Shown here in pieces: positions 1-64,000 of a stretch of 64,000 nucleotides of DNA (within the stretch, counting starts at the first letter, position 1; the number at the start of each line of letters is the position of its first letter). The translations under genes and the position numbers were made by a program. The notes under the pieces were generated by a model. The model searched no databases. It saw only the letters and a program-made list of their open reading frames with translations, and was not told the DNA's origin. Origin of the DNA: a virus; the IMG/VR virus record IMGVR_UViG_3300009506_000025, positions 1 through 64,000 of that record; one strand, 5' to 3'.

Positions 1-4
1 GCCG

Positions 5-748
5 TTGTGCGAGTGTGAGACGGAGGACGGGCGAAAGGTGTGGATGCCGAGGAAGCCTGGCATCCTGGAGGAGTCACCGCTGCCAGCAGGAAAACGGTTG
101 CCGTTGGAGGTGCAGTCGCTTGCCGAGTCTGGCATCAAGGTGATTCCCGAGGCGGAGTGGTCGGACGTTATCAGCGACCCGAACCGCACGCCTCCCAGGA
201 AGTACGTTAAGACAATATTCGATCAGAATGGATACGGTTCGTGTGCCTCGGAGTCTGTCACCGGCTCGATGGAGGCAAGACGCATTCAGGACGGGCAGGA
301 GCACGTCGTCCATAACCCACTGTTTATCTACCATACTGTTTCTGGCGGACGTGACCAGGGCAGCAGTTTGCCAGATAACATCGCCTTCATCCAAAAGTAC
401 GGATGTGCTTCCGAAGCAGTCTGGCCACGGTCCAAGGGATTCAAGGCAACCCCGAGCGATGCGGCCTACGAGGACGCCCTGTACTACCGCATGGCGGCGG
501 ACGGCGTGGTCGAGGTGAAGAACAAGCTGGAACTCGGCACGATGGTCTTGCTGGGCTACCCCGTGTACTTTGGCTATTCGGGGCACGCAATTTGGATGGC
601 AGACATTCTCTCGACCACTAAGGGAGTCTATTGCAACTCGTGGGGTAACTGGGGCGACGAGGGATTCGGCTCCATCTCGTTCAGTAGCGTCTACTACCAA
701 TATCGCTTGTTTGCCATGATCGCTGCTATCGACAAAGGGGGTGCGTGA
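5..748 (+). CDS. Papain-like (C1) cysteine protease, probably 5'-truncated
   Basis: DQNGYGSC (oxyanion Gln and catalytic Cys), GHAI (His), NSWG (Asn), WGDEGF. Confidence 0.85.
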   Translation: MCECETEDGRKVWMPRKPGILEESPLPAGKRLPLEVQSLAESGIKVIPEAEWSDVISDPNRTPPRKYVKTIFDQNGYGSCASESVTGSMEARRIQDGQEHVVHNPLFIYHTVSGGRDQGSSLPDNIAFIQKYGCASEAVWPRSKGFKATPSDAAYEDALYYRMAADGVVEVKNKLELGTMVLLGYPVYFGYSGHAIWMADILSTTKGVYCNSWGNWGDEGFGSISFSSVYYQYRLFAMIAAIDKGGA

Positions 749-852
749 TGGCTGATGACCGAGGATGGTGGTGGATCTGCCGAGAGTGCGGAAAACTGAA
801 CACGCACCCCGACCCGGTGTTTTGCAAAAGCTGTGGAGCACCGAAGAGGTAA
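748..852 (+). CDS. 34-aa RanBP2-like zinc-finger peptide
   Basis: MADDRGWWWICRECGKLNTHPDPVFCKSCGAPKR; TGATG-coupled to the protease; too short for the ORF track. Confidence 0.65.
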   Translation: MADDRGWWWICRECGKLNTHPDPVFCKSCGAPKR

Positions 853-856
853 ATCA

Positions 857-1039
857 ATGACTTACTGGAGAGTCGAGGTACAACAGATGATAGGAACGTG
901 CTATCTTGTTGAGGCTGACTCAGAAGATGACGCTGAATCCTTGGTGGAGGATGCGGGTGAACCATTGTCTGCGAGTTTCGATGTTCTCAGTACAGAATAC
1001 GGTGACATTCGTATAATCGGCGTGGAGCCGAATGAATGA
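857..1039 (+). CDS. Small acidic hypothetical protein
   Basis: MTYWRVEV...VEADSEDDA; GAGG upstream; in operon. Confidence 0.6.
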   Translation: MTYWRVEVQQMIGTCYLVEADSEDDAESLVEDAGEPLSASFDVLSTEYGDIRIIGVEPNE

Positions 1040-1146
1040 CCGCTGGTTACGGCCCAGCGGCCCAAGCCATTGCAGACCCCAAGCTGTAAGCAGGGGGAGA
1101 GTATAGTATGTTCCGTCTCGAAGTATAAAGCAAGAGGAGAAAATAG

Positions 1147-1569
1147 ATGCTTGAAACCATCCTACTTTCGCTAGCGTTGGGCGGCCCGCCCACCCCGCAC
1201 TTCGGCCCGCTGCCAGTCAAACTACCGACTCCGCACTTCGGCCCGCTGCCAGTGGTGAAGGTGGACCCGTTTGCTGAGGAGCCGCAGATTCACACAGGGA
1301 AGCCAACCGTAACGCCGAAGGTGGTCAATCACACTTCACACTCGCCGCACCTAGCAAACTGTGCCATGTGCTTAGGACAGCATCTCCGCAACGCCCACGG
1401 CGAGAGCAACGCCAAGCTCGATAATCTCGGCTATCAGAATTGGTGGACATATCATGCGAGTCTGCACAAGGGGGCGGCGTATGTGGCTCCGGTGCGTTCT
1501 TGCCCGACGTGCCAGGGGGGCAGTTGCCAGGTCGGCCCTTTGCGAAGGCTGTTTGGAGGATGGCGATGA
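1147..1569 (+). CDS. Exported Cys/His-rich protein with PTPHFGPLPV repeat
   Basis: GAGGAG SD; short signal-like N-terminus; CxxC...HxxxxH; C-terminal CPTCQGGSC..PLRRLFG. Confidence 0.75.
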   Translation: MLETILLSLALGGPPTPHFGPLPVKLPTPHFGPLPVVKVDPFAEEPQIHTGKPTVTPKVVNHTSHSPHLANCAMCLGQHLRNAHGESNAKLDNLGYQNWWTYHASLHKGAAYVAPVRSCPTCQGGSCQVGPLRRLFGGWR

Positions 1570-1669
1570 AGCTCTGGGCAATCAAGATGCTCTTTCTCTG
1601 GCGGTGGCGACTGGGCTACTGGGAGTGGGATGGGTTCAGGGCTGCCTGGAGAACTAAGCGGGGGAAACA

Positions 1670-1924
1670 GTGGTCTACGCCGTGATAGTGATCGACACTG
1701 GCGCAATCCTCTATCTGGGAGATTCCGATGATGAGGCTGGCGAGAGACTTTCTCGTGGTAGCGTATGGGGTAGCGGCATTACTGAGGAGCAGGCTCTGGA
1801 GGACGCCCAAAGGCAGCGGACGGATGCACTCGTGATCGAAGGGGGCTACGAGGTCGCGGATCACCTTTGGAGGAAGATGGCTCTCTGTCACTGCGACGGC
1901 AAGAATCACCGCAGAAGGAGTTAG
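1670..1924 (+). CDS. Hypothetical protein, paralog of 52694-53053
   Basis: 24/60 ungapped identity by eye with the minus-strand ORF. Confidence 0.75.
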   Translation: MVYAVIVIDTGAILYLGDSDDEAGERLSRGSVWGSGITEEQALEDAQRQRTDALVIEGGYEVADHLWRKMALCHCDGKNHRRRS

Positions 1925-2122
1925 TATTTGGCAAACCAAGAAGCACGGCCGGTGTCATACGGTGTAGCAGTAAACAGCCCTATACCGCTCAGTCGAAAGA
2001 CAGACACCGGCCGTGCTATTTGCGGCGGCGGCGTGGCGGGCACACGCGAAACACTACATGCCCAAGTCGGGAAGGCAATCCGACAGCAGGTTCGACTCCT
2101 GCCCGCCGCACTGGAGGAAACT

Positions 2123-2338
2123 ATGACAACGACAGCAAGCAGACGTGAAATGGTAGACGCCGCCTATCGTGCGTTCATTGAAGGCACGTATGCTCGTCTA
2201 CTTGGAGAGAAGTTGAGCGGCTGCCCTTATGCCGCTCGCACCCATGCCGCTGACAGTTGGGAGCTAGGATGGTTGCGTGTAGACGATTTTCCGAACATGA
2301 GCGAGTGGGACGAGCACGTTTACCGCACTGGAGGATGA
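2123..2338 (+). CDS. Ribosome modulation factor (Rmf)/CrpP-like small protein
   Basis: GGAGG SD; motif A..EG..A...G.....CPY........W..GW matches the Rmf core. Confidence 0.65.
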   Translation: MTTTASRREMVDAAYRAFIEGTYARLLGEKLSGCPYAARTHAADSWELGWLRVDDFPNMSEWDEHVYRTGG

Positions 2339-2339
2339 G

Positions 2340-2525
2340 ATGATAAGACGCATGATAGCTACGGCGTGTGCCGGCATGTTACTGTTGGCCATCGTCGCCG
2401 GATTTCTTCTGATTCCGGTCATGCTGCTGTTCTGGCCGCTGGGATGGATTGTTGTGCGGTTCGACATCTTCGGCCTGGGTGATTTGGTTAGAGACACCAC
2501 CCCGATGTATAAGCACCTACAATGA
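2340..2525 (+). CDS. Small membrane protein
   Basis: ~35-residue hydrophobic stretch; GGAGG upstream. Confidence 0.65.
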   Translation: MIRRMIATACAGMLLLAIVAGFLLIPVMLLFWPLGWIVVRFDIFGLGDLVRDTTPMYKHLQ

Positions 2526-2791
2526 TTGATGACGGACCCGATGCAATAGCGTCTGCACTGAGCACCTACGCAGATTCTCTGCTGTCTGGCGATGATGTGG
2601 ATCAGGTGCTCATGGAGCTTGCGGAGTACGTGATTGGACTAGTGAAGAAGCGGGAGATTGAGTGGGAGATTACGTTTCCTTTGAAGGCATATATCTCGGA
2701 GCAATTACTGTGCGATTGCTACGACGACTACGGGGAGCAACGCCTAGAGTTTCCTTGCGAGTGGTGCAAGATGGTGAAGGAGTGGAAATGA
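2522..2791 (+). CDS. Hypothetical protein with C-terminal Cys motifs
   Basis: ATGA overlaps on both sides; CDC...CEWC. Confidence 0.6.
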   Translation: MIDDGPDAIASALSTYADSLLSGDDVDQVLMELAEYVIGLVKKREIEWEITFPLKAYISEQLLCDCYDDYGEQRLEFPCEWCKMVKEWK

Positions 2792-3030
2792 CCGAGCCCA
2801 ACTGCCCGTTCTGTGGGGCGGAGTTTAGCCATTACACGGCCAACGGCTCAGGCACTCGTGTATGGAAGTGTGCGACGTGGGACAATGCCAGTAAAGGTCT
2901 CCCGCCCGAGCAGAGCATTACCTGCAAGCTGCGAAGTCTGGAGGCCGAGAACGAACGACTGCGGAAGGCGCTGAAGGCGATGGGGCCGCTGGCGAGCCCG
3001 ACGTGGCCGCGTGAAGAAGGAGAACGATGA
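2788..3030 (+). CDS. Zn-ribbon (CPFCG) plus coiled-coil small protein
   Basis: MTEPNCPFCG; LEAENERLRKAL; ATGA overlap. Confidence 0.65.
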   Translation: MTEPNCPFCGAEFSHYTANGSGTRVWKCATWDNASKGLPPEQSITCKLRSLEAENERLRKALKAMGPLASPTWPREEGER

Positions 3031-3086
3031 TCGATGAACCAGAGAGAAGACGGACGAAATAGCGGTTTCACTAATTGGAGGACGAG

Positions 3087-3329
3087 ATGAGTGAGTCAGA
3101 GCTATACCCCAATGTTCAAGCGTTAGCTCAAGGGTGTGTGAGTGGGCGTTTGAGTGAGTGGCCAGAACTGAGGCATGAAGCAGAGCGGCTGTTGAAGCAC
3201 TGCCAAATACTTGGGGCGGAGAACGATCGGCTGAAGGCGAAGAACGATCGGCTGAAGGCGAAGGTTGGCGAACTGAGGGAACGCCTGGGGCAGGCACTGA
3301 GATGTACCGGCCTGCACTTGCCGGGATAG
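3087..3329 (+). CDS. Coiled-coil hypothetical protein
   Basis: GGAGG SD; 21-bp tandem duplication at 3220-3261 encoding NDRLKAK x2. Confidence 0.6.
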   Translation: MSESELYPNVQALAQGCVSGRLSEWPELRHEAERLLKHCQILGAENDRLKAKNDRLKAKVGELRERLGQALRCTGLHLPG

Positions 3330-3348
3330 CCGCGCAAAGGAGGATGAG

Positions 3349-3585
3349 ATGGCTGACAAGCCGAGTAAGATTCTGCCGGACATGGGCGAGATCGACAAGC
3401 TGGTGGCGATGCTCCAGGATGCGGTATCCCAGTTCAACAAGACACGGGAGCAGTTGGAGCGGGCGCTGTACACGGTCCAGACTATGCTCGACCGCCTGGC
3501 GGCGATGGATGAGTTGAGGGCCTCGATTCAGCCACAGGGGCCGATAGAGGTGGTTGTTCCGCTCAAGTCTCAGTTACCCCGATAG
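3349..3585 (+). CDS. Coiled-coil hypothetical protein
   Basis: AGGAGG SD; helical composition. Confidence 0.7.
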   Translation: MADKPSKILPDMGEIDKLVAMLQDAVSQFNKTREQLERALYTVQTMLDRLAAMDELRASIQPQGPIEVVVPLKSQLPR

Positions 3586-3619
3586 TGGGGTACTTCTCCG
3601 GCTTCTCAGGAAAGTCGTC

Positions 3620-3648
3620 TGGACACCCCCCCTATCTGCCGGTAAAGT
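3620..3648 (+). promoter_or_regulatory. Candidate sigma70-type promoter
   Basis: TGGACA-N17-TAAAGT in an intergenic gap; same -10 as the candidate at 29653. Confidence 0.45.
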
Positions 3649-3688
3649 GAGCATTGATATCCACTCCCCGAGAAACGGAGAACCTCGG

Positions 3689-3943
3689 ATGAATGCTCTA
3701 GTTCTTCTGGCCGCCCTCTCGGCCGCCCCCTGCGAAGGCCCTCAGTGTGCCGTGTGTGACGCTCCGGCACTCCAGGGGTCGGAAACTAGCTGCCAGGCCG
3801 ACCGGCTCCCGGCGAGGCTCCTGCGGCCTCTCAGGGCCGTTCCATCGCGGGTGCTGGCCCGTCAACCGGTAAGATCGATGATTCAGCGCCGTCCTCTGCG
3901 GGGCCTGGTCCGCAGGATTCCTAGATGCCGCCGCTGCGGCTAA
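3689..3943 (+). CDS. Exported Cys/Arg-rich small protein
   Basis: GGAG SD; MNALVLLAALSAA signal; repeated P(L/V)R.L motifs. Confidence 0.7.
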   Translation: MNALVLLAALSAAPCEGPQCAVCDAPALQGSETSCQADRLPARLLRPLRAVPSRVLARQPVRSMIQRRPLRGLVRRIPRCRRCG

Positions 3944-4114
3944 TGCCACCGTGGAGGGCAAGGATGTTCCCCCACACCTGCCTGCCGTGCCGCCAGCCAT
4001 CCTGGATCTCCTGGCCAGGGTCCAGCGTCTTGAGGCTAGGATCGCGAGACTCGAATCCCGCAAGCTGAAGAGGCCAACGAAACGAAGTCCCAGGGAGGCT
4101 CTGGGGGGGAAAGA

Positions 4115-4441
4115 GTGAAACCGATCCACCTGGTCGTCATGCTTCTCAGCGCGGGAGGCATAGCCTTCGGGGAATCCTTCGCTCAGGTTACACCTCCTGA
4201 CGGCCTCGATCCTTGGCTCAAAGCGGGTGTGGCTGTCGTCTCTCTCGCGGCTCTTATCTGGGTCGTGCAGCATCTCCTTCGTTACACGATTCCAGAGCAA
4301 CAGAGGACGTTTCAACAAACCATGGACAAGATCTGTGAGAAATCGGAGCGGATTGACCTCCAGAACCGAGAGGCCCTCCACGAGATAACCGACAAGTGTG
4401 CCCAGACCCAACAGCGTTGGCTTGACCGTGCCAAGGAGTAG
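4115..4441 (+). CDS. Membrane protein, holin-like
   Basis: Two hydrophobic segments followed by a charged coiled-coil tail. Confidence 0.55.
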   Translation: MKPIHLVVMLLSAGGIAFGESFAQVTPPDGLDPWLKAGVAVVSLAALIWVVQHLLRYTIPEQQRTFQQTMDKICEKSERIDLQNREALHEITDKCAQTQQRWLDRAKE

Positions 4442-4444
4442 AAG

Positions 4445-6535
4445 ATGAAGCGGTTCTTTTTGCTTGCAGTTTTCTGCCTGACGGCGACAAGCGTCTCCGG
4501 GGCTGACCCGAGTTCGGGCGATCACCCTGAACGTGTGTTTTGGGTTGTTTCCAGCGATGTTCCAGAGTACGCGCGCCGCCCAGGGCCAAACGTGTGGCTC
4601 TGCGATCTTAAAGCAGATGATGTTCAGGTCCAGGCGGCGATCGACGCGGCTGAAGCTGTTGGATCTGGGGCCATGCCCGCTGAGGTACATTTTTCGAGCG
4701 GAAGGTATTCGTTCACGACGCCAATCTACGATGGCTACGCTTCTGGAGTCCCCGAGGGGACAGCGGGATGCTCTCTCATAGGCCACGGTTTCGTTCAGAT
4801 CGGTTGGGCTGGCGCCACACAGACTACCGACAAATTCCTAATCAACGTAGCCCCCTCTGATAGCCAACAGTACGGGCTGAGGATTGAAGGATTCAAGCTG
4901 TGGAGCAACGGTAAGATCAATGGAATGTTCATGCAGAATTGCGTGCGTGCTAGGGTCAGAGACATACTGTTTCTCGCCCCGCTCTCGATGGGCCTAGTGA
5001 CAAATGATTCCTGGACAGGCACCTATGACAATCTGCTTTTCACCTACGCAAAGGGACAAGCGATTGTTGCTATTGGTGCTAATGTGACCAGCTTTCGCAA
5101 TATATCGCTAGACTCTAACTGCGTGGACACAAACGTCCCATACCTTCGGGCCTACACGATGGATTCCAGCATCGTGAACGACTACCGGCTGCTGGAGACT
5201 GTCAGTGCAACCGGTGGAGAAACTGGAGTAGTCGTCGGGTGGAGCGACACGGTGCTATATGTCGCGCATGATGTAGACGACGACTTTGATGACGGAGATA
5301 GCGTGACGGGTGCTACGAGCAGTTTCTCTGAGACCGTGGACAACGACGCCAGCGAAACCCGAAACTGCGAAGCGGCCATATACATCCGCGGAGGAACCAC
5401 GGACATCAGTATGCTTAATTGGGAGCAATGCGACTTCAGCACAACCCATGATTGCCCGTTGCTCTTGGCGGAAGGAAGCAATGCCTCAATCAGAAACTTA
5501 CGGTTCGAGGTTGGCGCAACGTCGTCGGCGAATCGCCGTCTAACCTCGACTTGGGTGAACATTAGGAACATGCAGAATGCGGTGATTGAGAACGTGAAGG
5601 GCGCTGGAAACGGGGCACAGTTGGTAGAGTCGGTGAGCAACCTTGGTGGGGGGAGCAAGCAGGTAGACGGGATCTCGTCTACTCAATACGCCAGGCTCAA
5701 TGTAGGTGACATCATATACCTCTGGGAGGTCGATGGGAGCGACGATGATTTCACTGATGGACCGTACACCATTGCCTCCAAGGACGGTGCGGGGGTCGAT
5801 GCCTATCAGGTTACACTGGAGACAGATCCCGGCGGAACTGACGACAGAGACGGTGGCTCGTTCGCCTACCTTCTGAGTTTGGCAGATCGAGACAGCCCCG
5901 TAGATCTGATCAAATTGGAGAATGCGGATGGAGTTACTGTTCACAATCCCTGGGGTTATGGGTTCGGCAATAGCATAGTCAACATAGGTTCCGACTGTGA
6001 CCGCACAGTAGTAGTAAAGCCGTTTGAGCAGATGGTGGATACTTACCAGACCTACAGTGCCGAGTCTGGCTGGCTGTACCATTGCAAGCCAAGACAGATC
6101 GTGCTAAATGCTGGCACTCATACTACCATCATCAACCCCCAGACATTCAATGCCATAGTCGACCCCGGTGGCAACGCGCTAGTTTATGCTGGCAGCAACT
6201 ATGACGACGGGGACTTGTCGCAAGAGAACCAGAAGATCGGATTTGATGGGATTCAACTGGCTAGTGCGTCGCCGCTGGCCATAGGCACGGCATTTGGGCC
6301 ACACTACAGAATCTACCTGACTGGCAGCACTACACCGATTGCATCGATTACAGGCGGTTACTTGGGGCAGGTGATTACCCTGATTTCCTACGGGGCGTCT
6401 ATCACGTTGACCGATTCAGCCACGCTGAACGTGGGCGCTGGGGACTATGCAATACCACAGTATGGAGCTATCCAACTGATCTGCAACAATGCGGCTGGAA
6501 CTAGCTGGGAGGCTGTAGGAGTCAATGGGTTGTAG
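4445..6535 (+). CDS. Right-handed beta-helix (pectin lyase-like) tailspike/depolymerase-like protein with signal peptide
   Basis: DDVQVQAAIDAA...VHFSSGRY cap motif; Asn/Ile beta-helix repeats; N-terminus MKRFFLLAVFCLTATSVSGA. Confidence 0.75.
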   Translation: MKRFFLLAVFCLTATSVSGADPSSGDHPERVFWVVSSDVPEYARRPGPNVWLCDLKADDVQVQAAIDAAEAVGSGAMPAEVHFSSGRYSFTTPIYDGYASGVPEGTAGCSLIGHGFVQIGWAGATQTTDKFLINVAPSDSQQYGLRIEGFKLWSNGKINGMFMQNCVRARVRDILFLAPLSMGLVTNDSWTGTYDNLLFTYAKGQAIVAIGANVTSFRNISLDSNCVDTNVPYLRAYTMDSSIVNDYRLLETVSATGGETGVVVGWSDTVLYVAHDVDDDFDDGDSVTGATSSFSETVDNDASETRNCEAAIYIRGGTTDISMLNWEQCDFSTTHDCPLLLAEGSNASIRNLRFEVGATSSANRRLTSTWVNIRNMQNAVIENVKGAGNGAQLVESVSNLGGGSKQVDGISSTQYARLNVGDIIYLWEVDGSDDDFTDGPYTIASKDGAGVDAYQVTLETDPGGTDDRDGGSFAYLLSLADRDSPVDLIKLENADGVTVHNPWGYGFGNSIVNIGSDCDRTVVVKPFEQMVDTYQTYSAESGWLYHCKPRQIVLNAGTHTTIINPQTFNAIVDPGGNALVYAGSNYDDGDLSQENQKIGFDGIQLASASPLAIGTAFGPHYRIYLTGSTTPIASITGGYLGQVITLISYGASITLTDSATLNVGAGDYAIPQYGAIQLICNNAAGTSWEAVGVNGL

Positions 6536-6619
6536 ATGGCAAAGTTACTCGACTGGCTCACCGTTCTAGTTCTGCTCCTGGCGATTGGATGTGTATGGTT
6601 CCTCCTATTTCGAGGTTGA
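6536..6619 (+). CDS. 27-aa single-TM peptide
   Basis: MAKLLDWLTVLVLLLAIGCVWFLLFRG, starting right after the upstream stop. Confidence 0.5.
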   Translation: MAKLLDWLTVLVLLLAIGCVWFLLFRG

Positions 6620-6625
6620 CGATGA

Positions 6626-7264
6626 ATGGAATTGCTCGTCAGAGAGATCAATTCGGTTGACGATTTGGCAGCCGTTTACGGCTTGACTTACCGTGAGTAT
6701 GTCCAACTCAACTATATCCAACCAAATCCAACTCGTAAGTTCCGGCAGTATTACAGACTCGACAAGTACAGTGGGACAACGGTGTTCGGGGCGTACCTAG
6801 ACGGCAGCTTGGTAGGAACGAACTCATTGACGGTGGACGGCCAGATGGGTTTGCACGTGGACCACGATTTTCCGGATACAGTTGGACGTATTCGCAGGTG
6901 GTGCCGGTCACGGGGCATGGACCTGGGTGCCTCCTGGAGGATCGTGACGGACAGTAGTGTGCGAAACAACTTTCGGATTCTTGTAGAACTGGTTCGAGCT
7001 ACGATACGCAAGGGATGCCAACTTGGTCTGCACGTTACGCTGTACTCGTTCCATCCGAGGCACGAGAAAACCTACCGACGTTTTCTTGGTCTCCAGACCA
7101 TAGCTCGTGATGTGTGTCGTGCGGCTGGCGGAGCACCGGCGGTTCTGATGTATGGAGACAGCCGGATAATCCTCAGTCATTGCCCTCAGTTGCGTCAACC
7201 TTGCTTCGGAAAATGTAAGCCTCCGATCTGGCCCGCGTTGGCCGGACAGTGGAAAGGAGAATGA
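6626..7264 (+). CDS. GNAT-fold N-acyl amino acid synthase (FeeM-like) acyltransferase
   Basis: DL.AVY.L.Y.EY...GY-like start; F.A..DG.LVGT.SLT.DG..GL..D..F; HPRH...YRR.LG. Confidence 0.7.
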   Translation: MELLVREINSVDDLAAVYGLTYREYVQLNYIQPNPTRKFRQYYRLDKYSGTTVFGAYLDGSLVGTNSLTVDGQMGLHVDHDFPDTVGRIRRWCRSRGMDLGASWRIVTDSSVRNNFRILVELVRATIRKGCQLGLHVTLYSFHPRHEKTYRRFLGLQTIARDVCRAAGGAPAVLMYGDSRIILSHCPQLRQPCFGKCKPPIWPALAGQWKGE

Positions 7265-7268
7265 ACAG

Positions 7269-7664
7269 ATGGATACAGCGATTCTAAAAACTGAATTGTT
7301 AACCGACCCGCTGAGCCGTGGGTATTCGGGAATGTCAGATGTGGCAGCGGCGGCTGACCTAAACACGGTATATCGCCAGATCAACAAAGTGAGCATGACT
7401 GGAAGTGAAGTGCTCAATGCCCTGGACACTACGGAGGTGCTGGCACTGACCGACGCCCAGCGGCAACGGATGTGGAATGTACTCCACTTGGGAACGATCA
7501 ATCCGTTCGGGATGGAAGCGTCAATTTTTATCGATGTTTTCGGTGGCGGCTCCAATTCTATTTCGGCATTGCAAGTCGCTCGAAAGACCGATGTAAGCCG
7601 AGGCGTTGAACTCGGTTTAGGTAACGTTCGTGAGGGTGAAGTTGCTGAAGCAAGGAGATCGTAA
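7269..7664 (+). CDS. Conserved-looking phage hypothetical (virion-associated?)
   Basis: AAGGAG SD; LKTEL..DP..RGY...SR..ELGLG.V; precedes the LamG gene. Confidence 0.75.
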   Translation: MDTAILKTELLTDPLSRGYSGMSDVAAAADLNTVYRQINKVSMTGSEVLNALDTTEVLALTDAQRQRMWNVLHLGTINPFGMEASIFIDVFGGGSNSISALQVARKTDVSRGVELGLGNVREGEVAEARRS

Positions 7665-7666
7665 CG

Positions 7667-8158
7667 ATGGCTAACAAAATCTACGTCGCCCGTGAAACCC
7701 CCACCGTGTGGAGCGACACGGCTGGTGATAAGGTAATGACCCTAAACAATCTGGCTGCTGGTGCGGCAAGGATTGGAGCCCAGTTGGATCTGGGTGCTGG
7801 GTCGGTGTCGGAGTGGTATTCCTGGCGACTAACCGTTCAGTTCAATGCGGCACCTACAGCAGTTGGTGAGACCGTCGAGATTTATCTATCGACCTCGGAC
7901 GGAAGCGAAGAGGATGGGCAGGAAGGTACAGCAGATGCCGCTTTGGGATCGGCCAACTCACTAAAGAACATGCACCTTATTGGGGTTCTCGTGACGACTA
8001 GCACCGATGCTTCGCACGACATGACGGCTAGCGGTATTTGCCGTATTTCGTCACGCTATGTTTGCCCGGTGATCTATAACAACGCTTCACAGGCATTGAA
8101 GGCAACCAACGATACTAGTGAGTTCACTTTAACGCCGATTCCGTCTGAAGTGCAGTAG
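7667..8158 (+). CDS. Beta-rich putative virion protein
   Basis: AGGAG SD; Ala/Thr/Gly-rich beta composition. Confidence 0.75.
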   Translation: MANKIYVARETPTVWSDTAGDKVMTLNNLAAGAARIGAQLDLGAGSVSEWYSWRLTVQFNAAPTAVGETVEIYLSTSDGSEEDGQEGTADAALGSANSLKNMHLIGVLVTTSTDASHDMTASGICRISSRYVCPVIYNNASQALKATNDTSEFTLTPIPSEVQ

Positions 8159-8160
8159 TA

Positions 8161-9285
8161 ATGTACTTTCCGTCGTTCAATGAAATTCTGTCTGTCGCAT
8201 ACAGTCGTGGTGCAGCTTCTGAGGCACCTGGGCTGTGGAAGGGCCTCGTCGGTGCGTGGCCATTGCAGGAGGGCGGAGGGACAGCCGCATTTGATGTTAG
8301 CGGGTTCAGCAAGAATGGCACGCTGACGAACATGGAGCCGGCGACCGACTGGCAAGCCAGCCCCGTCGGTTATTGCCTGGAGTTTGACGGTAGTAACGAA
8401 TCGGTGTTGGCAGATGCAGTTACTCCCATCGGCACAGGAAGTTTTTCGGTAAGTGCTTGGGTGAACCTGGACGTTGGCGTTAGCAACGCTAGTGCGGCGA
8501 TAGTGTCTCAAGGAGACCTCGGCAGTGACGAGTGGATGTTCCGTGTCTCTGCTGCGGACAGTGCTAATGCTAAACTGCAACTATACGGTGCTGCTGGTCA
8601 AATAAACCCAACTCAGACTACTGGGGAGTTCGTCCAATACAAGGGTTCGTGGGTGCATGTCGTTGCCGTTAGAGATGCTCCAAGCACTGATGCAATCATT
8701 TATATCAACGGCGTAGAAGTTGGTAGAGATGACGTTGCATCGTATAATCTCTCGACCACTAAACAGATCCAGATCGGATGCGCCGATAGTACAGCGGGTC
8801 GTTGGTGGGAGGGGAAGATCACAAATGTTGCATTCTGGCATCGCACTATTCTACCTGGAGAAATCGTCGAACTCTACGTCGACCCCTGGGCGATGTATAG
8901 GCAGCGGAGACGGACGTCATTCCGGGGGGTAACGATCATTGAGGGGACAGTCTGCTGGGGGCACGATACTGCCGTCGAGGAAGACAACACCCGCGACTTT
9001 ACCGGGGACTGGACAGGCACAGGGTCGATTTCGGGTGCCGGTGACGCTGAACAGATTGATCTGGACGATGGAGAAACCATGGAGACCAGCCCGGTAGTTC
9101 ATACCGGCGCTGTCACCGTGACGATCCAAAAGAACAAATACGGCAGCGGCGATGCGGAGGTAGTGGTCAATTATCGCCACGGCGCAACGGTTGCCGCCTG
9201 CCAAGCGGCAGCATGGAACGAATACGCCGCTCCTTTCGTGTCCGCAGGTTACGTTCAGGTGCAGGTGGAGAACGAAGTTGCATGA
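8161..9285 (+). CDS. LamG/concanavalin A-like lectin domain protein
   Basis: [45 protein letters not shown]...EI..LY. Confidence 0.85.
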
Positions 9286-12212
9286 GGGCTCGATCAACGC
9301 CGTACCGCTTCTGGCTCATAGCAGCACTCCTGCTTTCGGGAGTGCTGACGATGGCTAAGAATCTCAACGGCCTTACTCTCACGGCCCCTTCCAGCGATCC
9401 CAACATCCTGGTGGGCGAATCGTTCGATTGCACGCTTACTCCTTCGTTCAACGGGTCGGGAACTCCAAACCCATACACTCTACAGTGGGAGTGGAACGAG
9501 GGAGAGGGGGCCTATTCGGCAATCGGTACGACGCCGACGAACGGCCTCTACCACGCCGCCACGAACCCGCTAGTCAATATCCAAGTAGACGGTCCTTCTA
9601 CGCTTGTAGTCTATGGTGGCACTAGCGGCATCTTTCACGTCCGCGGGAATGGAAACAGCGGCAGCTACTACACGTCGGAGCAGCAGGTAACCGTTTCCAG
9701 CGGTTCTGCTACTCCGAGTTCCACGCCCTCCGCCACGCCTTCCGCGACTCCCAGCGGCACGCCTTCAGCTACACCGTCAGCCACTCCCTCTTCGACCCCC
9801 AGTGCGACCCCTTCGGCCACTCCAAGTGCCACCCCGTCCGCCACACCTAGCACCACGCCCACTCCCAGCTCAACCCCGTCGGCGACCCCAAGTTCAACAC
9901 CCTCGACAACGCCCACTCCCTCAAGTACACCCTCCGCCACACCTAGCGCCACACCTTCCACCACCCCGACGCCGTCGAGTACGCCTTCATCTACGCCCTC
10001 CGCTACGCCGAGTACGACACCAACTCCCTCTAGCACACCGAGTGCAACGCCTTCAGCCACGCCGAGCGCAACCCCGTCTTCGACTCCTAGTGCCACCCCG
10101 AGCGCAACCCCATCTGCAACTCCGAGCACCACGCCGACACCATCGAGTACGCCAAGTTCCACTCCATCGGCAACTCCCAGTACGACTCCGACCCCGAGTT
10201 CCACGCCGTCAGCGACGCCGAGCGCAACCCCCAGTACCACCCCGACGCCTTCTAGTACCCCGTCGGCCACCCCCTCGGCCACACCGTCGACGACCCCGAC
10301 GCCTTCGAGCACTCCAAGCGCTACCCCTTCAAGCACGAGGAGTTCCACTCCAAGCTCTACCCCGAGCACTACGCCAACTCCCACAATAACCGGTACGGGG
10401 ACAGTATCAGCTACACCCTCTTCTACGCCGAGTTCCACGCCGTCGACGACCCCGACAGGCACTCCAACTATCACCCCGACCGCTACGCCATCATCCACCC
10501 CTTCATCCACTCCCAGCAATACGCCCTCCACCACCCCTACCCCGTCTTCGACCCCCAGCGCGACACCCTCAGCAACCCCCAGCGCCACTCCCTCGGCCAC
10601 TCCAAGTGCCACCCCAAGCACAACCCCCACACCCAGTTCGACTCCTTCGGCCACTCCATCTTCGACGCCGTCTGCCACCCCAACCCCCAGTTCAACTCCG
10701 AGCGCCACGCCCTCTGCGACGCCCAGTACGACGCCGACACCGAGTTCCACTCCCTCTGCCACCCCCAGCAGTACACCATCCGGTGCCGCGTTGTCCGTAG
10801 ACGACATCGTTGTCACCTGGTCAACAGCGAGTGCCACGCCGAGTTCGACTCCCTCTAGTACGCCGAGCGCTACTCCCTCTAGCACCCCCTCCGCGACCCC
10901 CAGCACTACGCCGACGCCTTCCAGCACGCCGAGCAGCACGCCCTCCAGCACGCGCAGCTCGACTCCAAGTTCCACACCAAGTACGACCCCCACCCCGACA
11001 GTGACTGGAACGGGAACGGTATCGGCAACGCCGTCTTCTACTCCGAGTTCAACACCGTCCACTACCCCAACCGGAACCCCGACGCCGAGTAATACACCTT
11101 CGACTACGCCAACTCCCTCTTCAACTCCCAGCTCTACGCCGTCGGCAACGCCCTCGGCAACTCCCAGCGCGACACCTTCAGCGACCCCGTCGGCTACTCC
11201 GAGCGCGACACCTTCGACTACGCCGACACCCAGTAGCACCCCTTCCGCGACGCCATCAGCGACCCCGAGCACCACGCCAACGCCCTCCAGTACACCGTCG
11301 GCTACCCCTTCTGCGACGCCCTCCACGACACCGACCCCTAGCAGCACGCCCAGCGCCACTCCATCGGCCACCCCGTCAGGGACCCCTTCGTCGACCCCGA
11401 GTAGCACGCCAAGTAGCACGCCGAGCAACACACCCTCGACGACCCCCACGCCTTCGAGTACCCCCAGTGCGACGCCCTCGGCCACACCCTCGACCACCCC
11501 TACTCCATCGAGTACGCCGTCTTCCACTCCTAGTGCGACGCCTTCGACTACCCCAACGCCCTCCAGTACGCCCTCCAGCACGCGGAGTTCGACGCCCAGT
11601 TCAACTCCAAGTACAACACCTACTCCAACAATAACTGGCACCGGCACCGTATCCGCCACACCATCTTCCACTCCGAGCACGACCGGGACTCCAACCCTTA
11701 CCCCGACGGCAACTCCATCCTCGACTCCGTCCTCGACACCTAGCAATACTCCCTCGACAACACCAACGCCTTCTTCTACGCCGAGTGCTACACCCTCGGC
11801 TACTCCCTCCGGGACGCCCAGCAGCACAGCCTCTGCGACCCCGAGTAGTACGCCCAGTGCGACGCCAAGCAACACACCGTCGGCGACCCCCACTCCATCC
11901 TCAACGCCAAGCGCAACCCCGTCAGCCACTCCGAGCGCGACGCCGAGCAGCACGCCGTCTGCTACCCCAACCCCATCCAGTACACCGAGCGCGACGCCGT
12001 CGACGACGCCAACGCCGAGCAGCACGCCCTCATCTACACCCAGCGCGACACCCAGCAGCACCCCCAGCGCTACACCCTCAACGACCCCTACCCCATCCAG
12101 CACCCCCAGCTCCACTCCAAGTTCTACCGGCGCCGCCGCCAGTGCGGTTCCCATTGTCGGGAGCGGAGGAATCCACTCCCTTGTCGGAGGGAGACAGGTC
12201 ATAAATGGATGA
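9282..12212 (+). CDS. Mucin-like Pro/Ser/Thr repeat protein with N-terminal Ig-like domain
   Basis: ATGA-coupled start with a hydrophobic leader (alternative start at 9351); ~800 aa of (S-x-T-P)n; overlaps the first glycosyltransferase gene. Confidence 0.9.
9700..12130 (+). repeat. Degenerate 12-bp coding repeat encoding (S-x-T-P)n
   Basis: About 200 tetrapeptide units with heavily varied synonymous codons; 3 copies of [18 protein letters not shown](I/V)[10 protein letters not shown]. Confidence 0.95.
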
Positions 12213-12915
12213 TCTGACTGTGATCTACATCACCGATAGCGTGCTGGACCCCACGATAGCCCACGGGTGCAGGAAAATACTAGCCAGGGCCGCTGGAGAT
12301 CACCGAATCATAAGCGTATCGCAGGACTTCCTGGAATTTGGGGACAACCTCTGCGTGGGCCGGATCGGACGTTCGGTGTTATCGATGGAACAGCAGATCG
12401 AAGCAGGACTGGAAGCGGCCACCTCACGGTGGGTTGCGATCGCCGAACACGATTGCATCTACTCAGAGGAACATTTTCGTTTTCGGCCACCAGACGACCG
12501 GTTATTCTGGTACAACAGAAACGTCTGGATCTTGAGGACAGACATCCAACGGTTCTCCTACAGGGAGCGCAAGATTCAATCTCAGATGGTCTGCGACAGG
12601 AAGCTACTCCTATCGGCGACAAGGATGAAGCTGGAGGTGGTAGCCAATCCGGGCTGGGAAAAGATGCGTCCCATGGGAGAGCCGGGAGCGGCTGGGTACT
12701 ACAGGTCGCGCCAAAGGTGTAGAGGGGAGGAGCTGAAGCGAATTGTCGGAGAGTACGCTCTGCGATTTAGCTCGCAGCCATTTGGGACCGCAGTACCCAA
12801 TGTGGATATTTGGCACGGAGGCAATCTTAGGGGCAGGCGAACCGGACTAAATGGGCGCTATCGATTGGAACCTTGGGGAGAATACGCAGATATATGGAAG
12901 ACATTCAGAAGCTAA
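12205..12915 (+). CDS. GT-A fold glycosyltransferase-like, paralog of 15403-16128
   Basis: IISVSQ, AGLEA, EHD (DxD-like), YNRNVW. Confidence 0.7.
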
Positions 12916-13475
12916 TCCATCGCAGGTTCAAGATAAAGAAGCGCAGCGACAATGTCGTGCGAGGTGCTCGCGGAGATAGAGTAACCCTCGCGGCCCTATG
13001 GGGAGAGGTCGGCCTGAATCGAGGGGTGGAGGTCGGCGTATGCAGGGGGACGTTCTCCAAGATTCTCTGCCTCAACAATCCAAACATAGAGCTGTACTCG
13101 ATTGATCCGTGGTTCACCGGAGGGCGGGTTGGGCATCGCCGCGAGAGACATATGCGGAGAGCCATAAAGAAGCTGGCTCCATTTGCAGTCACCATCATCC
13201 GCAAGACCAGTATGGAGGCACTAGCCGACTTCGAGGACGGTAGCCTCGATTTCGCATTCATCGACGGAAACCACACGTTCGACTACGTAGCCCCGGATAT
13301 CATCTTCTGGTCAAAGAAGGTACGTAGCGGGGGAATGATCGGGGTCCATGACTACCACCGGCACCGCTGGGGTGGCGTGATCGAAGCCGTGAACGCCTAC
13401 ACGTTCTGCCACAACATCAACCCCTGGTACGTCACTTGGGAGGCCACGCCCACGGCGTTTTGGGTCAAGCCATGA
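12894..13475 (+). CDS. Class I SAM methyltransferase (Methyltransf_24-like)
   Basis: GVEVGV..G, IDPW, LDFAFIDGNH, W..KV..GG.I..HDY. Confidence 0.85.
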   Translation: MEDIQKLIHRRFKIKKRSDNVVRGARGDRVTLAALWGEVGLNRGVEVGVCRGTFSKILCLNNPNIELYSIDPWFTGGRVGHRRERHMRRAIKKLAPFAVTIIRKTSMEALADFEDGSLDFAFIDGNHTFDYVAPDIIFWSKKVRSGGMIGVHDYHRHRWGGVIEAVNAYTFCHNINPWYVTWEATPTAFWVKP

Positions 13476-14164
13476 AGCTCTCGATCATCATCCCGGTCCT
13501 CAACAGCCACGAGATCGTCCGGAGGCAGATGGTGCATTACTCCGCGATGCCTCTTCCTCCAGACGTGGAGGTGATCCTGGTGGACGATGGGAGTGATCCG
13601 CCTATCCCCCAATCCATGGATCGATACATCAACATCCTCCGAACGCACGATACCCGCCCCTGGACCCAGCCCAAGGCCAGGAACATTGGCGCCCGTGCGG
13701 CCTGCGGCGAGTTCCTGCTGTTCACGGACATCGACCACATCGTACCGGAAGACAGCGTGAAGTGGTGCATGGATTGTCAATACGATTTTTCCAAGTTCCG
13801 ACGCTACCTGGGCGTCCTGGACGAGTTCGGCAGGATCACCCAGGATCGACAGGTGCTGGAGCAATACGGGGTCGACAGGAAGAAAGGGCTCCGCGTCTCT
13901 TGCCATACCCTCAGCATGGTTGTCCGCCGGGACCTGTTCTGGGAGACGGGGGGATACCGAGAGAAACTCGGCAAGCATCCAACCCACGATGATGGACATA
14001 TGAAGAAGATGCTGGGGCGTCGAGTTCGTAGAGGGGAAATCACTCGCTGTCCCGACGGACACGGGGAGGACGAGCGTCCAGTGATCTACGTCTTCCCAAA
14101 CGGGAGGTTTGGCGGCAGCGAAAACCATAATCCCATGGGCCTGTTCCACAGCTTGCAGCGATGA
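13472..14164 (+). CDS. GT2 glycosyltransferase
   Basis: LSIIIPVLN, VDDGSD, ARNIGA, FTDID, GGYRE. Confidence 0.9.
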   Translation: MKLSIIIPVLNSHEIVRRQMVHYSAMPLPPDVEVILVDDGSDPPIPQSMDRYINILRTHDTRPWTQPKARNIGARAACGEFLLFTDIDHIVPEDSVKWCMDCQYDFSKFRRYLGVLDEFGRITQDRQVLEQYGVDRKKGLRVSCHTLSMVVRRDLFWETGGYREKLGKHPTHDDGHMKKMLGRRVRRGEITRCPDGHGEDERPVIYVFPNGRFGGSENHNPMGLFHSLQR

Positions 14165-14763
14165 AGATACTACCCCCAGCCAGCTATGCCGCATACCGCG
14201 CCGGCCAGCGGAAAAAGTACCGCAAAAAGCGGAACCACGTCTGGATCAATCGTCGAGAGTGGGACTTTCTGGCTGCTACGATTCGCGAATGTGCCAAAGA
14301 GCTACGCCAGGGGATCTGCCACGGCGTCCGGAAGGGGATCGAGTGCGACAGGCTATCGGAACTCCTGGAGATCCCCGTGATCGGGACGGAGATCGGGAAC
14401 CCTCACTGGCACAGGGTAGTAGCGAATTGGGATTTTCATAAGACAAAGCCTGAGTGGAACGAGCAGTTTTCGTTTGTGTACTCCAACGCCCTGGACCACT
14501 CCTACGACCCGAGCCTGGCCCTGGCGACCTGGGCCACGCAGCTTCACGTCGGCGGGATCATGGTCCTGCACTGGGCGACGGATGATTTGGAGCCCAGCAG
14601 CCCGGAGGACTGCTTCGGCGCGACCCTGGAGGAGTACGCAGAATTGGTAGGTGTGCATTGTAGCGAGGTGCGGCTTATACCCTCTCCCGTCAAAAGGGGA
14701 AACAGGACCCTTGTCGTTGGAACGCGCAATGAGACTCTCCATCGTGACCCCCGTGTTGGATAG
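14161..14763 (+). CDS. SAM methyltransferase-like protein
   Basis: CHGVR.G.E, GTEI, WDFH, FSFVYSNALDHSYDP...L..W...L..GG. Confidence 0.75.
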   Translation: MKILPPASYAAYRAGQRKKYRKKRNHVWINRREWDFLAATIRECAKELRQGICHGVRKGIECDRLSELLEIPVIGTEIGNPHWHRVVANWDFHKTKPEWNEQFSFVYSNALDHSYDPSLALATWATQLHVGGIMVLHWATDDLEPSSPEDCFGATLEEYAELVGVHCSEVRLIPSPVKRGNRTLVVGTRNETLHRDPRVG

Positions 14764-15406
14764 CCACGAGATCGTCCGTAGGCAGTTGCTCCACTACAAT
14801 CGGATGGATCTGCCGGACTCCGTGGAAATCCTCTTCATGGACGATGGGAGCGATCCGCCGCTGGAAGGGAACGGGCGGGTTACGGTTCACCGGACGAACG
14901 ACACGCGCAAATGGACGGAGCACATTGCCCGCAACAAGGGGGCACAACTAGCCCGCGGCGAATACCTGCTGATGATCGACGTCGACTACATCGTACCCGA
15001 GCAGACCATCCTCCGGGCCATCGCCTTCGACGGGGATCGCATGGACTTCGATAGGAGATTTGGGGTTCTCGATAGGGAGGGGAAGGTCGATACCAGCATC
15101 CAAACTCTTGCCGTGTGGGGCCTGCTTCCGAAGTGGCAACGCAGGCGGACCCCCAACCACCGAAGTCAGTACCTAATGCGAAAGTCGCTGTTTGAGAAGA
15201 TCGGCGGTTATCGCGAGGATCGCTGGGGTAAGGCTCACCCGAAGGGAGGCGGGGCGGGGCAGAAGTTCTTCCTGAATTGGCGGAGACAGGAGATCCCACT
15301 GCCGGAGGAACGGCCCATCGTCTACATGTTTCCCAACGGGAAGTATTGCGGAGATCTGGACTACAACCCGTTTGGATACTTTCACAAGCTGACACGCAAA
15401 GCATGA
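14729..15406 (+). CDS. GT2 glycosyltransferase, paralog of 13472-14164
   Basis: LSIVTPVLDSHEIVRRQ, MDDGSDPP, ARNKGA, IDVD, IGGYRE. Confidence 0.9.
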   Translation: MRLSIVTPVLDSHEIVRRQLLHYNRMDLPDSVEILFMDDGSDPPLEGNGRVTVHRTNDTRKWTEHIARNKGAQLARGEYLLMIDVDYIVPEQTILRAIAFDGDRMDFDRRFGVLDREGKVDTSIQTLAVWGLLPKWQRRRTPNHRSQYLMRKSLFEKIGGYREDRWGKAHPKGGGAGQKFFLNWRRQEIPLPEERPIVYMFPNGKYCGDLDYNPFGYFHKLTRKA

Positions 15407-16128
15407 CCGGAGGCATCGTCTACTACACGCACAACCGGGGTGACCCCATGATCCTCGCTGCCTGCCGCAGGCAGATCGACCGAGCAAGAGGAGAGATTCC
15501 TGTGGTAGCTGTATCGCAGAATCCGCTGGATTGGGGCGATCAGAATATCGTGATGAAGGGGATTGGGAGGACGGACCTGGCCATGTTCCGCCAGCAACTC
15601 GCGGGGCTGGAGGCCGTCGGAACCGACTACGTGTTTTTCTGCGAGCACGACGTACTCTACCACCCGAGCCACTTTACCTTTGTTCCCCCCACAGATGACA
15701 AATACTACTTCAACTGGAACGTCTGGGCCGTGGATGCTGACACGGGCCAAGCGCTTCACTACGACGGGATGCGGATGACCTCGGGGGTCGTGGCCTATCG
15801 CGATATCCTGATCGAGCACTACAGGAAGAAGATCGAGATAACGAGGAGGCGAGGAAAGTTCTCCCGGCAGCTCCTTGGATATGAGCCCGGTAAGCCGAAG
15901 TCCCGGGAGATGCTGGGGAACTACAGGCAGGGGAAGTTCTACTCCACACTGCCCAACATCGACATCAAGCACGACCGCAACATTACCCGGAAGCGATTCG
16001 CCCCAAGCGATTACCGGAACTGGACGCACATAATGGACTCGTGGACCCTGGCCGATTCCGTTCCCTACTGGGGAACGACCAAGGGTAGGTTCAGGGAATT
16101 CCTGGCAGAGGTGGCGAATGGTAATTGA
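15403..16128 (+). CDS. GT-A fold glycosyltransferase-like, paralog of 12205-12915
   Basis: VVAVSQ, AGLEA, EHDVLY, FNWNVW. Confidence 0.7.
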   Translation: MTGGIVYYTHNRGDPMILAACRRQIDRARGEIPVVAVSQNPLDWGDQNIVMKGIGRTDLAMFRQQLAGLEAVGTDYVFFCEHDVLYHPSHFTFVPPTDDKYYFNWNVWAVDADTGQALHYDGMRMTSGVVAYRDILIEHYRKKIEITRRRGKFSRQLLGYEPGKPKSREMLGNYRQGKFYSTLPNIDIKHDRNITRKRFAPSDYRNWTHIMDSWTLADSVPYWGTTKGRFREFLAEVANGN

Positions 16129-16933
16129 CTGCTTTCCGTTCTTCAACGAACTGGACCTGCTGGAGATCCGCCTCCACGAGCTGGCTCCCGTGGTGGACGT
16201 GTTCGTTCTCTCCGAGGCGACGCTGACGTTCACCGGGAAGCCAAAGCCCCTCTACTACCACGACAACCGGAGTCGCTTCAGGGAGTTCTCTGATCGCATC
16301 CACCACCTGGTCGTCTCCGATTACACGGGGATGAAGCTCAATGACACCCGCTCCATGGACCGGGAGCAGAAGCAACGGGGGCTGGACTGGATGGTGGAAC
16401 GCTTCAAGCCGGGCTTGCAGGATCTCGTGATCATGGCCGACGTGGACGAGATTCCCAGGGCCAGCACGATTGCCCAGGCCGAGAAGGAGACGGGGTGGAT
16501 TGCGGCGATGATTGAGATGCAGTTGTACTACTACTACATGAACTGCCGCGCCAAGGGGCGACCGGGGTCGTGGAGAAACCCCCGCCTGCTTCGCGTAAAC
16601 AGGGGAGAGAGGATTCACTACAACAGCACCCGGAAGGGGTGGCGAGACAAGGACTACTGGGACGCTGGGTGGCACTTCAGCTTTCTCCACGGGTCCGTCG
16701 CCGACATCCAGTACAAGGTCTCCTCGTACACCCACGCGCCGGAGTTCGACAACGACCATTACATGGCGCCTGAGCATATCAGCGACTGTATCGAACAGGG
16801 GAGGGATATCTTCCGCAGGAAGAGATACCAGTTTGAGTACCTCGATGACTTGGGATTTCTGCCCGAGTACGTGCAGAACCATCTCGATAGGTTTGCCAAG
16901 TACATTCACCAGCCATGCGAGACCTTAGCGTAA
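16118..16933 (+). CDS. GT17-like (MGAT3-type beta-GlcNAc transferase) glycosyltransferase
   Basis: IDCF.FFNELDLLEIRLHEL..VVD.FV..E...TFTG.PKPL, DVDEIP, GWHFSF. Confidence 0.9.
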   Translation: MVIDCFPFFNELDLLEIRLHELAPVVDVFVLSEATLTFTGKPKPLYYHDNRSRFREFSDRIHHLVVSDYTGMKLNDTRSMDREQKQRGLDWMVERFKPGLQDLVIMADVDEIPRASTIAQAEKETGWIAAMIEMQLYYYYMNCRAKGRPGSWRNPRLLRVNRGERIHYNSTRKGWRDKDYWDAGWHFSFLHGSVADIQYKVSSYTHAPEFDNDHYMAPEHISDCIEQGRDIFRRKRYQFEYLDDLGFLPEYVQNHLDRFAKYIHQPCETLA

Positions 16934-17844
16934 TCATCCCCGCCCGCAACGAGATGTTCCTGAACAGAACGGTCCAGGATGTCCTCGACCATGCGCGGGC
17001 CGATACCGAGGTGATCGTAGTCCTCGATGGCTACTGGCCTGATCCACCGTTGCCGGACAACGACCGGGTGATCGTACTCCACCACACCACGGCGATCGGA
17101 CAGAGGGCCGCCACCAACCAGGGGGCCAGGGTCTCGCAGGCGAAGTACGTGATGAAGCTCGACGCCCACTGCTCGCTGGACGAGGGCTTCGACGTGAAGC
17201 TCATGGAGGACTGCCAGCCGGACTGGACGATGATCCCGAGCATGTATAACTTCCACGCCTTTGATTGGAGATGTGTGGCCTGCGGGAACCAGACCTATCA
17301 AGGATTCAAGCCGTCGCTGTGCTCCAAGTGCAAGGCAACCGAGTTCGAGATGGTGGTGACCTGGGAGCCCCGCTGGAACCGAAAGACGGTCTCCTGGCGG
17401 TTCGACAAGAACATGCAGTTCCAGTATTGGCGGAAACACTGCAAGAGGGCCGAGGTCAAGGGCGACCTGATCGAGACGATGTGCTTCATCGGGGCCTGCA
17501 TGTTGATGGAGAGGAAAAGGTTCTGGGACCTCGGGGGGATGGACGAGGCTCACGGAAGCTGGGGCCAGTTCGGCACGGAGATCTCCTGCAAGTCCTGGCT
17601 CTCCGGGGGAAAGCTGATCACGAGCCAGAAGACCTGGTTTGCCCACCTCTTCCGCACCGGGAACTTCAGCCACAATGGCCATTCTACGTTTCCCTACCCG
17701 CTGAGCCAGCAGGCCATTGATCGGGCCAGGGCATACTCCAAGGACCTCTGGCTGAACGACAAGTGGCCCGGAGCGATATTGCCGCTTTCCTGGCTAGTTG
17801 ATAGATTTAAGCCAGTTCCCGATTGGCATGAGGGGGCGAGATGA
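16915..17844 (+). CDS. GT-A glycosyltransferase resembling polypeptide GalNAc transferases (GT27-like), with Zn-ribbon insert
   Basis: SVIIPARNE, LDAHC (DxH), LGGMD...SWG..GTEISCKSWLSGG, AHLFR...FPY; CxxC...CxxC insert. Confidence 0.75.
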   Translation: MRDLSVIIPARNEMFLNRTVQDVLDHARADTEVIVVLDGYWPDPPLPDNDRVIVLHHTTAIGQRAATNQGARVSQAKYVMKLDAHCSLDEGFDVKLMEDCQPDWTMIPSMYNFHAFDWRCVACGNQTYQGFKPSLCSKCKATEFEMVVTWEPRWNRKTVSWRFDKNMQFQYWRKHCKRAEVKGDLIETMCFIGACMLMERKRFWDLGGMDEAHGSWGQFGTEISCKSWLSGGKLITSQKTWFAHLFRTGNFSHNGHSTFPYPLSQQAIDRARAYSKDLWLNDKWPGAILPLSWLVDRFKPVPDWHEGAR

Positions 17845-18056
17845 AGACCTGCAAGACCTGTATCTGGTGGGACACGAATCATCCGAGACTTTTGTTCGCA
17901 CCGAAAGTGTCTGGTATGCACTGTCCTGGCTTCTGCCGGAAACACAAACCCGGGGCCTACTCGGTGGCGACCGGCGAACACGGAAATTTCGCGATTGGAA
18001 TCCAGCCCATAACCGACGGCGATGAGGGCTGCGCTGAACACAGGGAGTCGATCTAA
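17841..18056 (+). CDS. Small Cys-rich protein
   Basis: CKTC..W, GFCRKHKP, P.T....C.EH; ATGA overlap. Confidence 0.7.
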   Translation: MKTCKTCIWWDTNHPRLLFAPKVSGMHCPGFCRKHKPGAYSVATGEHGNFAIGIQPITDGDEGCAEHRESI

Positions 18057-18676
18057 TGGGTTGTCCTACCTCCTGCGTACTCGGTGAAGATCTGGTCTTC
18101 TCGGTCACAACCCACGATCCGGATACCGGCGTGCTGACCGACGCGGATTCTGTCCCCAGCTACCGGATCTACGAGGACGAAACCACCGCGGCAATCCTCA
18201 ATGGCAGCATGGCAAAGCTCGACGACGTAAACACGACGGGCTTCTATAGCGAGTTGATTGCCGTTACGGCAGGCAACGGATTCGAGGCCGGGAAGAATTA
18301 CACGGTCTACATCGAGGCGACGGTTGACTCCGACACCGGCGGTATCAGCTACGCCTTCAAGGTAACACCCGCGGTCCCAGATGCGAACGCGGTTCAGATC
18401 AATGACAGCGCAGCGGCAGCCGCGCAGCTCGCGCTCTCCGCTATCGGTATCGTGTCCGGCGCGGCTATCCTGGGGACCTTGTCCACGACCCAGATGACGA
18501 CAGACCTCACCGAAGCGACGGACGATCATTACATCGGCGGGGTGATCGTCTGGACCAGTGGGGCGCTGGCAGGACAGCGGAGCGACGTGACGGACTACGA
18601 CGGTGCAGTCAAGATGCTCACCTACACGGCGACTACCGACGCCCCCTCGGCGGCGGATACCTTCGTGATTATCTGA
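18056..18676 (+). CDS. Putative virion structural protein
   Basis: Ig-like TG.Y start; Thr/Ala/Asp-rich; C-terminal G..AGQ...VTDY......T.......P...DTFVI. Confidence 0.7.
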   Translation: MGCPTSCVLGEDLVFSVTTHDPDTGVLTDADSVPSYRIYEDETTAAILNGSMAKLDDVNTTGFYSELIAVTAGNGFEAGKNYTVYIEATVDSDTGGISYAFKVTPAVPDANAVQINDSAAAAAQLALSAIGIVSGAAILGTLSTTQMTTDLTEATDDHYIGGVIVWTSGALAGQRSDVTDYDGAVKMLTYTATTDAPSAADTFVII

Positions 18677-18677
18677 G

Positions 18678-18908
18678 ATGGCGCAGCTCACCAGACAATC
18701 CCTGATGGCCGTCGCGATGGGCATGTATGGCTCCTTCGCAGGGAAGCTGCCCGCCGAGGTATCGGCACTGGACGGTACGCCCGACGAGACCCTCCGTCGT
18801 GGAGAGCCGGTGACCGACACGCTCAGGAGAGGCGAACAAGTAACCGGGACACTCCGCCGCAGCGGAGACCCGGATGATCCGCTGTGGAAGCATTGGAAAC
18901 CTAACTGA
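18678..18908 (+). CDS. Small protein with three TLRR(G/S) decapeptide repeats
   Basis: ETLRRGEPVT-DTLRRGEQVT-GTLRRSG. Confidence 0.6.
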   Translation: MAQLTRQSLMAVAMGMYGSFAGKLPAEVSALDGTPDETLRRGEPVTDTLRRGEQVTGTLRRSGDPDDPLWKHWKPN

Positions 18909-18921
18909 AAAGGAGAGCGAG

Positions 18922-19380
18922 ATGAGACGTTGGACAAAAGTGCTATTTAGTGGTCTCCATGTTACGGTGCTGATAGCCCTTCTCGCCGTAGCTATTTACG
19001 GAGCCTTCTGTACGCTTAACTATTTTGCCTCGGCTGGTGTGCCGCCCATCGGCGGCCAATCGATGCAGGTGATCGATGGAATCCTAACCCCCGTGGGATA
19101 CCACCAGTACACCTCGCTGGCAACGTCCAAGGATCTCAGTGATGGCGGGACGTTTACAATCCCCGCAAATGCCCAGATTGCCTGGATTCAGGCCGAGACC
19201 AAGGACGTCCGCTGGAGGGACGCCGACTATGCCGACGGCGACACGACCAACCCTACCGCTACGGTGGGCATGGTCCTTGCCGCCGGGAACTCGATCTGGT
19301 ATCACGGAAACCTCAAGGCAATCGAGTTCATCGAGACTTCCGCCAGCGCCAAGCTGAACGTCTCGTTCTATGCAAAATAG
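18922..19380 (+). CDS. N-terminally membrane-anchored beta-sandwich protein
   Basis: AAGGAG SD; TM segment followed by IQAE..DVRWRD...PT..VG..L.AG...LNVSFY. Confidence 0.75.
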   Translation: MRRWTKVLFSGLHVTVLIALLAVAIYGAFCTLNYFASAGVPPIGGQSMQVIDGILTPVGYHQYTSLATSKDLSDGGTFTIPANAQIAWIQAETKDVRWRDADYADGDTTNPTATVGMVLAAGNSIWYHGNLKAIEFIETSASAKLNVSFYAK

Positions 19381-19412
19381 GAACGGACACCCTCGGCTGA
19401 GGCTCGGATGCC

Positions 19413-20255
19413 ATGCTAAGCCACTCGATCATCATCCCGCACCGGGACTACTCCAAGTACCTAGAGATGTGCCTCTGGTCGATCCGGTGCTCCGCGCACT
19501 GCTGCGACGTCGATGACTACGAGGTCCTGGTAGTAGACCAGGGCTCGAAGCTGCCCCCGACCCTCTACGATCCGCACGATCGCTTGATCAAGCAGCCCCG
19601 CGCGCCAGCCTATAGGTACATCCGCTACTTCAACAAGCCGATGGCACTGAACGAGGGGATCAGGCAGGCCAAGGGCGAGATCCTGACCTTCCTCGACGCG
19701 GACGCGATCGTTGGCGAACTCTGGATGGATTGCGTGAGCTGGTTGAAGGGAGAGAATGACCGTAACGCCATGACAAAACTTTGCTACCGCGTCCGCTATC
19801 TCCCCGAGACCGCATTGATTCGGATGGCGGCCCTGGAGCCGGACGCTAGGGAGAAGATGGTCTACGGTGAACGGGGCTTCTTTGACTGCTACCGAGACTT
19901 CCAGCGGGCGGTGGAGTGCTACGGGGAGCCCGACAAGGACCCGCACAACAATCCTCCAGGCAGGAAGTGGGACGGGGATGAGCCACCGGAGCATCCGATC
20001 TTCGGGAACTCGCAGTTTTCGATCCATCGCGACCAGCTCGGGAAGATCCGGTTCGACGAGAAGTACGTCGGCCGCGGGTTCGAGGACATCGCCATGAACC
20101 GGGAGATCTGGAGACGGAAGGGGGACAACTACCGAGCGGGGATCGTGCTCGATTCAAGGCACGCGATGTTCCACGTCCGCAACCCCAGCCAGGGGGAGAA
20201 GTGGGGGGCAGGCAAGCAGAACACCGCCAATCTCAGGAGGTACAACAAGACATGA
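19413..20255 (+). CDS. GT2/GT7C-like glycosyltransferase
   Basis: SIIIPHRD, VVDQGS, FNKP.A.N.G, FLDAD, FDE.Y.G.GFED. Confidence 0.85.
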   Translation: MLSHSIIIPHRDYSKYLEMCLWSIRCSAHCCDVDDYEVLVVDQGSKLPPTLYDPHDRLIKQPRAPAYRYIRYFNKPMALNEGIRQAKGEILTFLDADAIVGELWMDCVSWLKGENDRNAMTKLCYRVRYLPETALIRMAALEPDAREKMVYGERGFFDCYRDFQRAVECYGEPDKDPHNNPPGRKWDGDEPPEHPIFGNSQFSIHRDQLGKIRFDEKYVGRGFEDIAMNREIWRRKGDNYRAGIVLDSRHAMFHVRNPSQGEKWGAGKQNTANLRRYNKT

Positions 20256-21253
20256 GAGTCCTGGTTGCGGGGGCTGGAGGGTTCATCGGGGGGCACTTGG
20301 CCAGGGCGCTGGTCAAGGCTGGGCATGAAGTCCACGCCGTCGACATCAAGCCCTACGAGGAATGGTGGCAAGGGGCGGGGGCCGGAGGTCCCGCTTCCCT
20401 GTTCTTCTCGACTAACATTGCCTGCGAGAGAGAGGCAACATACCACTGCACAGGGATGGATTGGGTCTTCAATCTGGCCTGCGATATGGGGGGGATCGAG
20501 TTTATCGAGGGAAACAAGGCCCGCTGCATGGACTCGGTTCTGATCAACGCCAACCTGCTACGGGCTGCCAGGAAGAACAGGGTTAAGCGATACCTCTACA
20601 CCTCCTCGGCCTGCGTCTACCGGGCGGATCGGCAGGACGGCCCGGATCAGCCGCCGCTGAAGGAGGAGGATGCTTACCCGGCGATGCCCGAGGATGGCTA
20701 TGGCTGGGAGAAACTCTTTTCGGAGCGACACTGCCGGCACTACATGGAGGACTACGGCCTGGACTGCCGCGTGGTCCGGCTGCACAACGTATACGGCCCC
20801 CACGGGTCCTGGTGCGATGGACGCGAGAAGGCCCCGGCGGCGATTTGCCGCAAGGTGGCCGAGGCGAGGCTCCAGGGAGACGGGGAATTTATGATCTACG
20901 GGGATGGGACCCGGACCAGGACCTTCATGTGGATCGAAGACTGTGTCGAGGGGCTCCAGAGGATCATGGAGTCGGAGATCCGCCAACCGATCAACCTGGG
21001 TATCCAGGACGAGGTGGTCACGATCAACCGCCTGGTGGAACTCGTCCAAGAGGTGGCAGGAACGGACCTGGAGGTGAACCACGACCTCTCCCGGGCCCAG
21101 GGCGTCTACGGCCGATCTAGCGACAATACCATGATTCGCAGAGAGCTAGACTGGGAGCCGAGGACCCCGTTGCTGAGCGGCCTCGCCCGTACCTATCCCT
21201 GGATCGAGGACCAAGTGAGGAAGCGAGAATGCTTGAGTACCCCCACTCGCTGA
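20252..21253 (+). CDS. GDP-mannose 3,5-epimerase-like NAD-dependent epimerase
   Basis: GAGGFIG, FNLACDMGG..FI, SSACVY, PEDGYGWEKL, HNVYGP.G.W..GREKAPAA.CRK, GRSSDN. Confidence 0.9.
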   Translation: MRVLVAGAGGFIGGHLARALVKAGHEVHAVDIKPYEEWWQGAGAGGPASLFFSTNIACEREATYHCTGMDWVFNLACDMGGIEFIEGNKARCMDSVLINANLLRAARKNRVKRYLYTSSACVYRADRQDGPDQPPLKEEDAYPAMPEDGYGWEKLFSERHCRHYMEDYGLDCRVVRLHNVYGPHGSWCDGREKAPAAICRKVAEARLQGDGEFMIYGDGTRTRTFMWIEDCVEGLQRIMESEIRQPINLGIQDEVVTINRLVELVQEVAGTDLEVNHDLSRAQGVYGRSSDNTMIRRELDWEPRTPLLSGLARTYPWIEDQVRKRECLSTPTR

Positions 21254-21876
21254 CAGCGGAGGAGATCCGGGACCTCGTGGGCGTGGCCCCCCTGATGCTG
21301 GAGATCGGCTGCCACGACGGCTCGGACACGGCGAAGTTTCTCAGGGCGATGCCCGAGGCGATCATCCACTGCTTCGAGCCCTACGAGAACCCGAGGCGGA
21401 GATTCCGTGAGAGCGTCGGGACCTCCAAGCGGGTCCGTCTCTATCCGGTGGCGGTCTGTGACATCGATGGTCAAGTTGAGTTCTACGCCTCGACCGGCGC
21501 CGCCGGTGGCCGGGAGGACTGGGACTACTCCGGGAGCATCAACCGGCCGACGGGCCACCTCAAGCGGTCCCCGGAGATCGCCTTCAAGCCCCCGATCACG
21601 GTCGAAGGGATGCGACTGGACACCTGGTTCGAGGAGCACTCGCTGCCGAAGATCGACTTCATCTGGGCCGATGTCCAGGGTGCCCAACGGAAGGTGATCG
21701 AGGGTGGACAGCGAGCCCTACTGGCGACCCGGTATCTCTATATCGAGAGGCACCGATGGCCGTTGTACCAGGACGAGCCCACCCCGGACGAGCTGCTCAG
21801 ACTCCTACCGGGATTCAACCCCCTGGCGGAGTACGCCCGAGAGAACGTACTCCTGGAAAACAGGTACGCCAAGTGA
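21229..21876 (+). CDS. FkbM-family methyltransferase
   Basis: LEIGCHDG, CFEP, IDFIWADVQGA. Confidence 0.9.
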   Translation: MLEYPHSLTAEEIRDLVGVAPLMLEIGCHDGSDTAKFLRAMPEAIIHCFEPYENPRRRFRESVGTSKRVRLYPVAVCDIDGQVEFYASTGAAGGREDWDYSGSINRPTGHLKRSPEIAFKPPITVEGMRLDTWFEEHSLPKIDFIWADVQGAQRKVIEGGQRALLATRYLYIERHRWPLYQDEPTPDELLRLLPGFNPLAEYARENVLLENRYAK

Positions 21877-22772
21877 GCTGCGAGTTTCACAGAGCGGCGG
21901 ATACGCTGCGGAAGATCAACAGCCTGGGCGTGGCCGGACGCGCGAAGGATGCCTCGGACAGCATCAAGGTGATCGACTCCCTGCTCTCGACCTACAACCA
22001 GGCGAAGTCAGCTAACCACCTGGCAAAGTTTCAACCGGCGATGGACGGGTTCCTAGCAGCCACACGCAAGTCGATGACGGAACTCGTCTACGCGGTGGAA
22101 CAGATGGCCGAGATCGTCGGTCCCCAAAACTTCAACGCCTCGCCCCCGGCGTTGGAGTCGATGGCCGCCATGCGTAGCCGCAACTTCCCGGAGGCACCCC
22201 AGGTGGGCGCCCTGCACGGGGAGGATGCGATTATAAGGGATCTGCTTCCGGAGTCGGTCGGCCACTACGTCGACATCGGGGCCTGGCGCCCAGTAGAGCA
22301 GTCGAACACCTGGGCCCTCTACCAGCGGGGATGGAGGGGGCTGTTGATCGAACCGGTCCCCCAGGCTTGGGGCGCTATTTTGCATCAGCGACCAGGGGAT
22401 TTTCTGGCGCCCTGGGCAGTGAGCGACACCGCAGGACCGACCCGCATGTGGGTCAACGGCCCCCTGAGCACGATCCGGCCGGACAAGGCCCTGGCGGAGT
22501 CGAGTGAGATCGTGGTGCAAGGGCTTCCCTTGAATCAGATCTTGAAATTCTTTCCCACCATCCGTGATCAGTGCCTGATGTGCAGCATCGACGTCGAAGG
22601 CGCTGAAGAGGCGATCCTGAAATCTACCGACTGGAAGAAGTTCTCGCCCAGGATTCTAGTGGTGGAGTTCATCCACGGAAACCAAGACTCCATCAAGGCG
22701 ATCCTGACCGCAGCGGGTTACCGGAAGCAGGCCGACACCCGCAACAACCTGATCTTCAGCCGGAAGGAATAG
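21873..22772 (+). CDS. FkbM-family methyltransferase with N-terminal helical extension
   Basis: GTGA-coupled start; YVDIGA..P...SNT...Y..GW.G.LIEP, SIDVEGAE. Confidence 0.85.
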   Translation: MSCEFHRAADTLRKINSLGVAGRAKDASDSIKVIDSLLSTYNQAKSANHLAKFQPAMDGFLAATRKSMTELVYAVEQMAEIVGPQNFNASPPALESMAAMRSRNFPEAPQVGALHGEDAIIRDLLPESVGHYVDIGAWRPVEQSNTWALYQRGWRGLLIEPVPQAWGAILHQRPGDFLAPWAVSDTAGPTRMWVNGPLSTIRPDKALAESSEIVVQGLPLNQILKFFPTIRDQCLMCSIDVEGAEEAILKSTDWKKFSPRILVVEFIHGNQDSIKAILTAAGYRKQADTRNNLIFSRKE

Positions 22773-22775
22773 CTG

Positions 22776-23534
22776 GTGAGTACGATCCGCTGGCGAGAGA
22801 TCGAATGGTGGTACGTCAACCTCTCCACCCGCCCCGACCGCCGGGAGCACGCCGAGGAGCAATTCGCCCGCCATGGCCTCCAGGCCCGGCGCTTCGAGGC
22901 GTACACACCGGACCAGTGGAATGGGCCCGGCGCGGACGTCGCCATGATGCGTCCGACTCCCGGGGCGATCGGTTGCTTTATGTCCCAACGCGAGGTCACA
23001 CGAACTGTGGAGGGGACAGATAGGGTGGTGGCCGTCTGCGAGGACGACGTGCTGTTCTGCGACGATCTCTGCGATCGCCTCCAGTACATCGAGGAGAACT
23101 TCCATAAACCCTGGGACGTCTTCTGGCTGGGATCGACCTACCACGTCAACCCGCCAGTCTGGCACACCAAGGATCTGGGAAGGGATTTCTGCCAGACAGA
23201 CGTGAAACATATCCACCGGGCCTACGGGCTCTGGGGGACCTACGCCTACCTGGTCAACGGCCGTAGTGTCTCCAGGATCATGGAACTCTTCCAGCGGGAC
23301 CTGCCAAAGGCCCGGGGGATCGACGATCTCTACATCATGCTGGAGCCGGAGATCAACAGCTACTGCTTCACCCCCGGGATGGCGTTTCAGATCGACGGGA
23401 AGACGAACATCGGCGTAGGGGGAGACGGGATGACCATCTTCTCGAACTTCCACAAGCTGGGGCCCTATGTCTTCACGAAGCGGCTGGAGGATTTCGACTA
23501 CGACTCGTTCAATTGGGCGGAGGGGAAGCGATGA
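22776..23534 (+). CDS. GT25 (LPS biosynthesis-type) glycosyltransferase
   Basis: YVNL..RPDRR, G.IGC..S, EDDV.F, W.T.AYLVN. Confidence 0.85.
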   Translation: MSTIRWREIEWWYVNLSTRPDRREHAEEQFARHGLQARRFEAYTPDQWNGPGADVAMMRPTPGAIGCFMSQREVTRTVEGTDRVVAVCEDDVLFCDDLCDRLQYIEENFHKPWDVFWLGSTYHVNPPVWHTKDLGRDFCQTDVKHIHRAYGLWGTYAYLVNGRSVSRIMELFQRDLPKARGIDDLYIMLEPEINSYCFTPGMAFQIDGKTNIGVGGDGMTIFSNFHKLGPYVFTKRLEDFDYDSFNWAEGKR

Positions 23535-24292
23535 GCGAACTCACCGAGAAGGAATTTCACGATCAGGTCGAGGACACCTACCGGAGGATGTACCTTGAGC
23601 CCGATGCGCCCGCCCCATCGATGACGGCCGCGGAGTACCGCGGGCTCTACGGCGAGGTGGTGACCAACGACTGCTACGGACTGGGGGCGATAGAGTTTCA
23701 GCCCGAGGTGATCTTCGATCTAGGGGCGAACGTGGGGGTGTTTACCAACTTTGCACGCCGGCTTTTTCCCGAGGCAACGATCATAGCCGTCGAGCCCGAC
23801 GAGCAGAACATGCAGAACATGAGCTACCTGGCAACGGATCACAGCCAGACGGTGTTCATGGAGTACGCAATCGGACTTGGTCTGGTCTATTCTGCCGGAA
23901 GCCTAGCGAACGGAGCCCACCGTTCCTATATCTGCGATGGATCAGAGTACCTCCGACCATTTACCCAGGAGGGCGGGCGGTACAAGCTCTCCGATGTTCC
24001 TGCAATCACCCTCTCCGCACTGATGGACCTTTTTCCGATCCAGCCGCGTTTCATCAAGGTGGATATTGAAGGAGGGGAGGCGGCGATTTTCGAGCACGAG
24101 AAATCGATGCTGGCGCTCGCCGAAACGGAGGCATTTGCAATAGAGCTACACGATCGGTGGTGGGCGACCAGACTACAATCGCTGCTATCTGAGACCCACT
24201 CTGCCGAGTGGGAGCCTCGGACCTGCGTGCTGAAGGCAAGGAAGAGATCGCCGGCGACACCCCCATCGCGAGGAAGACCAACTCAGGAGTAA
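23531..24292 (+). CDS. FkbM-family methyltransferase
   Basis: IFDLGANVG.F, AVEP, FIKVDIEGGE. Confidence 0.9.
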   Translation: MSELTEKEFHDQVEDTYRRMYLEPDAPAPSMTAAEYRGLYGEVVTNDCYGLGAIEFQPEVIFDLGANVGVFTNFARRLFPEATIIAVEPDEQNMQNMSYLATDHSQTVFMEYAIGLGLVYSAGSLANGAHRSYICDGSEYLRPFTQEGGRYKLSDVPAITLSALMDLFPIQPRFIKVDIEGGEAAIFEHEKSMLALAETEAFAIELHDRWWATRLQSLLSETHSAEWEPRTCVLKARKRSPATPPSRGRPTQE

Positions 24293-24295
24293 CCC

Positions 24296-24841
24296 GTGGA
24301 AAAGATCACGAGCAGGGCACACTTCTACAAGCTCCTCGACAGACCGGAGTTGAAGCAGGCGGCGGCGGAGGTCGGGGTAGCTGAAGGCAGGTATTCCCGC
24401 GAGATCCTTTCGTGGGGAATAGGTAAGCTCTACCTTGTAGACCTGTGGGAGGAGATCGGGGGGATGAAGGGGTGCCCAAGCACCGGGCAACACCAGCAGA
24501 ACTACGACTCCTGCCTCCGTATCGTCGAACAATTTCCTGGTCGGGTGATCCTCCTGAAGGGATGGTCCTGGGAGCAGGCCAAGAATGTTCCCGACAATTC
24601 GCTGGGCCTGGTCCATCTCGACGCGCACCACTACTACGAGTCGGCGGTCAAAGACCTGGCGGCATGGTGGCCGAAGCTCCTGCCCGGGGGTGTGATGTCG
24701 GGCCATGATTATCTGGCCCACGAGTACACGGTCAGACAGGCAGTGGACGAGTTTGCTACAGCAAGAAAGATCGAGGTCCTTGTTGATAGGCCAGACGATC
24801 CCCGCAATGCCTCGTTCTATTTCAGAAAGCCCCCGGCATGA
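24296..24841 (+). CDS. Methyltransf_24-like methyltransferase
   Basis: AEVGVAEG, VDLW, LDAHHYYE, W.PKL.PGG..SGHDY. Confidence 0.85.
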   Translation: MEKITSRAHFYKLLDRPELKQAAAEVGVAEGRYSREILSWGIGKLYLVDLWEEIGGMKGCPSTGQHQQNYDSCLRIVEQFPGRVILLKGWSWEQAKNVPDNSLGLVHLDAHHYYESAVKDLAAWWPKLLPGGVMSGHDYLAHEYTVRQAVDEFATARKIEVLVDRPDDPRNASFYFRKPPA

Positions 24842-25614
24842 ACATCAAGGTCCTCACGGGCTACCAGGGCGATTGCCTCTATCGCGAGCTGACGCTGGCG
24901 AACCTTGGAGAATACTGCGCCAGGTGGGGCCACACGTTCGTATCTCGATTCGGCGACTGGATGGACGAGCGTGGCGAGATGGAGGAAACGGCCCGGAGGT
25001 TTTTGGAGAGATCCGGAGGAAGGATCTCGGAAGAGGAATACGCCATCCGTCCAGAGCACGCGACCCGCAAGATGACCCTTACCTGGGCCAAGCATCTACT
25101 GATCCGGGAGGAACTAGGCGGCTGCGACTGGCTCCTGTGGCTGGACGCCGACTGCAAGATTATGGATATGCGGGTGTCCCTGGATTCGCTGATAGACAGC
25201 GACCACGATCTTGTCCTTTCTGGAATGTTTCCCGAGTGCTGGGCGGCCAATACCAAGGCAGTGATGTGCAAGGAAGCGCCAGAGGGGCACGGGGTCGTCT
25301 CGCTTGGGATCATGTTGATGAGGAACTGTACCTGGACTTGGGATCTTCTGGACGCCTGGTGGGCGTCGCGCAACAAGGACTGGGCGAGAGAGAAACCCTA
25401 CGAGTGCATGTACCATGGAGACAATCAGTGGTTCTCGTGCCATTTCATGCTCAAGGCCCCCGGCCGGGATCGAGTAAAGGTCGTGCCCAAGGAGACGATG
25501 GGTTGGTGCCACCACAAGCCAGACCTCCAGCAGTTCATAATCCACCTCTACGGGAGCATCGAGGTGAATCGGCTGGCCATGCTCCGGGACTTGGAACGCT
25601 TTGTGAAACGATAG
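24838..25614 (+). CDS. GT34 (GMA12/MNN10-like) glycosyltransferase
   Basis: N..EYC..WG, W.K..LI, DWLLWLDAD, G..L.RN..W. Confidence 0.75.
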   Translation: MNIKVLTGYQGDCLYRELTLANLGEYCARWGHTFVSRFGDWMDERGEMEETARRFLERSGGRISEEEYAIRPEHATRKMTLTWAKHLLIREELGGCDWLLWLDADCKIMDMRVSLDSLIDSDHDLVLSGMFPECWAANTKAVMCKEAPEGHGVVSLGIMLMRNCTWTWDLLDAWWASRNKDWAREKPYECMYHGDNQWFSCHFMLKAPGRDRVKVVPKETMGWCHHKPDLQQFIIHLYGSIEVNRLAMLRDLERFVKR

Positions 25615-25624
25615 GTGGATCATA

Positions 25625-26287
25625 GTGGACGTCAGATTCACGAACATCACGCCCGTAGAGCCGCTGGTCCGAAACCCCGATAGCATCTCGGATGGGGAGA
25701 AGACAGTTATCGTCGTGGGTCTCGGCCGGGGAGGGACATCCGTCGTTGCGGCGGTGCTGGATGCCTTGGGGGTCTACATGGGACCGCGGGAGGAGCTGAG
25801 TACACAAGGGGCATTTGAGTCCGCCGTGTTCATCCATGGAACCCGCCAGGATCGCGAGGCGGAGATCGCCAGACTCAATGAATTGCATTCCATCTGGGGC
25901 TGGAAATGGCCCTATGGCGCTGATTTGCTTAGCGATATGTATGCCGGAGTGAGGAACCTCCATCCGATCTTTGTCTTCCGGGATGTCGTCGCCCTAATGC
26001 AGTCCTACGCGGTCCACGCCAACGAGTCGGTGGACGAAGTTGCCGAGAACCTTTGGGGGAGGTACTGCAATCTTTACGAGGCGGCGATGGGGACGGAACT
26101 CCCGGCACTACTGGTCAGTTTCGAGCGGGTGAAGATGCGCCCGGTGGATTTCGTCCACAGCGTAGCAGACTTCCTGCGTCTTGAGATCACTAGTTCCCAA
26201 GTTTCGGAGGCAGCGTCCCGGGTCAGTTTCCGTGGAGGATACCTGATCATGCCGGACGAGTACACGGATCGGAGGAAGGCCAAATGA
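25625..26287 (+). CDS. PAPS-dependent sulfotransferase-like protein
   Basis: 5'PSB-like IVVG.GRGGTS, WGWK.P, 3'PB-like IFVFRD.....QS, LVSFE. Confidence 0.75.
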   Translation: MDVRFTNITPVEPLVRNPDSISDGEKTVIVVGLGRGGTSVVAAVLDALGVYMGPREELSTQGAFESAVFIHGTRQDREAEIARLNELHSIWGWKWPYGADLLSDMYAGVRNLHPIFVFRDVVALMQSYAVHANESVDEVAENLWGRYCNLYEAAMGTELPALLVSFERVKMRPVDFVHSVADFLRLEITSSQVSEAASRVSFRGGYLIMPDEYTDRRKAK

Positions 26288-27072
26288 GCTTTAGCTTTGC
26301 AGTGACGGCCTACAATGAACTGTCCGAGGAGGGACGGCACGGCGACTTCATCCTCCGCTGCATCCGTCCCGCCCAGGAGCACCCCGCGATCGATGAGATC
26401 GTGGTGGTGGACGACAGCCCGTCAGACGAGGGCCTCGGCGCGTTCCTCGATGGTCAGGCGAAGGTTCAGTTCTTCCGCAACCCCCAGAACCTCGGGGTCT
26501 TCGGCAACAAGCTCGAAGCGGTGGCCCGCTGCCGGGGGGACTGGGTGATCAACTGTGACTCTGACAACTTCATGGACCGGGCCTATCTGGACAGCGTCAT
26601 AGCCCACGCGCAGCTCGGTGACACCTGGATCTCGGCCAGCTTCGCCAGGCCAGAGTTCGATTATCGGGGTCTCACGGGACTCTGGTCACGCGAGAACCTC
26701 CGAGAATTGCTCAGCCGTCCCCGGGCGGGATGCCTCCTGAACACCGGCAACCAGACAGTCTACCGTCCGGCCTTCATGGAACTCTTCGAGCGGGTGCGTG
26801 GTCTCCGGCCCGACCTGCTGATGCCCAACTGGCTCAATATCCCCGATGACCAGCGGCCAGCCCACCACTGGAGATTGGTCTTCGACGCCCTGGATTCCAC
26901 AATCTACAACATGATCTGGCTGCGGGCCGGTAATCGAATCCGGGTGGTCGAGGGGTTGGAGTACGATCACCACTACTCCTCCGGCGCCGACTCCAACTAC
27001 TCCCGCGCCCCCCGGGACAAGGACCGGCTCTCGGACGTCCTGCTACGCGAACTAGAACAGCTTGCAAGATGA
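26284..27072 (+). CDS. GT2 glycosyltransferase
   Basis: AVTAYN, IVVVDD, RN..NLG...NK, DSDN. Confidence 0.85.
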   Translation: MSFSFAVTAYNELSEEGRHGDFILRCIRPAQEHPAIDEIVVVDDSPSDEGLGAFLDGQAKVQFFRNPQNLGVFGNKLEAVARCRGDWVINCDSDNFMDRAYLDSVIAHAQLGDTWISASFARPEFDYRGLTGLWSRENLRELLSRPRAGCLLNTGNQTVYRPAFMELFERVRGLRPDLLMPNWLNIPDDQRPAHHWRLVFDALDSTIYNMIWLRAGNRIRVVEGLEYDHHYSSGADSNYSRAPRDKDRLSDVLLRELEQLAR

Positions 27073-28001
27073 ACACGATCACGATGCGGGAATTTGGCAA
27101 GTGGGGGCGCTGGGGAAACCAGCTCTTTCAGTACGCCTTTCTGAAGATCTATGCGAGTAAGTGGGGATGTGAACTCCAGCTGCCTCCCTGGGTAGGCAAC
27201 GTGCTACTGGCAGCGAACGATCCACCGATCACCGTGGCGCTACCGCAGACGAGAGAGACCACCGACAAGCTGGAACAGGGGCAGCCACCCAACGGTGCCG
27301 AGCTGGTCGGCAGGGACTACCAGGGCTACGCCCAGTTCCACACGGGGTACTATCGGCCACACGAGGAGCGAATCCGAAACGACCTTTGGCTCCCCTCGCC
27401 CCAGCTCAGGGGCAGGATGCGTCCGGCCATGGAGAAGCTCTGGGGCATGGGCAAGTCCAGGATCGGAATCCATCTCCGCCGCGGCGACTTCGGACGGCTC
27501 TGCTTCTACGTCACCCCGGTCGACTGGTATCTCCGGTGGTTAGACGAGCATTGGAAGCGGTTTGAGGAGCCCGTGCTTTTCATCGCCACGGAGACTCCAG
27601 ATCTCGTAAGGGAGTTCTCCGACTATCACCCCGTCACAACGACCGACCTCGGGATAGATCTCACTGGAGGACCGATGGAACACTACCAGTACCTCCGCCC
27701 CGACCTGCGGATGCGCGAGCCATGGCAGATGGATTTCTTCCCAGACTGGTGTATGCTGGCGTCCTGCGATGTGGTCCTGGCGCCGAATAGCACGTTCTCG
27801 TTCACCGCAGCGATGGCCGGCGACCCTCCGGAATTCTGGAGATCCTCGCTGCCTGCGGGCGCCTTCGTACAGGAAGACGTCTGGGACACCTTCCCCTTTC
27901 AGCACGTTAGGGCCGAGGACTATTGCCATATCCCCGGGGTCTGTCTGGACGAGACGGAATACTGGGTGCGGCTGCCCGATGGGAGGTTCAGGGAGAAATG
28001 A
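27069..28001 (+). CDS. GT11 alpha-1,2-fucosyltransferase-like
   Basis: GR.GNQLFQYA, GY.Q...YY, GIHLRRGD, NSTFS. Confidence 0.85.
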   Translation: MNTITMREFGKWGRWGNQLFQYAFLKIYASKWGCELQLPPWVGNVLLAANDPPITVALPQTRETTDKLEQGQPPNGAELVGRDYQGYAQFHTGYYRPHEERIRNDLWLPSPQLRGRMRPAMEKLWGMGKSRIGIHLRRGDFGRLCFYVTPVDWYLRWLDEHWKRFEEPVLFIATETPDLVREFSDYHPVTTTDLGIDLTGGPMEHYQYLRPDLRMREPWQMDFFPDWCMLASCDVVLAPNSTFSFTAAMAGDPPEFWRSSLPAGAFVQEDVWDTFPFQHVRAEDYCHIPGVCLDETEYWVRLPDGRFREK

Positions 28002-28525
28002 GAGATCTCGACGAAACCACGCTCAGCAGAATCGTCAGCGAAATGCTCTGCAATCGCTGGCGGAACATTCCCGAGCTAAAGGAGATGCTGGAGTGCTCCG
28101 TGGATGGCTATGGTCCTGGACGTACTAGCGATCGGGTGTCCCGCCAGATGGAGTTCACAATTAGGATTCCAAAAGCGGAATATATGTGCGAGAAGTCGTG
28201 GAAGAGGCCGGTAGAGAAAATCCCCTGGGACCCCGAGGGCCTAATGAACCCGGAGGCATGGAGTCGTCACTTGCACGATGCGATCGACGAGATCACCGAG
28301 GTCTTTCAGGAATGGCTAACGTATGCCACCTGCGCCGCGCCCATGCTGGGACTGCCCCACCCCCAGCCGCGTCTCGCCTGGCCTGGACCGCTCACAGCAG
28401 AAGTATCGCGAGATTTTTGCTACGCGTCGCTCGTGGTAGCCCTTGAGCTGTGGGTGACTATCATTGACGGCTCGCAGGAGCTGATGGTGTTAGGAAATAT
28501 CTCCCACAGAGGAGTCGGAAGATGA
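27998..28525 (+). CDS. Hypothetical protein
   Basis: ATGA overlaps at both ends; no recognisable motif. Confidence 0.6.
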   Translation: MRDLDETTLSRIVSEMLCNRWRNIPELKEMLECSVDGYGPGRTSDRVSRQMEFTIRIPKAEYMCEKSWKRPVEKIPWDPEGLMNPEAWSRHLHDAIDEITEVFQEWLTYATCAAPMLGLPHPQPRLAWPGPLTAEVSRDFCYASLVVALELWVTIIDGSQELMVLGNISHRGVGR

Positions 28526-29184
28526 ACGCAGTCACGGTATGCGTCAACTATGACGATTACCTGGCACTGACGTTGCCATGGAACGTCGGGCACTTTGACG
28601 CCTGGCTGATCATCACCGATCTGGAGGACGAAGCTACCCGGCGGCTGGTCGAGGACTCCCCCTGGGACAATGTCGAATGCTACGCCACGGACGCCTTCTA
28701 TCGAGGCGGCGCGCCGTTCCGCAAGGGCCTGGCGATCGAGGAGGGCTTCGACGCCCTGGGTCGCGAGGGATGGATGATGGTCCTGGACGCTGACGTGATC
28801 CTCCCCGAGGCGTTGACCAGACCGAGAGAGGGCTGGCTGGAAGACTGCATCTACTCGCCCCAGCGGCGGCTTTGCGAGGACGTCCGCTGGTTCACGCACG
28901 AACTGGAGTGGGACACACTCCCCTACGGGAACGAGAAGGTGATCTTCCCTTTCGAGTTCGCCGGATACTGCCAGCTATTTCATGCCTCCGCAAGCTGCCT
29001 GAAGAAACGCCCTTGGTACGGAGTAGATCACCCAACCGCCCAGGCGTGCGACAGCGACTTCTACTCGAAGTGGCCCAAGGCGAAGCGGGTACGGCCACCC
29101 TTTGAGGTCCTGCACCTCGGGCCGACGCGGGTGAACTGGAGCGGGAGGGTGAGTCCCAGGCTGGGGATCAATCGTGACCACTGA
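28522..29184 (+). CDS. GT-A fold glycosyltransferase-like
   Basis: TVCVNYDDYL..TLP.N, F.KG.AI..G, LDADV.LP, GY.QLF, D..F..KW, HLG....NW.GR. Confidence 0.75.
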   Translation: MNAVTVCVNYDDYLALTLPWNVGHFDAWLIITDLEDEATRRLVEDSPWDNVECYATDAFYRGGAPFRKGLAIEEGFDALGREGWMMVLDADVILPEALTRPREGWLEDCIYSPQRRLCEDVRWFTHELEWDTLPYGNEKVIFPFEFAGYCQLFHASASCLKKRPWYGVDHPTAQACDSDFYSKWPKAKRVRPPFEVLHLGPTRVNWSGRVSPRLGINRDH

Positions 29185-29199
29185 AGCGAGGACAATCTC

Positions 29200-29349
29200 A
29201 TGCCAAGGGTTCTCGACGGAAGGCGACTGACCGCCAAGGAACACCGGATCTGGAAGGCGGTGATGGAATCCAGTGGGTCGGGAGGCGCGGCCACCAACGC
29301 GGTGAGGGTCCACCGGAAGATGAGGCGCAAGCGATCGGGAAAGCAGTGA
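29200..29349 (+). CDS. 49-aa basic peptide
   Basis: GAGG SD; MPRVLDGRRLTAKEHRIWKAV...; GTGA overlap with the next gene. Confidence 0.5.
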   Translation: MPRVLDGRRLTAKEHRIWKAVMESSGSGGAATNAVRVHRKMRRKRSGKQ

Positions 29350-29678
29350 GTATACACTACTACGGAGTCACGGCCGCCCGCGCCAAGGGACACGAGGGCC
29401 ACTGGCAGGTCCAGATCCGCGCCGGGGCCAAGATCCTCACCTGGCCGCGACGATTCGCGGACCAGGTAGAAGCGGCCCGGCTCGCTGACGCCCTGGCCCT
29501 CTGCGTTCGGGGACCGGACGCGAGACTGAACTTCGATGGAGTCTGTCCCCCATGGGTCACACCCGAGATTCTCAGGGCCTTTTTTGAGGATCGAGGCGCC
29601 CTGGAATCGGCCCCCTGGATCAAAAACTACCCCCCGGACGGCGAAATTCCCCTTGCCGAGCCAGCCGGTGGCGATTAA
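29346..29678 (+). CDS. Stand-alone AP2/ERF DNA-binding domain protein
   Basis: YYGV......W.VQIR......F....EAAR..D..A...RG..A.LNF. Confidence 0.85.
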   Translation: MSIHYYGVTAARAKGHEGHWQVQIRAGAKILTWPRRFADQVEAARLADALALCVRGPDARLNFDGVCPPWVTPEILRAFFEDRGALESAPWIKNYPPDGEIPLAEPAGGD

Positions 29679-29681
29679 AGT
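29653..29681 (+). promoter_or_regulatory. Candidate sigma70-type promoter for the head operon
   Basis: TTGCCG-N17-TAAAGT. Confidence 0.45.
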
Positions 29682-29794
29682 GCATCTATCCTCCGCATAA
29701 CACTACCTCCCCCTGGCTTACACAGACAACGTGTATGCCGTAGTTAGGCGACCAGCTCTCCTCCGCCAGCGAGAGTCGCCGAGGTGATCTATTG

Positions 29795-30805
29795 ATGGCG
29801 GAGACTGCTAGCGCGGCGGCGGAGGAATCTACCCAGCCCGACGGATCTCTTGCGAGCATCGTGGCCAAGGAGGAGGCAGAAGCCGCCAAGGCCACCAAGG
29901 CGGCCGACGACAAGGCCGCCGCAGATCCGGACGATTCTGACGGGCCGGAGGATGGACTCTCCAAGGAGACCGACGAGGACTACGACGCCCTCTCGGTGAC
30001 CAAATACTACGACGAGACCCAGGGGAGTCGCAAGGCAGAGGTCTTCAAGGATGACGAGAACTTCTTCCGTTGGGTCCGCGAGATGGAAGCCAGCCAGGGA
30101 CGCCGGGACGAGGACGCGATCCTCGGGAAGCAGATCCGCGAGCGGCTATCGGGCAACCCCGAGCTGCTCGACGGAATTCTCGGGGGCAAGAACGGCCAGG
30201 CCGCCAAGGCGTCGGACGAGGAGCCGGAGTTCGACACAGCTTGGGTCACGACGGACGCCCAGGGACGGGTGATCCCCGCTCCGGGTGCCCCCCCGGACGC
30301 CATGAGGAAGCACGCCGCCTGGCAGCGGAAGATCCAGCGATTCGCGGCCAACCCCGAGAAGTTCGTCGAGGAGGCGGTCGCCAAGAGGCTAGAGCAGTTC
30401 GAGGCCCGCTTTCAGCAGACCGAGGAGAAGCTCCAGCGCCAACAGCAGGAGGCAGCCCTGGGGCAGTGGCTGGGGGCCAACAGCCAGGCCCTCTATCTTG
30501 AAGGCGACTACCGTAAGGGCATGACCCGTCCCGGCAAACAGACGACGGAGCTGGCCCAGGCCATCGCCGAGCGTGGCGGCGAGGTGGACATGGAGCTGCT
30601 GGACAAGATCCTCAAGCTGGCGGTGGCATCTGGCCCCAAGCCCGCGCCGAGGAAGGTTCCACCCAAGGCCGTCCGGACCCCGGGCGTCGCCAAGCAGCCA
30701 CCCCCGTCGCAGGACGAAGAGAGCCTATTCCGCGAGGCAGAGAAACAAGGTAAATCCTTTGCCGAGGTCTTCGCCGAGATCTCGGCCAGGGACGCAACGA
30801 CCTGA
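29795..30805 (+). CDS. Capsid scaffolding protein (putative)
   Basis: Acidic disordered N-terminus and coiled coil; lies directly before the capsid gene; GAGGTG SD. Confidence 0.7.
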   Translation: MAETASAAAEESTQPDGSLASIVAKEEAEAAKATKAADDKAAADPDDSDGPEDGLSKETDEDYDALSVTKYYDETQGSRKAEVFKDDENFFRWVREMEASQGRRDEDAILGKQIRERLSGNPELLDGILGGKNGQAAKASDEEPEFDTAWVTTDAQGRVIPAPGAPPDAMRKHAAWQRKIQRFAANPEKFVEEAVAKRLEQFEARFQQTEEKLQRQQQEAALGQWLGANSQALYLEGDYRKGMTRPGKQTTELAQAIAERGGEVDMELLDKILKLAVASGPKPAPRKVPPKAVRTPGVAKQPPPSQDEESLFREAEKQGKSFAEVFAEISARDATT

Positions 30806-30810
30806 GTAAA

Positions 30811-30994
30811 GCGATAACCGTGGCGGCGATTTCGGCGGAGGGGTCGCCGTCGCGTAACGCCCGGGGGGCCGGGCGGATAATCCTTCTCCGGAAGGACCCA
30901 TCCCGCCCCCTGTTTTTCCCCTCCGCCAGGTTTCCTCCGCTATAGCCCTCCCCGGACCCTCCATGGCAATCCGAATCGGTCCCTTGTGACCGAT
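30811..30994 (+). ncRNA. Structured leader/pseudoknot upstream of the major capsid gene
   Basis: 30819-29/30844-54 stem whose loop (30834-43) is complementary to 30918-27; nested hairpin 30871-30908; hairpin 30975-94 covering the ATG. Confidence 0.6.
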
Positions 30995-32108
30995 GGCTTA
31001 TAGCGTAGGGGACCACCAAATGGCCCACATCGAAGCCACGGCGAGGATCAAAACCACCACACTGGACGCCGCCCTGCGGGTCAAGGTGGAGCCGGTCTTT
31101 CGCAAGAGCTACTTTCTCGAAGCGCTCCGCAGCCGCGGACGAATCAGCTTCAACGAGTCCGGCGAGTACATGACCTGGCGGCCTCGGAAGCGGGCGCGGA
31201 GCATCACGGCGGGAAGCGGGACGAACATCGAAATCCCCTTCCCCCAGACCAACATCCGGGCCAAGGTCAGCCTGCCCTGGCGGCACTACTACCTTGGCGA
31301 GTCGATCGAGTATTACGAGCTGCTGGTGAACAAGGGCGAGAACGCCGTGTTCTCGATCATGGACGATGCCGTGGACGCCGCGGCCGATGACTTCGTCCGC
31401 AGCTTCCGGCCCAAGCTCTACTCGGATGGCGACGCCGGCGCGGGGAACGAGCTGCACGGCCTGGAGTCGTGTATGGCCGTCAACGGCCTGATCACCAACT
31501 CGAAGTGCTGCAACCCCAACGACACCTACGCCACGACCTCGACGGCCCTGGGCGTCGGCGGGGCATGGACCGCAGACACGGGCGATGGATGGCCCACCGG
31601 GACGGGGGACCCAGAGTACCATTGGTGGTCCCCCATAGTGATTGACTACAATCACCCAGATTGGGCGGGAGCCAACAACTGGACGACTTCCTGGCAGCAG
31701 GTGCTCCGGTACGGCCAGACCTACCTGAGCAACCTCCAGCAGGAGGACCCGGACGTCTGCCTGCTCCACCCCGAGCTGTTGCGCGAGGCCAAGGACTCCC
31801 TGGAATCGGCCCAGCGCTTCGAGCTGACCCAGCAGGAGGGCCGGACCAACGTCGGCCACAAGACGCTGCTGTTCGAGGACATCGAGATCGCCACGGAGTA
31901 CGGGATGCCCGACGGCGTGGGCTACTTCCTCTCCTTCGAGAACCTCCAGCTGCGGTGCCTGACGAGCCAGCTCGTCGAGACCCAGCAGGACACCGACATC
32001 GTCTCTGGGGGGACGAAACTCGTTTCGTTCCAGTTCTTCGGGAACCTGATGATCTACGCCCCCAGCTTCCTAGCCAAGCTCCTCGGGTACTCGGCCGCCG
32101 GAACCTAA
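30993..32108 (+). CDS. Major capsid protein
   Basis: 371 aa after the scaffold; I...E...N.G...V..., LYSDG..., L.GL..., F.DI.I..E...P.G..YFL....L.L, GNL pattern of HK97-fold capsids. Confidence 0.85.
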   Translation: MAYSVGDHQMAHIEATARIKTTTLDAALRVKVEPVFRKSYFLEALRSRGRISFNESGEYMTWRPRKRARSITAGSGTNIEIPFPQTNIRAKVSLPWRHYYLGESIEYYELLVNKGENAVFSIMDDAVDAAADDFVRSFRPKLYSDGDAGAGNELHGLESCMAVNGLITNSKCCNPNDTYATTSTALGVGGAWTADTGDGWPTGTGDPEYHWWSPIVIDYNHPDWAGANNWTTSWQQVLRYGQTYLSNLQQEDPDVCLLHPELLREAKDSLESAQRFELTQQEGRTNVGHKTLLFEDIEIATEYGMPDGVGYFLSFENLQLRCLTSQLVETQQDTDIVSGGTKLVSFQFFGNLMIYAPSFLAKLLGYSAAGT

Positions 32109-32173
32109 CCGGCAGCTCCAGTGTGAGAGGGTTACTTTCGTTTCAATAGGGGCATTTTCAAGGAGAAAACCCG

Positions 32174-32743
32174 ATGGGAATGACAAACCATTGCCTCCCG
32201 TTTCCCCGGGGTTCGACGTACTCGGACGGCGGGACACTGACGATGACGGACACCTTCAAGAACGACCTGCTGGGGCGGGTCTTCCTGACGCCCGATACCG
32301 TCCACGGCACGGGAAAGACCGTCGCCCTGCGTGTCGTGAAGAACGATACGGGCGCGGCGATTACGGTGGCCCGCAATCTCTGCGAGTTCGATGGCGCCGA
32401 CGCCTACGACTTCGGTCGAAAGGTGACCAGCTTCGGGAACAACCTTTCCGCCCAGGGCGCCGTCTGCAAACCGCTGGACGACGCCTACACCGTGGGGGCG
32501 AGCATCCCGGCCAACGACCTCTTCTACGTGATTGAGGAGGGCTACGCTACGGTCCTGACCGAGAGCGGGGCCGTCTCGCTCCCGAGGGGCACGGCTGTCT
32601 GCGCCAACGCGACCGGGACCCTGGACGGCGCCCGCGCCGCCGCGGGGACCTATGTGATCGGGACGATGGTGAATCCCTGCTACGCAGCGAGCACCAACGC
32701 GATCATCGACGTCAACGCCGGGCTCTTGAACGCCTCGGCCTAA
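32174..32743 (+). CDS. Capsid decoration/cement protein (putative)
   Basis: AAGGAG SD; follows the capsid gene; Ala/Gly/Thr-rich with FYVI.EG.A.V. Confidence 0.65.
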   Translation: MGMTNHCLPFPRGSTYSDGGTLTMTDTFKNDLLGRVFLTPDTVHGTGKTVALRVVKNDTGAAITVARNLCEFDGADAYDFGRKVTSFGNNLSAQGAVCKPLDDAYTVGASIPANDLFYVIEEGYATVLTESGAVSLPRGTAVCANATGTLDGARAAAGTYVIGTMVNPCYAASTNAIIDVNAGLLNASA

Positions 32744-32807
32744 CGACCCGATCCTTCAGCACGGCCCCCGGGCGGTCCCAACTGCCTCCCGGGCCCCCGG
32801 AGGGCCG

Positions 32808-33236
32808 GTGCTGATCGATCAGAGCAAAGCGATGTTTGTACGCGACCTTCATAACCAGCCTGTTCCGGAGAATCTCCAAGACATCTTCGCTGGTCTGGAG
32901 TGCATCAAGCGGTGGTCGAAGAGGATGCAGGAAATGATCGCCCAGCTGGGCAGCCTGGCTATGGAGCCCTACGGGAGGGCGATCGATTACGAGTGGGCGA
33001 GGGTGGTCTTGCTGGAGGTGGTGGCGCACGTCGCCGATGCTGCCCCGGCCAGGCCCTGTCGCTGCGAAGCCTTTGATCTGTCATGCGAGCTATGCCATGG
33101 GAGCCGCTGGTACAACCGAGCAGACTACTACCGCACACTCCGCCCTCGTCACGGTGACGGGGATCTATCGCAGGCCCTGGACGACGCGCCTACGGAGCCC
33201 ATCGCTTCGTGCGGTGGTTCAGTTCGAGGGCGGTGA
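32808..33236 (+). CDS. Hypothetical protein with Cys cluster
   Basis: CRC.....C..C.G..W; GGAGG upstream. Confidence 0.55.
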   Translation: MLIDQSKAMFVRDLHNQPVPENLQDIFAGLECIKRWSKRMQEMIAQLGSLAMEPYGRAIDYEWARVVLLEVVAHVADAAPARPCRCEAFDLSCELCHGSRWYNRADYYRTLRPRHGDGDLSQALDDAPTEPIASCGGSVRGR

Positions 33237-33432
33237 GATCGAGGTGGTCAGCAACGAGCAGGAGATCATGGACCGGCTCAGTGAGATCGGCGAGGAAAGC
33301 CTCGTGCGGATCAGTGGTGAACTGATCGAGCATCGCTGGAGCAGAGGAGATGGAGTAGAGCTGCGCCGTCACCAGATCAAACCGAACGAGATTGTGGTCA
33401 TCCGCAACGCCAGACACCCTTCACAGACGTAG
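33097..33432 (+). CDS. OB-fold/SSB-like protein
   Basis: IEVV.........G..V.I.G.L....W...DG...R...I; start uncertain, overlaps the previous ORF. Confidence 0.55.
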   Translation: MGAAGTTEQTTTAHSALVTVTGIYRRPWTTRLRSPSLRAVVQFEGGEIEVVSNEQEIMDRLSEIGEESLVRISGELIEHRWSRGDGVELRRHQIKPNEIVVIRNARHPSQT

Positions 33433-33440
33433 GCGCGCCG

Positions 33441-33761
33441 ATGGAGAAGCTCAGCTCACCCTTGAACATTATCGATCGCCTCCGGCAAGAGGGCGTGGAT
33501 TACCGCACGGATATTCCCGCGGTGAGGGCCTGTGCGGTGGCCGCCTTCGGCGGCGCCAAAGGTCTCGCGGAGATGCTAGCGCAGGAGTACGAAGCCGCCC
33601 GCCCGGGGAGCGCGGTCCGAGCCAAGATCCTCACGACGATCCTCGATATGATCAAGGATGACCCAGGCGAGGAAGAGGAGTTCGATGACGAGGACTACGA
33701 AGCGGTCGATCGGCTGATCTCGGGGGGGTCGCCAGGAGGTGCCAATGGCGATTCCACTTGA
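33441..33761 (+). CDS. Terminase small subunit candidate
   Basis: 106-aa helical protein overlapping the TerL start; position only. Confidence 0.45.
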   Translation: MEKLSSPLNIIDRLRQEGVDYRTDIPAVRACAVAAFGGAKGLAEMLAQEYEAARPGSAVRAKILTTILDMIKDDPGEEEEFDDEDYEAVDRLISGGSPGGANGDST

Positions 33762-35484
33762 TATGTCGGCCCTGGTCGCCCGGACCTCCTCGGCGCCTCG
33801 CCTGGACGCCGGGGCGATGACCTCGCAGATAGCCTACCTGGCTAGTCGAGCCAGCCGCCGCCGCAAGATCAAGAAGATCCTCGCCCGGCACATGGAGGGG
33901 CTGAGGCTGGTCCGCCCGCTTCCACACCTGGAATGCTTTCACCGATCAGGAAAAGCCTGGAGGATAATCGACGGCAGCAACCGCTCCTCGAAAACCATGA
34001 GCGCCTGCATTGAGCTGTGCCGGGCGATCCTCTCCGCTGACCCCTACAAGAAGTACATTCCCTACCAAGGGAACGTGATTGTCGTAGGGATGAAACTCGA
34101 CCATGTCGAGATGATCTGGAGGAAGTGCGCCATGCCGGGCGCCTTCAAGATCATCCGAGACGAGATCAACGGGCTCTATCGGGCAGTTCGCCCTGACCCC
34201 AACGATCCCCTCCATCTCGATCCTTACGACGAGGCGTACCGGGAGAAGTGGCGGGACGGTCCACCGTTGATCCCCGCCAGGATGATCAGGGGTAACATCG
34301 CCTGGGAGGATCGGGCCAGGGCAATCCCCTCCTTCGCCAAGTTCGCGACCGGATGGCAGATCCACTTCCACTCCTCGAAGTCCGTCCCCCCCCAAGGCGA
34401 CCACTACCACTTTGCCCTGCTCGATGAGGAACTCCTCAACCCGATGTTCCTCACGGAGATCCGCCGCGGACTGGTGGCCCTGGACGAGCCGGTCGATCAG
34501 CGCCCCCGAGGGATCTGGTCCGCTACCGCCCAGACCACCAACCCCGAGCTGCTGCGGATGCGGGAGCAGGCCGATGCCGGATCGGCGCGGGTGGACGCCT
34601 TCCAGGCCCTGATCAAGGACAACCCCTACGTCCCCGACGAGGAGAAGCAGGCTTTCCACGATTCCCTGAGCCCCGAGGACCGGAGGGTCCGCTACTACGG
34701 CGAGTACACTCTGGCCGGGATGCGGTGCTACCCCAACTTCGATGCCCAGACGATCCACGGCTACGAGCCGATGGAGATCCCGGATACCTGGTGCCGCTAT
34801 CTGATCCTCGACCCCGGGACCCGGCACTGCGGGACGCTGTTTGCGGCGGTCGATCCCCAGGAGGCCCACGTTTGGGTCTACGACGGTTTCGATCTCCAAA
34901 ACGGCGACCCGGCGACCTGGGCCCAGCGGATTGCCGCGCGCCACGAGCAGTTCCAGGCGGGGATCATCGACACCAAGGCGGGCAAGCAGCGCTCGATGGG
35001 GATGTCAAGCCAGACCGTCAACGTAGCCACCGCGTACTTCAGCGCCCTGAAGGACGAGGGTGTGCGGTTCATCCAGGAGGGACCTCTCTACGGGTTTTTT
35101 GCGGGCAGCGAAGATCAGCCGGGCAGGCAGACCGCGCTCCAGACCTGGCTGACGATCAGGGAGCATGGTCCGTTCTCCGGGACCTGCAAACTCCAGGTAG
35201 CCCGGGGAGCGATTCCCGAGCTTGAGGATCAGGTCCGCTTCGCCCACATGGACCTCCAGAACCCGGATCGGCGGGCCAAGCCTAAGTGGAATCGCTTCCA
35301 GGAGGACTTGCTGGTCTGCCTGGAGTACCTGGCCGCCTTCGAGCCCCGCTACTTCGCGCCGAAGATCGTCGAGGACCCGCGAGGGGCGGAAGTCTACTGG
35401 CAATACAAGAACTCAAGACGGGTCCACGCCCGCCGTCGTGCCGCCACTTCCAGCCAGGCGAGTTCGATGATCGAAATGGGCTGA
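33739..35484 (+). CDS. terL: Terminase large subunit
   Basis: Walker A-like GSNRSSKT, Walker B FALLDEE, motif III WSAT, DNPY, RNase H-like LILDPG, late D(L)..CL.YL. Confidence 0.9.
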   Translation: MPMAIPLDMSALVARTSSAPRLDAGAMTSQIAYLASRASRRRKIKKILARHMEGLRLVRPLPHLECFHRSGKAWRIIDGSNRSSKTMSACIELCRAILSADPYKKYIPYQGNVIVVGMKLDHVEMIWRKCAMPGAFKIIRDEINGLYRAVRPDPNDPLHLDPYDEAYREKWRDGPPLIPARMIRGNIAWEDRARAIPSFAKFATGWQIHFHSSKSVPPQGDHYHFALLDEELLNPMFLTEIRRGLVALDEPVDQRPRGIWSATAQTTNPELLRMREQADAGSARVDAFQALIKDNPYVPDEEKQAFHDSLSPEDRRVRYYGEYTLAGMRCYPNFDAQTIHGYEPMEIPDTWCRYLILDPGTRHCGTLFAAVDPQEAHVWVYDGFDLQNGDPATWAQRIAARHEQFQAGIIDTKAGKQRSMGMSSQTVNVATAYFSALKDEGVRFIQEGPLYGFFAGSEDQPGRQTALQTWLTIREHGPFSGTCKLQVARGAIPELEDQVRFAHMDLQNPDRRAKPKWNRFQEDLLVCLEYLAAFEPRYFAPKIVEDPRGAEVYWQYKNSRRVHARRRAATSSQASSMIEMG

Positions 35485-35503
35485 AGCTGAAGGAGAATCT
35501 GCA

Positions 35504-35953
35504 ATGAGGGAGGAATTCGTTTATCCCGACATCAGAATGGGAATGTTCGTCGAGGTGAGCAACGATCCCAGCCGGAGCGACCGGATGCTGGGGATCGTGA
35601 TCGACCCGAAGAACGAGTGCGCCGACATCTGCACGATCACCCGAACCGGGCTCGGGATGCGCCGAAACTGTTGGTACGAGGGCGACCCCCGATGTGACCA
35701 CGAGCTTGAGCACTTCCACAGGAACCAGTCCGGGGTGTTCAACATCGCGCCCAGGGAGCTGGAGATCATCCACCTCCGCGAGGACCTCGACAAACTGACG
35801 CAGGAACTAGAGGAGGCGAAAGCGAGGGAGGCCGTCAAGCCACTCCGGAAGCAAGATCCTCCGCAGATTGCCGAGGCCGCTGACCTCCCCGCGCCAAAGC
35901 GCAAGGGACGCCCCCCCAAGAGCACCCGACCAGAACCGGTGATCGCCCAATAG
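35504..35953 (+). CDS. Hypothetical protein with C-terminal AT-hook-like KRKGRPPK
   Basis: AAGGAG SD; lies between TerL and portal. Confidence 0.75.
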   Translation: MREEFVYPDIRMGMFVEVSNDPSRSDRMLGIVIDPKNECADICTITRTGLGMRRNCWYEGDPRCDHELEHFHRNQSGVFNIAPRELEIIHLREDLDKLTQELEEAKAREAVKPLRKQDPPQIAEAADLPAPKRKGRPPKSTRPEPVIAQ

Positions 35954-35972
35954 TCACCCCCGGACTTGACCT

Positions 35973-37856
35973 ATGGACATCCAGGGATTTCTCCAGTCGA
36001 TTACTTCGCTTTGGCTGAAGCAGATCGAGATCTGCGAAGAGTCCAAGGAGGCCAAGTTTGGCAAGACCGCGCGCCGCCTCTGGGACTTCCTGGGAAAGTC
36101 CTACCGCCAACTCTACCTGGAAGGGGAAGGTGACCTAGCCTTTGCCAACGCGCGCAAACCGCTCTACAAGAGCAGGATCAGCAAGTCCGCCGAGGCCGTG
36201 GCGATCCTGGTCCCCTGGGTCCTGAGCCAGTTGCCCCACCGCCGCGTCACCCCGCGGCGCCCGGCCCTCTCCCTAGAACTCCAACAGATGGTCCCGCAGG
36301 CAGCTACGCTGCGGCAGGCGATCGATCAGCAAGACCTCCTGGGGGCGTATCTCCTGGAGTGGTTCTTGAACTACACGGTCAACGAGTTCGGGCTCAAGCG
36401 GGAGGCCCGCACTGCACTACCCGAGGCGTTCGTTAAGGGGCGAGGGATTCTCTGGCACGAGATGGTAGACTCGGCGGCGGGGCTGATTCCCTCCAGCCAA
36501 TTCGAGTCGGTAGATAATCTCCTGATCGACAGCGATGCCATCAGGCCCAAGGATGCGGGATTCATCATGCGGGGCCGGGACATCAGCGTCTGGAAGCTGT
36601 CCGAGATCTCCGGGCTGCCGCGGGAGTATCTCCGCGGCGTAGCCAAGTCCGGTTTCAGAAAGGCCAGCGGGGGCGGGACCGGAAAAGAGGACCGCGACGT
36701 CTGCCGATGCTACGAGGTCTATTCCAGGGTGGGAATCGGGCACTGGCTCGATCGCAGCGACGATGCACTGAAACGATTGGGCGACATTCTCGACGACATA
36801 GGACGCCATATCCACCTGATGGTAATGGACGGCGTACCGTTCCCGCTGAATCTCAATCCCGCGAATCTGACCTTGCTCGATGAGCCGATCAGTGAGATCG
36901 GGGACCGGCTCCGCTGGCCGATCCCCTTCTGGGCCGATATGTCGGAGAATCCCTGGCCCTACAGCGCCCTGGACTTCTACCCGCACCAGGCAGACCCCTG
37001 GGCGACGTCCCCGCTGGAGCCCGGGCTGCCGATGCAGGTCTACCTGGACCACTTGTATTCGTTCGCGATGAGCCGGATCGCGATCACCAGCCGCAACATC
37101 GGGTTCGTGGCTAAGGCCCTGGAACAGGCGGCAAGGGATGCAATCGAGGCCGGTAACGATCTGACGCTCGTGCCCGTGGATGGGGAGCCGGGACTGGAAC
37201 TCGATAGGTTCTTCAAGATGCTGGAGTTCCCTAAAACCAACGAGGACCTCTGGACGATCGCCGCGATGGTCGAGCGGGCCTACGAACGGGCCACGGGGCT
37301 CGACCCCAGGCTCTATGGGTCGCAGGGCGAGACGCAGTTGCGATCCGCCAAGGAGGCGGCGCTGCTGGAGTCGCACGTCAGCTCACGCCCCGATGACTAC
37401 GCCGACGCCACGGAGGATTGGCTTTCCGCCGCCGCCGGAAAAGAGCAGCAGATGGCCCGCCAGATGGTGGATCATACCGTCGTGGCCCCGATCTTCGGCG
37501 AGCAGTTGCCAGCAGAGAACGACCCCAATCCGATCTTCGGCCCACTTACGGAGAAGTGGCTGGAGCTGGTCTATACCGAGGACCCCTTCACGGCCGCGGC
37601 CCAATACGCCTGCCGAGTTGAGGCAGGGCAGGCCCGACGGCAGAACAAGGCCAAGGACCTCGCCGACGTTGAGCAGACGATCCAGACCCTGGGCCAGCCC
37701 CTGGTGGCACTGGCCTTGCAGGGCCTGCCGGGGCCGTTCAACGCCCTGATGGAGATGATGGGGGAGGCCCACGGAATCGACGTGACGAAGTTTATGATCC
37801 CCGAGGGCTTCCGTCCGGCGGGGCAGGAAGAGGAAGGCGCTGAAGGAGAAGTCTGA
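35973..37856 (+). CDS. Portal protein (putative)
   Basis: 627 aa downstream of TerL; A.V.GRG, NLL.D, ATGL....G, SA.EA motifs as in podovirus-type portals. Confidence 0.8.
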   Translation: MDIQGFLQSITSLWLKQIEICEESKEAKFGKTARRLWDFLGKSYRQLYLEGEGDLAFANARKPLYKSRISKSAEAVAILVPWVLSQLPHRRVTPRRPALSLELQQMVPQAATLRQAIDQQDLLGAYLLEWFLNYTVNEFGLKREARTALPEAFVKGRGILWHEMVDSAAGLIPSSQFESVDNLLIDSDAIRPKDAGFIMRGRDISVWKLSEISGLPREYLRGVAKSGFRKASGGGTGKEDRDVCRCYEVYSRVGIGHWLDRSDDALKRLGDILDDIGRHIHLMVMDGVPFPLNLNPANLTLLDEPISEIGDRLRWPIPFWADMSENPWPYSALDFYPHQADPWATSPLEPGLPMQVYLDHLYSFAMSRIAITSRNIGFVAKALEQAARDAIEAGNDLTLVPVDGEPGLELDRFFKMLEFPKTNEDLWTIAAMVERAYERATGLDPRLYGSQGETQLRSAKEAALLESHVSSRPDDYADATEDWLSAAAGKEQQMARQMVDHTVVAPIFGEQLPAENDPNPIFGPLTEKWLELVYTEDPFTAAAQYACRVEAGQARRQNKAKDLADVEQTIQTLGQPLVALALQGLPGPFNALMEMMGEAHGIDVTKFMIPEGFRPAGQEEEGAEGEV

Positions 37857-38392
37857 TGCCGACCTACCGATACCGATGCACCGGATGTGGGCACCTCGTC
37901 GAGGCGTTCCAGTCCGTCGAGGAGATGCGGCGGCGCCGGGACTCGATGCGATGCGTCCGTTGCGAGTCAAAGATGCAGTGGCTATTCCCCTGCCCCAACC
38001 TGAGCACCGAGACTAGCTTCATGGCCAACCGCAGCGACTTGGGCTTTGGGTTGGACGAGAAGACCCGCAGGCAGCGGGTGGCCAAGGCCAAGCGGGAGGG
38101 GATCGATATCGGCGGGAAGTTCTGGGCCCCGGAGCTGAATGCCTGGGTGGGATCGAAGGCGGAGGTCAAGGCCCTGGCCGCCGCCAAGGGACGCGGGGTG
38201 AACGGCCTGGTCCACGCCCCCGCCCCCGACCTCCCCCCGCCGGAGAAGAGACGCTACGAGGTCGCCGAAGACATCGTCCAGGATCGGGTCGCGGAGGTAG
38301 TGGAGGCCCACGGCGGAGACGTGACACCCAAGGAGGTCGCCCAGATCACCGAGGGGGTCCGGGAGAAGGCCCGAGGAAAGCAGTTTGACTAG
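37856..38392 (+). CDS. FmdB-type zinc-ribbon protein
   Basis: MPTY.Y.C..CGH..E..Q.......C..C. Confidence 0.85.
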   Translation: MPTYRYRCTGCGHLVEAFQSVEEMRRRRDSMRCVRCESKMQWLFPCPNLSTETSFMANRSDLGFGLDEKTRRQRVAKAKREGIDIGGKFWAPELNAWVGSKAEVKALAAAKGRGVNGLVHAPAPDLPPPEKRRYEVAEDIVQDRVAEVVEAHGGDVTPKEVAQITEGVREKARGKQFD

Positions 38393-38400
38393 GAGCGGTC

Positions 38401-39582
38401 ATGGCACTTCCCGAAGCCTACACCTACGGTGACGCGATCGACGCGCTGACGGACCTGGCGACGCCCTACGGACGCTCCGCGCCCCAGCCCACGATCCGCC
38501 GGGCGATCCGCATGGCCCGGGACGAGATCGCCGCCAGCTTCGGTTGGTCCTTTCTCCAGGAGAACGGTCGCGTCCTGCTACGGGCAGCCCAGACCGATGG
38601 GACAGTGGCCTACGACCACACCGGAGGTGCCACCTGCGAGAGGCAGGTTACGCTCACCCACGCTACCGCCACCTGGCCGACCTGGGCGATCAGCGCGGCG
38701 ATCAGGATCGGAACGACCGTCTGCGACGTCCAGGAGGTCAAGACGGATACAGTCCTCCAGCTCGATTCCGTGATGAACCCGGGGCAGGACATTGCAGCGG
38801 GCACGACCTACAGTCTCTACCCCAGGTGGTATCGCCTGCCCGCCGACTTCGCCGGGATGGTCCGCACCTACGAGGAGACGGCCTGGCGACTGGGCCGAGA
38901 GATCCCCTTTGAGGAGATGATCGCCCGGCAGAAATACCTCACGTCATCGGGTGACATCAACCTCTACGCGATCGGACCAACGCAGGACGAGATCGGGACG
39001 CAGGCGATCTACGTGGCCCCCCCCAGCGACACCACCGAGCCCATCGACTTCCTCTACCGACGGCGGCTGCGGGACCTGCGGTACACGGGGCACGACGCTC
39101 CGAACTTTGCGGGCACGGTAGCGGTGACGGCGGACTCCTACACGGTCACGGGAAGCGGTACTTCCTTCCAGACCGGGATGGTGAACTCGATCTTCCGGGT
39201 CTCCAGCAGCACGACGATCCCGACCGGACTGGAGGGGCTCAATCCCTGGGTGGAGCAGCGGGTGATCCGATCGGTGGAGTCCACGACCTCGCTCACCCTG
39301 GACAATGTGATCGCCACCAGCCGTAGCGGAGTGAAGTACGTTGTCTCCGATCCGATCGATGTCGCCCCGGGCGCCTGGAACGCATTCGTAGCCTGCGCCG
39401 CGAAGAACTACGCGATCGCCGTCAACCTGAAAGAGAAGGGCGAGTTGATCGCCCTCTGGAAAGAGGCCCTGCGAGTAGCCAGGCAGGCGGATTGCCGGAC
39501 CCTGGGGCCCAGCGTGATGCACATTGGCCCGGTGATCGCCGGCAGGATGGCCGACTCACAGGACCGGGAGGTGGTGGAGTAA
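38401..39582 (+). CDS. Head-tail adaptor/tail tubular protein with inserted beta domains
   Basis: W.FL, Y.LPADF, YV.PP.D; inserted GTV.VT..S..VTG.GT.F module. Confidence 0.7.
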   Translation: MALPEAYTYGDAIDALTDLATPYGRSAPQPTIRRAIRMARDEIAASFGWSFLQENGRVLLRAAQTDGTVAYDHTGGATCERQVTLTHATATWPTWAISAAIRIGTTVCDVQEVKTDTVLQLDSVMNPGQDIAAGTTYSLYPRWYRLPADFAGMVRTYEETAWRLGREIPFEEMIARQKYLTSSGDINLYAIGPTQDEIGTQAIYVAPPSDTTEPIDFLYRRRLRDLRYTGHDAPNFAGTVAVTADSYTVTGSGTSFQTGMVNSIFRVSSSTTIPTGLEGLNPWVEQRVIRSVESTTSLTLDNVIATSRSGVKYVVSDPIDVAPGAWNAFVACAAKNYAIAVNLKEKGELIALWKEALRVARQADCRTLGPSVMHIGPVIAGRMADSQDREVVE

Positions 39583-39974
39583 TGGCAACCTACAGCGCCG
39601 ACAGCGACATCGTGGCCGTCTTCGGGAACGAGAGCGTCGACAAGTGGGCGGACCTCGACGGGGACGCCGACGCTGCCAAGATGACGGCCCGCAAACTGCT
39701 GGCGCGGAGCATCGCTTACGCCCATATCAACGACCTGGCACGGGAGACTCACTACACGATACCCCTGGCCGATGCCTCGGGGGCGGTCCCGGACACGGTG
39801 ACCAACTGGGAGGCAACCCTGGCGGGGATCTGGTTGTACGAGGCCAGCGGCACTATCGACTTCGACCCCCGCAGCGGGGCCCCCGGGCACCGTTTCACCT
39901 ATCTGGAATCGTCGATCAGACACACCCTGGAAGAGTTCCGCACGGGGCGACGGAAGATCGACGCGATGAGCTAA
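39582..39974 (+). CDS. Mu gp36/DUF1320-like head completion protein
   Basis: Y....DI...FG; I......Y.IPL.....VP..V......LA...LY; L.....G...I. Confidence 0.7.
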   Translation: MATYSADSDIVAVFGNESVDKWADLDGDADAAKMTARKLLARSIAYAHINDLARETHYTIPLADASGAVPDTVTNWEATLAGIWLYEASGTIDFDPRSGAPGHRFTYLESSIRHTLEEFRTGRRKIDAMS

Positions 39975-39992
39975 TCTCTCAAGGAGACAAGC

Positions 39993-40496
39993 ATGTCCGA
40001 AGTGACGAGAATCAACGGGGACCTCGTGGTGATCGGGGCCTTCCTTGGGGCCACCGAGATCGCCTACCCGACAGGTTCGATCACCAATGCTGCCATCTCG
40101 GCGTCGGCGGCGATCGCGGCGTCCAAATCACAGCGATCGTTCCCGGCTACCGCTCAACAGAGTGGGACCGTGGCGGACGAGACGATCATCATCCACATCG
40201 TCCAGGGCAGCACGGGGATACTCAAGAGCTTCACCTGCTCCCAGGTCACCGCGCCCACCGGAGTCTCCACCTTCACGGTGGATCTCCAGAAGAACGGGGT
40301 CACGATGCTCTCCGCCCCAGTCACCGTAAACGCAGCCACCGGGGCGCTGGGCGAGGCTACGGGGACACTGACCGTGACGGCCCTGGCGGATGGCGACGTG
40401 TTGACCGTGGTGATCGACGCCACGGCAAGTGGGACCGACACTCCGGCCACCGGCGCCTTTGCCATGGCGATGATCGACGAAGACTACGCCTCGTAG
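39993..40496 (+). CDS. Putative virion protein
   Basis: AAGGAG SD; ITNA.I.A.A.IA.SK; TVD..KNG...L; GDVLTV.ID. Confidence 0.75.
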   Translation: MSEVTRINGDLVVIGAFLGATEIAYPTGSITNAAISASAAIAASKSQRSFPATAQQSGTVADETIIIHIVQGSTGILKSFTCSQVTAPTGVSTFTVDLQKNGVTMLSAPVTVNAATGALGEATGTLTVTALADGDVLTVVIDATASGTDTPATGAFAMAMIDEDYAS

Positions 40497-40506
40497 GTCG
40501 AGATGA

Positions 40507-41019
40507 ATGGCGACCACCAACCCAATCCGACTGGTCCACGAGAAGATCTGGGCGATGCTCCGCGCCAATTCGGATCTGTTGGGTGCTACCGGGCTGGTGA
40601 CTGCGCCGAATCAGGTCGACTACACGGTCAGCACCCGCGTTCCTCCCCGCGATGTGGTGACTGAGGGAAAGACGCCTGAGATGGAGGTCGTCGCCTCCTC
40701 GATGCGACCCCATCTCCAGGAGACCAGCAGCGGGTCCTCCCTGGTAGTCCGCTGGGAGATCCGGGTCACCAGCGGCAGCGAGCTGTTTGCCAACCTGATG
40801 GACATCGAATGGGAGACCTACCGGGCCATGGAGGATTGGGAGACACACTTCTCGGTCCTGACCTGGGCGGAGAAACGATTCGTGACCCTCTGCCGCCCCC
40901 TGGCTAGCCGGGATACCCTGGGGACCCCTATGAGCCGGGGCATCCGGGGTTGGGTATGCGTCTGGGCCTGCGAGACCCAGCTTGACTTCACCACCAGCGA
41001 CATTGCGGTAGGGGCCTGA
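40507..41019 (+). CDS. Tail terminator/completion protein (putative)
   Basis: Size and position directly before the tail-tube candidate. Confidence 0.5.
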   Translation: MATTNPIRLVHEKIWAMLRANSDLLGATGLVTAPNQVDYTVSTRVPPRDVVTEGKTPEMEVVASSMRPHLQETSSGSSLVVRWEIRVTSGSELFANLMDIEWETYRAMEDWETHFSVLTWAEKRFVTLCRPLASRDTLGTPMSRGIRGWVCVWACETQLDFTTSDIAVGA

Positions 41020-41876
41020 TGGGAATCGTCTCTGGAATCGGCGCGGTGATCCACCTCGACGGCAGTGCAGAGAGCACCGTCCGCCGCTGGGAGATCGCCT
41101 ATCGCGGCCTGGTCGATGCCGAGGTGGCAACCAACACCCAGGGCGGGACGCACCGCATCCCGGGGAACACGGATTGGAGGGGATATTACCTGGGATACGG
41201 ACACACTCCCAGCGTCTTCCCGGGCGACAGCTTCGCGTTCAAGGGGACCACGGACGGGACCAAGGGCTGTTATGGGACGGCGATCTGTGACTCGATCCTG
41301 ATCCGCTGCCCTATTCGGCAGGGGACCAAGATCGAATACCGCGTGGACTTCAGCGCCGATGGATCACTGAAGCTCGCCGCCGACGTGGGCTCCACCCCCT
41401 TGGTGGACGACACCTCGGTCGCGGCCTTTCAATCGATCGGCAGAAAGGTAGCTCTCGGGGGGACGTCGCAGACCGTCGACGGAACCGACGTGCCCCAGTT
41501 GCACTTCTGGGATTTCCTGGTGGCCTCGCGGAACAGGCCCTACGTCCACACCAACACGGCGGGGAGCGTGCAGCGCAATCCGGGTAACCTCGACGCCAGG
41601 TTCAGGTACGGGGTCTACGTAGACAACCCCGCCGATACGACCCAGTTGCCCACGCTCCAGGACGAGGGGATGCTGAAGTTCTACGTTACCTCCACGACCT
41701 TCTGGGAGTTGCGGTGGGGATTGATTGAGGAGATCGCGCAGTTCGGCGCCAACGTGGAGAGCGCCGAGAACGTGATTGCCGTAGTCAGCGGTGGGCTTAC
41801 TACCACCAGCGGCGACGTGAAGGGATCGATCTACAACCCGGCGGGCGAACTGAAGTGGGGAACCGCAGCGGCATAG
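41019..41876 (+). CDS. Tail tube-like protein with internal duplication
   Basis: Starts SG.G.V; W......TNT.G...R.PGN.D occurs twice. Confidence 0.65.
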   Translation: MGIVSGIGAVIHLDGSAESTVRRWEIAYRGLVDAEVATNTQGGTHRIPGNTDWRGYYLGYGHTPSVFPGDSFAFKGTTDGTKGCYGTAICDSILIRCPIRQGTKIEYRVDFSADGSLKLAADVGSTPLVDDTSVAAFQSIGRKVALGGTSQTVDGTDVPQLHFWDFLVASRNRPYVHTNTAGSVQRNPGNLDARFRYGVYVDNPADTTQLPTLQDEGMLKFYVTSTTFWELRWGLIEEIAQFGANVESAENVIAVVSGGLTTTSGDVKGSIYNPAGELKWGTAAA

Positions 41877-41881
41877 GATGA

Positions 41882-42235
41882 ATGATGGCAGAGTGGTTTG
41901 ACGACCTCTGGAGTAAGGCGGGAGACCTCTGGGATCAGGCGGGTCGGGAGATCGACCAGACCCGCGAGGAGCAGGAGGCAATCGCCAAGAGCAGGCGGCT
42001 CTCCCGCAGGCGAGGAGACTCCCAGGACATCTCGGACTGGGTGATCGGATCGCTGGATGGACTACGTGGGGCGGCTGAACCCGCGGCGGGTGGAGGCGGA
42101 GGCGCCGGGCTGGGGAGCACCGACCAGCAGATGATCCAGCTGTTGACTGAGATCCGTGACACTCTGAAGGAGAGCCAAGAGACCTTGAAGGCTATCCAAG
42201 AGAAGAACAACTCGGTAGGAGTCTACGGCCCGTGA
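41882..42235 (+). CDS. Short helical protein in the tape-measure position
   Basis: 117 aa; Q...LL.EIRD.L C-terminus. Confidence 0.65.
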   Translation: MMAEWFDDLWSKAGDLWDQAGREIDQTREEQEAIAKSRRLSRRRGDSQDISDWVIGSLDGLRGAAEPAAGGGGGAGLGSTDQQMIQLLTEIRDTLKESQETLKAIQEKNNSVGVYGP

Positions 42236-43071
42236 CGTATCTCACACCGACCAGTCCCTTGAACCCCGTTCCCGAGTGCCCCGTGGACTACTACGAGGTC
42301 AACGGGTTTCCCCAGTCGAACTGGCAGAACGGGAAGTTCGAGGCGGTACGCCGGGTCCGCACTGCCTGGGCGGATCGAACCAACTTCATCTTGTGGATCG
42401 ACACCTACCCTAACAACATGTACCCCTACGACGAAGGGCCCCCGGACGCCTGGGTCTCTTCGATCTCCACGGTGCCGGTCGCCAGGCAAGGCAAGGAGAA
42501 TTACAACCCTCGAAGCGGCAGCCCCGGCGATCCCAGAACGTACATCATTGAGCGGGCTACCTATCTCGAAGCGGAAATCACCATCCGCTACAACACCGAG
42601 ACCATCGGATACCTGGGCGGGATCAAGGTAGCCGAGTGGATCAGGCCGGACACGGAGATGTATAAGCGGGACTACTCGATCTTCCAATGGTCGGGAGGCA
42701 CGCTTCTGAGGGAGGGCGAGAGCCCGACGCACACGCTCTACACGTTCCAGTACGTGGTGAAGTATCTGAACATCATGGCCTTCCCGGATTGGGTGCAGTC
42801 CAACATCGGAACCTGCAACACAAACACCTTCTGGACCTACGGACTCTGGAGCAGCTTCCCCCCGCAGACCTTGCTCTATCAGCCGCCCACGATCGAGGCC
42901 ACGCTGACCACAGGAAACGTGCGGACCTACAACCTCACCTGCTACTACCGATACCGGCCCTGGAGTTGGAACTATCACTGGCGGCAGGACACGCAGGCTT
43001 GGGAGCCGGTCTACCTGCTCGACGGCACGCAATATATTCAGTACCCCCTGGCTACCTATCTCCATCCATGA
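42232..43071 (+). CDS. Tail-associated protein
   Basis: GTGA overlap; Tyr/Trp-rich; G..N...F..F.P.TLLY. Confidence 0.7.
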   Translation: MTYLTPTSPLNPVPECPVDYYEVNGFPQSNWQNGKFEAVRRVRTAWADRTNFILWIDTYPNNMYPYDEGPPDAWVSSISTVPVARQGKENYNPRSGSPGDPRTYIIERATYLEAEITIRYNTETIGYLGGIKVAEWIRPDTEMYKRDYSIFQWSGGTLLREGESPTHTLYTFQYVVKYLNIMAFPDWVQSNIGTCNTNTFWTYGLWSSFPPQTLLYQPPTIEATLTTGNVRTYNLTCYYRYRPWSWNYHWRQDTQAWEPVYLLDGTQYIQYPLATYLHP

Positions 43072-44018
43072 GCAACACCGACCATATCCGCCGAGTCGTC
43101 CAGGGCGATGAGCTTTCCGCCGAGCGGGACGCCCAGATCCTGGAGGCGATCGACCGCAAGTGGAGCGGCGCAGGATCGGTCACCGACTTCAAGGGCACGG
43201 CACTCAGCTCCCCGTTCAAGAGGAGGATCTGCCGGTTCGAGATGGTCGACGAGCTGCTTCTTCCCCAGAATGGCTCCGGCACCGCGGACGCCTACTTCCT
43301 CTCTTGGGCCGAGGGGGCGCTGGGCAACCTCACGGGGATCGAGGACAAGACGATCAAAGTCGTCGACACCATGCGCTGCCACAGCAAGATGGAAAATCCT
43401 GCACACCCAGACACAGGCGCGATGGATGTGGGTGCCTATGGTCTGGCTTGGATTCCCGACGATCCGCTGGTCCACAGCCCGTACAATGCCCACTGGGAGA
43501 TCCTCTGGATGCAGACCCCGGGCGATTTCATCGGGATCATTCTCTCCGGAGAGAGCCTGACGCACTACAACTCCTCGCCGCCCTCCGACGGGGATAGCTG
43601 TTGGGTGGCCGTCTTCGACCCCTGGCCCTTTCCATCGATCGGGCACAGGACCTTCGGTGGATTCGATCCGTTTGGTATCAACTGGACGGCCAACTACGGG
43701 AGCGGAGACATACCCTACTGCCAGGTTTACAACCTACCCCGAGAGTGGACGGAATCCGTCGAGCCCCCCACGGTGCCTCAATACTACTGGTTCGAGGCCA
43801 ACGAGGACCAGTTCGTCTACTGCCGCTGGCTGATGAGGGAGAGCAAATACTACGTGATCGGGGTGCCGAACAATCTCAGCGTGATGGGGGATGATCCCTC
43901 CCTTGCCCCTGGCCCCACGGTGCATACCTACCCCCAAACGATGCACCTGACGTTCGACATCGCAGATTTCAACGTGGTCGATGACGGAGACGGTCACCTC
44001 ACCGTGTCCCTGAAGTAA
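43068..44018 (+). CDS. Tail-tip/baseplate-associated protein
   Basis: ATGA overlap; V.GD.LSA......EA start; C-terminal F.V.D.GDG..TVS. Confidence 0.65.
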   Translation: MSNTDHIRRVVQGDELSAERDAQILEAIDRKWSGAGSVTDFKGTALSSPFKRRICRFEMVDELLLPQNGSGTADAYFLSWAEGALGNLTGIEDKTIKVVDTMRCHSKMENPAHPDTGAMDVGAYGLAWIPDDPLVHSPYNAHWEILWMQTPGDFIGIILSGESLTHYNSSPPSDGDSCWVAVFDPWPFPSIGHRTFGGFDPFGINWTANYGSGDIPYCQVYNLPREWTESVEPPTVPQYYWFEANEDQFVYCRWLMRESKYYVIGVPNNLSVMGDDPSLAPGPTVHTYPQTMHLTFDIADFNVVDDGDGHLTVSLK

Positions 44019-44027
44019 AAGGAGAGT

Positions 44028-45923
44028 GTGATGCCCAGCAACTTTAAGGCGGGTCTCAACCAGGCGTTCCCCGGACTGGGAGGGACCGTCCCAAAGAAGA
44101 AGAAGCGGCCGATCACCGCAGCCCAGAAGGCATATGTCACGCCGGCAGCACTCGAAGAGGCACGCCTCGGGATCGCCCAGTGGATGGGGATGAAGCCGAC
44201 CACCAAGGCAGCGTACCCGCTCACACAGGCCCCGGCCCCCGTGCCAGCGCCTACCTCCCCCTACAACATCACCCCGGAGATGATCGCAGCCTGGACGGGA
44301 CCAGTGGCGGGCCCCGCTGCGGCCTCTGTGCTCCCGGGAGTAAGGGCCCGCTCCCGCGCCGGGCAGCCTCTCGCCCTTCCTTCTTCGGCAGCCACGTACA
44401 CTCCGACGAGCGACCTTCGGGCAGCCATGGCTGGATGGCAGGGAACCCCGCCCGCAGTACCTGCCGTCGCCGCCGGGATGACCTCCGGCCAGGCCGCACA
44501 GCTCGCCAGCCTCCGGCAGCTTAGCACGGATCTGCGATCGATCGGCGCCAACATGGCGGCTCGACGGACCAGCCCCCTCGGTCCCGTCGCCTCCGTCACC
44601 AGGCCCCTAGCTCAGCAGGCTGCGCCCTCGGTGGCCTCGATGATCGAGAACCCCGTTTCCTACCAGCGGCACCTCGCGGCGGGGACGTACTCCCGGCCGA
44701 CCCCGGGGCTGGAGAGGCTCACCGCGCAGGCTGCACCGACCCCACAACAGGAGTTGGCCGCGGCGATCTCCGCAGCGTCGCCTGGACTTGCCGAGCAGCA
44801 GGCCGTCCAGTCTACGCTTGAGCCCGGGAAAAGCCTGGGTTACGCCGCACCTGCGGCAGACGCCGCCAACATCCAGGAGTACGCCGCAGCGATGAGGAAC
44901 TGGCGGGACACGATCGCAGCGGGAGGCACCGCTCCCTATCCGGGATCGTTCAGGACAGTCTGGGACCAGGGTCCACGCTACGATGCCGGGACCGCGTCCC
45001 TGGTTTCCGGGGGACGCCCGGGGGCCGAAGCAGCCCTAGCTGCGGAAGCCAAGGCGAAGGAACGTCGCGAGTCCCGGCGTGCGGAGTTCGCAGGGATGTA
45101 CGTCGCCAAAGACATCCGGCAACGGGTAGCCACCGCACAACGCCAGGGACGCAACATCACCCCGGCCATGGCGATGATCGAAAAGAAGATTGAGAACGAC
45201 AAACCACTATCGCCGGCCGAGATGCTGGCTTACTTCGGAGCCCTCGGTCAGCAGCAAGTCGCTACGGAAACCGCCGCAAAGACAGCCGAGGCGGAACAGA
45301 AAGCTGCCGCTAAGGCCCAGTCAGACGCCGCGATTGCTACGATCCTCTCGGGACCGTTGGCCGGGAGCCTTCCCCGGCAGGTCGTTGGACAGCTAATAGC
45401 CTCGATCCAGGGCGCTGCCGCCGGAGCAGCCTCCGGATTGGCAGGCGCGATCGGTGAGGGCGTTAAGCTCACCTCGCTAGAGCTTGACGATCTTGCTGGT
45501 AAGAGCAACACGAAGGAGGACTTCATCAGCCAAGGATTAGCACTCGGCGGAGACGAGAAGCAGCTAACACAGGAGGCCAATAGGCGGTTCAAGCCTGGAG
45601 CCATACAGAAGTTTCAAAATCTGGTGGCGAATGCCTACCCACAATACGAGAAATACCAGGCTGGAGCCGGGCCCGGGACGGTTCTCCCCAGCGAAGCTCT
45701 CGACTGGCTGACGATCGTTCCGAGGCTGGTTCGCGGCGATCCCACGATCCCCAAGATGAACATCCCCTCGAAGATTCTGAGCCAGGTCCAGAAGATGGCC
45801 CGCAGTGGTGATCAGGACGCCAAGCGAATCCTGAATCAAATTGCGCTGACGCAAAAGCGAGTTGCGCAACACCGCAATATCTGGCAGCGACTTCCTGGGG
45901 TCCTAAGTGCGCTCAACCCATGA
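44028..45923 (+). CDS. Ala-rich internal virion/DNA ejection-like protein
   Basis: AAGGAG SD; 631 aa, Ala/Gln-rich, no Cys. Confidence 0.65.
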   Translation: MMPSNFKAGLNQAFPGLGGTVPKKKKRPITAAQKAYVTPAALEEARLGIAQWMGMKPTTKAAYPLTQAPAPVPAPTSPYNITPEMIAAWTGPVAGPAAASVLPGVRARSRAGQPLALPSSAATYTPTSDLRAAMAGWQGTPPAVPAVAAGMTSGQAAQLASLRQLSTDLRSIGANMAARRTSPLGPVASVTRPLAQQAAPSVASMIENPVSYQRHLAAGTYSRPTPGLERLTAQAAPTPQQELAAAISAASPGLAEQQAVQSTLEPGKSLGYAAPAADAANIQEYAAAMRNWRDTIAAGGTAPYPGSFRTVWDQGPRYDAGTASLVSGGRPGAEAALAAEAKAKERRESRRAEFAGMYVAKDIRQRVATAQRQGRNITPAMAMIEKKIENDKPLSPAEMLAYFGALGQQQVATETAAKTAEAEQKAAAKAQSDAAIATILSGPLAGSLPRQVVGQLIASIQGAAAGAASGLAGAIGEGVKLTSLELDDLAGKSNTKEDFISQGLALGGDEKQLTQEANRRFKPGAIQKFQNLVANAYPQYEKYQAGAGPGTVLPSEALDWLTIVPRLVRGDPTIPKMNIPSKILSQVQKMARSGDQDAKRILNQIALTQKRVAQHRNIWQRLPGVLSALNP

Positions 45924-46035
45924 ACCAAGGGCGCAAGGGGTAATCGAAGAACAGTACACCGATCACGTAGACCAGGAGCACGTAGGTCACAACGACCGCG
46001 ACGGCCCCCAGGATTCCGAAAACAACGTGCCGCAT
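45913..46035 (-). CDS. 40-aa antisense membrane peptide (superinfection exclusion-like)
   Basis: GGAGG SD 7 nt before ATG; MRHVVFGILGAVAVVVTYVLLVYVIGVLFFDY...; fills an intergenic gap. Confidence 0.65.
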   Translation of the reverse strand: MRHVVFGILGAVAVVVTYVLLVYVIGVLFFDYPLRPWFMG

Positions 46036-46101
46036 GGGTGTAACCTCCAAAAATTTCATGCCCAAGCACAGTGTATGCCGTAAAGGGCTTCGCTGAAACC
46101 C

Positions 46102-49100
46102 ATGGCCACTATTCCGCGACCCAAACTGCCCAAGCTGACCCTGGGGGGGGCCAATGCGGCAATCAAGCTGCCCAAGGCTCCCAGCCAGGCGGATCTCAGC
46201 CCCGAGGAGGAACATGGGCTCCTCTCGGAGATCCTCCGTACCAGCCTGGGCGGTGTGCAGTATATCGGGGAGTCGCTAGACAAACCGGGGTCTGCGGTAC
46301 GGGGCTTCCTGGCCACGGGAGACCCCTCACAGCTCATCCACGCTGTCCCCTTCTCCGAAACCCTGGGGATCGATACCGAGAAGAAGTACAGCGGGCGCGA
46401 GCTGCTCCACAAGTTGGGCCTGGCGAGCAAGAACAAGCCCGGGTTCCGGGGTGACGTCCTCGGGGACCTGGCTGGGTTTGGAACCGAGGTCGCGCTCGAT
46501 CCCCTCTGGCTCCTGGCGGGGCTGCCGTTGGTCAAGGGCGCCGTTAAGGGCGGAGAGGTAGGGGTCAAAGCGATTGCCAGCGCCAAGACGCTGGGCGAGG
46601 CCCAGAAGGCGTTCAAGGCGGGCTCCGAGGCGATCAAGGCGGGGGAGCAGGTCCTCGGCCGAGTCCCCCCAACCGTCCCGGCGGCGCTCTCGAAGCAGAT
46701 TCGCCAAGGGGTCCGGGGCGTTGTCGGACTGCGAATCCCCGGGACCAAGGAGCCGTTTGTTACCTTCGGCGCGGGATCGAAGTTCGTCCCCTGGGTGATC
46801 GACCACACGGCCTACGGGCGCTACAGTCCCATCCAATGGATGCGGGGCCTGTTCTCCCGTTCCTCGGGTGCCAAGAGCGTCTATCAGTTTGGCAAGGGTG
46901 GGATCGCCAGGGCCTACGACCTGGCCTACGCCGAGAGGATGCTCCGTGATGACCTGGTCCTGGAACTCAGCTCGAAGATGGACCAGAAGGCGGCGGGGCT
47001 CTTTAAGCATCTCGCTCAGATTGCCGAGCACCACGGGGGGCTGGGCGACACGTCTGCGGTTGATGGATTCAACCGCCTCCTGGCCGAGCTTCAGAGCGGG
47101 ATGCCCAAGGGAAAGCAGTTCGCCCAGTTGTTCCGGGAGTCAATGCAGATTCCCGAAAACATTCCCCTGGACCAGCTCGTCGAAGTGCTGGACGGCCAGA
47201 CGCAGCAACTCCACACCTACATCGACATGGTCCTGGACCTCCAGAACCAGGGTTACCATAGGGTTCTCGACCTTGGGGGCCATGGTGAATTGCTGGAGGA
47301 TCTCTACGTCCAGCACACCGCCCGATCCAGGTCGATGATCTCCCAGTTACGAAAGGAGGGGAAGCAGTACCGGGAACGTGCCAACTTCCAACCGGCCACC
47401 CGGAGAAAGGACATCTACCGCGACGTTCCGGGCGGCAGTACGACGATAAACGGAATCGCTCATGATGCAAGGCTCACGGGGACGAAGGGCCTCGACAAAG
47501 AGGCCAAGATAGCACTGAAGGCCACGATTCGCCAAGACCTCAAGAACCTCGGCGTGGATATGCCCAAAAACTCCACACTAGAGGATCTTCAAGGCAACCT
47601 GATGTGGCACCAGTACATCAAGCGGCAGCTTCACGATGCCTGGGACAAAAAGATCACCGATCCGCTCGGCAATGCCACCGATGATCTTGGGAACACCCGC
47701 TTCTACAAGGACGGACCCCTTCGAGGCAGTCCGATCAACCGTGAGAATGAGGTCCGGTTATGGACGGACGACGAGATGCGGGTCCCTGCTCGGGTTCCGG
47801 CTGATCAAGAGCCCTTCATGGAGCGCATTCCCCCGAAGATCGAGAGAATGGTCAAGCGGTTTTCGGGGATGGACCCCCGCGTCCGGGAGCGTGGGATTTT
47901 TGATAAGGCGATCATGGATGACGCCCTGGAGTACACCAAGGCGATTCACGAGTGGGAGTCGACCCTTCGCAGCGCACACCATCTTTTGGGCCAACCTGGA
48001 GTCGTTCGCAAGGCGGCCGAGGGGTTGGGGCCGGGAGGCAAGGACACCTGGCAGTCGCTCCGCGAAGTCTGGCAGAACACCCGCGTCCACTACCCCGGCA
48101 AGAAGAAGGGGCGCCGGGTGCTGACCGACAGGGGGCTGGAGACCTTTGTCCGGGAGAACGCAGAGCAGTTGGGGATCGGAGCCGACGTACTCGCGGACCC
48201 CAAGCGATTCACTGAGGCGATCGACAACCTCCGCGTCGCGCCGAAGGTCGACCGGATGCTCCATTCCCTGATGCAGACCAGTCTGCCCCAGACACAGACC
48301 GAGATCGGCAAGCTGGTCGACAAGGTCAACTCGCTCTGGAAGGGCTGGCTCTTTACCCCCTGGATCGCGGCCCACACCCGAAACCTCGTTTCGGGATTGT
48401 ACCAGTCCTGGTCCGACGGCCATGTGAGTCTCCCGGAACTCTTGCGGGGGTACTACGCGGCGTACAAGTTCCTGAAGAAGGGCGGGAAGCTGGAAAGCCT
48501 GGCCCTCCTGCAACGGGAGGGGATACTTACCAAGGTCGGCTACCTCGGCGACGTGCTCACCCCCGAGGCACTCAAGGAATTCGGCCTGCCCGAGGGCGGG
48601 GTGAAGTGGGTTGCGGAGCGATACCTCCACCCGATCAAGGCAATCAGGGAGGGGGGGAAGACCAAGTACGGCCCCCTGAATATCCCCACGGCGCTCGATC
48701 CCTTCGCTCAACGCGGCTGGAGAAAGGCCACCCCGGAGGCCAGGGCGCTGGGGCTGGGTGTACCCACCAATATCCCGATGGAGACCGGCGAGCGGGCCTA
48801 CAAGCTGGTCGAGTTTCTCAACCGGGCAGGTTACGCCGAGGCACTGCTGAAGAAGGGCTACACCCCCAGCGAGATCAAACACCTCGTCACCCGGGCGCAG
48901 TTCGACTACTCCGCCATGAGCCACTTCGAGCGGAGCTACCTCTCCCGTGCAGTGCTGTTCTACCAGTGGCCCAGGAACAACCTGCCCTTCACGCTCTCGA
49001 AGCTGATCGACCGGCCCGGCGGCCGGACAGCCCAGACGCTGCGTGCCCTGAACTCCAGCCTGGGGCAGGACCCCAACGACGAGTACATCCCCAGCTTCCT

Positions 49101-49698
49101 CCGGGAGACGATCGCGGCGAGGATCGGCGGAACGCCCCAGGCGGCGCACTTCATCAGGGGCTCGGGTATCCCGGTCGAGGACCTCAACAAGATCGTGGTC
49201 GGGAGCCCCACCCGGACGGCCAAGAAGTTCGCCTCGTTCCTGCACCCCGCGCTCCTGGCAGGCCCCGAGGCGGCACTCAACGAGCAATTCTTCACCGGGA
49301 GGGAACTGACGGACCTCGAACCGATCACCGGAAACAGGCTCCTCGACTTTCTCATTGCACGCTCACCGGGCTCGCGCGTGGTAAGCGAGTTCCGCGGGTT
49401 GGCCGACGAGCGGAAGGCGTACTGGCAGCGGCTGTTGAACGCTACTACGGGAATCAAGACGGCCACCTACGACACGGAGTATTGGCGGACCAGGGACCTC
49501 AAGTCGGCCCTGGAGCGGCTGATGGCGGAGGACCCCCTGATCAAGGAGTCTACCTACCAGTGGGTTGTCAAGTCGGAACGGGAGACGGCGGCCGGGAAGG
49601 AATCGGCTAAGCTGCTGAGCCAGAAACGTAAGCTCTTGGCCAAGCTGGCAGAACTCCGCCGGCAAAAGGACCTTCAGTCACAAAAGGAGGGTAAGTGA
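46102..49698 (+). CDS. Large internal virion/ejection-like protein
   Basis: 1198 aa, helical; LDKPG.AVRG, ALDPL, WK......P...H.RN..SG, FDYS.MS.FE....R...FY.W.R.N.P. Confidence 0.75.
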   Translation: MATIPRPKLPKLTLGGANAAIKLPKAPSQADLSPEEEHGLLSEILRTSLGGVQYIGESLDKPGSAVRGFLATGDPSQLIHAVPFSETLGIDTEKKYSGRELLHKLGLASKNKPGFRGDVLGDLAGFGTEVALDPLWLLAGLPLVKGAVKGGEVGVKAIASAKTLGEAQKAFKAGSEAIKAGEQVLGRVPPTVPAALSKQIRQGVRGVVGLRIPGTKEPFVTFGAGSKFVPWVIDHTAYGRYSPIQWMRGLFSRSSGAKSVYQFGKGGIARAYDLAYAERMLRDDLVLELSSKMDQKAAGLFKHLAQIAEHHGGLGDTSAVDGFNRLLAELQSGMPKGKQFAQLFRESMQIPENIPLDQLVEVLDGQTQQLHTYIDMVLDLQNQGYHRVLDLGGHGELLEDLYVQHTARSRSMISQLRKEGKQYRERANFQPATRRKDIYRDVPGGSTTINGIAHDARLTGTKGLDKEAKIALKATIRQDLKNLGVDMPKNSTLEDLQGNLMWHQYIKRQLHDAWDKKITDPLGNATDDLGNTRFYKDGPLRGSPINRENEVRLWTDDEMRVPARVPADQEPFMERIPPKIERMVKRFSGMDPRVRERGIFDKAIMDDALEYTKAIHEWESTLRSAHHLLGQPGVVRKAAEGLGPGGKDTWQSLREVWQNTRVHYPGKKKGRRVLTDRGLETFVRENAEQLGIGADVLADPKRFTEAIDNLRVAPKVDRMLHSLMQTSLPQTQTEIGKLVDKVNSLWKGWLFTPWIAAHTRNLVSGLYQSWSDGHVSLPELLRGYYAAYKFLKKGGKLESLALLQREGILTKVGYLGDVLTPEALKEFGLPEGGVKWVAERYLHPIKAIREGGKTKYGPLNIPTALDPFAQRGWRKATPEARALGLGVPTNIPMETGERAYKLVEFLNRAGYAEALLKKGYTPSEIKHLVTRAQFDYSAMSHFERSYLSRAVLFYQWPRNNLPFTLSKLIDRPGGRTAQTLRALNSSLGQDPNDEYIPSFLRETIAARIGGTPQAAHFIRGSGIPVEDLNKIVVGSPTRTAKKFASFLHPALLAGPEAALNEQFFTGRELTDLEPITGNRLLDFLIARSPGSRVVSEFRGLADERKAYWQRLLNATTGIKTATYDTEYWRTRDLKSALERLMAEDPLIKESTYQWVVKSERETAAGKESAKLLSQKRKLLAKLAELRRQKDLQSQKEGK

Positions 49699-49889
49699 TG
49701 GCCAAGACCCACTGGATCGCCGGGGCGATCAAAAACCCCGGGGCCCTGACCAGGACGGCGAAGCGGGCGGGGAAGACGGTGGCCCAATACACAGCGCATC
49801 CCCCCAAGAACGCCAGCGCCAAGACGAAGCGGCGGATCGCCCTGGCTAAGACCCTGCGGAAGCTGGCAAAGCGGCGGAAGCACAACTAA
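49695..49889 (+). CDS. Small highly basic protein
   Basis: WI..AIK.PGAL...AK..G...TKRR..LA.TL.KL; AGGAGG SD. Confidence 0.8.
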   Translation: MMAKTHWIAGAIKNPGALTRTAKRAGKTVAQYTAHPPKNASAKTKRRIALAKTLRKLAKRRKHN

Positions 49890-50409
49890 CGCCCCTCAAT
49901 TCCTCCATAAGGAGGCGATGGAGGCGCTTACCATGCGCCCCGCGTGTAATTGTCTGATTACATGCTCTGGAAAACACCGAAGCGTCAAAGGCATCCGAGC
50001 AACTGTAGTATGGTTTTCCATTTGGCAATAGCGTAGGGCAGACGGCGCGGCGAGCCGCTAGCCGTGCGAACTTGGGGGTGCGTAGGAGGAGCCCAGAAGG
50101 TTCGCGCAGGCACGCTCTTGCGGCAGAGGCCCGGAAGCAATCCTTTCCAGTGCGCAGGTACTTCTCTACGGAGGGAGGCCGATCCCAAAGGTCAACAACG
50201 TCCAGGGCACATAGCCTGGAAAAGTGACGGAAAATCCCGCTAGCGTTGATGGCTGCCAGATAGTCAATATCGGTCTTCCAGCGGACACGGTAGGCAATGT
50301 CCCCCCTGGCGGCACCTAGAGCTACGATGGCAGTATAGTGTGGCTTGAGGCCAACCACCGCATCCCAGTCCGTAGGGCCAAATATCCACCCGTACTTCCA
50401 CCTGCTCAC
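49846..50409 (-). CDS. Hypothetical protein
   Basis: GTGA-coupled to the recombinase; no motif. Confidence 0.55.
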   Translation of the reverse strand: MSRWKYGWIFGPTDWDAVVGLKPHYTAIVALGAARGDIAYRVRWKTDIDYLAAINASGIFRHFSRLCALDVVDLWDRPPSVEKYLRTGKDCFRASAARACLREPSGLLLRTPKFARLAARRAVCPTLLPNGKPYYSCSDAFDASVFSRACNQTITRGAHGKRLHRLLMEELRGVSCASAALPASAGS

Positions 50410-51362
50410 TGAAACATCCTCCGGTAGCGGTTGAGGTTATCCATGCCCGGACGTTTGGCGGGCCCTCTCCTCCGGGCGGCCAGAAGATCCTTGGCCTCCT
50501 GCTCCTGCTCGGGTGTGGCTGGCTTATCCCATAGATCAGAGCCCTTGGCCAGGCGCTTGACGTGCCACCAGAAAGCCGAGTAGAGCGAGTAGGTCCGGTA
50601 GACGTGGTAGCCGTTCTCGACCGCTTGGGCGCACCAGAGCCGCCCCTCTTTGTTCCTCTCCTGCCTCCGGTAGAAGTCCTCGGCGATCGCAATCATCGCC
50701 TCGCCGCTGCTGTAGCGGAGGAAGATCTCCTGGATCAGGGCGCACTGCTTGTCGTCCCAGATGTCGAGCTTGCCGCATCCGTTCTTCCTCCCCGGGGGCG
50801 GAGGCCCTTTCATGGCCACCCTCCGCTTGGCAGGGCCCCCGCTGACGCCCATGGCCAGGCCGTGGGCGCGGCGGTACTTGTACTCCGCCTTGATCGTCTC
50901 GGAGAGCTGCTCGCTGAATAGCTGGGCCATCCCGGCGTAGATCGCCAGGAAGATGCCGCCCATCACCGTGTCCAGGTCGAAGCAGAGGCCCCCCATATCG
51001 AGAATATGGAGGTTCACGCCGCGGTCCAGCAGGAACCGGACGCAGTTGATCCCCTCGTGCATACTCCGTTCCAGCCGGTCGAGTCGCCAGACAAACATGT
51101 GATCCTCGCGCTCGATCGCGTCCAGGAGTTTCGCCAACTCGGGTCGGCGCTTCCGGTCATACCACCGGGTCTTGGTGGCTGAGCGGCCCTCGTCGCAGTA
51201 GAAAAAGACCTCCAGGGCCTTGCCGGTGCGGGGGTCGGTGGGCCAGAGCTGCGTAGCTCGCTCCAGGACCAGCTCCCGCTGCTTCTCGGGGGAGGCTACC
51301 TGTTCGAGGGTTGAGGCCCGGACGTAGCCGAAGACTCGGGCCTTGGGGTGTAGTTTGCTCAT
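50406..51362 (-). CDS. Serine recombinase (resolvase/integrase family)
   Basis: GYVRAST.EQ..S...Q, DEG.SA, RP.L..LL, VWRLDRL.RS; ~150-aa C-terminal extension. Confidence 0.92.
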   Translation of the reverse strand: MSKLHPKARVFGYVRASTLEQVASPEKQRELVLERATQLWPTDPRTGKALEVFFYCDEGRSATKTRWYDRKRRPELAKLLDAIEREDHMFVWRLDRLERSMHEGINCVRFLLDRGVNLHILDMGGLCFDLDTVMGGIFLAIYAGMAQLFSEQLSETIKAEYKYRRAHGLAMGVSGGPAKRRVAMKGPPPPGRKNGCGKLDIWDDKQCALIQEIFLRYSSGEAMIAIAEDFYRRQERNKEGRLWCAQAVENGYHVYRTYSLYSAFWWHVKRLAKGSDLWDKPATPEQEQEAKDLLAARRRGPAKRPGMDNLNRYRRMFQ

Positions 51363-52042
51363 GGTTTCACTCCATTCACCCGTACTAAGGCAGTAAGGTA
51401 GCGGAGGGGCCGCCGCTTCCCCTCCGCATTGACGAGATTGTCGCCGTTCACGGCAAGCAACTTGCGATCGGCTTTGCGGCGGAGGTAGATCTCCTTGTTA
51501 GAGCTGATCCAGCGGTATCCGTGGGGGTGGGGAAAGAAGTAGGTCTCCCCGTAGAAGTGATAGCGGAGGCCCCGGTGGGAGATGAACCCCCAGCTCTCCA
51601 CGCACGGCTGGTAGATGTACTTGGTGTACGTGCAGCGGCTTGAGTACCTGCCCTCGTTGTGCGTGAGAACAATGAGTGGACTGCCGTTTATCCCGGCAAG
51701 CCCAGCGCAGGCCGCAATCCAGTTCTTATACCTCGGACAAGCCTCCCGGCCCCTTTCGAGGGCCCATCGCGCCTGCATTGGCCCTAGAGGGATCAGGTGT
51801 CGCCGGCACCTTAGTCGCTCCTGAAGTGGAGGCGGCCAGCGCCTACTGCGGCGCCTGGCACGCCGTTTTGCCTTGACGATGGCCGCGGGGATCGTGTCGT
51901 GGAGCCTCCCGAAGAGTTTTAGCGCCTGGTAGTGCTTCTTGATAGAGCGGGATTCAAGGCACTCGGCGCTGCTCATATCCGCGATCTGGGCAGCCCAGAT
52001 CAGGTCCTCGAACCCCGTGATTGCTCTGGTAGTTGTGGGCAT
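51359..52042 (-). CDS. Basic hypothetical protein
   Basis: ATGA overlap with the recombinase; GRYSSRCTY motif. Confidence 0.65.
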   Translation of the reverse strand: MPTTTRAITGFEDLIWAAQIADMSSAECLESRSIKKHYQALKLFGRLHDTIPAAIVKAKRRARRRSRRWPPPLQERLRCRRHLIPLGPMQARWALERGREACPRYKNWIAACAGLAGINGSPLIVLTHNEGRYSSRCTYTKYIYQPCVESWGFISHRGLRYHFYGETYFFPHPHGYRWISSNKEIYLRRKADRKLLAVNGDNLVNAEGKRRPLRYLTALVRVNGVKP

Positions 52043-52254
52043 GATTCTTTCCAGCATTCTCGAAGGGAACGGATAAACTGCTCCAGGCCCGCGGCAGCGG
52101 TGCAGAGCAAGAATGCACGATTGACGATCTTGGGTTCCTCGAACTCAGGGATTCCCCCCTCCGTTTTCAGCGTGCCGCAGCGCGGGCACCAGAAGACCTT
52201 GGGCAGGCCGCCGTTCACTCGCTGCATCGTGTGGTCGCAGGTTTTGCAGGCCAT
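52000..52254 (-). CDS. Zn-ribbon small protein
   Basis: C..CDHTM...WCPRCG; GGAG SD. Confidence 0.7.
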   Translation of the reverse strand: MACKTCDHTMQRVNGGLPKVFWCPRCGTLKTEGGIPEFEEPKIVNRAFLLCTAAAGLEQFIRSLRECWKESCPQLPEQSRGSRT

Positions 52255-52258
52255 GTTC

Positions 52259-52486
52259 TTAATCTCCAGTCTTGATATCTGTGTGATCCTCGTACCAGGC
52301 GCAATCGTTGCAGATTACTCGCGGATCATAAGGTTCGCTCTCATGCTGATGGGGGCGCCCATAGACTTCACCGCTCTGCGATACCGCGAGGTAAGCATAG
52401 TGCGTCACGTCGCAGGCGTAGACTAGGCACTCGCTTCCGCACTGCGGACATACGGCCTTGCCGTCCTGTACCCTGACTTGCGTCAT
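52259..52486 (-). CDS. Zn-ribbon small protein
   Basis: CPQCGS...C..C; AAGGAG SD. Confidence 0.75.
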   Translation of the reverse strand: MTQVRVQDGKAVCPQCGSECLVYACDVTHYAYLAVSQSGEVYGRPHQHESEPYDPRVICNDCAWYEDHTDIKTGD

Positions 52487-52503
52487 CGCTCACTCCTTTC
52501 GTG

Positions 52504-52779
52504 TTAGAAGTTGCACATATTCTCCACCCAGCGGTTCGGGTCCTTGGACTTGAGGAATCGCTTTGCAGGCTCCAGCAGTTCGCCCACATTGACCCCCAGA
52601 ACTTGCTCGGCAATCGTCACCAGGGCCGAGGGATAGGTTATGAAAGCGAGTTCGGCCGCTACCTTTCCTCGCTCCTCCCCGGAGAGATTGTGGTCAGCTT
52701 TGGCTGTCACCACCAGCAGAGACGCTATCCGGTTGGTCCACATCGCCCTCTCCGACTCGGTCCACTCCATCTTGGCCAT
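52504..52779 (-). CDS. Hypothetical protein
   Basis: AGGAGG SD before MAKMEW. Confidence 0.7.
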   Translation of the reverse strand: MAKMEWTESERAMWTNRIASLLVVTAKADHNLSGEERGKVAAELAFITYPSALVTIAEQVLGVNVGELLEPAKRFLKSKDPNRWVENMCNF

Positions 52780-53053
52780 CACTATCCTCCTTTCGAGGTT
52801 CGGGTTTCCGCTCTCCGCTTCCAAGGACCTTGTCGATCCGTGCTCTTAGGTTCGGCGGTAATTCCCAGCCGCCGGGTATAGTGCGCGCCTGCTCGGCCCG
52901 CAGCTTGGCTCTTTCCTGGGCAATCTCCGTAGAGAGCCCCTGTGCCCAGACCGTCCCGGGGATCAGGTGCAGCGAGGCTTCCCCTACGGAAGGCCCCGCG
53001 TACACATTGATCCCCGTGGAGATCCTGGTCACGCAGTAGATGGTTTCGATCAT
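52694..53053 (-). CDS. Hypothetical protein, paralog of 1670-1924
   Basis: GAGGAG SD; starts MIETIYCV; alignment by eye. Confidence 0.7.
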   Translation of the reverse strand: MIETIYCVTRISTGINVYAGPSVGEASLHLIPGTVWAQGLSTEIAQERAKLRAEQARTIPGGWELPPNLRARIDKVLGSGERKPEPRKEDSDGQDGVDRVGEGDVDQPDSVSAGGDSQS

Positions 53054-53232
53054 TGCTTCTCCTCTGAGATCAGGCAGATGAGGTGATCCCCGGCCCATTT
53101 CTTCAGCTTGTCTTCCGGGAACACGTCCTCGGGTTTCATGTTCTCTCCGATCCACGTCATGGCCTTGGCAAGGAGCGCGTCAGATACCATAGCGTTTCGG
53201 AATAGAACCTTTGGGGAATTCCAGCTACTCAT
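53050..53232 (-). CDS. Small protein, tandem paralog of 53234-53407
   Basis: VSD.LL..A..WI.EN.KPEDVF.E..L..WA. Confidence 0.75.
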   Translation of the reverse strand: MSSWNSPKVLFRNAMVSDALLAKAMTWIGENMKPEDVFPEDKLKKWAGDHLICLISEEKQ

Positions 53233-53233
53233 T

Positions 53234-53407
53234 TCATTCCTCCTCGTAATGAAGCCCATTGTCCAGTGCCCACGTTTCCAGCTCCGATTCACCAAACACA
53301 TCTTCGGGTTTCAGATTCTCCGCGATCCAGTCTATCGCTTCGTCGAGCAGGGAATCTGATACGATGAACTCCTTGAACTTCTTGTTGGCGGAAAAACTGA
53401 CGGTCAT
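53234..53407 (-). CDS. 57-aa acidic protein
   Basis: MTVSFSANKKFKEFIVSDSLLDEAIDWIAENLKPEDVFGESELETWALDNGLHYEEE; GGAGG SD; not in the ORF track. Confidence 0.75.
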   Translation of the reverse strand: MTVSFSANKKFKEFIVSDSLLDEAIDWIAENLKPEDVFGESELETWALDNGLHYEEE

Positions 53408-53408
53408 C

Positions 53409-54698
53409 TCACTTATCCTCCATCACGAGTTTGGTAATCCAGTCCGGTACGCGATCGGCGCGATGCTTTCGTGTGAGGCACGCCACCACGGCGGGCTGGA
53501 GACGGTGCCTGGGCCAGCCGGTGTCTCCATCGGTGACCACGATGATTGCGTTGGGGGCCGGGCGGAGCTTTGCCGCCTCTTCGATCAGCCGCCCCATATC
53601 GGTGCCCCCGCCGCCCGCCAGCTTGACATCCTGGGCGCGGAAGACCTTTTGGGTGGATCGGATACAGGTGTCCCCGGCCACCACCGTCAGCCCCTCGGCG
53701 GGGACGTTCCTGAGCCCCTGGGCGATCAGCCCCAGTCCCTTCTCCAGGTCGGCGGTGCCCATCGACCCCGAGGTATCCACGCCCACGACCACCCGGGGCA
53801 TCGGTTTGTGCTGGGCAGGGAGTCGCAGTCCACCGGGCGGGGACCTCCGGGGGAACTTCTTCCAGGTATAGTCCCCTCGGCCGTTCTCGTGGTGAGCAGC
53901 GAACCGGACCAGGGAAGGGAGAACCTTCCAGGGGTCCACGGTGGGGTGGAGTTTCTGCTGGGCGAACCGGGTCAAGTAGCCCGGTACGTCGCCCCGCCCC
54001 GAGGCCCCCTCGACCCGCTGGGCGACGTCACGCTCCAACATCTCCCGGTTGAAGGCATCCATGCCGGGGGTGTCGCACTGATCCGGTGGAGGGTCATCCC
54101 AGGGGCGTTTCCGGCCATCGGCCCCGCTGCCCCCTCCCTGCCTCCCAGGCTCGGGAGGCTCAGAGGGCTCTGTGGAGACATCCTGGCCGCCTCCCTCTCC
54201 GCCGCCTCTGCCTTCTCCGCTCCCGGGCTTCGGCTTTCCCTGCTGCTGGGGGAGCTGGTCGTAATACTGCTCCACCGAGAGGTTGGGCTCCAGCCCGAAC
54301 TTCTCGGGGATCAGCCAGTCCTTGCCGATGGGAACCCTGCACTCCCGGACTACCTGGTTTACCACCAGGTCCGCGGCGATGTTCCACCGCTTCCAATCCC
54401 CCTCCGTGGCAGCGGCCCCCACATGCGCCTCGGCCCGCTCGAAGTGGCGCAGGAGGACGTGGAGGGCCTCGTGCAGGATCATCCCCGAGCACTCGTCGAT
54501 TTCCCGCTCTGCGAATACTGCGGGGTCGTAATAGAGCCTCATGTACTCGTCCACGGCCAGCGTCCCCATGCCCGGCCTTTCGACCGGGATGAGCGACGCT
54601 ACGTGGCTGTAGAGGTACGGGGCATAGACGTTGGTGCGATACCTGGCTTCGCAGAGCCCAAAGGGGTACTGCTTGGCCGGTTTACTGGTGCGCTTCAT
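53409..54698 (-). CDS. DUF2201-type putative metallopeptidase with vWA-like domain
   Basis: T.AVD...LYY.P, HE.LH..LRH..R, WNIA.D..VN, VDTSGSM (MIDAS), GGGGTDM, TDG.T.WP. Confidence 0.9.
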   Translation of the reverse strand: MKRTSKPAKQYPFGLCEARYRTNVYAPYLYSHVASLIPVERPGMGTLAVDEYMRLYYDPAVFAEREIDECSGMILHEALHVLLRHFERAEAHVGAAATEGDWKRWNIAADLVVNQVVRECRVPIGKDWLIPEKFGLEPNLSVEQYYDQLPQQQGKPKPGSGEGRGGGEGGGQDVSTEPSEPPEPGRQGGGSGADGRKRPWDDPPPDQCDTPGMDAFNREMLERDVAQRVEGASGRGDVPGYLTRFAQQKLHPTVDPWKVLPSLVRFAAHHENGRGDYTWKKFPRRSPPGGLRLPAQHKPMPRVVVGVDTSGSMGTADLEKGLGLIAQGLRNVPAEGLTVVAGDTCIRSTQKVFRAQDVKLAGGGGTDMGRLIEEAAKLRPAPNAIIVVTDGDTGWPRHRLQPAVVACLTRKHRADRVPDWITKLVMEDK

Positions 54699-54997
54699 CT
54701 CTCCCTCCTTTCTAATGCGGCACTGCCCCCAGAGGCTTTACGGTCCTCTAGCACCTTAACCACCTCGGCTCTGTCCTCGTCTTTTCGCTCCTGGAACCAC
54801 TTGTGGGCCAGGGTCGCCCCCAGCCCGGTGATCCCGTTGGCTACTGCGCTGCTGGTGTGGCCCTCTGCCTCCAGGAGCCCACGCCACTTGGCGCTGTCGT
54901 ACTTCTTCATCGTGATCACCGTCCCCACGGGGAGGTCGCGCAGGGCCGCAGCCTTCTGCTTACTGCGGCGCTGACGGTAGGCTTTGCTGCCTGGCAT
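54695..54997 (-). CDS. Basic hypothetical protein
   Basis: GGAGG SD; lies between the MoxR and vWA genes. Confidence 0.65.
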   Translation of the reverse strand: MPGSKAYRQRRSKQKAAALRDLPVGTVITMKKYDSAKWRGLLEAEGHTSSAVANGITGLGATLAHKWFQERKDEDRAEVVKVLEDRKASGGSAALERRER

Positions 54998-54999
54998 GT

Positions 55000-56220
55000 T
55001 CAGTTCCTCCCACTCGGGGTTCCACGGAGGGCCCGGTCGATGCGGGGGAAGAGTTCCTTCAGGAACTCACCGGACCACTTGGCCCCCTGCGGCATGGCCG
55101 AAGCCAGGGGCTTCGCACACGCCAGGGCCACGTCCATCGCCTGCTGGGAGGCGAGGTAGAGGATGTGCATCCCCGCTTCCCATCGCGGCGGGGTGTTGTC
55201 GGAGATCACCGCCTGGTTGATCCCCGCCATCATGGCCATCACCTTGTCCGGGCGGTCGGGGTGATGGTAGTCCATCGGATTACCGGAGCTGAGGGCGTCC
55301 AGCGCCTTCTGGATCAGCTCCTCGGGGTCCGGGAGATCGAGGTTCTCCAGCCACTGGAACAACTCCAGGGCCACGGCCTCGCCTACCAAGCCGCGGGCGA
55401 GCTGGAGGGAGATCCCCTTCTCTGCGTTGACGCTACGCGCCGCAGCCATGCACCGGATGGTGTACTCCCAGGTCCGGGGGCTCGGCCACGGGCCGCCCTG
55501 CTGCATCCGATCCTCGGGGAACTGGCTCAGTCGGCCGGGCAGGTGGCGGTGAAACGCGGAAACCAGTCCACCGATCCCCACGATATGCTGCTCCCAGTCG
55601 TCCGGGAGGACGGGAAACTGCGGCGCGCCGAACTTGAGCCCGTTGGCATAGCCGTCCAGCACGGCATCCGTATCCCGCTCCCACTGGTGGTGATACAAAC
55701 GATTCGCCATTGGGGGAGAGAACTCGATCCCGTTGGCCGCCTGGTCGGGAGGATTGCAGGCGCCCATTATCCAGGTGTCTTCGGGGAGTTTTAGGTCTCC
55801 CACGTAGCGCTCGACGAGAATCCTGAGCATGGCTGCCTGGACGGCCGGGGGAATGGTGGTCAGCTCGTCCAGGAAGATGATCCACTTTCTGGACTCGTCA
55901 CAGCACGCGGCGGCCCACTCGGGCGGGATGATCTTCATCACGTCCCGGGAATCGCCATTGACCCCGATCTTGGCGGGGTAGGGATAGCCACCGATGTCGG
56001 CGGGGTCACGCAGACCGCCGATCAGGGTGTAGAGGGATCGATCCACCGCATTTCCGAAAGCATAGGTGGTCATGGATTTTGCGTCCCCGGGCATCCCTAT
56101 GGCCACGGGGGTCACTCCGGTCTGCACGCAGATCCAGAACGCCTCATTGGGCCAGGTCTGTCGCCCGGAGGCATTGCTCCAGGCCGGGGCGGCGGGGGCG
56201 GAGGTTGCAGCGGACATCAC
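55000..56220 (-). CDS. MoxR-family AAA+ ATPase
   Basis: G.PG.AKS Walker A, IFLDEL Walker B, P..VQAA.L, A.NPP, P.ANR, PSPRTW. Confidence 0.92.
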   Translation of the reverse strand: MMSAATSAPAAPAWSNASGRQTWPNEAFWICVQTGVTPVAIGMPGDAKSMTTYAFGNAVDRSLYTLIGGLRDPADIGGYPYPAKIGVNGDSRDVMKIIPPEWAAACCDESRKWIIFLDELTTIPPAVQAAMLRILVERYVGDLKLPEDTWIMGACNPPDQAANGIEFSPPMANRLYHHQWERDTDAVLDGYANGLKFGAPQFPVLPDDWEQHIVGIGGLVSAFHRHLPGRLSQFPEDRMQQGGPWPSPRTWEYTIRCMAAARSVNAEKGISLQLARGLVGEAVALELFQWLENLDLPDPEELIQKALDALSSGNPMDYHHPDRPDKVMAMMAGINQAVISDNTPPRWEAGMHILYLASQQAMDVALACAKPLASAMPQGAKWSGEFLKELFPRIDRALRGTPSGRN

Positions 56221-56281
56221 AGCTCCTTTCAGTTGGGGGTTTTCCTCCAGTCAACTCGAATAAAGCCCTTGGCGTTCGGGT

Positions 56282-56352
56282 GTCGGCTCAGCCCCTCTCC
56301 GCCGTCCCTCGACGGCGGGTGAGGGCGGGGCGGGCGTTGATTTTCACGATAG
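56282..56352. repeat. Palindromic dispersed repeat, copy 1
   Basis: AGCCCCTCTCCGCCGTCCCTCGACGGCGG(G)TGAGGGCGGG core; matches 57094-57160. Confidence 0.85.
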
Positions 56353-56361
56353 TGGTGGCGG

Positions 56362-56553
56362 TCAATCGCCCTCGTCTTCAGAAAGTGGGCTTTCGAGTGA
56401 AGTCACCCACCATGTTTCGTCGGTCAAGTCTGTTTTTCCATTGCAGTCAGCCCACTTTACAGCTTCATCGGCCGACTCAAATGGTCCCCAAAATACTAAG
56501 CCTCCCTCAATGGGGTTCCCAGAAATTACGATGTGTTGCAGTTTGTTACTCAT
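56362..56553 (-). CDS. Small acidic phage protein
   Basis: G.P..G..F.GPF....EA..W; preceded by the shared leader motif. Confidence 0.75.
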   Translation of the reverse strand: MSNKLQHIVISGNPIEGGLVFWGPFESADEAVKWADCNGKTDLTDETWWVTSLESPLSEDEGD

Positions 56554-56586
56554 CGCGTTTTCCCTTTCGCTAGTGGTGGTTACTGT

Positions 56587-56787
56587 TCACTGCTTTGTTT
56601 TGTTTGCCTTCTGGCACAGCGGACATTTTCTGCATGGTTTGTTACAATGTGCCCCGTCGTAGTAGTGTTTTACTGCTTCTAGGACTCCCGAAAGTGTCTT
56701 AGATTGTACTCGGAAGCCTCTGGCTCCCATTCCAGGGCACGATACCAGTATCGAATACCCGTAACCGTGATTACTAATAGTCAACAT
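56587..56787 (-). CDS. Small Cys/His protein
   Basis: Starts MLTISNHG after the shared leader; HC...C..CP.C. Confidence 0.7.
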   Translation of the reverse strand: MLTISNHGYGYSILVSCPGMGARGFRVQSKTLSGVLEAVKHYYDGAHCNKPCRKCPLCQKANKTKQ

Positions 56788-56855
56788 CGGTTTCCCTTTC
56801 GCTAGTGGTGAACCTCCCGCTCCACTCTGCGGGCGAGTTGCCGGCTTGGCCGCAA

Positions 56856-57056
56856 TTAACCGCAAAACGGAATGAATACGATATTGCCGATCTCCCACCC
56901 GATAGTATCGCGCTTGACATAAAATCCGTAGTCAGCAGCGTATTTTTTAGCCTTGCCTTCCTCGGTGAAAACTGCTACCACCTGTCCAGAATACTGGCCC
57001 TTTAGCGGCTCGCACACCAGGTAGCGTGTGGGCCGCTCGCGTGCTGGGGTCTTCAT
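56856..57056 (-). CDS. Small hypothetical protein
   Basis: GGAGGTG SD; V.AVF..E.KA..Y. Confidence 0.7.
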   Translation of the reverse strand: MKTPARERPTRYLVCEPLKGQYSGQVVAVFTEEGKAKKYAADYGFYVKRDTIGWEIGNIVFIPFCG

Positions 57057-57093
57057 CACCTCACCTCCCATTGCTAGAGTTACGCTGCCGGAA

Positions 57094-57160
57094 GTCGGCC
57101 AGCCCCTCTCCGCCGTCCCTCGACGGCGGTGAGGGCGGGTGCTGTTTTGATTCTCATGGT
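57094..57160. repeat. Palindromic dispersed repeat, copy 2
   Basis: Core differs from copy 1 by a 1-nt indel. Confidence 0.85.
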
Positions 57161-57182
57161 ATTCCCTTTCGCTAGATGGTAA

Positions 57183-57377
57183 TTACCAGTCAACCTCGAT
57201 TTCGTCGGTGCCGTAAGCTAATTTGAGCCTTCCCACACAACCAGATCTTCCGCATAGTTCACAGTTCACGTCGATGTAAACTGCATCACCTTCCCAGTCA
57301 GCATGAAATGAGCACATATCTGGAACATGCTTGCCCGACTTGGATTTGGGGCAATGATCGGGGTCTTTCTCGATCAT
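57183..57377 (-). CDS. Small Zn-binding protein
   Basis: CP.S..G.H.PD...DV.C..CGRSG; shared leader. Confidence 0.75.
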   Translation of the reverse strand: MIEKDPDHCPKSKSGKHVPDMCSFHADWEGDAVYIDVNCELCGRSGCVGRLKLAYGTDEIEVDW

Positions 57378-57391
57378 GGTATTCCCTTTCG

Positions 57392-57931
57392 CTATTGGGT
57401 GTTGGTGGTGATATTGACGCCAACGTGGGTCAGCGCCTTCAGGCAGGGGGCAAGCGGGCCGTCCTCTCCGTCCCAGATGCCTTGGTGAAACTGCGCGGCC
57501 TCCGATAGCTTCGCGGCCAGGTACTCGTCACAGAGCATCGCCCTTGCCGCGAGGTCGGAAACGTCCTCAAACCGGTGTTGGGCATAGGAGTACAGCACCA
57601 CATGCTCGGGGGTTTGGAAGGCTTCGGTGTAATGCTCCTCGGCTACCTTCTGGAGTTCCTCTCGGGGGATGTCATCAAGCCAGTTTCCAGGATCAGCATA
57701 GTCCCCCGCCACCACAATCCGGTCGCCCGCCCAGCTCCCCACGATCTCGTGGTCCTCCGCATTGTCGAGATCTCCCCCACCGCGCCCATTGCCGTCGGAG
57801 AGCAGCACAGCAAGGGCGCACATCGTATTGCCACCGTACCCGAACTCCAGGAGCTTCAGCCCATCGCCGAAGCGGTGGGGGTGGATGTACTGCCGCTTGT
57901 CCAGGTTCACGATCATGTAATACTGACCCAT
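57392..57931 (-). CDS. Conserved phage protein (MGQYY type)
   Basis: MGQYY..VNLDK, GLKL.E, GSWAGDRI...GDY; GGAGG SD. Confidence 0.8.
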   Translation of the reverse strand: MGQYYMIVNLDKRQYIHPHRFGDGLKLLEFGYGGNTMCALAVLLSDGNGRGGGDLDNAEDHEIVGSWAGDRIVVAGDYADPGNWLDDIPREELQKVAEEHYTEAFQTPEHVVLYSYAQHRFEDVSDLAARAMLCDEYLAAKLSEAAQFHQGIWDGEDGPLAPCLKALTHVGVNITTNTQ

Positions 57932-57979
57932 CGCTTTTCCTCCCTTGTTGGTGGTGTGGTTGCGGCGTCCTGGACGACC

Positions 57980-58552
57980 CTACCAGGACGAGTGATACTC
58001 AAACTCCCAATCAGCCAGACGAGGATCACCGAGCACGGCCTCCAGCATCTTCACGGTGTTCCGCAGATCCTCCAGGTAGTATTCGTCGTAATCCGTGCCG
58101 CCGAAGAAGAACCCCTCCTGCGTGGGCAGCAGCTCGGCCGCAAGTCCCTCCTGGGCCACCACTTCCCCTCGCTTGGTTTCCTGAACCACCCGGCCGTCTG
58201 GGTAATAAGCAGTCCCGGTGCGAACCTCGCCCTCTATCGTCTCGACCGTACCGAGGACCTGCTTACACAGCGCCACCAGTCCTACAAGTTGCTCGCGGGA
58301 GACGTAATACTCGCCGCAATCGTCGTTGCCGCCCTGGCAGTTCTCGACGAACCACCTGTGAATCTGGTTTGCCTTCCGCCAGTACGCCACGGTGACTGAA
58401 ACCTCCAGGCTCGGAGTGTGGCAGTCCCGGGAAAGGGAGTCGCCCATCCCCACTGCGGCAAGCACGCCCTGAAATGCAGCAGACTCCTGTCCTTTCTGGT
58501 ACTGATAATCAGAGAGGTGGAGCTTGGCACGCAGATACATATCCAAACCCAT
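57980..58552 (-). CDS. Conserved phage protein (MGLDMYL type)
   Basis: MGLDMYL, YWRKANQIH.WFV, LLPT..GFFFG.T.YDEYY, Y.SSW. Confidence 0.85.
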   Translation of the reverse strand: MGLDMYLRAKLHLSDYQYQKGQESAAFQGVLAAVGMGDSLSRDCHTPSLEVSVTVAYWRKANQIHRWFVENCQGGNDDCGEYYVSREQLVGLVALCKQVLGTVETIEGEVRTGTAYYPDGRVVQETKRGEVVAQEGLAAELLPTQEGFFFGGTDYDEYYLEDLRNTVKMLEAVLGDPRLADWEFEYHSSW

Positions 58553-58592
58553 GATTGGGTTCCTTTCACTTGTTGGCGGTGTGAAAAATTGG

Positions 58593-58787
58593 TCAGTTCT
58601 CGACTTGCTGGTGCAGGCCCCGGTAATGGTTTGTCTGAACTCGCGGCTCTCCGTTTTTGAGCACACCGTAAACCCTGAAGTGGGGCCACTTAATATGGAG
58701 GATCTCGGCTTCTCGGAGAGAATTACCAAACGCTACGATAACGGTATCTCCCACTTCTAGCCGTCTCGCTTGCTTTGCGTTCATCAC
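58593..58787 (-). CDS. Small SH3-like beta protein
   Basis: L.VGD.V.V; ATGA overlap. Confidence 0.6.
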   Translation of the reverse strand: MMNAKQARRLEVGDTVIVAFGNSLREAEILHIKWPHFRVYGVLKNGEPRVQTNHYRGLHQQVEN

Positions 58788-59590
58788 ATCCCCACAGTCT
58801 GAAGGGTGGCGATAGTGGCCGCCTGCTCAATCGTGTCGATCACCTGATGCAAGTTACTCAGGCTCTCCTCCAGGACCTCCTCGTACTCCTTCACCCTGCG
58901 GTGCATGGCCATCGCCGCGTCTTTGCGGTTTTCCAGGGCCTTCTCACCGAGCTGCTTCCCCACAATGTCCTCGGTGAGCTGGGCAGCAGCCGCCACGATC
59001 TCCGCTTGCAGGGCGTCGCGGACCTCCCTGGCGGTGTGGCTGTCCATCACGGTGGTCATCTGCCGGATGCGGTTGCCCTCGGCCAGCTTCTCCATGTCCT
59101 CGGAGAGCCACTGCCAGTGACCCAGCTTGTCCTGCGGCATCCAGAACGTCCCCGGATAGACGACCACCGCCCCGAGCTTCAGGGCGATGGACTTCAGGGA
59201 CTCGCTCACCGCATGGGGAGCTAAGAGCCCCTTGCAGTAGATGAACTTCTCCTGCAACTTCCCGGTGTCGCAGTAGCCGTAGCCCGTGGAGATCACCCCA
59301 TCGTGGACCCACGCGCTGAAGTTGTTGACGTAGTGATTGCGGGAGGTGTCCCGCTCCACGTTGACCACCTCGTATCCGTTCACTGAGGGGCTCTTGAGGG
59401 CTTGGACGATCTGGTCCTTGCCCTTGAGGTCTTCCAGGGCCGCCTTCAGGGCAGCCCGATCACCGGTCTCCGCCGGCAGGTGGTCCTCATAATCGTGAAC
59501 CCGGTACACCTCGGCCAGGGCATCACGATTGGTAGGGACCAGGGACCAGGAAACCGTGGCCCCACTCACGCGAACTTGCGAAGTCAACAT
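58784..59590 (-). CDS. DUF6744/DUF3150-like protein
   Basis: G..V.WSL.......L start, G.FW.P, long C-terminal coiled coil; AAGGAG SD; family call from memory. Confidence 0.55.
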   Translation of the reverse strand: MLTSQVRVSGATVSWSLVPTNRDALAEVYRVHDYEDHLPAETGDRAALKAALEDLKGKDQIVQALKSPSVNGYEVVNVERDTSRNHYVNNFSAWVHDGVISTGYGYCDTGKLQEKFIYCKGLLAPHAVSESLKSIALKLGAVVVYPGTFWMPQDKLGHWQWLSEDMEKLAEGNRIRQMTTVMDSHTAREVRDALQAEIVAAAAQLTEDIVGKQLGEKALENRKDAAMAMHRRVKEYEEVLEESLSNLHQVIDTIEQAATIATLQTVGM

Positions 59591-59635
59591 GATCTAACTC
59601 CTTGGGTCTGAAGGAAACAGGAAAACGGTGGATAG

Positions 59636-59926
59636 TTACAGCAGCCAATCAAGGCTGCCAGGTATCCCGTGCTGCACGTCCATGACGAAGCGATCCTCGG
59701 GCGAAGGCGTAACCCTATCACAGTGCAGGCACCACAGGTGAGCTATGCTCCAGCAAAGCCCGTTGGCGGGCCATGTGCCGTGCTCGTACACCAGCCAGTG
59801 GGGGCCGGTCGTGCCGCAGTGGGCGCAGGTAAGCTCGACTTGCTTGGCTTCGCTGAATGCGTCTTTCCGCGCACTGAATGAGGGAATACCTCTTTGCATG
59901 TAAACCGATTTGCGATCCATGCTCAT
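59636..59926 (-). CDS. Zn-ribbon hypothetical protein
   Basis: C.HCG...H...C..C; AAGGTG SD. Confidence 0.6.
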   Translation of the reverse strand: MSMDRKSVYMQRGIPSFSARKDAFSEAKQVELTCAHCGTTGPHWLVYEHGTWPANGLCWSIAHLWCLHCDRVTPSPEDRFVMDVQHGIPGSLDWLL

Positions 59927-59999
59927 AGCAGCACCTTTTTCGGAGGGAACGTCCGCCACCACTCCGCCGTGCTGCCCCACGGCGGGTAGGGGGAGGACG

Positions 60000-60788
60000 T
60001 CAGTCCAGATCACACTTGGGCAGCAGGGAGTCCTTGTCGTAGCTGGCATCCCGAGGCATGATCGCCCCGAAGATCGCCGTCCCATCCCGGGCAATCGTGG
60101 TCACGGTGACCATGTTGTGCCGCGCCCGGGCAGCTAGCGGCTTGAAGTTCTTCGGCCCGCCCCCGTCGGTCAGAACCTCCGACATCTTCGCAGCTATGCC
60201 GGTAAGCTCCTCCCCGGGCTCCAGCCGCAGCGTGATCACGATCTTCCCATCCTCGTCACTCTTGGGGTCGAGCTGCGCCGCCATCCCGTCCAGCAGCCGC
60301 TTGAGGTTCCAGATGTCGAGCTGAACGCTCACGCTATTGTGCTCGTTGATCGGTGAGCTGGGCTTTACGGCGGAAAGATCGGGAAACTTCCCCTCCAGCG
60401 GCCGGATCTCCACCCTGTTGACGTGCTCCAGATCGGTGCTGAGCGCCTGCACTCGACCGTTGGCGTTCTGCTCGTCCAGGGCGACGTTGTGCAGGATCGC
60501 CTTGGGGGACTTCCTGAGCTTGGTGCGGAGCTTGAACAGCTCCTTGCACTGATCGGCAGGGATCATCGCAGAGAAGTCATCCCGAGGCACTGCGGAGAAG
60601 CCCTCGGGGGAAGGGAATTCCATGAAGTCGGGCTCCTCCCAGGTGCTTACCAGGAGGATTCTCGCATCCGTGGCAGCGGCCCGCGCCTTGCCCTTGTGGC
60701 GGTCCAGCCGGACGCCACCGAGGCAGTATCGTGTACCGTCGGGACCGCCGCAGACGTGCATACCGAAACGCTTGGGATTGACCAGCAT
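60000..60788 (-). CDS. DNA polymerase III beta (sliding clamp)-like protein, partial domain set
   Basis: TRY.L.GV, AATD...L, G.FPD...V.P, PL, G.IMP; AAGGAG SD. Confidence 0.75.
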   Translation of the reverse strand: MLVNPKRFGMHVCGGPDGTRYCLGGVRLDRHKGKARAAATDARILLVSTWEEPDFMEFPSPEGFSAVPRDDFSAMIPADQCKELFKLRTKLRKSPKAILHNVALDEQNANGRVQALSTDLEHVNRVEIRPLEGKFPDLSAVKPSSPINEHNSVSVQLDIWNLKRLLDGMAAQLDPKSDEDGKIVITLRLEPGEELTGIAAKMSEVLTDGGGPKNFKPLAARARHNMVTVTTIARDGTAIFGAIMPRDASYDKDSLLPKCDLD

Positions 60789-60806
60789 ACATGGCTCCTT
60801 TTTCAC

Positions 60807-60866
60807 TGTAGCTCCGGGGCTAAAAGACCGCGGGGACCTCCGCGGAGCTACACGACGGAGGTCCCC
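60807..60866 (-). ncRNA. H-type pseudoknot in the leader of the clamp-like gene
   Basis: Perfect 11-bp (60866-56/60842-32) and 10-bp (60852-43/60816-07) interleaved stems. Confidence 0.7.
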
Positions 60867-60942
60867 TTCACCGAGTCCCCACTCGGCTAGCGGTCAATCG
60901 TTAATGCGATCCTAAGCGTACCCACATGACTTGGCTCCTTGG

Positions 60943-61200
60943 CTAGGGAAACATCTTGTCCAGGAGGCACCGGAATGCCTCCTTCTTCAGGTCCTCATAG
61001 TACCCACCTCCCTTGAAATCTTCCTCGGACTTGTAAAGACAGCACCCGAGGTAAGCTGAGCCCTCAAGGCACCCCCAGCGCGCCGTCACAATCACGTAGC
61101 ACCAGTTGCCCCGAGGAGGCGGAGGGGCACCGACGGGCTTTTTCCCCACTGCACGCTCTGCCTCCACGGTGAACTCCACTCCCTCGGGGATAGCACACAT
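60943..61200 (-). CDS. Small phage protein
   Basis: WC.V.VTA.W...EG..YLG.C.Y.SE.DF..GGYY.D...EA; GGAG SD. Confidence 0.75.
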   Translation of the reverse strand: MCAIPEGVEFTVEAERAVGKKPVGAPPPPRGNWCYVIVTARWGCLEGSAYLGCCLYKSEEDFKGGGYYEDLKKEAFRCLLDKMFP

Positions 61201-61202
61201 AG

Positions 61203-61412
61203 TCAGCTCCCCTCCCGCTCACAGGCCAGCAGCTTCACCAGCTCCTCCTGCACCGCCATCGCAGCCTTCCCCGCGACGGCCCCACAATCAAGCCCGTCAA
61301 ACTCCACGGCGAACACCACCTCCATGTACTGGAAGACGTGGTCCCACACGTCCTTGTAAGCGAGGTTGATCCGGTTCGCGTCACGCAGAGCCAACTTGTT
61401 CAGCATGTCCAT
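61203..61412 (-). CDS. Small helical protein
   Basis: AGGAG SD before MDMLNKL. Confidence 0.7.
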   Translation of the reverse strand: MDMLNKLALRDANRINLAYKDVWDHVFQYMEVVFAVEFDGLDCGAVAGKAAMAVQEELVKLLACEREGS

Positions 61413-61509
61413 GATAAGCTCCTGAAAGAATGAGGGAAACAGTAATTGCGATGCTCTGAGGTTCTCGAAAAGGCCATGCTCTGAGGTTCTGAGAGCGGGC
61501 CGCCGCCGG

Positions 61510-61565
61510 GCAGTGGGGGAAAAAGCCCACCGGCGCCCCGAGGAGGCAGAGGGGCGCCGGTGGGC
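61510..61565. repeat. 15-bp-stem palindrome with a partial second copy at 61108-61152
   Basis: GCCCACCGGCGCCCC-N11-GGGGCGCCGGTGGGC. Confidence 0.8.
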
Positions 61566-61576
61566 CGGAGGGGGCA

Positions 61577-61762
61577 CTAGGCGTCCGGTAACCAGCGCTT
61601 GGCAACCACATGGGTTTCCCCACGTAGGCTAGGGTGGCGCCCCCTAAACTCTCGGCACGCGACCTCTTGTGAGGGGGCATAACAGGTATCTGCTACGTGC
61701 ACGTGGCCGGTCTTGGCCACGACTTGTAGCAGGAACAGCAGGGGGGGGCGTTTGCGTTTCAT
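61577..61762 (-). CDS. Small basic protein
   Basis: GGAG SD; flanked by hairpins. Confidence 0.6.
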   Translation of the reverse strand: MKRKRPPLLFLLQVVAKTGHVHVADTCYAPSQEVACREFRGRHPSLRGETHVVAKRWLPDA

Positions 61763-61850
61763 GGTAGCTCCGCGGTTTGGGGGAACGGGAACGGGTTACA
61801 TCCTCCGCCCGGTGCCCACACCACCGGGCGGGAGTCTAACCCGTCACCCG

Positions 61851-62426
61851 TCACGCTACGGAGGGTTCGGGCTGCGGGATTTGGTCAGCGACCCAATCGG
61901 CCAGGTCAGCCACCGTCGCACGCGCCGCGCTCAGATCGGCAGGGGTGAGTTTGTCCGCGTGTTTTGCGGCCGCCAACAGGCACCCGACTACCGCTTCGCC
62001 GATTGCGCTGTCAAGCGTATCGGGATTCGCAGCCTTGAACGCCTCCCCCCTCTTTCCGCTGGCCACCACGTCGTCCATCGCCCCGCTGCGCGTACGGTCT
62101 GTCACGAAAGCAAGGCCCGTATCGGCGTTGGCCAGCGTGGCCAGATATTCGCGCGGCTTGTAGTTCTTGGCGCCGACCATTGCGCTGCCGCGCACCACAA
62201 GGCCGCGCTTTGTCCCAATGGCGTATTCCACCGGGGGGCGCGACGCGGCGGGTTTGGCGGCCGCGCTTTCCTTGCGCTGTCTCTCCTCGAGCGCAGACTG
62301 AGTGCGCTCATACGCGATACGCTTGGCGAGATACTCCGCCAGCTGGCCGTCGGTGATCTCGTGCTTGGCGTGCTTGGCCAGCACGACAGCTGTGGGGGTG
62401 GTGACGTTAATGGGCTCGTGTGACAT
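61851..62426 (-). CDS. Ala-rich hypothetical protein, first gene of the leftward operon
   Basis: GGAG SD before MSHEPINV. Confidence 0.7.
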   Translation of the reverse strand: MSHEPINVTTPTAVVLAKHAKHEITDGQLAEYLAKRIAYERTQSALEERQRKESAAAKPAASRPPVEYAIGTKRGLVVRGSAMVGAKNYKPREYLATLANADTGLAFVTDRTRSGAMDDVVASGKRGEAFKAANPDTLDSAIGEAVVGCLLAAAKHADKLTPADLSAARATVADLADWVADQIPQPEPSVA

Positions 62427-62960
62427 AACTATGGCTCCGTTTTCGGGGAATGACGGTCGATCGGTCCCGATTGTCGGGTCGATTCCGCCACCCAACGGTC
62501 GATTTGTGGCATTTTGCCCCGTTTTGATCAAAATTTTTTTTCGTGCCCCCCGAAGACGAATCAATCGCAAATCGTTCGACAATCGCGAGTTACGTCGGCA
62601 GAAAAAAAGTCGAGAATTCCAATCGGGGGTTCTGTCAAAATACGATACTCGCCACCCAATCGAACGAGACCCAATTTACCCCATTTGCGTAGCTTGACCG
62701 AAAATGAGGCGATGCCTAGAATTGCAGCATACCCCCCGATAGCGAATCGAATCGAAAGCCAGCCGAGCCAATGGCTTGCGTCGAAAATCAGCCGATTGCC
62801 CACAAAACGGGCGGATGCGCAACAATTAGGCACCCGCCCGGGACCGGAGTTCTCGGACAGTGCGCACGACCACAGGGAACGGGAGGTGGTTCATCCCGGT
62901 GGTGACGCCCTTAGCCCGGCGCAGCCGGGCAAAGTCTCTAGGCTAGGGCAGGGGACTAGG

Positions 62961-62996
<36 letters not shown>

Positions 62997-63350
62997 GACG
63001 GCAGCGCTTGGCTCCCACCCAAGGAACGTACCGAAGGCCCGTGGAACGTAGCTAGCTCGGCTCTCAGAACCCCCCCAAAAGGCCCCCCCTTCCAATTCCC
63101 TGCAATCACTTGGACCTGCCGGCCGCATGATTCCGGCCGAAACGTGGCTTTGTTGGGGTCCGGGAGCTTTCCCATGCCCCGGTCCCCCCCGGCAGCCGCC
63201 CTCCTTCATCAAGTACCATCCTCCCCATCCCTCTTAATCGCGTAGTATGCTTTCTGAGGGCGTTTTGTCTTGGGGTGCCAAGAGGTACGGGTTTGGGGCG
63301 GAACGCGATTCTGGGGCGTTCTAGGTGGCTTCTCGGGGCCATTGGGGTTT

Positions 63351-63388
63351 AGTGACGCGATTCGTCACTTAGTGACGATTGTCGTCAC
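63351..63388. promoter_or_regulatory. Tandem palindromic operators GTGACG-N5-CGTCAC
   Basis: 63352-68 and 63372-88; the junction is also palindromic. Confidence 0.65.
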
Positions 63389-63447
63389 AGGAGCTTTATG
63401 GAGTCTTGATGGGGTACAAATGGGGGCAAGTGAGGTCCTTGTCCCCG

Positions 63448-63550
63448 GTTTCGGTCCGTTTCGGTCAGTTTCGGTCAGCTCACCGCAAGGTTGCCACTCT
63501 ATGTCATCTTGTGCCATTTCGTGTCATCTTGTGCCGTCTTGTGTCGGTTC
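63448..63550. repeat. Helically phased 10-bp repeats (iteron-like)
   Basis: GTTTCGGTC x3 at 10-bp period; RTGYCRTYTY-like x5 at 63501-63550. Confidence 0.75.
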
Positions 63551-63556
63551 GAGATC

Positions 63557-63586
63557 TTGACAGAATCGTCAGCCATAGAGTAAGAT
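63557..63586 (+). promoter_or_regulatory. Sigma70 promoter for a leaderless HTH transcript
   Basis: TTGACA-N18-TAAGAT, 8 nt upstream of ATG 63595. Confidence 0.7.
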
Positions 63587-63594
63587 TGTGTGGC

Positions 63595-63879
63595 ATGAGC
63601 AGATCTGGTGCTACCATGGCGGTTGACGAGGCAGGTTTGGGAAGTGGGGCAATCCGGGAGGCCCGGACGCGGACGTTTCGGGTGAGGGTCCGGGAGGAGC
63701 TTGAGCATGGGGCGATGAACCAGAAGAAGTTGGCGGAGGCGACGGGGTTGTCGGCGGGATGGTTGTCGTCGATGCTCAACGGACATGCTCATCCTAGTCT
63801 GGCGACGTGCTATCGGATTGCTGACGCGTTGGGGGTGCCGCTGATCTATCTGTTGGACGAGGCAGACTCGGAGAGATAG
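63595..63879 (+). CDS. XRE/Cro-CI family HTH regulator
   Basis: MNQKKLAEATGLS...LS...NG...PSL....IADALGV....LL. Confidence 0.92.
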   Translation: MSRSGATMAVDEAGLGSGAIREARTRTFRVRVREELEHGAMNQKKLAEATGLSAGWLSSMLNGHAHPSLATCYRIADALGVPLIYLLDEADSER

Positions 63880-64000
63880 CCATGGGATGGTGGATCACTT
63901 GGGAAGGCCGCCCGAAGCTATTCATCTCACGGGAGGTGGCGGAGAAGTTCGCCATGGCCAGGGATTCGGGGATGATACGGTTGCCTGAGCCCGACCTGTC

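Follow-up and report, generated by a model that had tools for sequence, protein, structure and literature searches.

A glycan island joined to a Ser/Thr/Pro-repeat gene: a candidate mucin-type O-glycosylation system for a phage's own fibre protein

The window analysed here, 64,000 nucleotides of an IMG/VR virus record (IMGVR_UViG_3300009506_000025, positions 1 to 64,000), raises the question of what a phage modifies with a large set of sugar-handling enzymes that begins at the very end of a gene for a Ser/Thr/Pro-rich protein. It belongs to a complete tailed-phage genome of 72.8 kb, more than one quarter of which is taken up by the repeat-protein gene and the glycan island directly 3' of it. 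An earlier note had described this pair as a mucin coupled to a ~17-kb island, and both elements proved real: the island comprises 23 same-strand genes (12205-29184), and the ATG of the first, at 12205, overlaps the stop of the repeat-protein gene by 8 nt. Calculated with the starts of the longest ORFs, every junction gap in 12205-29184 measured 32 nt or less, with overlaps of 1 or 4 nt at 7 junctions. Downstream the island adjoins a structural block that includes a large terminase subunit, which marks the genome as that of a tailed phage. The genes around the island are:

8161-9285, + strand, Laminin_G_3 protein (ConA-like lectin fold), 374 aa, upstream neighbour of the repeat-protein gene (Pfam PF13385, E 8.5e-23)
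9351-12212, + strand, Ser/Thr/Pro-repeat fibre gene, 953 aa (translation)
9351-9728, + strand, its Ig-like beta-sandwich N-terminal domain, 126 aa (AlphaFold pLDDT 92.9, Foldseek)
9696-12128, + strand, its (S-x-T-P)n repeat region, 811 aa with 498 Ser/Thr
29792-30805, + strand, scaffold-like protein (from its Ala/Glu/Lys-rich composition)
30993-32108, + strand, major capsid protein (NCBIfam NF033394 capsid_maj_Podo, 89.8 bits against a cut-off of 80)
33739-35484, + strand, large terminase subunit (PHROG phrog_2, E 1.7e-13)

The repeat protein consists of the Ig-like N-domain, the 811-aa region and a 27-aa tail, and its gene is the only real S/T/P-rich ORF of the complete genome. Within ORF 9213-12212, the 811-aa region is 86% S+T+P; S-x-T-P occurs 165 times in it, and 92% of its length falls in [ST]-x-T-P tetrads. 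Interruptions of the type ITGTGTV/VTGTGTV, spaced about 205-210 aa apart, suggest three super-repeats. Compared as DNA, the repeats reach only 69-86% similarity and use all six Ser, all four Thr and all four Pro codons, indicating an old repeat kept at the protein level and ruling out recent slippage as its origin. An independently assembled 6,575-base contig from sequencing run X1, possibly the source sample itself, covered 8893-12700 with 0 differences, and contigs from a second sample (X2) matched both ends of the gene and broke inside the repeat. Foldseek paired the N-domain with Ig V-set folds from the PDB and, in BFVD, with the Ig-like domains found in phage tail, Hoc and decoration proteins, and it had no PHROG match; we presume that it is an attachment module docking on the virion. 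Its 83 homologues carry other repeats instead, with a PTS tail in 0/83, so the pairing of N-domain and repeat in this genome is a recent combination. The upstream Laminin_G_3 protein, with a homologue in 0/80 related loci, may be a fibre or receptor-binding partner.

Where the repeat protein begins bears directly on where it could go. The earlier note had given it ~980 aa from position 9282, with a repeat of ~800 aa; the repeat stands, but the start most likely does not, since for 74 of the 83 N-domain homologues, which start at MAK, the alignment opens with the homologue's residue 1 or 2 opposite the Met at 9351, and a GGGAG lies 8 nt upstream of that codon. A start at 9351 gives 953 aa, no signal-peptide-like leader and no overlap with the upstream gene. 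The same result touches the idea that a start at 9282 gives the protein a Sec signal or anchor and that, glycosylated before export, it coats infected or lysogenic cells as a secreted or surface layer. Serine-rich-repeat adhesins are glycosylated before export; at 9282 the ATG shares an ATGA with the stop of the gene before it and follows a GGTGGAG, a start there would supply a signal-peptide-like leader (25 letters), and a recombinase is present. We nevertheless consider this coat very unlikely, given the homologue starts, the GGGAG and a genome lacking both accessory secretion genes and membrane proteins. Between the two locations named in the earlier note, the absence of a signal peptide thus disfavours the lysogenic cell-surface coat and favours the virion fibre.

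The genes of the island are as follows (counts out of 80 refer to the related viral loci considered below):

12205-12915, + strand, X, divergent GT-A fold glycosyltransferase with a conserved E-x-D motif, core cassette (AlphaFold pLDDT 93.1, Foldseek)
12873-13475, + strand, M, class I SAM methyltransferase, Methyltransf_24, core cassette (Pfam E 1.9e-17)
13436-14164, + strand, A, GT2 glycosyltransferase, core cassette (Pfam E 7e-12; 46/80)
14161-14763, + strand, protein of 200 aa, weakly methyltransferase-like (NCBIfam ovoA_Cterm E 0.0097, well short of the cut-off; 1/80)
14651-15406, + strand, B, GT2 glycosyltransferase, core cassette (Pfam E 4.4e-8; 46/80)
15277-16128, + strand, Y, paralogue of X, presumably GT-A fold, core cassette
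16118-16933, + strand, GT17-family glycosyltransferase (Pfam PF04724, E 8.5e-41; no PDB sequence match; 1/80)
16915-17844, + strand, P, GT27-like (polypeptide GalNAc-transferase-like) GT-A enzyme with a four-Cys insertion (PDB matches, motif alignment; GT2 above Pfam cut-off)
17841-18676, + strand, small genes z (71 aa; 4/80) and Z (206 aa; 6/80)
19413-20255, + strand, GT2 glycosyltransferase, genome-specific (Pfam E 1.5e-11; 0/80)
20201-21253, + strand, GDP-mannose 3,5-epimerase (PDB 8sg0, 2c59, E about 1e-82, full length)
21229-21876, + strand, FkbM methyltransferase (PF05050, E 3.3e-16)
21756-22772, + strand, FkbM methyltransferase (PF05050, E 3.5e-14)
22776-23534, + strand, GT25 glycosyltransferase (PF01755, E 1.7e-10)
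23513-24292, + strand, FkbM methyltransferase (PF05050, E 4.6e-9)
24296-24841, + strand, TylF-like O-methyltransferase (Pfam)
24838-25614, + strand, GT34 (Pfam)
25625-26287, + strand, sulfotransferase-like protein (Pfam E 5.8e-4, below cut-off; Atlas 0.98 to sulfotransferase clusters)
26284-27072, + strand, GT2 (Pfam)
27069-28001, + strand, GT11 (Atlas: features 0.97, structure TM 0.85)
27923-28525, + strand, protein with no assigned function
28522-29184, + strand, weak GT2_4-like protein (Pfam E 0.018)

The inventory proposed earlier largely held. Its ~11 glycosyltransferases correspond to 11 supported ones, namely eight above the Pfam cut-off (GT2 at 13436, 14651, 16915, 19413 and 26284, GT17 at 16118, GT25 at 22776 and GT34 at 24838) together with X, Y and GT11, the gene at 28522 being a weak twelfth candidate. 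Five of the six methyltransferases are clear (12873, 21229, 21756, 23513 and 24296) and the sixth, at 14161, is a weak hint; the sulfotransferase is backed by the Atlas but falls short in Pfam. The epimerase was borne out by its match to solved enzymes and would be expected to supply GDP-L-galactose or GDP-L-gulose.

Protein 16915-17844 (P) had been proposed as the initiating enzyme, and whatever computation could test of the earlier interpretation as a whole came out in its favour. Among the PDB matches of P, 13 out of 15 in a single-sequence search (best E 6.9e-8) and 14 out of 16 with a family profile (best E 8.3e-9) were ppGalNAc-Ts, none of which appeared among the PDB results for the island GT2 genes 13436 and 19413. 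The likeness is modest (about 35 bits), but the DxH, the Gal/GalNAc-T motif and the metal-binding His all align (LDAHC with LDSHC, WGQFGTEIS with WGGENLEIS, AHLFR with GHVFR), and D83, H85, C120/123/136/139, W216-E222 and H244 are invariant in 23 family members. No other cassette gene is as well conserved as P, whose median identity across the 80 loci is 58% versus 30-45% for the others, as fits an enzyme that reads a conserved peptide motif. Judged on these sequence features, P is a candidate initiating peptide O-glycosyltransferase. P has 3,323 homologues in metagenomes, and its relatives occur in 438 IMG/VR contigs, versus just 11 MAG contigs from a set of 185,579 species genomes; tblastn against 50,697 GenBank phage records, which presumably include mycobacteriophages, gave no match (E up to 0.01).

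Comparison of the 80 related loci limited the conserved partner of the repeat proteins to the opening ~5.6 kb of the island, with X, M, A, B, Y and P; the other ~11 kb found almost no match. There, the epimerase matched 1/80 loci, and 24296 cross-matched the M family in 64/80. Homologues of X occurred in 50/80 loci and those of either X or Y in 53; A or B was present in 46, and M-type matches in 67. X and Y share match positions in the loci and align together (A3); X has no Pfam match, and its top Foldseek matches were the WrtF fucosyltransferase, the chondroitin polymerase K4CP and SpsA, while A matched a 'Glycosyl transferase' (5tze/5tz8) and chondroitin synthase in the PDB. In the few relatives that have them, z and Z come after P; Z showed a median identity of 66% among relatives, and the z/Z region a weak Phage_BR0599 match (E 0.027). 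The best 120 long P homologues included 83 P-Y fusions; P-P, P-P-X, P-X-P, P-P-Y and B-P fusions were also found, many with the M domain.

The linkage between cassette and repeat was then measured against 80 randomly sampled viral control loci, counting as a repeat ORF any of at least 60 aa with at least 70% S/T/P. Such an ORF was present in 57 of the 80 related loci, always on the strand of P, versus 3 of the 80 controls, and these three look like out-of-frame junk (Fisher p 1.9e-20, treating loci as independent and ignoring relatedness; the 80 include at least 7 near-duplicate pairs and hence are not independent). Requiring at least 5 perfect tetrads left 31/80 versus 0/80, and with full 10-kb flanks the proportion rose to 15/16. 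A cassette gene lay within 100 bp of the repeat ORF in 34 of the 57 positive loci (median 45 bp), and linked loci spanned 34% to 64% G+C. Of the 23 loci that had no repeat ORF, about half were shorter than 12 kb or had a flank cut at the contig end; one (L007) has full flanks and counts against the linkage. The earlier note had named a cluster common in relatives that carry no S/T-rich protein as evidence against its proposal, and the opposite was found. The co-occurrence did not appear in the reverse direction: a peptide-pattern search gave a small sample of 6 viral loci carrying (S-x-T-P)n repeats, 3 of them ending inside the repeat; none of the 6 had cassette genes, and P was found in 0/5 of their whole records (positive control 5/5), all five being fragments 2-37% complete. 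Such repeats therefore also exist apart from the cassette. The relatives' repeat proteins carry Gly_rich_2, Laminin_G_3, Ig, Beta_helix, Phage-tail_3 and GDSL/CE2 domains and match PHROGs for neck passage structure and tail fiber assembly, and by these domains they look like virion fibres.

This linkage must be set against the usual reading of phage glycosyltransferase clusters, in which the island would serve superinfection exclusion or serotype conversion by remodelling surface glycans of the host (LPS, capsule, teichoic acid or S-layer), and the repeat protein would be an unglycosylated flexible spacer nearby. Passages of a report on cyanophage S-SCSM2R read its 13 glycosyltransferases in this way, as cell-wall modification genes (PMC12801897); according to family descriptions GT25, FkbM, TylF-like and GT11 are typical of LPS/O-antigen loci, and the serine recombinase (50406-51362) suggests a temperate lifestyle. 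We regard this as unlikely, because the complete 72.8-kb genome lacks multi-pass membrane proteins altogether, flippases and polymerases included, the core cassette stays linked to repeat proteins over the whole 34% to 64% G+C range, P is far rarer in MAG than in viral contigs, and the island sits in the structural gene block. Proximity to the capsid gene could also mean that the cassette, as in mycobacteriophages, modifies another virion protein (capsid, tail or Laminin_G protein) and the repeats are bare linkers. Mycobacteriophage glycans, in the part of PMC12619734 that cites Freeman 2023, lie on the C-termini of capsid and tail-tube subunits. On inspection, however, the capsid protein has no Ser/Thr-rich tail, the genome offers no second real S/T/P-rich ORF, P has no tblastn match (E up to 0.01) among the 50,697 GenBank phage records, and the repeat-ORF linkage would go unexplained; we consider this quite unlikely. 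Finally, hypermodification of phage DNA appears hardly probable at all. Sections of a study mining about 25,000 GT-containing contigs, mostly from IMG/VR, describe phage GT-A/GT-B enzymes that build glycans on 5hmC, but the known pathways they cover adjoin a thymidylate-synthase homologue or a C5-methyltransferase plus a 5mYOX enzyme (bioRxiv 10.1101/2023.12.21.572611). The complete genome gave no Thymidylat_synt or DNA_methylase match, a Tet_JBP search was negative with its control also silent, and M is of the Methyltransf_24 type, not a DNA C5-methyltransferase.

The locus thus probably encodes a cytoplasmic, mucin-type protein O-glycosylation system acting on the phage's own fibre protein. 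Adjacency and co-occurrence make the repeat protein the candidate acceptor; domain types and the absent signal peptide favour its virion location; and a cytoplasmic setting is suggested by the signal-less start at 9351 and by ORFs that each show at most a single borderline hydrophobic segment. Late in infection, the 953-aa protein would be made with its presumed virion dock, and soluble P, as a metal-dependent GT-A enzyme, would place the first sugar on the repeat Ser/Thr. The GT-A enzymes X and Y, the GT2 enzymes A and B and methyltransferase M would extend and methylate the glycan, which the genome-specific GT17, GT25, GT34, GT11 and two more GT2 enzymes could diversify and cap, the epimerase giving GDP-L-galactose, with further decoration by the three FkbM and one TylF-like methyltransferases and the sulfotransferase-like protein. 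The product would be a long bottlebrush glycoprotein fibre on the virion, which may serve in adhesion to polysaccharide matrices or host surfaces, or in shielding and colloidal stability.

Recurrence of the core pairing in hundreds of uncultured phages suggests a widespread, undescribed route to mucin-like glycoproteins. Virion glycosylation is already known in mycobacteriophages, according to the same part of PMC12619734, and the candidate initiating enzyme bears a specific likeness to the eukaryotic polypeptide GalNAc-transferases, from which P differs by having neither lectin domain nor membrane anchor and by carrying the four-Cys insertion.

The open reading frame at 9213-12212 (+) contains a region of 811 aa dominated by Thr (31%), Ser (30%) and Pro (25%). 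This region holds 165 S-x-T-P tetrads, [ST]-x-T-P tetrads make up 92% of it, and its proline autocorrelation peaks at lags 4, 8 and 12. Tandem Repeats Finder returned only short arrays from the underlying DNA (69-86% matches). Every synonymous Ser, Thr and Pro codon is in use, indicating that the repeat is maintained at the protein level and is not the outcome of fresh slippage. An independent contig of 6,575 bases from sequencing run X1, possibly the source sample, covered 8893-12700 with 0 differences, and contigs of a second run (X2) matched the gene at its two ends but did not cover the interior of the repeat. A low-depth contig of run X1 (depth 4.2, side 20) joins 9781 to 11784, omitting 2,002 bases of the repeat, and could represent a shorter allele of the fibre gene or a mis-join. 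An antisense ORF of 844 aa (9668-12202, -) was rejected as a gene and taken as a by-product of the stop-free repeat, since the flanking genes, the N-terminal domain of the fibre and the homologues of this domain are all on the + strand.

The earlier note had started the fibre protein at 9282, with a signal-peptide-like leader. When the 126 residues encoded by 9351-9728 were searched against 1.84 billion representative sequences (E up to 0.001), 83 homologues were obtained, 74 of which begin, with their own residue 1 or 2, opposite the methionine at 9351. Their usual N-terminus reads MAKxLxS, and a GGGAG lies 8 nt upstream of 9351. The start was therefore moved to 9351, which gives a protein of 953 aa without signal peptide, and this start also disfavours the alternative that the repeat protein is a secreted coat. 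The N-terminal domain was modelled as an all-beta sandwich (pLDDT 92.9) with fold matches to the Ig V-set in the PDB and to the Ig-like domains of phage tail, Hoc and decoration proteins in BFVD. Read from 9282 (976 aa), the whole fibre protein matched no Pfam family, and no PHROG match was found among 39 members of the N-domain family. A PTS tail was present in 0/83 of the homologues, which carry other repeats of a fibrous kind instead.

The stop codon of the fibre gene overlaps the next ATG (12205) by 8 nt, and from there to 29184 the glycosylation island comprises 23 same-strand ORFs separated by gaps of no more than 32 nt. Promoter and terminator scans of 4000-36000 returned fewer sites than shuffled sequence and are uninformative on operon structure. 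Above the Pfam cut-off, we found eight glycosyltransferases (five GT2, one GT17, one GT25 and one GT34) and five methyltransferases (two Methyltransf_24, one of them TylF-like, and three FkbM). Further island genes, together with the GT17 gene, were assigned as follows:

16118-16933 (+): GT17-family protein (Pfam, E 8.5e-41)
20201-21253 (+): GDP-mannose 3,5-epimerase (PDB 8sg0, E 1e-82; 2c59, E 2.1e-82; residues 13-344)
25625-26287 (+): sulfotransferase-like protein (below the Pfam cut-off; Atlas score 0.98)
27069-28001 (+): GT11 glycosyltransferase (Atlas features 0.97; structure TM 0.85)
28522, start (+): weak twelfth glycosyltransferase candidate

The epimerase was assigned by its full-length similarity to characterised enzymes; the solved enzymes that it matches are plant-type, and the next family, UDP-glucuronate decarboxylase, follows at E 1e-26. 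No PDB sequence match was found for the GT17 protein, whose family is chiefly familiar for the bisecting GlcNAc transferase of eukaryotes. Two paralogues without Pfam match, X (12205) and Y (15277), were identified by fold search only: the model of X (pLDDT 93.1) has a GT-A fold and comes closest, at a modest TM of ~0.45, to the WrtF fucosyltransferase, chondroitin polymerase and SpsA. By sequence, an X/Y profile gave a single chance-level PDB match (E 0.11), and Pfam searches of 31 X/Y members returned nothing meaningful. With X, Y and the GT11 enzyme added to the eight Pfam assignments, 11 glycosyltransferases are supported, in agreement with the ~11 counted in the earlier note, and the weak candidate at 28522 would be a twelfth. 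A Kyte-Doolittle hydropathy scan of the 79 ORFs of the genome showed at most one borderline hydrophobic segment per protein and no flippase, polymerase or multi-pass membrane protein in the complete genome; the island enzymes are thus predicted to be soluble. An unlikely alternative is that the island glycosyltransferases act in glycan hypermodification of DNA. Such pathways need a thymidylate-synthase homologue, or a C5-methyltransferase together with a 5mYOX enzyme, beside the glycosyltransferases (bioRxiv 10.1101/2023.12.21.572611). In that study ~65% of the GT contigs lack a base-modification neighbour, and contigs of the P family might be among them. The complete genome gave no match to Thymidylat_synt (PF00303) or DNA_methylase (PF00145), and none to Tet_JBP (PF12851), a model whose control was also silent.

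The gene at 16915-17844 (P), picked in the earlier note, encodes the candidate initiating enzyme. Polypeptide GalNAc-transferases accounted for 13 of the 15 PDB matches of the single P sequence (best E 6.9e-8) and for 14 of the 16 matches of a profile built from 23 family members (best E 8.3e-9). Two other GT2 genes of the island (13436 and 19413), used as controls, matched 'Glycosyl transferase' 5tze/5tz8 and chondroitin synthase and no ppGalNAc-transferase. A weak match (E 8.1e-6) was to chain 5hea, 'putative glycosyltransferase (GalT1)', which we take to belong to the Fap1 pathway. Residues 5-109 of P align with the nucleotide-binding half of the ppGalNAc-transferases and residues 163-249 with the Gal/GalNAc-T half, LDAHC corresponding to LDSHC of GalNAc-T2, WGQFGTEIS to WGGENLEIS and AHLFR to GHVFR. 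Among the 23 family members D83, H85, W216, G217, Q218, G220, E222 and H244 are invariant, so that the GT27 features DxH (D83/H85), the Gal/GalNAc-T motif and the downstream metal-ligand histidine (H244) are present, the second as a variant in which Q-x-G replaces G-E-N. The ppGalNAc-transferases align only on both sides of an insertion (residues 110-162) between the two halves, in which C120, C123, C136 and C139 are invariant in the same 23 members. This insertion looks like a zinc ribbon and may be a peptide-binding element standing in for the lectin domain: no ricin-type lectin domain was found in P, which ends at 309 aa with GT2-type Pfam domains only. The Kyte-Doolittle scan found no hydrophobic segment in P that could serve as the membrane anchor of the type II membrane GT27 enzymes. 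As judged from its sequence, P is GT27-like on paper but not a GT27 member in the strict sense.

Homologues of P are abundant: 3,323 were of similar length (E up to 1e-5; the best 120 were 63-87% identical) and 1,975 were longer. The best 120 of the longer ones comprised 83 P-Y, 21 P-P, 6 P-P-X, 3 P-X-P, 3 P-P-Y, 2 B-P (B, the GT2 gene at 14651), 1 P-X and 1 P alone, and many of them also carried a Methyltransf_24 domain, that of M (12873). None of the fusion partners in these long homologues (Y, P, X, B or M) is a lectin, and the fusions link P with X/Y, B and M as parts of a single pathway. A relative of P is encoded in 438 IMG/VR contigs. Among 185,579 prokaryote species (one genome each) only 11 contigs, all from MAGs of scattered taxa, contained one, as expected of mis-binned virus contigs. 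The 50,697 GenBank phage records searched by tblastn contained nothing similar to P at E values up to 0.01.

We then compared the genes of this genome by tblastn with the 80 best IMG/VR loci encoding a P relative. Besides P itself (80/80, by construction), matches were found for X in 50 loci, M in 66, A (the GT2 gene at 13436) in 46, B in 46 and Y in 45. The remaining island genes were matched far more rarely: Z in 6 loci, z in 4, the GT17 gene (L078, in two copies), the gene at 14161 and the epimerase in 1 each and the others in none, apart from 24296, whose 64/80 matches arose through cross-match to the M family. P was the best conserved cassette gene, with a median identity of 58% compared to 30-45% for the others. 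The small genes z (71 aa) and Z (206 aa), at 17841-18676 (+), lie directly 3' of P here and in a few related loci (L002, L003, L004, L008, L012 and L060); Z had a median identity of 66% to its homologues in related loci, and the only family signal of the pair was a weak one to Phage_BR0599 (E 0.027). By contrast with the cassette, neither the N-domain of the fibre nor the Laminin_G gene nor any structural gene was matched in the 80 related loci, whose G+C content ranged from 34% to 64%.

The backbone that carries the cassette here is a record of 72,807 bp, rated 100% complete, whose direct terminal repeats are 144 bp long; the window is bases 1-64000 of it, and the runs that hold this stretch are labelled marine sediment metagenome. 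Its recognisable genes beyond the island include:

6626-7264 (+): FeeM N-acyl amino acid synthase family gene (PF21926, E 3.7e-26)
30993-32108 (+): major capsid protein, HK97-type (NCBIfam NF033394 capsid_maj_Podo, 89.8 bits, cut-off 80)
33739-35484 (+): large terminase subunit (phrog_2, E 1.7e-13)
50406-51362 (-): serine recombinase (Resolvase N-terminal domain, E 1.1e-24)
53409-56220 (-): MoxR-like AAA protein (weak AAA_5) and DUF2201 metallopeptidase/VWA protein (E 2.1e-31)

The terminase and the HK97-type capsid match in a complete genome assign it, by sequence similarity, to the tailed phages (Caudoviricetes). No relatives of the terminase were found in GenBank phages, nor in IMG/VR by a peptide-pattern search, which leaves the backbone without a close relative for comparison. 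When five P-carrying records were inspected, three of them complete genomes of 68-80 kb, a capsid protein homologue was present in one and phrog_2 in one, indicating that the cassette spans unrelated phage backbones. Given the serine recombinase the phage may be temperate, although no P-family gene was found in isolate genomes. No tRNA genes were found. The FeeM-family gene lies three genes upstream of the fibre gene, and a lipid-like signalling or acylation enzyme is unusual in a phage structural region; the MoxR/VWA-like pair is better known from cellular genomes.

If P acted on repeat proteins, its relatives should not commonly occur without one, and the earlier note had named precisely that situation as the one that would point to another target. 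We counted an ORF as a repeat ORF when it held a stretch of 60 aa or longer with an S/T/P content of 70% or higher, and as a control used 80 of 119 viral loci drawn with an arbitrary 14-mer (795 kb, median G+C 0.62). A repeat ORF was present in 57/80 related loci, in every one of them on the strand of P, and in 3/80 control loci, where all three looked like out-of-frame junk without periodicity; GT clusters lacking an S/T-rich protein are thus not the common state among relatives, with 23/80 loci having no repeat ORF. The density was 48.6 compared to 3.8 repeat ORFs per Mb, and Fisher's test gave p 1.9e-20, a value that ignores relatedness in a set where at least 7 locus pairs are near-duplicates. 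A stricter test (at least 5 perfect tetrads) retained 31/80 related and 0/80 control loci, and 3/11 of the MAG loci; on the composition test, 15/16 related loci with full 10-kb flanks were positive. The repeats belong to the same pattern family as that of the fibre, reading [20 protein letters not shown] and, more generally, having Ser at every second position. In 34 of the 57 loci the repeat ORF lay within 100 bp of a cassette gene (median 45 bp). The non-repeat parts of 37 repeat ORFs contained Gly_rich_2 (3), Laminin_G_3, Ig, Beta_helix, Phage-tail_3 and GDSL/CE2 domains, and matched the PHROGs neck passage structure and tail fiber assembly; on these matches, the repeat ORFs of the relatives are predicted to be fibre- or spike-type particle proteins.

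In the reverse direction, a search with the repeat pattern confirmed 6 viral loci with (S-x-T-P)n-like repeats. No cassette gene was found in these six loci, and P was absent from five whole records, while the positive control recovered P in 5/5 records. The records of this test were fragments, 2-37% complete, and three of the loci break off within the repeat. Clearly, (S-x-T-P)n repeats exist without a visible cassette. Three of the IMG/VR fragments (L213-L215) carry very similar repeats of the TPSVTPSITP type and probably derive from viruses with much larger genomes, the record of L213 being 91,965 bp long and rated 30% complete. These contigs stop within the repeat, so that many genes of this kind may be hidden by assembly breaks.

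Phage glycosyltransferase clusters are usually read as remodelling the host surface (PMC12801897), and the same might be said of this island; that reading leaves unexplained why the cassette is linked to repeat proteins, why membrane enzymes are lacking and why P is nearly restricted to viruses. We favour instead cytoplasmic O-glycosylation of the fibre repeats. P would initiate on the repeats, X/Y, A and B would extend the glycan and M would methylate it; the enzymes specific to this genome would then diversify the product, the epimerase by supplying L-galactose, which the GT11 enzyme could use, and the decorated fibre would be attached to the particle by its Ig-like domain. Established here are the gene content, the likeness of P specifically to ppGalNAc-transferases, its fusions and the repeat linkage, and from these every step of the pathway is inferred. 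In its general form, the proposition that GT27-like enzymes, nearly confined to viruses, initiate mucin-type O-glycosylation on dedicated Ser/Thr/Pro-repeat fibres in hundreds of unrelated uncultured phage lineages is a tentative one, to which we give somewhat less than an even chance.

Were it true, phages would produce mucin-like glycoproteins of their own by means of a portable enzyme cassette, and glycan-coated 'mucin' fibres would be a common trait of phage particles that has so far gone unrecognised. The surface chemistry of these particles would have to be rethought, from their antigenicity and colloidal behaviour to the way they adhere to biofilm and sediment matrices and resist proteases and grazers. 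In the P family the ppGalNAc-transferases would have a relative from viruses of prokaryotes, and the enzymes that initiate animal mucin synthesis their closest relative outside eukaryotes; glycobiology would gain a compact, soluble, cytoplasmic toolkit for peptide O-glycosylation with a natural acceptor tag, (S-x-[ST]-P)n. The absence of the family from GenBank phage records, despite its abundance in metagenomes, would explain how it escaped experiment.

Several known systems resemble the one proposed. Eukaryotic mucin-type O-glycosylation (GT27) shares with P the GT-A core, DxH, the Gal/GalNAc-T motif and the histidine as third metal ligand. The ppGalNAc-transferases prefer acceptors with Pro at -1 and +3, and the candidate substrate here, like eukaryotic PTS domains, is a long Pro/Thr/Ser repeat with Pro at -1/+3 of Ser; GT11, GT17 and GT34, families that extend and cap glycans, and a sulfotransferase also occur in the island. 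Unlike GT27 enzymes, P lacks the ricin-type lectin domain, the membrane anchor and the secretory pathway, carries a four-Cys insertion separating the two motifs, reads WGQxGxE where they have WGGENxE, and is shorter (~309 aa as opposed to >470 aa for solved GT27 enzymes). Its context is viral and prokaryote-like, with operon-like packing, a terminase and an HK97-type capsid match.

Serine-rich-repeat adhesins of the GspB/Fap1 type combine long Ser-x repeats and cytoplasmic glycosylation with a dedicated multi-enzyme locus beside the substrate gene, and repeats of the relatives (SASVSASPSTS...) resemble theirs. In contrast to these cellular systems, the present one is viral; Pfam scans showed no GT4-type GtfA/B initiator in the island, the fibre started at 9351 has no signal peptide, and no accessory Sec system or cell-wall anchor was recognised, the hydropathy scan showing no multi-pass membrane protein in the genome. 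Giant viruses also build complex, partly methylated virion-surface glycans with virus-encoded, host-independent soluble glycosyltransferases and methyltransferases, as in the methylated sugars of chlorovirus capsid glycans and the fibril glycans of mimivirus. They differ in having eukaryotic hosts, genomes of several hundred kb, compared to 73 kb for this tailed phage, and other acceptors, and we know of no GT27-like initiator paired with a PTS-repeat substrate described in them. T4 Hoc-type surface proteins share the Ig-like sandwich, the viral fold matches being to Hoc, capsid-decorating and major-tail Ig domains, but these proteins bind glycans whereas the fibre would carry them. As to Wzx/Wzy-type loci, neither a Pfam family for an initiating phosphoglycosyltransferase, flippase or polymerase nor a multi-pass protein was found.

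In mycobacteriophages, phage glycosyltransferases put O-glycans on the phage's own structural proteins (Freeman et al. 2023, Cell Host Microbe, as cited in PMC12619734 and PMC12801897), the acceptors being the C-termini of capsid and tail-tube subunits (PMC12619734). The system proposed here would share with them phage-encoded glycosyltransferases acting on the phage's own particle, while its acceptor would be a dedicated repeat fibre of 811 aa. The capsid protein at 30993-32108 has no Ser/Thr-rich tail, and the fibre is the only real S/T/P-rich ORF in the genome. The island, moreover, has ~23 enzymes, including 11 glycosyltransferases, and P, the enzyme compared by tblastn, had no match in 50,697 GenBank phage records, a collection expected to include the mycobacteriophages. 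A literature search that had most subscription journals outside its coverage found no described phage system of this kind. Virus-encoded glycosylation of a virus's own particle proteins is already known, the mycobacteriophages being the nearest case (PMC12619734); what this genome and its relatives would add is an initiator resembling GT27 enzymes, a mucin-like protein dedicated as acceptor, and a portable cassette, prone to fusion, that is widespread in uncultured phages.

Follow-up and report, generated by a model that had tools for sequence, protein, structure and literature searches.

What would a phage do with an enzyme that resembles the polypeptide GalNAc-transferases (ppGalNAc-Ts) of family GT27? 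To our knowledge, ppGalNAc-Ts are regarded as eukaryotic enzymes, and we know of no GT27 member that acts on anything other than peptides or glycopeptides. The window analysed here is a stretch of 64,000 nucleotides taken from a complete uncultivated phage genome of about 72.7-72.8 kb. At positions 16915..17844, its plus strand carries an ORF with an ATG start that encodes a GT-A glycosyltransferase of 309 residues. Sequence, profile and fold place this enzyme in a GT27-like family, as a 'type A' member with the HxFR signature. In many phages and candidate-phyla bacteria the gene occurs beside giant S/T-rich repeat proteins, which points to mucin-like glycoproteins made by the phages themselves. 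A search of the literature found no account of a phage GT27-like enzyme or of phage S/T-P repeat glycoproteins.

The N-terminal half of the enzyme is a nucleotide-sugar-binding region (residues 5-98; 16927..17208, plus strand) that matches Pfam Glycos_transf_2 (PF00535) with an E-value of 6.9e-13 and a score of 49.3 bits, above the cut-off of 23.3. The match is limited to these residues and cannot separate GT2 from GT27, because ppGalNAc-T clusters in the ESM Atlas carry PF00535 too. An earlier, sequence-only reading of this DNA had listed the motifs LDAHC, LGGMDEAHGSWGQFGTEISCKSWLSGG and FAHLFRT...FPY, and all of them are present in the translation. LDAHC occupies residues 82-86 (17158-17172) and contains the predicted metal-binding DxH motif D83-A-H85 (17161..17169, plus strand), which aligns with the D-x-H (DSH) of GalNAc-T2. 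DxH is found in 253/255 domain copies of the family. The Gal/GalNAc-T-like motif LGGMDEAHGSWGQFGTEISCKSWLSGG (residues 206-232; 17530..17610, plus strand) is supported by alignment to the GalNAc-T2 stretch and by column conservation, and its key residues are D210 and E211, G214, W216 and G217, E222, W228, and G231 and G232. In the phmmer alignment to GalNAc-T2, W216-G217 corresponds to the WG of WGGEN, and E222, W228 and G231-G232 correspond to E..W.CGG. FAHLFRT spans residues 242-248 (17638-17658) and FPY residues 259-261 (17689-17697). The segment at 17644..17700 (plus strand) comprises H244-x-F246-R247, which aligns with GHVFR of GalNAc-T2, and the loop 248-262, where model confidence is low; H244 is the predicted third metal ligand. 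D83, H85 and H244 are invariant in the 38 aligned family members, and W216, G217, E222, W228, G231, F246 and R247 are each present in at least 35 of them (F246 and R247 in 35 each). Pfam Glyco_transf_7C (PF02709) matched residues 191-234 below threshold (E 0.11; 12.6 bits, with the cut-off at 23). In one related ESM Atlas cluster, Glyco_transf_7C is found on 52% of the members.

Searches by sequence and by fold converge on the ppGalNAc-Ts. A phmmer search of all PDB chains at E up to 1 returned 18 sequences, 16 of which are ppGalNAc-Ts, with GalNAc-T2 at the top (6.9e-8). The profile of the 38 members gave a best E-value of 1.6e-15 against the PDB, and its top 14 matches are all ppGalNAc-Ts. 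The C-terminal half (profile positions 157-275) is matched by ppGalNAc-Ts only, whereas GT2 structures match the N-terminal half only. The AlphaFold2 model (pLDDT 91.6, pTM 0.91) is one compact GT-A domain comprising all 309 residues, and its pLDDT falls below 50 at residues 252-258, the place equivalent to the mobile loop of ppGalNAc-Ts. The sequence-only reading had proposed Foldseek as a check, and the 31 matches listed, down to rank 47, are all ppGalNAc-Ts. A VIA-align comparison with 48,161 representative chains placed mouse GalNAc-T1 at the top (Z 26.2, 264 residues, 2.6 A), followed by Toxoplasma gondii GalNAc-T3 (Z 24.3); the best chain that is not a ppGalNAc-T is the chondroitin polymerase K4CP (Z 18.2). 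In an independent structure search of the ESM Atlas, the first neighbours outside the family were eukaryotic ppGalNAc-T clusters (TM 0.77 over 254 residues). The GT27-like identity proposed earlier is thus upheld by sequence, profile, fold and the ESM Atlas. The resemblance to the ppGalNAc-T catalytic domain is far beyond chance, and the GT27-like family is the nearest non-eukaryotic relative of that domain among the searches made.

The enzyme is not a full member of GT27. It is without the lectin domain, the membrane anchor and the glutamate of WGGEN, and it carries a Zn-ribbon insert. The earlier view that the ricin lectin and the anchor are missing agrees with the model, in which a single GT-A domain spans the 309 residues. 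The protein has no Ricin_B_lectin match, and the chain ends after the catalytic domain. There is neither anchor nor stem; the GT-A fold begins at residue 4, which leaves no N-terminal extension. The glutamate had also been noted as missing, and its position is occupied by F219. The family column reads F11 Q10 M7 Y4 V3 (n=38), with E in 0/38. The counterparts of both E334 and N335 of GalNAc-T2 are unconserved in the family, where the two columns hold F/Q/M/Y/V and G. Residues T143, H145 and R201 of GalNAc-T2, which we take to contact UDP, align with P9, R11 and A60 of the phage enzyme. The donor and the chemistry of the GT27-like enzyme may therefore differ.

The insert, read from the sequence as C120-x2-C123-x12-C136-x2-C139 (17272..17331, plus strand), has exactly the CxxC-x12-CxxC spacing claimed for it before. 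In the AlphaFold2 model, strands 104-120 and 144-158 form a long beta-hairpin with the insert at its tip. In the family alignment, the four ribbon cysteines are conserved in 23 to 28 of the 38 members, and the strict CxxC..CxxC pattern occurs in 62/136 type-A copies and in 0/119 type-B copies. Profile matches to the ribbon are weak (Pfam Zn_ribbon_11, E 0.039; an NCBIfam rubredoxin-like model, E 0.0056).

The GT27-like family is large, with 524 clusters at 50% identity (E of 1e-30 or below). Its members come from uncultivated tailed phages and from metagenome-assembled genomes (MAGs), many of them Patescibacteria. Cultured phages contributed none: tblastn with the GT27-like enzyme and with a fused form found no match in 50,697 deposited phage genomes. 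The gene is part of a mobile cassette, together with a GT-A family that we call EHD, O-methyltransferases and GT2 enzymes. This cassette recurs in phages that have no head, terminase or portal gene in common with the present phage. Elsewhere, its parts are often fused into single polypeptides, such as P0151, P0124, P0122 and P0134, and in P0122 and P0124 a Methyltransf_24 domain is joined to GT27-like domains. Two to five GT27-like copies per locus are present in 81/154 loci.

The present phage has two EHD genes, both on the plus strand. Copy 1 (12205..12915) is a paralogue of copy 2 (15403..16128), and they were found by tblastn in 59/79 and 61/79 IMG/VR loci, respectively. Copy 2 is a near-obligate partner of the GT27-like gene. 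Among 77 new IMG/VR loci anchored on the EHD family, 76 carry a GT27-like gene, and in the one locus without it the DNA ends right at the EHD gene. An EHD-GT27-like fusion is present in 67 of the best 150 family representatives. By sequence, both EHD proteins gave nothing significant against PDB, Pfam and NCBIfam. The AlphaFold2 model of copy 2 (pLDDT 95.5) is a generic GT-A fold whose best Z of 12.7 is spread across many unrelated families. A single EHD protein used as an IMG/VR query gave no match, nor did queries with the terminase, the serine recombinase and the GT2 enzyme at 26284-27072 of this phage.

The other genes of the neighbourhood also lie on the plus strand. Two paralogous GT2 glycosyltransferases, at 13436..14164 (Pfam Glycos_transf_2 E 7e-12) and 14651..15406 (Pfam E 4.4e-8), are found in 26/79 and 25/79 IMG/VR loci, and a Methyltransf_24 (TylF/CmcI-like) O-methyltransferase at 12873..13475 (Pfam E 1.9e-17) is found in 46/79. 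A GT17-like glycosyltransferase (16118..16933; Pfam Glyco_transf_17 E 8.5e-41) is specific to the glycan island of the present phage. The remainder of the island (19413..29184), described from Pfam and PHROG scans, includes unknowns. It encodes a GT2 enzyme (19413-20255), a GDP-mannose 3,5-epimerase-like protein (20201-21253; E 1e-82 to GDP-mannose 3,5-epimerase in the PDB, next family 1e-26), three FkbM methyltransferases (21229-21876, 21756-22772 and 23513-24292), a GT25 enzyme (22776-23534), a second Methyltransf_24 (24296-24841), a GT34-like enzyme (24838-25614), a weakly matched sulfotransferase-like protein (25625-26287) and a further GT2 enzyme (26284-27072).

The proposed acceptor of this machinery is a mucin-like repeat protein of 953 residues (9351..12212, plus strand), described from its translation, composition and period-4 analysis. 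Its N-terminal part is a globular domain of some 120 residues, after which come an 862-residue [T-P-S-x]n region and a conserved C-terminal motif of about 22 residues, which is common to loci L016, L057, L013 and L015. The longest ORF opens at 9213 and a further ATG lies at 9282, and a hydrophobic stretch read from either start was considered as a signal peptide. We rejected it as upstream read-through, because GGGAG lies 8 nt upstream of the ATG at 9351 and the homologue in L017 begins at the equivalent methionine. The repeat is conserved as protein, and the underlying DNA repeats are degenerate. Just upstream lies a gene for a LamG/ConA-like lectin-fold protein (8161..9285, plus strand; Pfam Laminin_G_3 E 8.5e-23), and in other loci (L199, L037) LamG is fused to S/T-rich repeats. 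ppGalNAc-Ts reportedly prefer Pro at odd positions around S/T. In the 953-residue protein, the fraction of Pro around S/T is 0.39 at each of the positions -3, -1, +1 and +3 and 0.05-0.18 at even offsets, and in 95 S/T-rich ORFs the median is 0.30 at odd offsets against 0.01-0.02 at even ones. Among the partner ORFs there are also Pro-poor S-x-S-x repeats (Pro fraction 0.01-0.03), which are at odds with Pro-guided recognition.

The association of the cassette with such proteins extends across the family. An ORF was counted as S/T-rich if it had at least 20 windows of 60 residues with S+T of at least 45%, a criterion set before any control was run, and the counts were taken within flanks of +/-10 kb. 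S/T-rich ORFs were found in 51/79 IMG/VR loci with a GT27-like gene and in 41/73 MAG loci. After de-duplication at 80% identity, they were found in 72/108 loci, as opposed to 5/100 control phage sugar-gene loci without a GT27-like gene; the loci in these counts are related to one another, so that Fisher p values computed from them cannot be taken as true probabilities. With an ORF length of at least 300 residues, the counts are 62/108 and 1/100, and for de-duplicated loci of at least 15 kb they are 39/42 and 3/57. Control loci that happen to carry a GT27-like gene have an S/T-rich ORF in 5/5 cases. Of 97 S/T-rich ORFs, 93 lie on the same strand as the GT27-like gene, with a median gap of 2.8 kb. 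The 36/108 cluster representatives without an S/T-rich ORF are mostly short loci, and 3/42 remain once the length is 15 kb or more. No S/T-rich ORF lies within 10 kb in several MAG loci whose cassettes are large, such as L214, L219, L223, L227 and L237.

O-glycosylation of S/T-P repeat proteins is the best reading of the cassette. The explanation as a whole, in which the cassette O-glycosylates the [T-P-S-x]n protein and the GT27-like enzyme adds the first sugar, seems to us somewhat probable. The sequence-only reading had named the enzyme the initiating peptide O-glycosyltransferase. The S/T-rich ORFs beside the gene in 39/42 long loci strongly support the peptide part of that name, whereas 'initiating' was not established. 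The same repeat protein could be glycosylated with the EHD enzyme or a GT2 enzyme placing the first sugar and the GT27-like enzyme only extending it, which we judge unlikely but by no means negligible. EHD is as tightly linked as the GT27-like gene (76/77 loci, and the fusions in 67 of the best 150 representatives), and the association therefore cannot say which enzyme acts on the peptide. The family-wide loss of the WGGEN glutamate would also suit an extender, as would the two to five GT27-like copies in 81/154 loci, where not all copies can be initiators. Against this, the EHD model has generic GT-A likeness only and no kinship to peptide-modifying transferases, whereas profile and VIA-align put the GT27-like enzyme specifically closest to the ppGalNAc-Ts, which are not known to act on anything but peptides or glycopeptides. 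Homology to ppGalNAc-Ts is the sole point that favours the GT27-like enzyme over EHD as the likely peptide-acting partner, and on this ground its addition of the first sugar is plausible.

The acceptor need not be a protein at all. GT2, GT25, FkbM and TylF-like methyltransferases and an epimerase are typical of polysaccharide loci, and the product of the cassette could be a methylated oligo- or polysaccharide attached, for instance, to a lipid or to a glycan of the host envelope, with the S/T-rich proteins as mere neighbours from a fibre or adhesin module. The 3/42 long loci without an S/T-rich ORF are in line with such an arrangement. However, the ORFs scanned gave no Pfam match to a flippase, a polymerase, a polyprenyl-phosphate glycosyltransferase or Gtr-type families, and S/T-rich ORFs occur in just 5/100 controls without a GT27-like gene, yet in 5/5 controls that hold one. 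We regard a non-protein acceptor as improbable. Glycosylation of phage DNA, by hypermodification of hydroxymethylated bases, is more improbable by far. DNA-modifying phage glycosyltransferases are known (Pyle et al. 2024, as cited in PMC12619734), but among the ORFs scanned across the genome there was no thymidylate-synthase-like hydroxymethylase or other base-modification gene, and on this account we rejected the idea. It would also leave the link to S/T-rich ORFs and the kinship to GT27 unexplained.

The fold, the motifs, the size of the family, the cassette with its fusions and the link to S/T-rich repeat ORFs are what the data show. The acceptor, the order of steps, any donor sugar and the location in the virion are inferred, and we picture O-glycosylation of the repeat protein as follows. 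The ORF at 16915-17844 would be a soluble, metal-dependent GT-A glycosyltransferase with the predicted metal triad D83, H85 and H244, and it would act in the host cytoplasm within an assembly line carried by the phage. Other members of this line would be the EHD enzyme (two copies here), the two GT2 enzymes and the sugar O-methyltransferases, joined in the present phage by the GT17-, GT25- and GT34-like enzymes and the GDP-mannose 3,5-epimerase. The sugars would be attached to hydroxyl groups within the period-4 [T-P-S-x]n repeats of the protein at 9351-12212. The GT27-like enzyme, by homology the likeliest to act on a peptide, may place the first sugar on Ser/Thr next to Pro, and the remaining enzymes of the cassette may lengthen and methylate the glycan. 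The product would be a bottle-brush, mucin-like glycoprotein. It is probably a fibre of the virion, headed by the N-terminal globular domain and attached through the short, conserved motif at its C-terminus.

A bolder form of this proposal is offered tentatively, as one that we think more apt to fail than to hold. Tailed phages and Patescibacteria-type MAG contigs may make true mucins through a lectin-less GT27-like initiator acting on period-4 S/T-P repeats, with fused or adjacent GT-A enzymes and O-methyltransferases extending the glycans to give bottle-brush fibres on the surface of virions or cells. In that case eukaryotes would not have invented mucin-type O-glycosylation, and the catalytic domain of the ppGalNAc-Ts would have, in prokaryotes and viruses, a large sister family that may be its ancestor or donor. 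Should the enzymes work as proposed, the origin of mucin-type O-glycosylation becomes directly testable, and a widespread class of phage surface glycoproteins is defined. These could influence how phages adhere, which hosts they infect, how well they are protected against proteases and grazers, and how they behave in mucus and biofilms. Glyco-engineers would also gain small soluble enzymes of bacterial type with which to O-glycosylate designed repeats densely, and a GT27-like gene beside an S/T-rich ORF would serve as the search rule for similar systems.

The closest known system is that of the ppGalNAc-Ts (GalNAc-T2, 4d0t and 2ffu; mouse GalNAc-T1, 1xhb and 8v9q; T. gondii GalNAc-T3, 8uhv and 6s22). 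The phage enzyme shares with them the GT-A domain, the predicted metal site formed by D-x-H and a distal His, the W-G...E...W..GG stretch, the H-x-F-R motif and aromatic residues in the F-x-Y-W region. The loop after H-x-F-R, which is mobile in ppGalNAc-Ts, may be mobile here too, as its low pLDDT hints. Its partner proteins are S/T-P repeats, as are the mucins of the ppGalNAc-Ts. In contrast, identity is only about 20%, and the ricin-type lectin, the anchor and stem, and equivalents of the WGGEN Glu and Asn are missing. The enzyme is encoded by phages and prokaryotes, is predicted to be cytoplasmic and has the Zn-ribbon hairpin insert; a further GT-A enzyme and methyltransferases usually accompany it or are fused to it. 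E. coli K4CP and other GT2 enzymes (2z86, 1h7l, 6p61) have the GT-A fold and the N-terminal Glycos_transf_2 half in common with the phage enzyme. They are more distant, with Z of 17-18 over 182-215 aligned residues as against 24-26 over 261-264 for ppGalNAc-Ts, and have no profile match to the C-terminal half of the family.

Gram-positive bacteria have serine-rich repeat adhesins that GtfA/GtfB and follow-on transferases O-glycosylate in the cytoplasm; the adhesins are then exported through an accessory Sec system and end as surface fibres. The long Ser-rich repeats and the dedicated gene cluster are alike, and glycosylation is proposed here. Their initiator is a GT-B (GT4) pair, whereas in the present case, set in a phage, the candidate initiator is GT27-like and the repeat a strict S/T-P unit of period 4. 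PDB 5hea (GalT1), a follow-on transferase of the adhesin system, is among the PDB matches of the GT27-like enzyme by phmmer, profile and VIA-align. Mimivirus fibrils and chlorovirus capsids are glycosylated by virus-encoded machinery, and a comparable provision for virion surface proteins is proposed here. Those are eukaryotic viruses with other enzyme families, and we know of no GT27-like initiator or S/T-P repeat substrate described in them. Mimivirus R699 (PDB 9dyt) aligns to the GT27-like enzyme with Z 13.6 in VIA-align.

Among phages, the virion protein glycosylation that we found cited concerns a few mycobacteriophages only, namely Che8, Corndog and Myrna (Freeman et al. 2023, as cited in PMC12363180 and PMC12619734). 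The tblastn search of the 50,697 deposited phage genomes had no match, and the mycobacteriophage enzymes are therefore not close relatives. The principle may be shared, in that the phage encodes glycosyltransferases which add sugars to its own structural proteins (PMC12363180, PMC12619734), as is proposed here. In the mycobacteriophages, as these two sources describe them, the glycans sit on capsid and tail-tube subunits, at their C-termini, whereas in the present phage a dedicated giant repeat protein would carry them.

The 309-aa ORF at 16915-17844 on the plus strand belongs to a family of GT27-like transferases that is coupled to mucin-like repeat proteins and occurs in phages and in metagenome-assembled genomes (MAGs) of candidate phyla. 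The motifs of polypeptide GalNAc-transferases (ppGalNAc-Ts, CAZy family GT27) that the sequence-only reading had listed are all found in the ORF, in the order it gave. The CxxC-x12-CxxC zinc ribbon it described has exactly that spacing (C120, C123, C136 and C139), and its remark that the WGGE glutamate is not conserved holds, with F219 aligning at the WGGEN glutamate of GalNAc-T2 (T2). Pfam recognizes Glycos_transf_2 over the N-terminal half only (residues 5-98, E 6.9e-13). Against all PDB sequences, 16 of 18 matches of the protein are ppGalNAc-Ts, and the top match is T2 (6.9e-8, in two stretches). In this alignment D83/H85 corresponds to DSH, G193 to GG, and W216-G217 to the WG of WGGEN; E222, W228 and G231-G232 fall on the following E, W and GG, and H244-L-F246-R247 falls on H-V-F-R. 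The aligned T2 positions, by PDB chain numbering, are presumably D224, H226, G308, W331, H359, F361 and R362.

Profile and structure comparisons point the same way. The 14 best PDB matches of the family profile are all ppGalNAc-Ts (1.6e-15 to 1.5e-9). Its C-terminal half is matched by ppGalNAc-Ts only, and ordinary GT2 structures match positions 2-96 only. The AlphaFold2 model is confident (pLDDT 91.6, pTM 0.91) and poorly defined solely at residues 252-258, after H-x-F-R, where ppGalNAc-Ts have a mobile loop. Foldseek against the PDB gave ppGalNAc-Ts throughout among the matches listed (31 rows, to rank 47). Among 48,161 representative chains compared all against all by structure, the top-ranking were mouse GalNAc-T1 (Z 26.2, 264 aligned residues, rmsd 2.6 Å) and Toxoplasma gondii GalNAc-T3 (Z 24.3, 261 residues, 2.6 Å), followed by the K4CP chondroitin polymerase (Z 18.2, 215 residues, 3.0 Å), below which numerous GT-A enzymes rank. 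Independently, the nearest clusters in the ESM Atlas are viral GT2 proteins, and the first structural neighbours beyond the family are eukaryotic ppGalNAc-T clusters (TM 0.77, 254 aa). ppGalNAc-Ts are thus the best matches by PDB sequence, profile, Foldseek and structural search, and the closest Atlas neighbours outside the family; in these comparisons the enzyme does not cluster with ordinary GT2 enzymes, the grouping that would have spoken against the earlier reading.

The family is large. A word-indexed protein search returned 3,323 similarly long relatives and 1,975 longer ones. The top 120 of the former, nearly all unnamed, have 63-87% identity and lengths of about 309 aa. When 1.84 billion cluster representatives were searched exhaustively with the family profile, 524 matched at E<=1e-30 and 2,346 at E<=1e-10. 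No match was found by tblastn in 50,697 deposited phage genomes with either this protein or a fused relative. IMG/VR yielded 89 matching stretches, from which 79 loci were kept, and GTDB species genomes yielded 117, from which 73 were kept. The GTDB records, on contigs up to 568 kb long, are MAGs or SAGs without exception, and many of them carry a Patescibacteria label (Woese-, Levy-, Davies- and Saccharibacteria, WWE3) or the label 'uncultured Gammaproteobacteria'. When 38 diverse members are aligned, P9, D38, G39, G62, R64, N68, D83, H85, W118, G193, G231, W241 and H244 are invariant, and E222, W216, G217, F246 and R247 nearly so. The ribbon is an insert in most of these members, and a subgroup is without it. 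The gene is present in two or more copies in 81 of 154 loci, and second to fifth copies are common. Of 255 copies, 253 retain DxH. Copies of type A (n=136), defined by 40% identity or more to the window enzyme, have HxFR, with the strict ribbon pattern in 62; type B copies (n=119) have HxHK and the ribbon in none.

The window covers the initial 64 kb of one 72,807-bp contig. Its first 100 bases, the longest stretch checked, are repeated at 72,663, which indicates a terminal direct repeat of about 145 bp (1-145 and 72663-72807). The contig probably represents a complete, circularly assembling phage genome. It encodes a major head protein (30993-32108; phrog_9953, E 1.4e-20), a large terminase (33739-35484; phrog_2, E 1.7e-13), a serine recombinase, an HTH regulator, a YqaJ exonuclease, RusA and a DNA methylase. 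A pattern scan found no IMG/VR relatives of the terminase or the serine recombinase. Elsewhere, a 136-aa protein (1928-2338, plus strand) carries a ribosome modulation factor domain (PF04957, E 3.7e-8), which could make it a hibernation factor encoded by the phage. The fibre-like genes are closely preceded by a gene for a FeeM-like N-acyl amino acid synthase domain (6626-7264, plus strand; PF21926, E 3.7e-26). In the early or lysogeny region, a DUF2201 metallopeptidase/VWA-like protein (53409-54698, minus strand; E 2.1e-31) adjoins a weak AAA_5 (MoxR-like) ATPase (55000-56220, minus strand).

The GT27-like gene lies in an island of about 17 kb (12.2-29.2 kb) of co-directional genes that, by Pfam and PHROG, holds little besides sugar enzymes: GT2s, GT17-like, GT25 and GT34-like enzymes, two Methyltransf_24 and three FkbM methyltransferases, an epimerase and a weak sulfotransferase-like protein. 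The epimerase (20201-21253, plus strand; 28 relatives in IMG/VR) is closely related to GDP-mannose 3,5-epimerase (E 1e-82 to the plant enzyme structures, next family 1e-26), which suggests synthesis of GDP-L-galactose or GDP-L-gulose for use in the glycan. The GT17-like enzyme (16118-16933, plus strand; Pfam E 8.5e-41) belongs to the same family as the bisecting GlcNAc transferase, and its gene runs at the 3' end into the start of the GT27-like gene; the enzyme has 77 relatives in IMG/VR contigs, and five of these loci also hold a GT27-like gene. ATGA stop/start overlaps join a LamG gene to the upstream ATG of the mucin-like ORF (9282-9285) and a GT2 to an EHD gene (15403-15406), and they fit translational coupling along the island. 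Directly 3' of the GT27-like gene, on the same strand, are a 71-aa Cys-rich protein (17841-18056) and a 206-aa protein (18056-18676). The first ~100 aa of the latter are 45-76% identical at the equivalent position in six other loci, and PHROG gives it a weak 'tail assembly' match (E 4.9e-5).

With window proteins as tblastn queries, a few neighbours turn up repeatedly in the 79 IMG/VR loci. The two EHD proteins, a second GT-A family, match in 59 loci (12205-12915, plus strand) and 61 loci (ORF 15277-16128, protein from 15403, plus strand), a Methyltransf_24 (12873-13475) in 46, and two GT2s in 26 (13436-14164) and 25 (14651-15406). None of the window's head, terminase, portal and tail-region proteins was found in these loci by tblastn, and the cassette is mobile between unrelated phages. 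The EHD proteins are paralogues with a conserved E-H-D motif, and their model (pLDDT 95.5) has a generic GT-A fold (best Z 12.7). Cassette parts are often fused into single polypeptides: GT27-like plus EHD (P0151), type A plus type B plus methyltransferase (P0124), type A plus EHD plus type B plus methyltransferase (P0122), and type A plus type B plus EHD (P0134). Among the 150 best representatives, 67 have an EHD domain and 16 have two GT27-like domains.

The cassette is associated with S/T-rich ORFs, defined by at least 20 windows of 60 aa at S+T >=45%. This threshold was set once, applied to the 79 loci, and only afterwards to control loci retrieved with the island's epimerase and GT17-like sugar genes as queries. 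An S/T-rich ORF is present in 51 of the 79 loci, in 5 of 100 controls without the GT27-like gene, in all five controls that happen to hold it, and in 41 of 73 MAG loci. After de-duplication at 80% identity, 72 of 108 clusters have one (controls 5/100), as do 39 of 42 at least 15 kb long (controls 3/57); for ORFs of at least 300 aa the counts are 62/108 and 1/100. The Fisher p values of about 1e-20 exaggerate the strength of the association because the loci are related to each other, and the contrast with the controls is large all the same. The S/T-rich ORFs share the strand of the GT27-like gene in 93 of 97 cases, at a median distance of 2.8 kb.

In the window, the repeat protein (953 aa, 9351-12212, plus strand) lies directly upstream of the island. 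Its strict [T-P-S-x]n array of 862 aa contains 258 T, 250 S, 202 P and 78 A, and the region has a GC content of 0.65 and a GC skew of -0.42. As DNA the array is degenerate (Tandem Repeats Finder gives only short arrays with 69-86% matches), and therefore the repeat is maintained as protein. Over 95 repeat ORFs, Pro occupies offsets -3, -1, +1 and +3 from S/T (median 0.30 each) and is nearly absent at even offsets (0.01-0.02); a few ORFs are Pro-poor S-x-S-x arrays. The proteins have a globular N-terminal part followed by a repeat stalk. This part is a LamG/ConA-like domain in several loci (L199, L037), and in the window LamG is a separate upstream gene (8161-9285). A C-terminal motif of ~22 residues is conserved between the window protein and distant loci (L016, L057, L013, L015). 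On the 568-kb Saccharibacteria-labelled contig, tail-collar and collagen-like genes flank the cassette and two S/T-rich proteins at one end, and genes for a peptidoglycan-binding lysin and an integrase flank them at the other; this locus is a prophage fibre module. On a WWE3-labelled contig (L203), a natural GT27-like plus EHD fusion (10001-11731, 576 aa) adjoins a 2,323-aa S/T-rich repeat ORF (12096-19067), with TatA/TatC and an IS200 transposase. No phage genes are in view there and the context is not obviously viral; the system may serve cell-surface proteins of candidate-phyla bacteria too.

Most simply, these enzymes would form a cytoplasmic pathway that O-glycosylates the S/T-rich repeat proteins. 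Transfer to the peptide would fall to the GT27-like enzyme, glycan extension and methylation to its EHD, GT2 and methyltransferase partners, and the product would be a mucin-like fibre. The homology, the fold, the conserved predicted metal ligands, the movement of the cassette among unrelated phages, the fusions and the association with S/T-rich ORFs are shown; we infer the acceptor, the first-acting enzyme, the donor and the location in the virion. The main weakness of the proposal is that EHD and the GT27-like enzyme are inseparable by co-occurrence (76 of 77 loci). The sequence-only reading of an initiating peptide O-glycosyltransferase is partly supported: the GT27-like kinship and the link to S/T-rich ORFs stand, and homology makes the GT27-like enzyme the likelier initiator, with EHD a less likely candidate. 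Full-text literature searches turned up no account of either such an enzyme or S/T-P repeat glycoproteins in phages. The nearest phage precedent is mycobacteriophage virion glycosylation (Freeman et al. 2023, as cited in PMC12363180 and PMC12619734).

Compared with GT27 itself, the phage enzyme is without the lectin domain and membrane anchor, as the earlier reading had observed, and without the stem. The Glu/Asn of WGGEN is conserved nowhere in the family, and the predicted catalytic pocket departs from that of ppGalNAc-Ts at this position. Several T2 residues that we take to be UDP contacts also differ. These pocket differences likewise limit the proposed mechanism. The Pfam Glyco_transf_7C match is below threshold (E 0.11), and a zinc-ribbon hairpin is inserted. 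Because of the missing domains, the unconserved WGGEN residues, the sub-threshold match and the ribbon, we class the family as a GT27-like sister family and not as a member of GT27.

Follow-up and report, generated by a model that had tools for sequence, protein, structure and literature searches.

How do tailed phages make capsid and scaffold proteins in very large and balanced amounts? To our knowledge, the mechanism has been worked out for only a few model phages. The question is raised here by a locus of an uncultured phage from marine sediment, which has a terminally redundant genome of 72.8 kb. In the window (i.e., the whole stretch of 64,000 nt that was analyzed), a non-coding leader sits between a scaffold-like open reading frame (ORF) and the major head gene (Table 1), and this leader is present in a single copy within the 72,807-bp virus record. 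The original prediction proposed that it folds into a pseudoknot, which would control capsid:scaffold stoichiometry or stabilize a processed mRNA. On comparison with related sequences, two hairpins and a pseudoknot kept by compensating mutations very likely represent a real, undescribed control element for capsid production.

The product of the capsid gene matched phrog_9953 (major head protein; E = 1.4e-20), and a search of the capsid protein against cultured-phage records gave no match. Because 22 of 23 capsid homologues begin at a Met aligned with ATG 31020, this ATG, rather than the one at 30993, is most likely the capsid start, which corrects the likely start codon of the gene. The two closest capsid homologues show 72% and 69% identity. 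The in-frame ATG 30993, with its mini-ORF, was considered as an alternative start and is contradicted by the N termini of the homologues. The upstream 336-aa ORF had no Pfam or PHROG match, and its nearest named Atlas cluster was "scaffolding protein" PF09306 (score 0.90, with only 81 shared features). We therefore call it a putative scaffold gene on the basis of its position, its acidic and helical composition, and this weak Atlas lead. In relatives, an ORF of 279 to 392 aa occupies the place of the upstream gene wherever the contig is complete.

Relatives of the locus were sought in several ways. In the genome collection, the single capsid protein retrieved nothing, and an alignment query retrieved one 6.9-kb contig. 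The sequencing runs matched to the phage were three DNA runs of one marine-sediment study, with no RNA run among them; their contigs over positions 29600 to 31300 consisted of the source contig itself and some short, unrelated fragments, with no leader variants. A gap of 142 to 269 nt before the capsid gene is kept in all 25 of the 25 examined capsid loci. A whole uncultured clade represented in marine sediment, groundwater, and digester metagenomes keeps a structured leader of 140 to 270 nt at the scaffold-capsid junction.

Table 1. Features of the capsid leader, its flanking genes, and a second pseudoknot candidate (positions in the window)
Feature	Position	Strand	Description
Upstream gene, putative scaffolding protein	29795-30805	+	336-aa ORF; acidic, Ala/Glu/Lys/Gln-rich
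Whole non-coding leader of the major capsid gene	30806-31019	+	214 nt
P1 hairpin (S1)	30819-30854	+	30819-29 with 30844-54; 11 bp, 2 G-U
Word a, GGCGGAGGGG	30834-30843	+	SD-like purine word in the P1 loop; 5' strand of S2
P2 hairpin	30862-30912	+	In L3; part of the MFE structure, -31.1 kcal/mol
P2 basal stem	30862-69/30905-12	+	
P2 middle stem	30871-76/30898-903	+	
P2 internal loop	30877-80	+	AUAA, with bulged C 30897
P2 apical stem	30881-86/30891-96	+	Loop 30887-90
T5 run	30913-30917	+	Directly 3' of P2
Word a'1, CCCCTCCGCC	30918-30927	+	3' strand of S2; complement of a, 10/10
Word a'2, CCTCCGC	30934-30940	+	Within helix 30929-47/30996-31016
Words a'3 and a'4, CCCTCC each	30946-30962	+	30946-51 and 30957-62
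P3 hairpin	30975-30994	+	Small, 7 bp; between the repeats and the ribosome binding site
Major capsid gene	31020-32108	+	SD GGGGA 31008-12; likely true start ATG 31020
Second pseudoknot candidate	60807-60866	-	S1 60866-56/60842-32 (11 bp), L1 60855-53 (3 nt), S2 60852-43/60816-07 (10 bp), L2 0, L3 15 nt

By topology, the leader is an H-type pseudoknot (S1, 11 bp; L1, 4 nt; S2, 10 bp; L2, 0; L3, 63). These elements, including the 10 perfect base pairs of S2 and the 4-nt L1 at 30830-33, had been read from the sequence in the original prediction, and an independent script search recovered them. Under criteria of an S2 of at least 10 Watson-Crick bp, an S1 of at least 9 bp, an L1 of at most 15 nt, an L2 of at most 1 nt, and an arm gap of at most 160 nt, both strands of the window yielded exactly two matches, at 30834/30918 (plus strand) and 60852/60816 (minus strand). 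Such pairings were expected to be more frequent than in shuffled sequence, and the two pseudoknots compare with a mean of 0.08 and a maximum of 1 in 100 dinucleotide shuffles. The fold of the whole leader had a z score of -2.72, and 1 of 200 shuffles folded as well. A U-G-rich inner extension of P1 (30830-33/30840-43) competes with S2. The calculated energy of the nested 15-bp P1 is -25.0 kcal/mol, versus -17.4 kcal/mol for the 11-bp P1 plus -22.7 kcal/mol for the S2 duplex before the pseudoknot loop penalty; with this penalty left aside, it is therefore plausible that the pseudoknot is energetically favorable relative to the nested alternative.

Comparison among relatives supports each of the two hairpins. 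P1, with 11 to 15 bp, closely follows the stop codon of the scaffold-like gene upstream. In an alignment of 11 leaders (A5), 88.7% of its cells are paired, compared with 66.1 ± 3.1% in shuffles, and 11 of 11 pairs have changed on both sides. Its covariation score (0.724 versus 0.312) was reached by none of 500 shuffles, and slid controls of the same alignment remained at or below 51%. The 5' arms are only 28% identical; the 5' and 3' arms of the same phage pair at 7.4 of 8 positions, compared with 3.5 of 8 across phages, a total that none of 20,000 permutations attained. Distant relatives lacking P1 (i.e., L037, L040, L041, and L045) have a complementary outer stem of unrelated sequence that flanks P2, which is the expectation for an RNA helix.

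The hairpin predicted to be nested in L3 is real and belongs to the MFE structure (P2 in Table 1). It has a conserved, asymmetric internal loop (GG-AYAM/C-CC). In an alignment of 18 sequences (A4), before which L040 and L045 were dropped with misaligned 3' ends in alignment A3, the middle and apical stems are paired at 81.8%, compared with 60.8 ± 2.5%; the covariation score (0.484 versus 0.173) was reached by none of 500 shuffles, and slid controls remained at or below 57.6%. This column-wise test covers the middle and apical stems; the basal stem, which lies outside its columns, is found in the MFE structure and has counterparts in the folds of relatives. A model of P2 (R1) gave 24 matches in 98 sources (634 kb) and 8 in 10 further sources. 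All 32 matches, which comprise 19 distinct sequences, are on the sense strand, approximately 100 to 150 nt before the capsid start. The model recovered L045 and L046, both from outside its seed, and missed L040 (despite a motif that can be recognized on inspection), L009, L032/L033, and L038.

The long-range helix S2 was followed in 12 leaders. When the P1 hairpin is compared with the segment after P2, the longest Watson-Crick complement measures 7 to 10 nt and corresponds to the P1 loop in all 12, with a mean of 8.4 nt within phages and 6.5 nt across phages. Under a blind rule that takes the first CUCC after P2, 5.08 of the 10 flanking positions pair within phages, compared with 3.18 across phages. 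The observed values were reached in 0 of 20,000 and 0 of 50,000 permutations, respectively, counts that overstate independence because the 12 sequences share ancestry (L004 and L005 being close relatives). Between phages, the bases flanking the GGAG:CUCC core covary, and adjoining positions exchange CG/UA/GC and GC/UA/AU. Compensatory changes are thus found in both stems of the pseudoknot among these related sequences, those of S2 by custom scripts; the MAFFT alignments A2 (P1 to P2) and A6 (a to a') were out of register for P1 or for the pseudoknot and were excluded from the counts. L2 is 0 or 1 in 9 of the 12 related leaders. The covariation check proposed for scaffold-capsid intergenic regions was in effect run on these relatives with a positive outcome, and S1, S2, and the nested hairpin all gain comparative support as a conserved capsid-leader fold.

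Two features had been missed in the earlier reading, namely, the conserved internal loop of P2 and the multicopy CCUCC repeats. The loop 6-mer GGAGGG has complementary copies at leader positions 114, 141, and 152. The a' word (CCUCC type) is repeated 2 to 5 times per leader, with a spacing of 10 to 24 nt, and is phage specific. The upstream gene has such words in its own leader (29679-29794) as well: within the 150 nt ahead of this gene, the longest complement of the P1 loop measures 7 to 10 nt in 8 of 9 phages, with a mean of 7.8 nt within phages and 6.5 nt across phages (permutation p = 0.001). The upstream match in L019, 8 nt long, is not a GGAG-type word.

The 3' half of the leader involves the Shine-Dalgarno (SD) sequence of the capsid gene. 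Pairing of this SD with an upstream complement is an MFE prediction, in which a CUCC-type word is the partner in 9 of 12 leaders. In the window, the MFE helix that contains a'2 (duplex, -24.7 kcal/mol) covers the capsid SD, which is predicted to be fully paired (probability of being unpaired, 0.00). In L004 and L005, the SD complement reaches beyond the core (GGACCUCC/GGAGGUCC). Among the 12 predicted folds, SD occlusion was not seen in L011 and L019, and no SD was recognized in L030 by the pattern used. S2 and the SD helix use different a' copies and are therefore compatible; a simple two-state switch is not evident.

What could such an element do? In our judgment, there is about an even chance that it is a structured, pseudoknotted 5' leader RNA of the capsid mRNA that acts in cis on ribosome access. 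We infer this action on translation for a leader whose fold, conservation, and covariation are described above. The SD-like word a of the P1 loop (GGAGG type) would form a long-range helix with an anti-SD-like a' word (CCUCC type) downstream of P2, and one further a' copy would usually pair with the real capsid SD. The leader would thereby gate access of ribosomes to the capsid start, in cis and at the RNA level, and this gating may set the output of capsid protein from the late transcript relative to that of the upstream gene. P2 may serve as a recognition or tertiary-contact module. Several points speak against such gating. There are more a' copies than GGAGG words, and the number of repeats would be left unexplained; a ribosome site that is closed by default would be odd for the most abundant virion protein; and a purely local model in cis would not account for the a' words in the leader of the upstream gene.

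The other function named in the original prediction, mRNA processing or stability, seems unlikely to us. It would involve an RNase III-like cut of long irregular helices, either P2 (approximately 20 bp) or S1 and S2 stacked coaxially (11 + 10 bp). P1 and half of P2 would be left to protect the upstream mRNA at its 3' end, and the capsid mRNA would gain a 5' end that is defined, stable, and perhaps activated for translation. The RNase III sites of T7 and the lambda N leader behave in this manner. With an L2 of 0, S1 and S2 add up to a helix of approximately two turns, which on paper reaches the duplex length for RNase III; the internal loop of P2 is asymmetric; and distant relatives have a single hairpin of 25 to 30 bp at the same place. 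However, the strict conservation of the P2 internal loop motif exceeds the known needs of RNase III, and processing would leave unexplained both the repeated a' words and their copies in the upstream leader.

The second pseudoknot candidate bears on a broader reading of these repeats. It lies on the minus strand, in sense orientation relative to the genes on either side, and it ends 7 nt before the SD AAGGAG (60799-94) of a gene for a 262-aa protein (ATG 60788). The leader that contains it has a fold z score of -1.95, and a search for relatives of the downstream gene found none. The 11/10/0 architecture of the two elements had been described as matching despite unrelated sequence; the geometry holds, on the minus strand, but the sequences are not wholly unrelated, since each element has a GGAGG:CCUCC segment in one stem. 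It is conceivable, if quite unlikely, that P1-P2 is a c4-like riboregulator in a circuit of SD/anti-SD mimicry that operates in cis and in trans, with the candidate at 60807-66 as a further instance in the early region. The word a in the P1 loop, imitating a ribosome binding site, would recognize phage-specific imitations of the 16S rRNA 3' end (CCUCC plus 2 to 4 nt). With these imitations repeated in the scaffold-like and capsid leaders, the P1-P2 module would couple the translation of the two genes and set their stoichiometry.

Regulation of transcription appears improbable. In an attenuator, P2 and the U-run would bring about partial intrinsic termination, or the repeats, rich in C and poor in G, would serve as a Rho entry site, and the pseudoknot and SD pairing would hide or expose termination signals within the 214-nt untranslated stretch. 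Consistent with this, GC-rich P2 is followed by T5 in the window, and the segment after P2 has a C/G ratio of 1.15 to 3.86 in 12 of 12 leaders, with 9 to 32 YC dimers, although this segment is predicted to be largely paired. A T-run of at least four follows P2 in 6 of 12 leaders and is thus not universal; its absence from the other 6 argues against a terminator, as does the position of a' downstream of the U-run, from which it cannot influence an intrinsic termination decision. A simple terminator scan of 29500 to 32500 found none, P2 exceeding the loop limits of the scan, and halting transcription ahead of the capsid gene seems counterproductive.

It is distinctly improbable that P1-P2, either at the 3' end of the upstream mRNA or processed out of it, is a small antisense RNA like C4, the loop word a of which would bind a' in the scaffold-like and capsid leaders, in cis or in trans, and couple their translation. 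The targets of the C4 antisense RNA lie on both sides of c4. In the leaders examined here, a' words stand in both leaders (with the above-mentioned permutation result for the upstream one), two to five target copies lie downstream, and P2 with a U-tail, present in half of the leaders, resembles the terminator of a small RNA. A precedent is the C4 antisense RNA of bacteriophage P1, which shares one operon with its targets icd and ant (PMC8198154). The likeness to the immI operon of phages P1 and P7 consists in a hairpin-loop RNA on the same transcript as complementary sites near a ribosome binding site. Unlike C4, the present module follows a 1-kb protein gene, belongs to structural rather than immunity genes, and has no Rfam match to C4 or any other family. 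A discrete small RNA lacks support, and the L2 of 0, with its cis-pseudoknot geometry, and the plain outer stem in distant relatives fit a fold in cis better.

Least probable is a DNA-level origin, in which a' would be direct-repeat sites of a late activator or promoter element specific to the phage, a would be an inverted copy, and RNA complementarity would be a by-product: the words are phage specific, repeated, and upstream of two consecutive highly expressed genes, and CCTCCGC is enriched in the window (40 copies versus 22.0 ± 4.8), but in 12 of 12 leaders a forms part of the loop of an RNA hairpin that covaries and abuts the 3' arm of this hairpin, distant relatives have an arbitrary complementary stem at the same topological position, G-U exceeds A-C at the duplex flanks (55 versus 26, a weak hint, as base composition also favors G-U and the same a enters more than once), and no sigma-70-like promoter was found in 29500 to 32500.

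Cis-acting gating of ribosome access can be set beside known leaders. The region between genes 9 and 10 of T7, with its phi10 promoter, 5' stem-loop leader, and RNase III sites, boosts capsid expression, and it likewise provides a long structured non-coding stretch between a scaffold gene and a major capsid gene. Unlike the T7 region, the present leader has a pseudoknot and repeats, and no promoter was detected; a phage RNA polymerase was not found among the 56 ORFs scanned in this phage. In STAB-SD of cryIIIA, an SD-like GGAGG lies in the leader of a very highly expressed gene, at a long distance upstream of the actual ribosome binding site. The capsid leader has an SD-like GGAGG word in a similar place; unlike in STAB-SD, this word has several complementary repeats downstream that covary with it, which speaks for pairing within the RNA rather than with 16S rRNA. 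The leader thus offers a natural case of an SD-like loop that co-evolves with multiple anti-SD-like repeats and, at about 200 nt, a compact object for studying translational control of late genes.

Pseudoknots are also found in two translational operators. The T4 gene 32 leader and the L20 operator of Escherichia coli rpmI-rplT are autogenous translational operators. A pseudoknot is described for gene 32 (PMC10690425, PMC3014915) and for the L20 operator (PMC1888825). As in the capsid leader, the regulated gene carries a pseudoknot in its 5' leader, near or involving the ribosome binding site, and the pairing is long range. Unlike these operators, the capsid leader has no known binding protein, its S2 is formed by an SD-like loop and an anti-SD-like word repeated two to five times, and its loop 3 contains a conserved hairpin (P2); it has no sequence or Rfam relation to either operator.

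Searches of Rfam 15 with positions 29500 to 32500 (E up to 10) gave six chance-level matches to microRNAs and long non-coding RNAs, far below gathering scores, and those with 11 related loci (66 kb; E up to 0.1) gave none. The two hairpins and the pseudoknot, being supported by covariation, would represent a new RNA family for Rfam-type libraries. A self-cleaving ribozyme or a riboswitch, which the pseudoknot had brought to mind, has no Rfam support. From viral contigs, a catalogue based on IMG/VR has collected 10,006 candidate structured RNAs (Fremin et al. 2023, PMC10690425), five of which it places upstream of the major capsid protein family PHA00201. Its supplement files 3, 5, and 6 include none of the six IMG taxon identifiers of our loci; the motif may stand in files 1, 2, or 4.

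Two further pairings had been proposed for the leader. That between 30861-69 and 30946-55 exists (8 bp, including 1 G-U; -15.8 kcal/mol) and competes with the basal stem of P2 in the MFE structure. A 7-bp hairpin said to cover the ATG is likewise present, with arms at 30975-81 and 30988-94 (P3), although the ATG in question, 30993, is probably not the start. Small hairpins occupy the same relative place as P3 in the folds of several relatives.

Comparison with related loci shows that the major capsid gene of this virus is preceded by a conserved, covarying leader RNA that is predicted to be pseudoknotted and that belongs specifically to this clade's capsid gene. The virus record comprises 72,807 bp with direct terminal repeats, of which the window covers the first 64 kb, and the DNA runs bearing the phage come from marine sediment. 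The leader occurs once in the whole record. Pfam and PHROG searches gave no match for the upstream ORF, and a weak Atlas lead pointed to phage scaffolding proteins. Twenty-six homologs of the capsid protein were found; because 22 of the 23 aligned begin at a Met matching residue 10 of the long capsid ORF, the true start is most likely ATG 31020, and the leader therefore spans 30806-31019 (214 nt). ATG 30993 is in frame with the capsid gene but lacks a Shine-Dalgarno sequence in front and is unlikely to be the start codon. Within the leader there is also a mini-ORF of 8 codons (ATG 30963 to TGA 30987-30989).

Features of the capsid leader, its surroundings and the second pseudoknot
Feature	Coordinates	Strand	Details
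CUCC-type words in the scaffold-like gene's leader (29679-29794)	29690, ~29707, 29760		
Upstream ORF	29795-30805 (ATG 29795)	+	336 aa, acidic, Ala/Glu/Lys/Gln-rich
Four CUCC words of the capsid leader	30918-30927, 30934-30940, 30946-30951, 30957-30962	+	
Shine-Dalgarno GGGGA	31008-31012	+	precedes ATG 31020
Major head protein gene	start most likely ATG 31020	+	phrog_9953, E = 1.4e-20
Large terminase	33739-35484		downstream of capsid gene
Serine recombinase/integrase	50406-51362	-	phrog_95, E = 3.4e-32
Candidate H-type pseudoknot	60866-60807	- (sense strand of neighbors)	S1 11 bp, L1 3, S2 10 bp, L2 0, L3 15

All pairings listed for this leader in the original prediction are present in the sequence, including a hairpin P1 (30819-30829/30844-30854), a hairpin P2 (30862-30912), and a pseudoknot helix S2 in which a purine word of the P1 loop (word a, 30834-30843) can pair with the first of several complementary words downstream of P2 (words a'). 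A blind search for H-type pseudoknots (S2 of at least 10 Watson-Crick bp, S1 of at least 9 bp, L1 ≤15, L2 ≤1, arm gap ≤160) recovered exactly two in the window, both strands together, and these were the two that had been named, in the capsid leader and at 60807-60866. Their common 11/10/0 geometry is real and unlikely by chance (mean of 0.08 and maximum of 1 pseudoknot in 100 dinucleotide shuffles); a common function is conjectural. The whole-leader fold has a z score of -2.72. The nested minimum free energy (MFE) structure favors a 15-bp P1 and leaves 30918-30927 mostly unpaired; the 11-bp P1 (-17.4 kcal/mol) and the S2 duplex (-22.7 kcal/mol) together outweigh this 15-bp P1 (-25.0 kcal/mol) before subtraction of a pseudoknot penalty.

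Related loci were retrieved with a capsid alignment (24 metagenome loci, the best 80 of 126 viral loci, and 1 genome-collection contig); among those retrieved, the nearest with DNA had 57% capsid protein identity. An upstream plus-strand ORF stops 142 to 269 nt before the capsid start in all 25 placed loci (window included) and measures 279 to 392 aa in relatives where the contig is complete. The folded gaps share a recurring layout: P1 lies 0 to 38 nt past the stop codon with a GGAG-containing purine word in its loop, P2 follows after 0 to 7 nt, often with a T-run behind it, and the 3' part runs from several CUCC-containing words through a small hairpin to the Shine-Dalgarno sequence and the AUG. 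More distant loci (L037, L040, L041, L043, L045, L012, L014, and L021) keep the P2 core and lack P1 and the repeats; in these, P2 lies ~100 to 150 nt ahead of the capsid start and caps one long hairpin whose 5' strand is G-rich and whose 3' strand is C-rich. The outer stem flanking P2 in such P1-less relatives (e.g., L037, L040, L041, and L045) is plain complementary, unrelated sequence, which fits an RNA helix at the topological position of S2, and the long-hairpin form hints at how the pseudoknot form arose.

When the gaps between the scaffold-like ORF and the capsid gene of relatives were examined for covariation, as the original prediction had proposed, both the P1 and the P2 stems exceeded shuffles. 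For P1, a MAFFT alignment of 11 leaders was used in which the out-of-register L008 and L028 were retained and count against the structure. Its 11 outer pairs were 88.7% paired (66.1 ± 3.1 in shuffles), all 11 changed on both sides, and the covariation score of 0.724 (versus 0.312) was reached by none of 500 shuffles; slid controls reached a maximum of 51% paired. In our own test of the P1 arms, 7.4 of 8 positions were paired within a leader versus 3.5 of 8 when arms were swapped between phages, a total reached by 0 of 20,000 permutations, and the 5' arms were only 28% identical between phages. The P2 alignment contained 18 sequences; L040 and L045, whose 3' ends had been misplaced by MAFFT, were left out. 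Pairing in the middle and apical stems was 81.8% (60.8 ± 2.5 in shuffles; slid controls, ≤57.6%), with a covariation score of 0.484 versus 0.173 (0 of 500 shuffles). The invariant letters in P2 are the third base of an internal loop and the two G-C pairs that close this loop. Most leaders have ACAC as the loop sequence, the window and L008 have AUAA, and a single bulged C lies on the opposite strand.

A covariance model of the P2 core was run on both strands of 98 sources (634 kb), where it gave 24 matches at E ≤ 1; another 10 sources added 8. All 32, representing 19 distinct sequences, lie on the sense strand ~100 to 150 nt before a capsid start. The nonseed loci L045 and L046 were recovered, and L040, L009, L032/L033, and L038 were not; a distant capsid group (L047 to L107, ~27 to 30% identity) gave no match.

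The words that form the S2 helix differ between phages. In each of the 12 P1-bearing leaders, the P1 hairpin and the sequence after P2 share a longest perfect complement of 7 to 10 nt that falls within the P1 loop, with words such as GCGGAGG/CCUCCGC, AUGGAGGGC/GCCCUCCAU, GCGGAGA/UCUCCGC, and GUGGAGG/CCUCCAC. Complement length averaged 8.4 nt within leaders versus 6.5 nt across phages (0 of 20,000 permutations reached the observed total). Under a blind rule that took the first CUCC after P2 and scored ten positions flanking the GGAG:CUCC core, 5.08 positions were paired within leaders versus 3.18 across phages (0 of 50,000 permutations); the two positions 5' of the core were paired in 11 of 12 leaders (types CG/UA/GC and GC/UA/AU/GU). 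These statistics come from our own scripts and from mutually related leaders. With word a engaged, S1 has ~10 to 13 bp and S2 9 to 13 bp, and L2 is 0 to 1 in 9 of 12 leaders; the exceptions are L007, owing to misset P1 borders (its fold puts word a beside the P1 3' arm), L008, with an L2 of 5, and L013, with another, higher-scoring duplex. Because of the covariation of P1, P2, and S2 and the pseudoknot excess over shuffles, a chance origin is very unlikely.

Each of the 12 leaders contains 2 to 5 copies of the P1-loop 6-mer complement downstream of P2, in a C-rich, G-poor segment (C/G, 1.15 to 3.86). In MFE predictions for the 3' half, 9 of 12 leaders have the capsid Shine-Dalgarno sequence paired with a CUCC-type word (in the window, 30929-30947 with 30996-31016); this pairing was not seen in L011 and L019, and the pattern used recognized no Shine-Dalgarno sequence in L030. 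Word a and the Shine-Dalgarno sequence use different a' copies, so both helices can coexist, and no clean either/or switch was seen. We infer, at roughly even confidence, that the leader most likely acts in cis on initiation of capsid translation; the CUCC repeats would occlude GGAGG-type words, and P2 may be a recognition or tertiary module. An RNA processing or stability element is an unlikely but credible alternative. Transcription attenuation, less probable still, would concern the T-run of at least four after P2 in 6 of 12 leaders; a scan of 29500-32500 found neither a sigma-70-like promoter nor a simple terminator. Slightly more doubtful is a c4-like antisense module acting on the leader of the upstream gene as well. 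Relatives have words of their own, specific to each phage, in that leader, and the longest P1-loop complement there is 7 to 10 nt in 8 of 9 phages (mean within phages, 7.8 versus 6.5 across; P = 0.001), the L019 match being 8 nt and not a GGAG-type word; in the window, one such CUCC word pairs in the MFE structure with GGCGGAG just after the upstream gene's AUG, in an unexceptional fold (z = -1.56). DNA-level binding sites are improbable. The word CCTCCGC is overrepresented across the window (40 copies versus 22.0 ± 4.8 expected; clusters at 9727-9997, 29690-29760, 30920-30940, 35773-35858, and 50715-51563), and coding bias or Shine-Dalgarno sequences may explain part of this excess.

Neither the leader and its surroundings nor 11 related loci matched an Rfam 15 family, and full-text literature searches turned up no description of a capsid-gene leader of this kind. 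A 2023 catalog of 10,006 viral candidate RNAs mentions five upstream of another capsid family (PMC10690425), and the present motif may already be listed in it.

The second candidate pseudoknot ends 7 nt before the Shine-Dalgarno sequence AAGGAG (60799-60794) of a 262-aa gene (ATG 60788) with a weak RusA-like PHROG match. Its S1 is a CCUCC:GGAGG helix, its leader fold has a z score of -1.95, and a search for relatives found none.

The sole genome-collection match, L108, is a 6.9-kb contig of a metagenome-assembled genome labeled Methanobacteriota archaeon. Its capsid gene (3001-4056) is 36% identical, and the P2 hairpin upstream (2850-2900) is identical to that of the digester group L014 to L017; L108 may simply be a viral contig that was binned with the archaeon, or else it hints at methanogens as hosts of part of the clade. 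In the window, PHROG names were obtained for few of the 56 further ORFs (methyltransferases, sugar enzymes, serine integrase, HNH endonuclease, and ATPase), and no RNA polymerase was found among them. The serine recombinase/integrase suggests a temperate lifestyle. Directly upstream of the head genes, 12873-28001 holds a long sugar/methyl-transfer run (methyltransferases, a nucleotide-sugar epimerase, and glycosyltransferases), which is unusual phage cargo.
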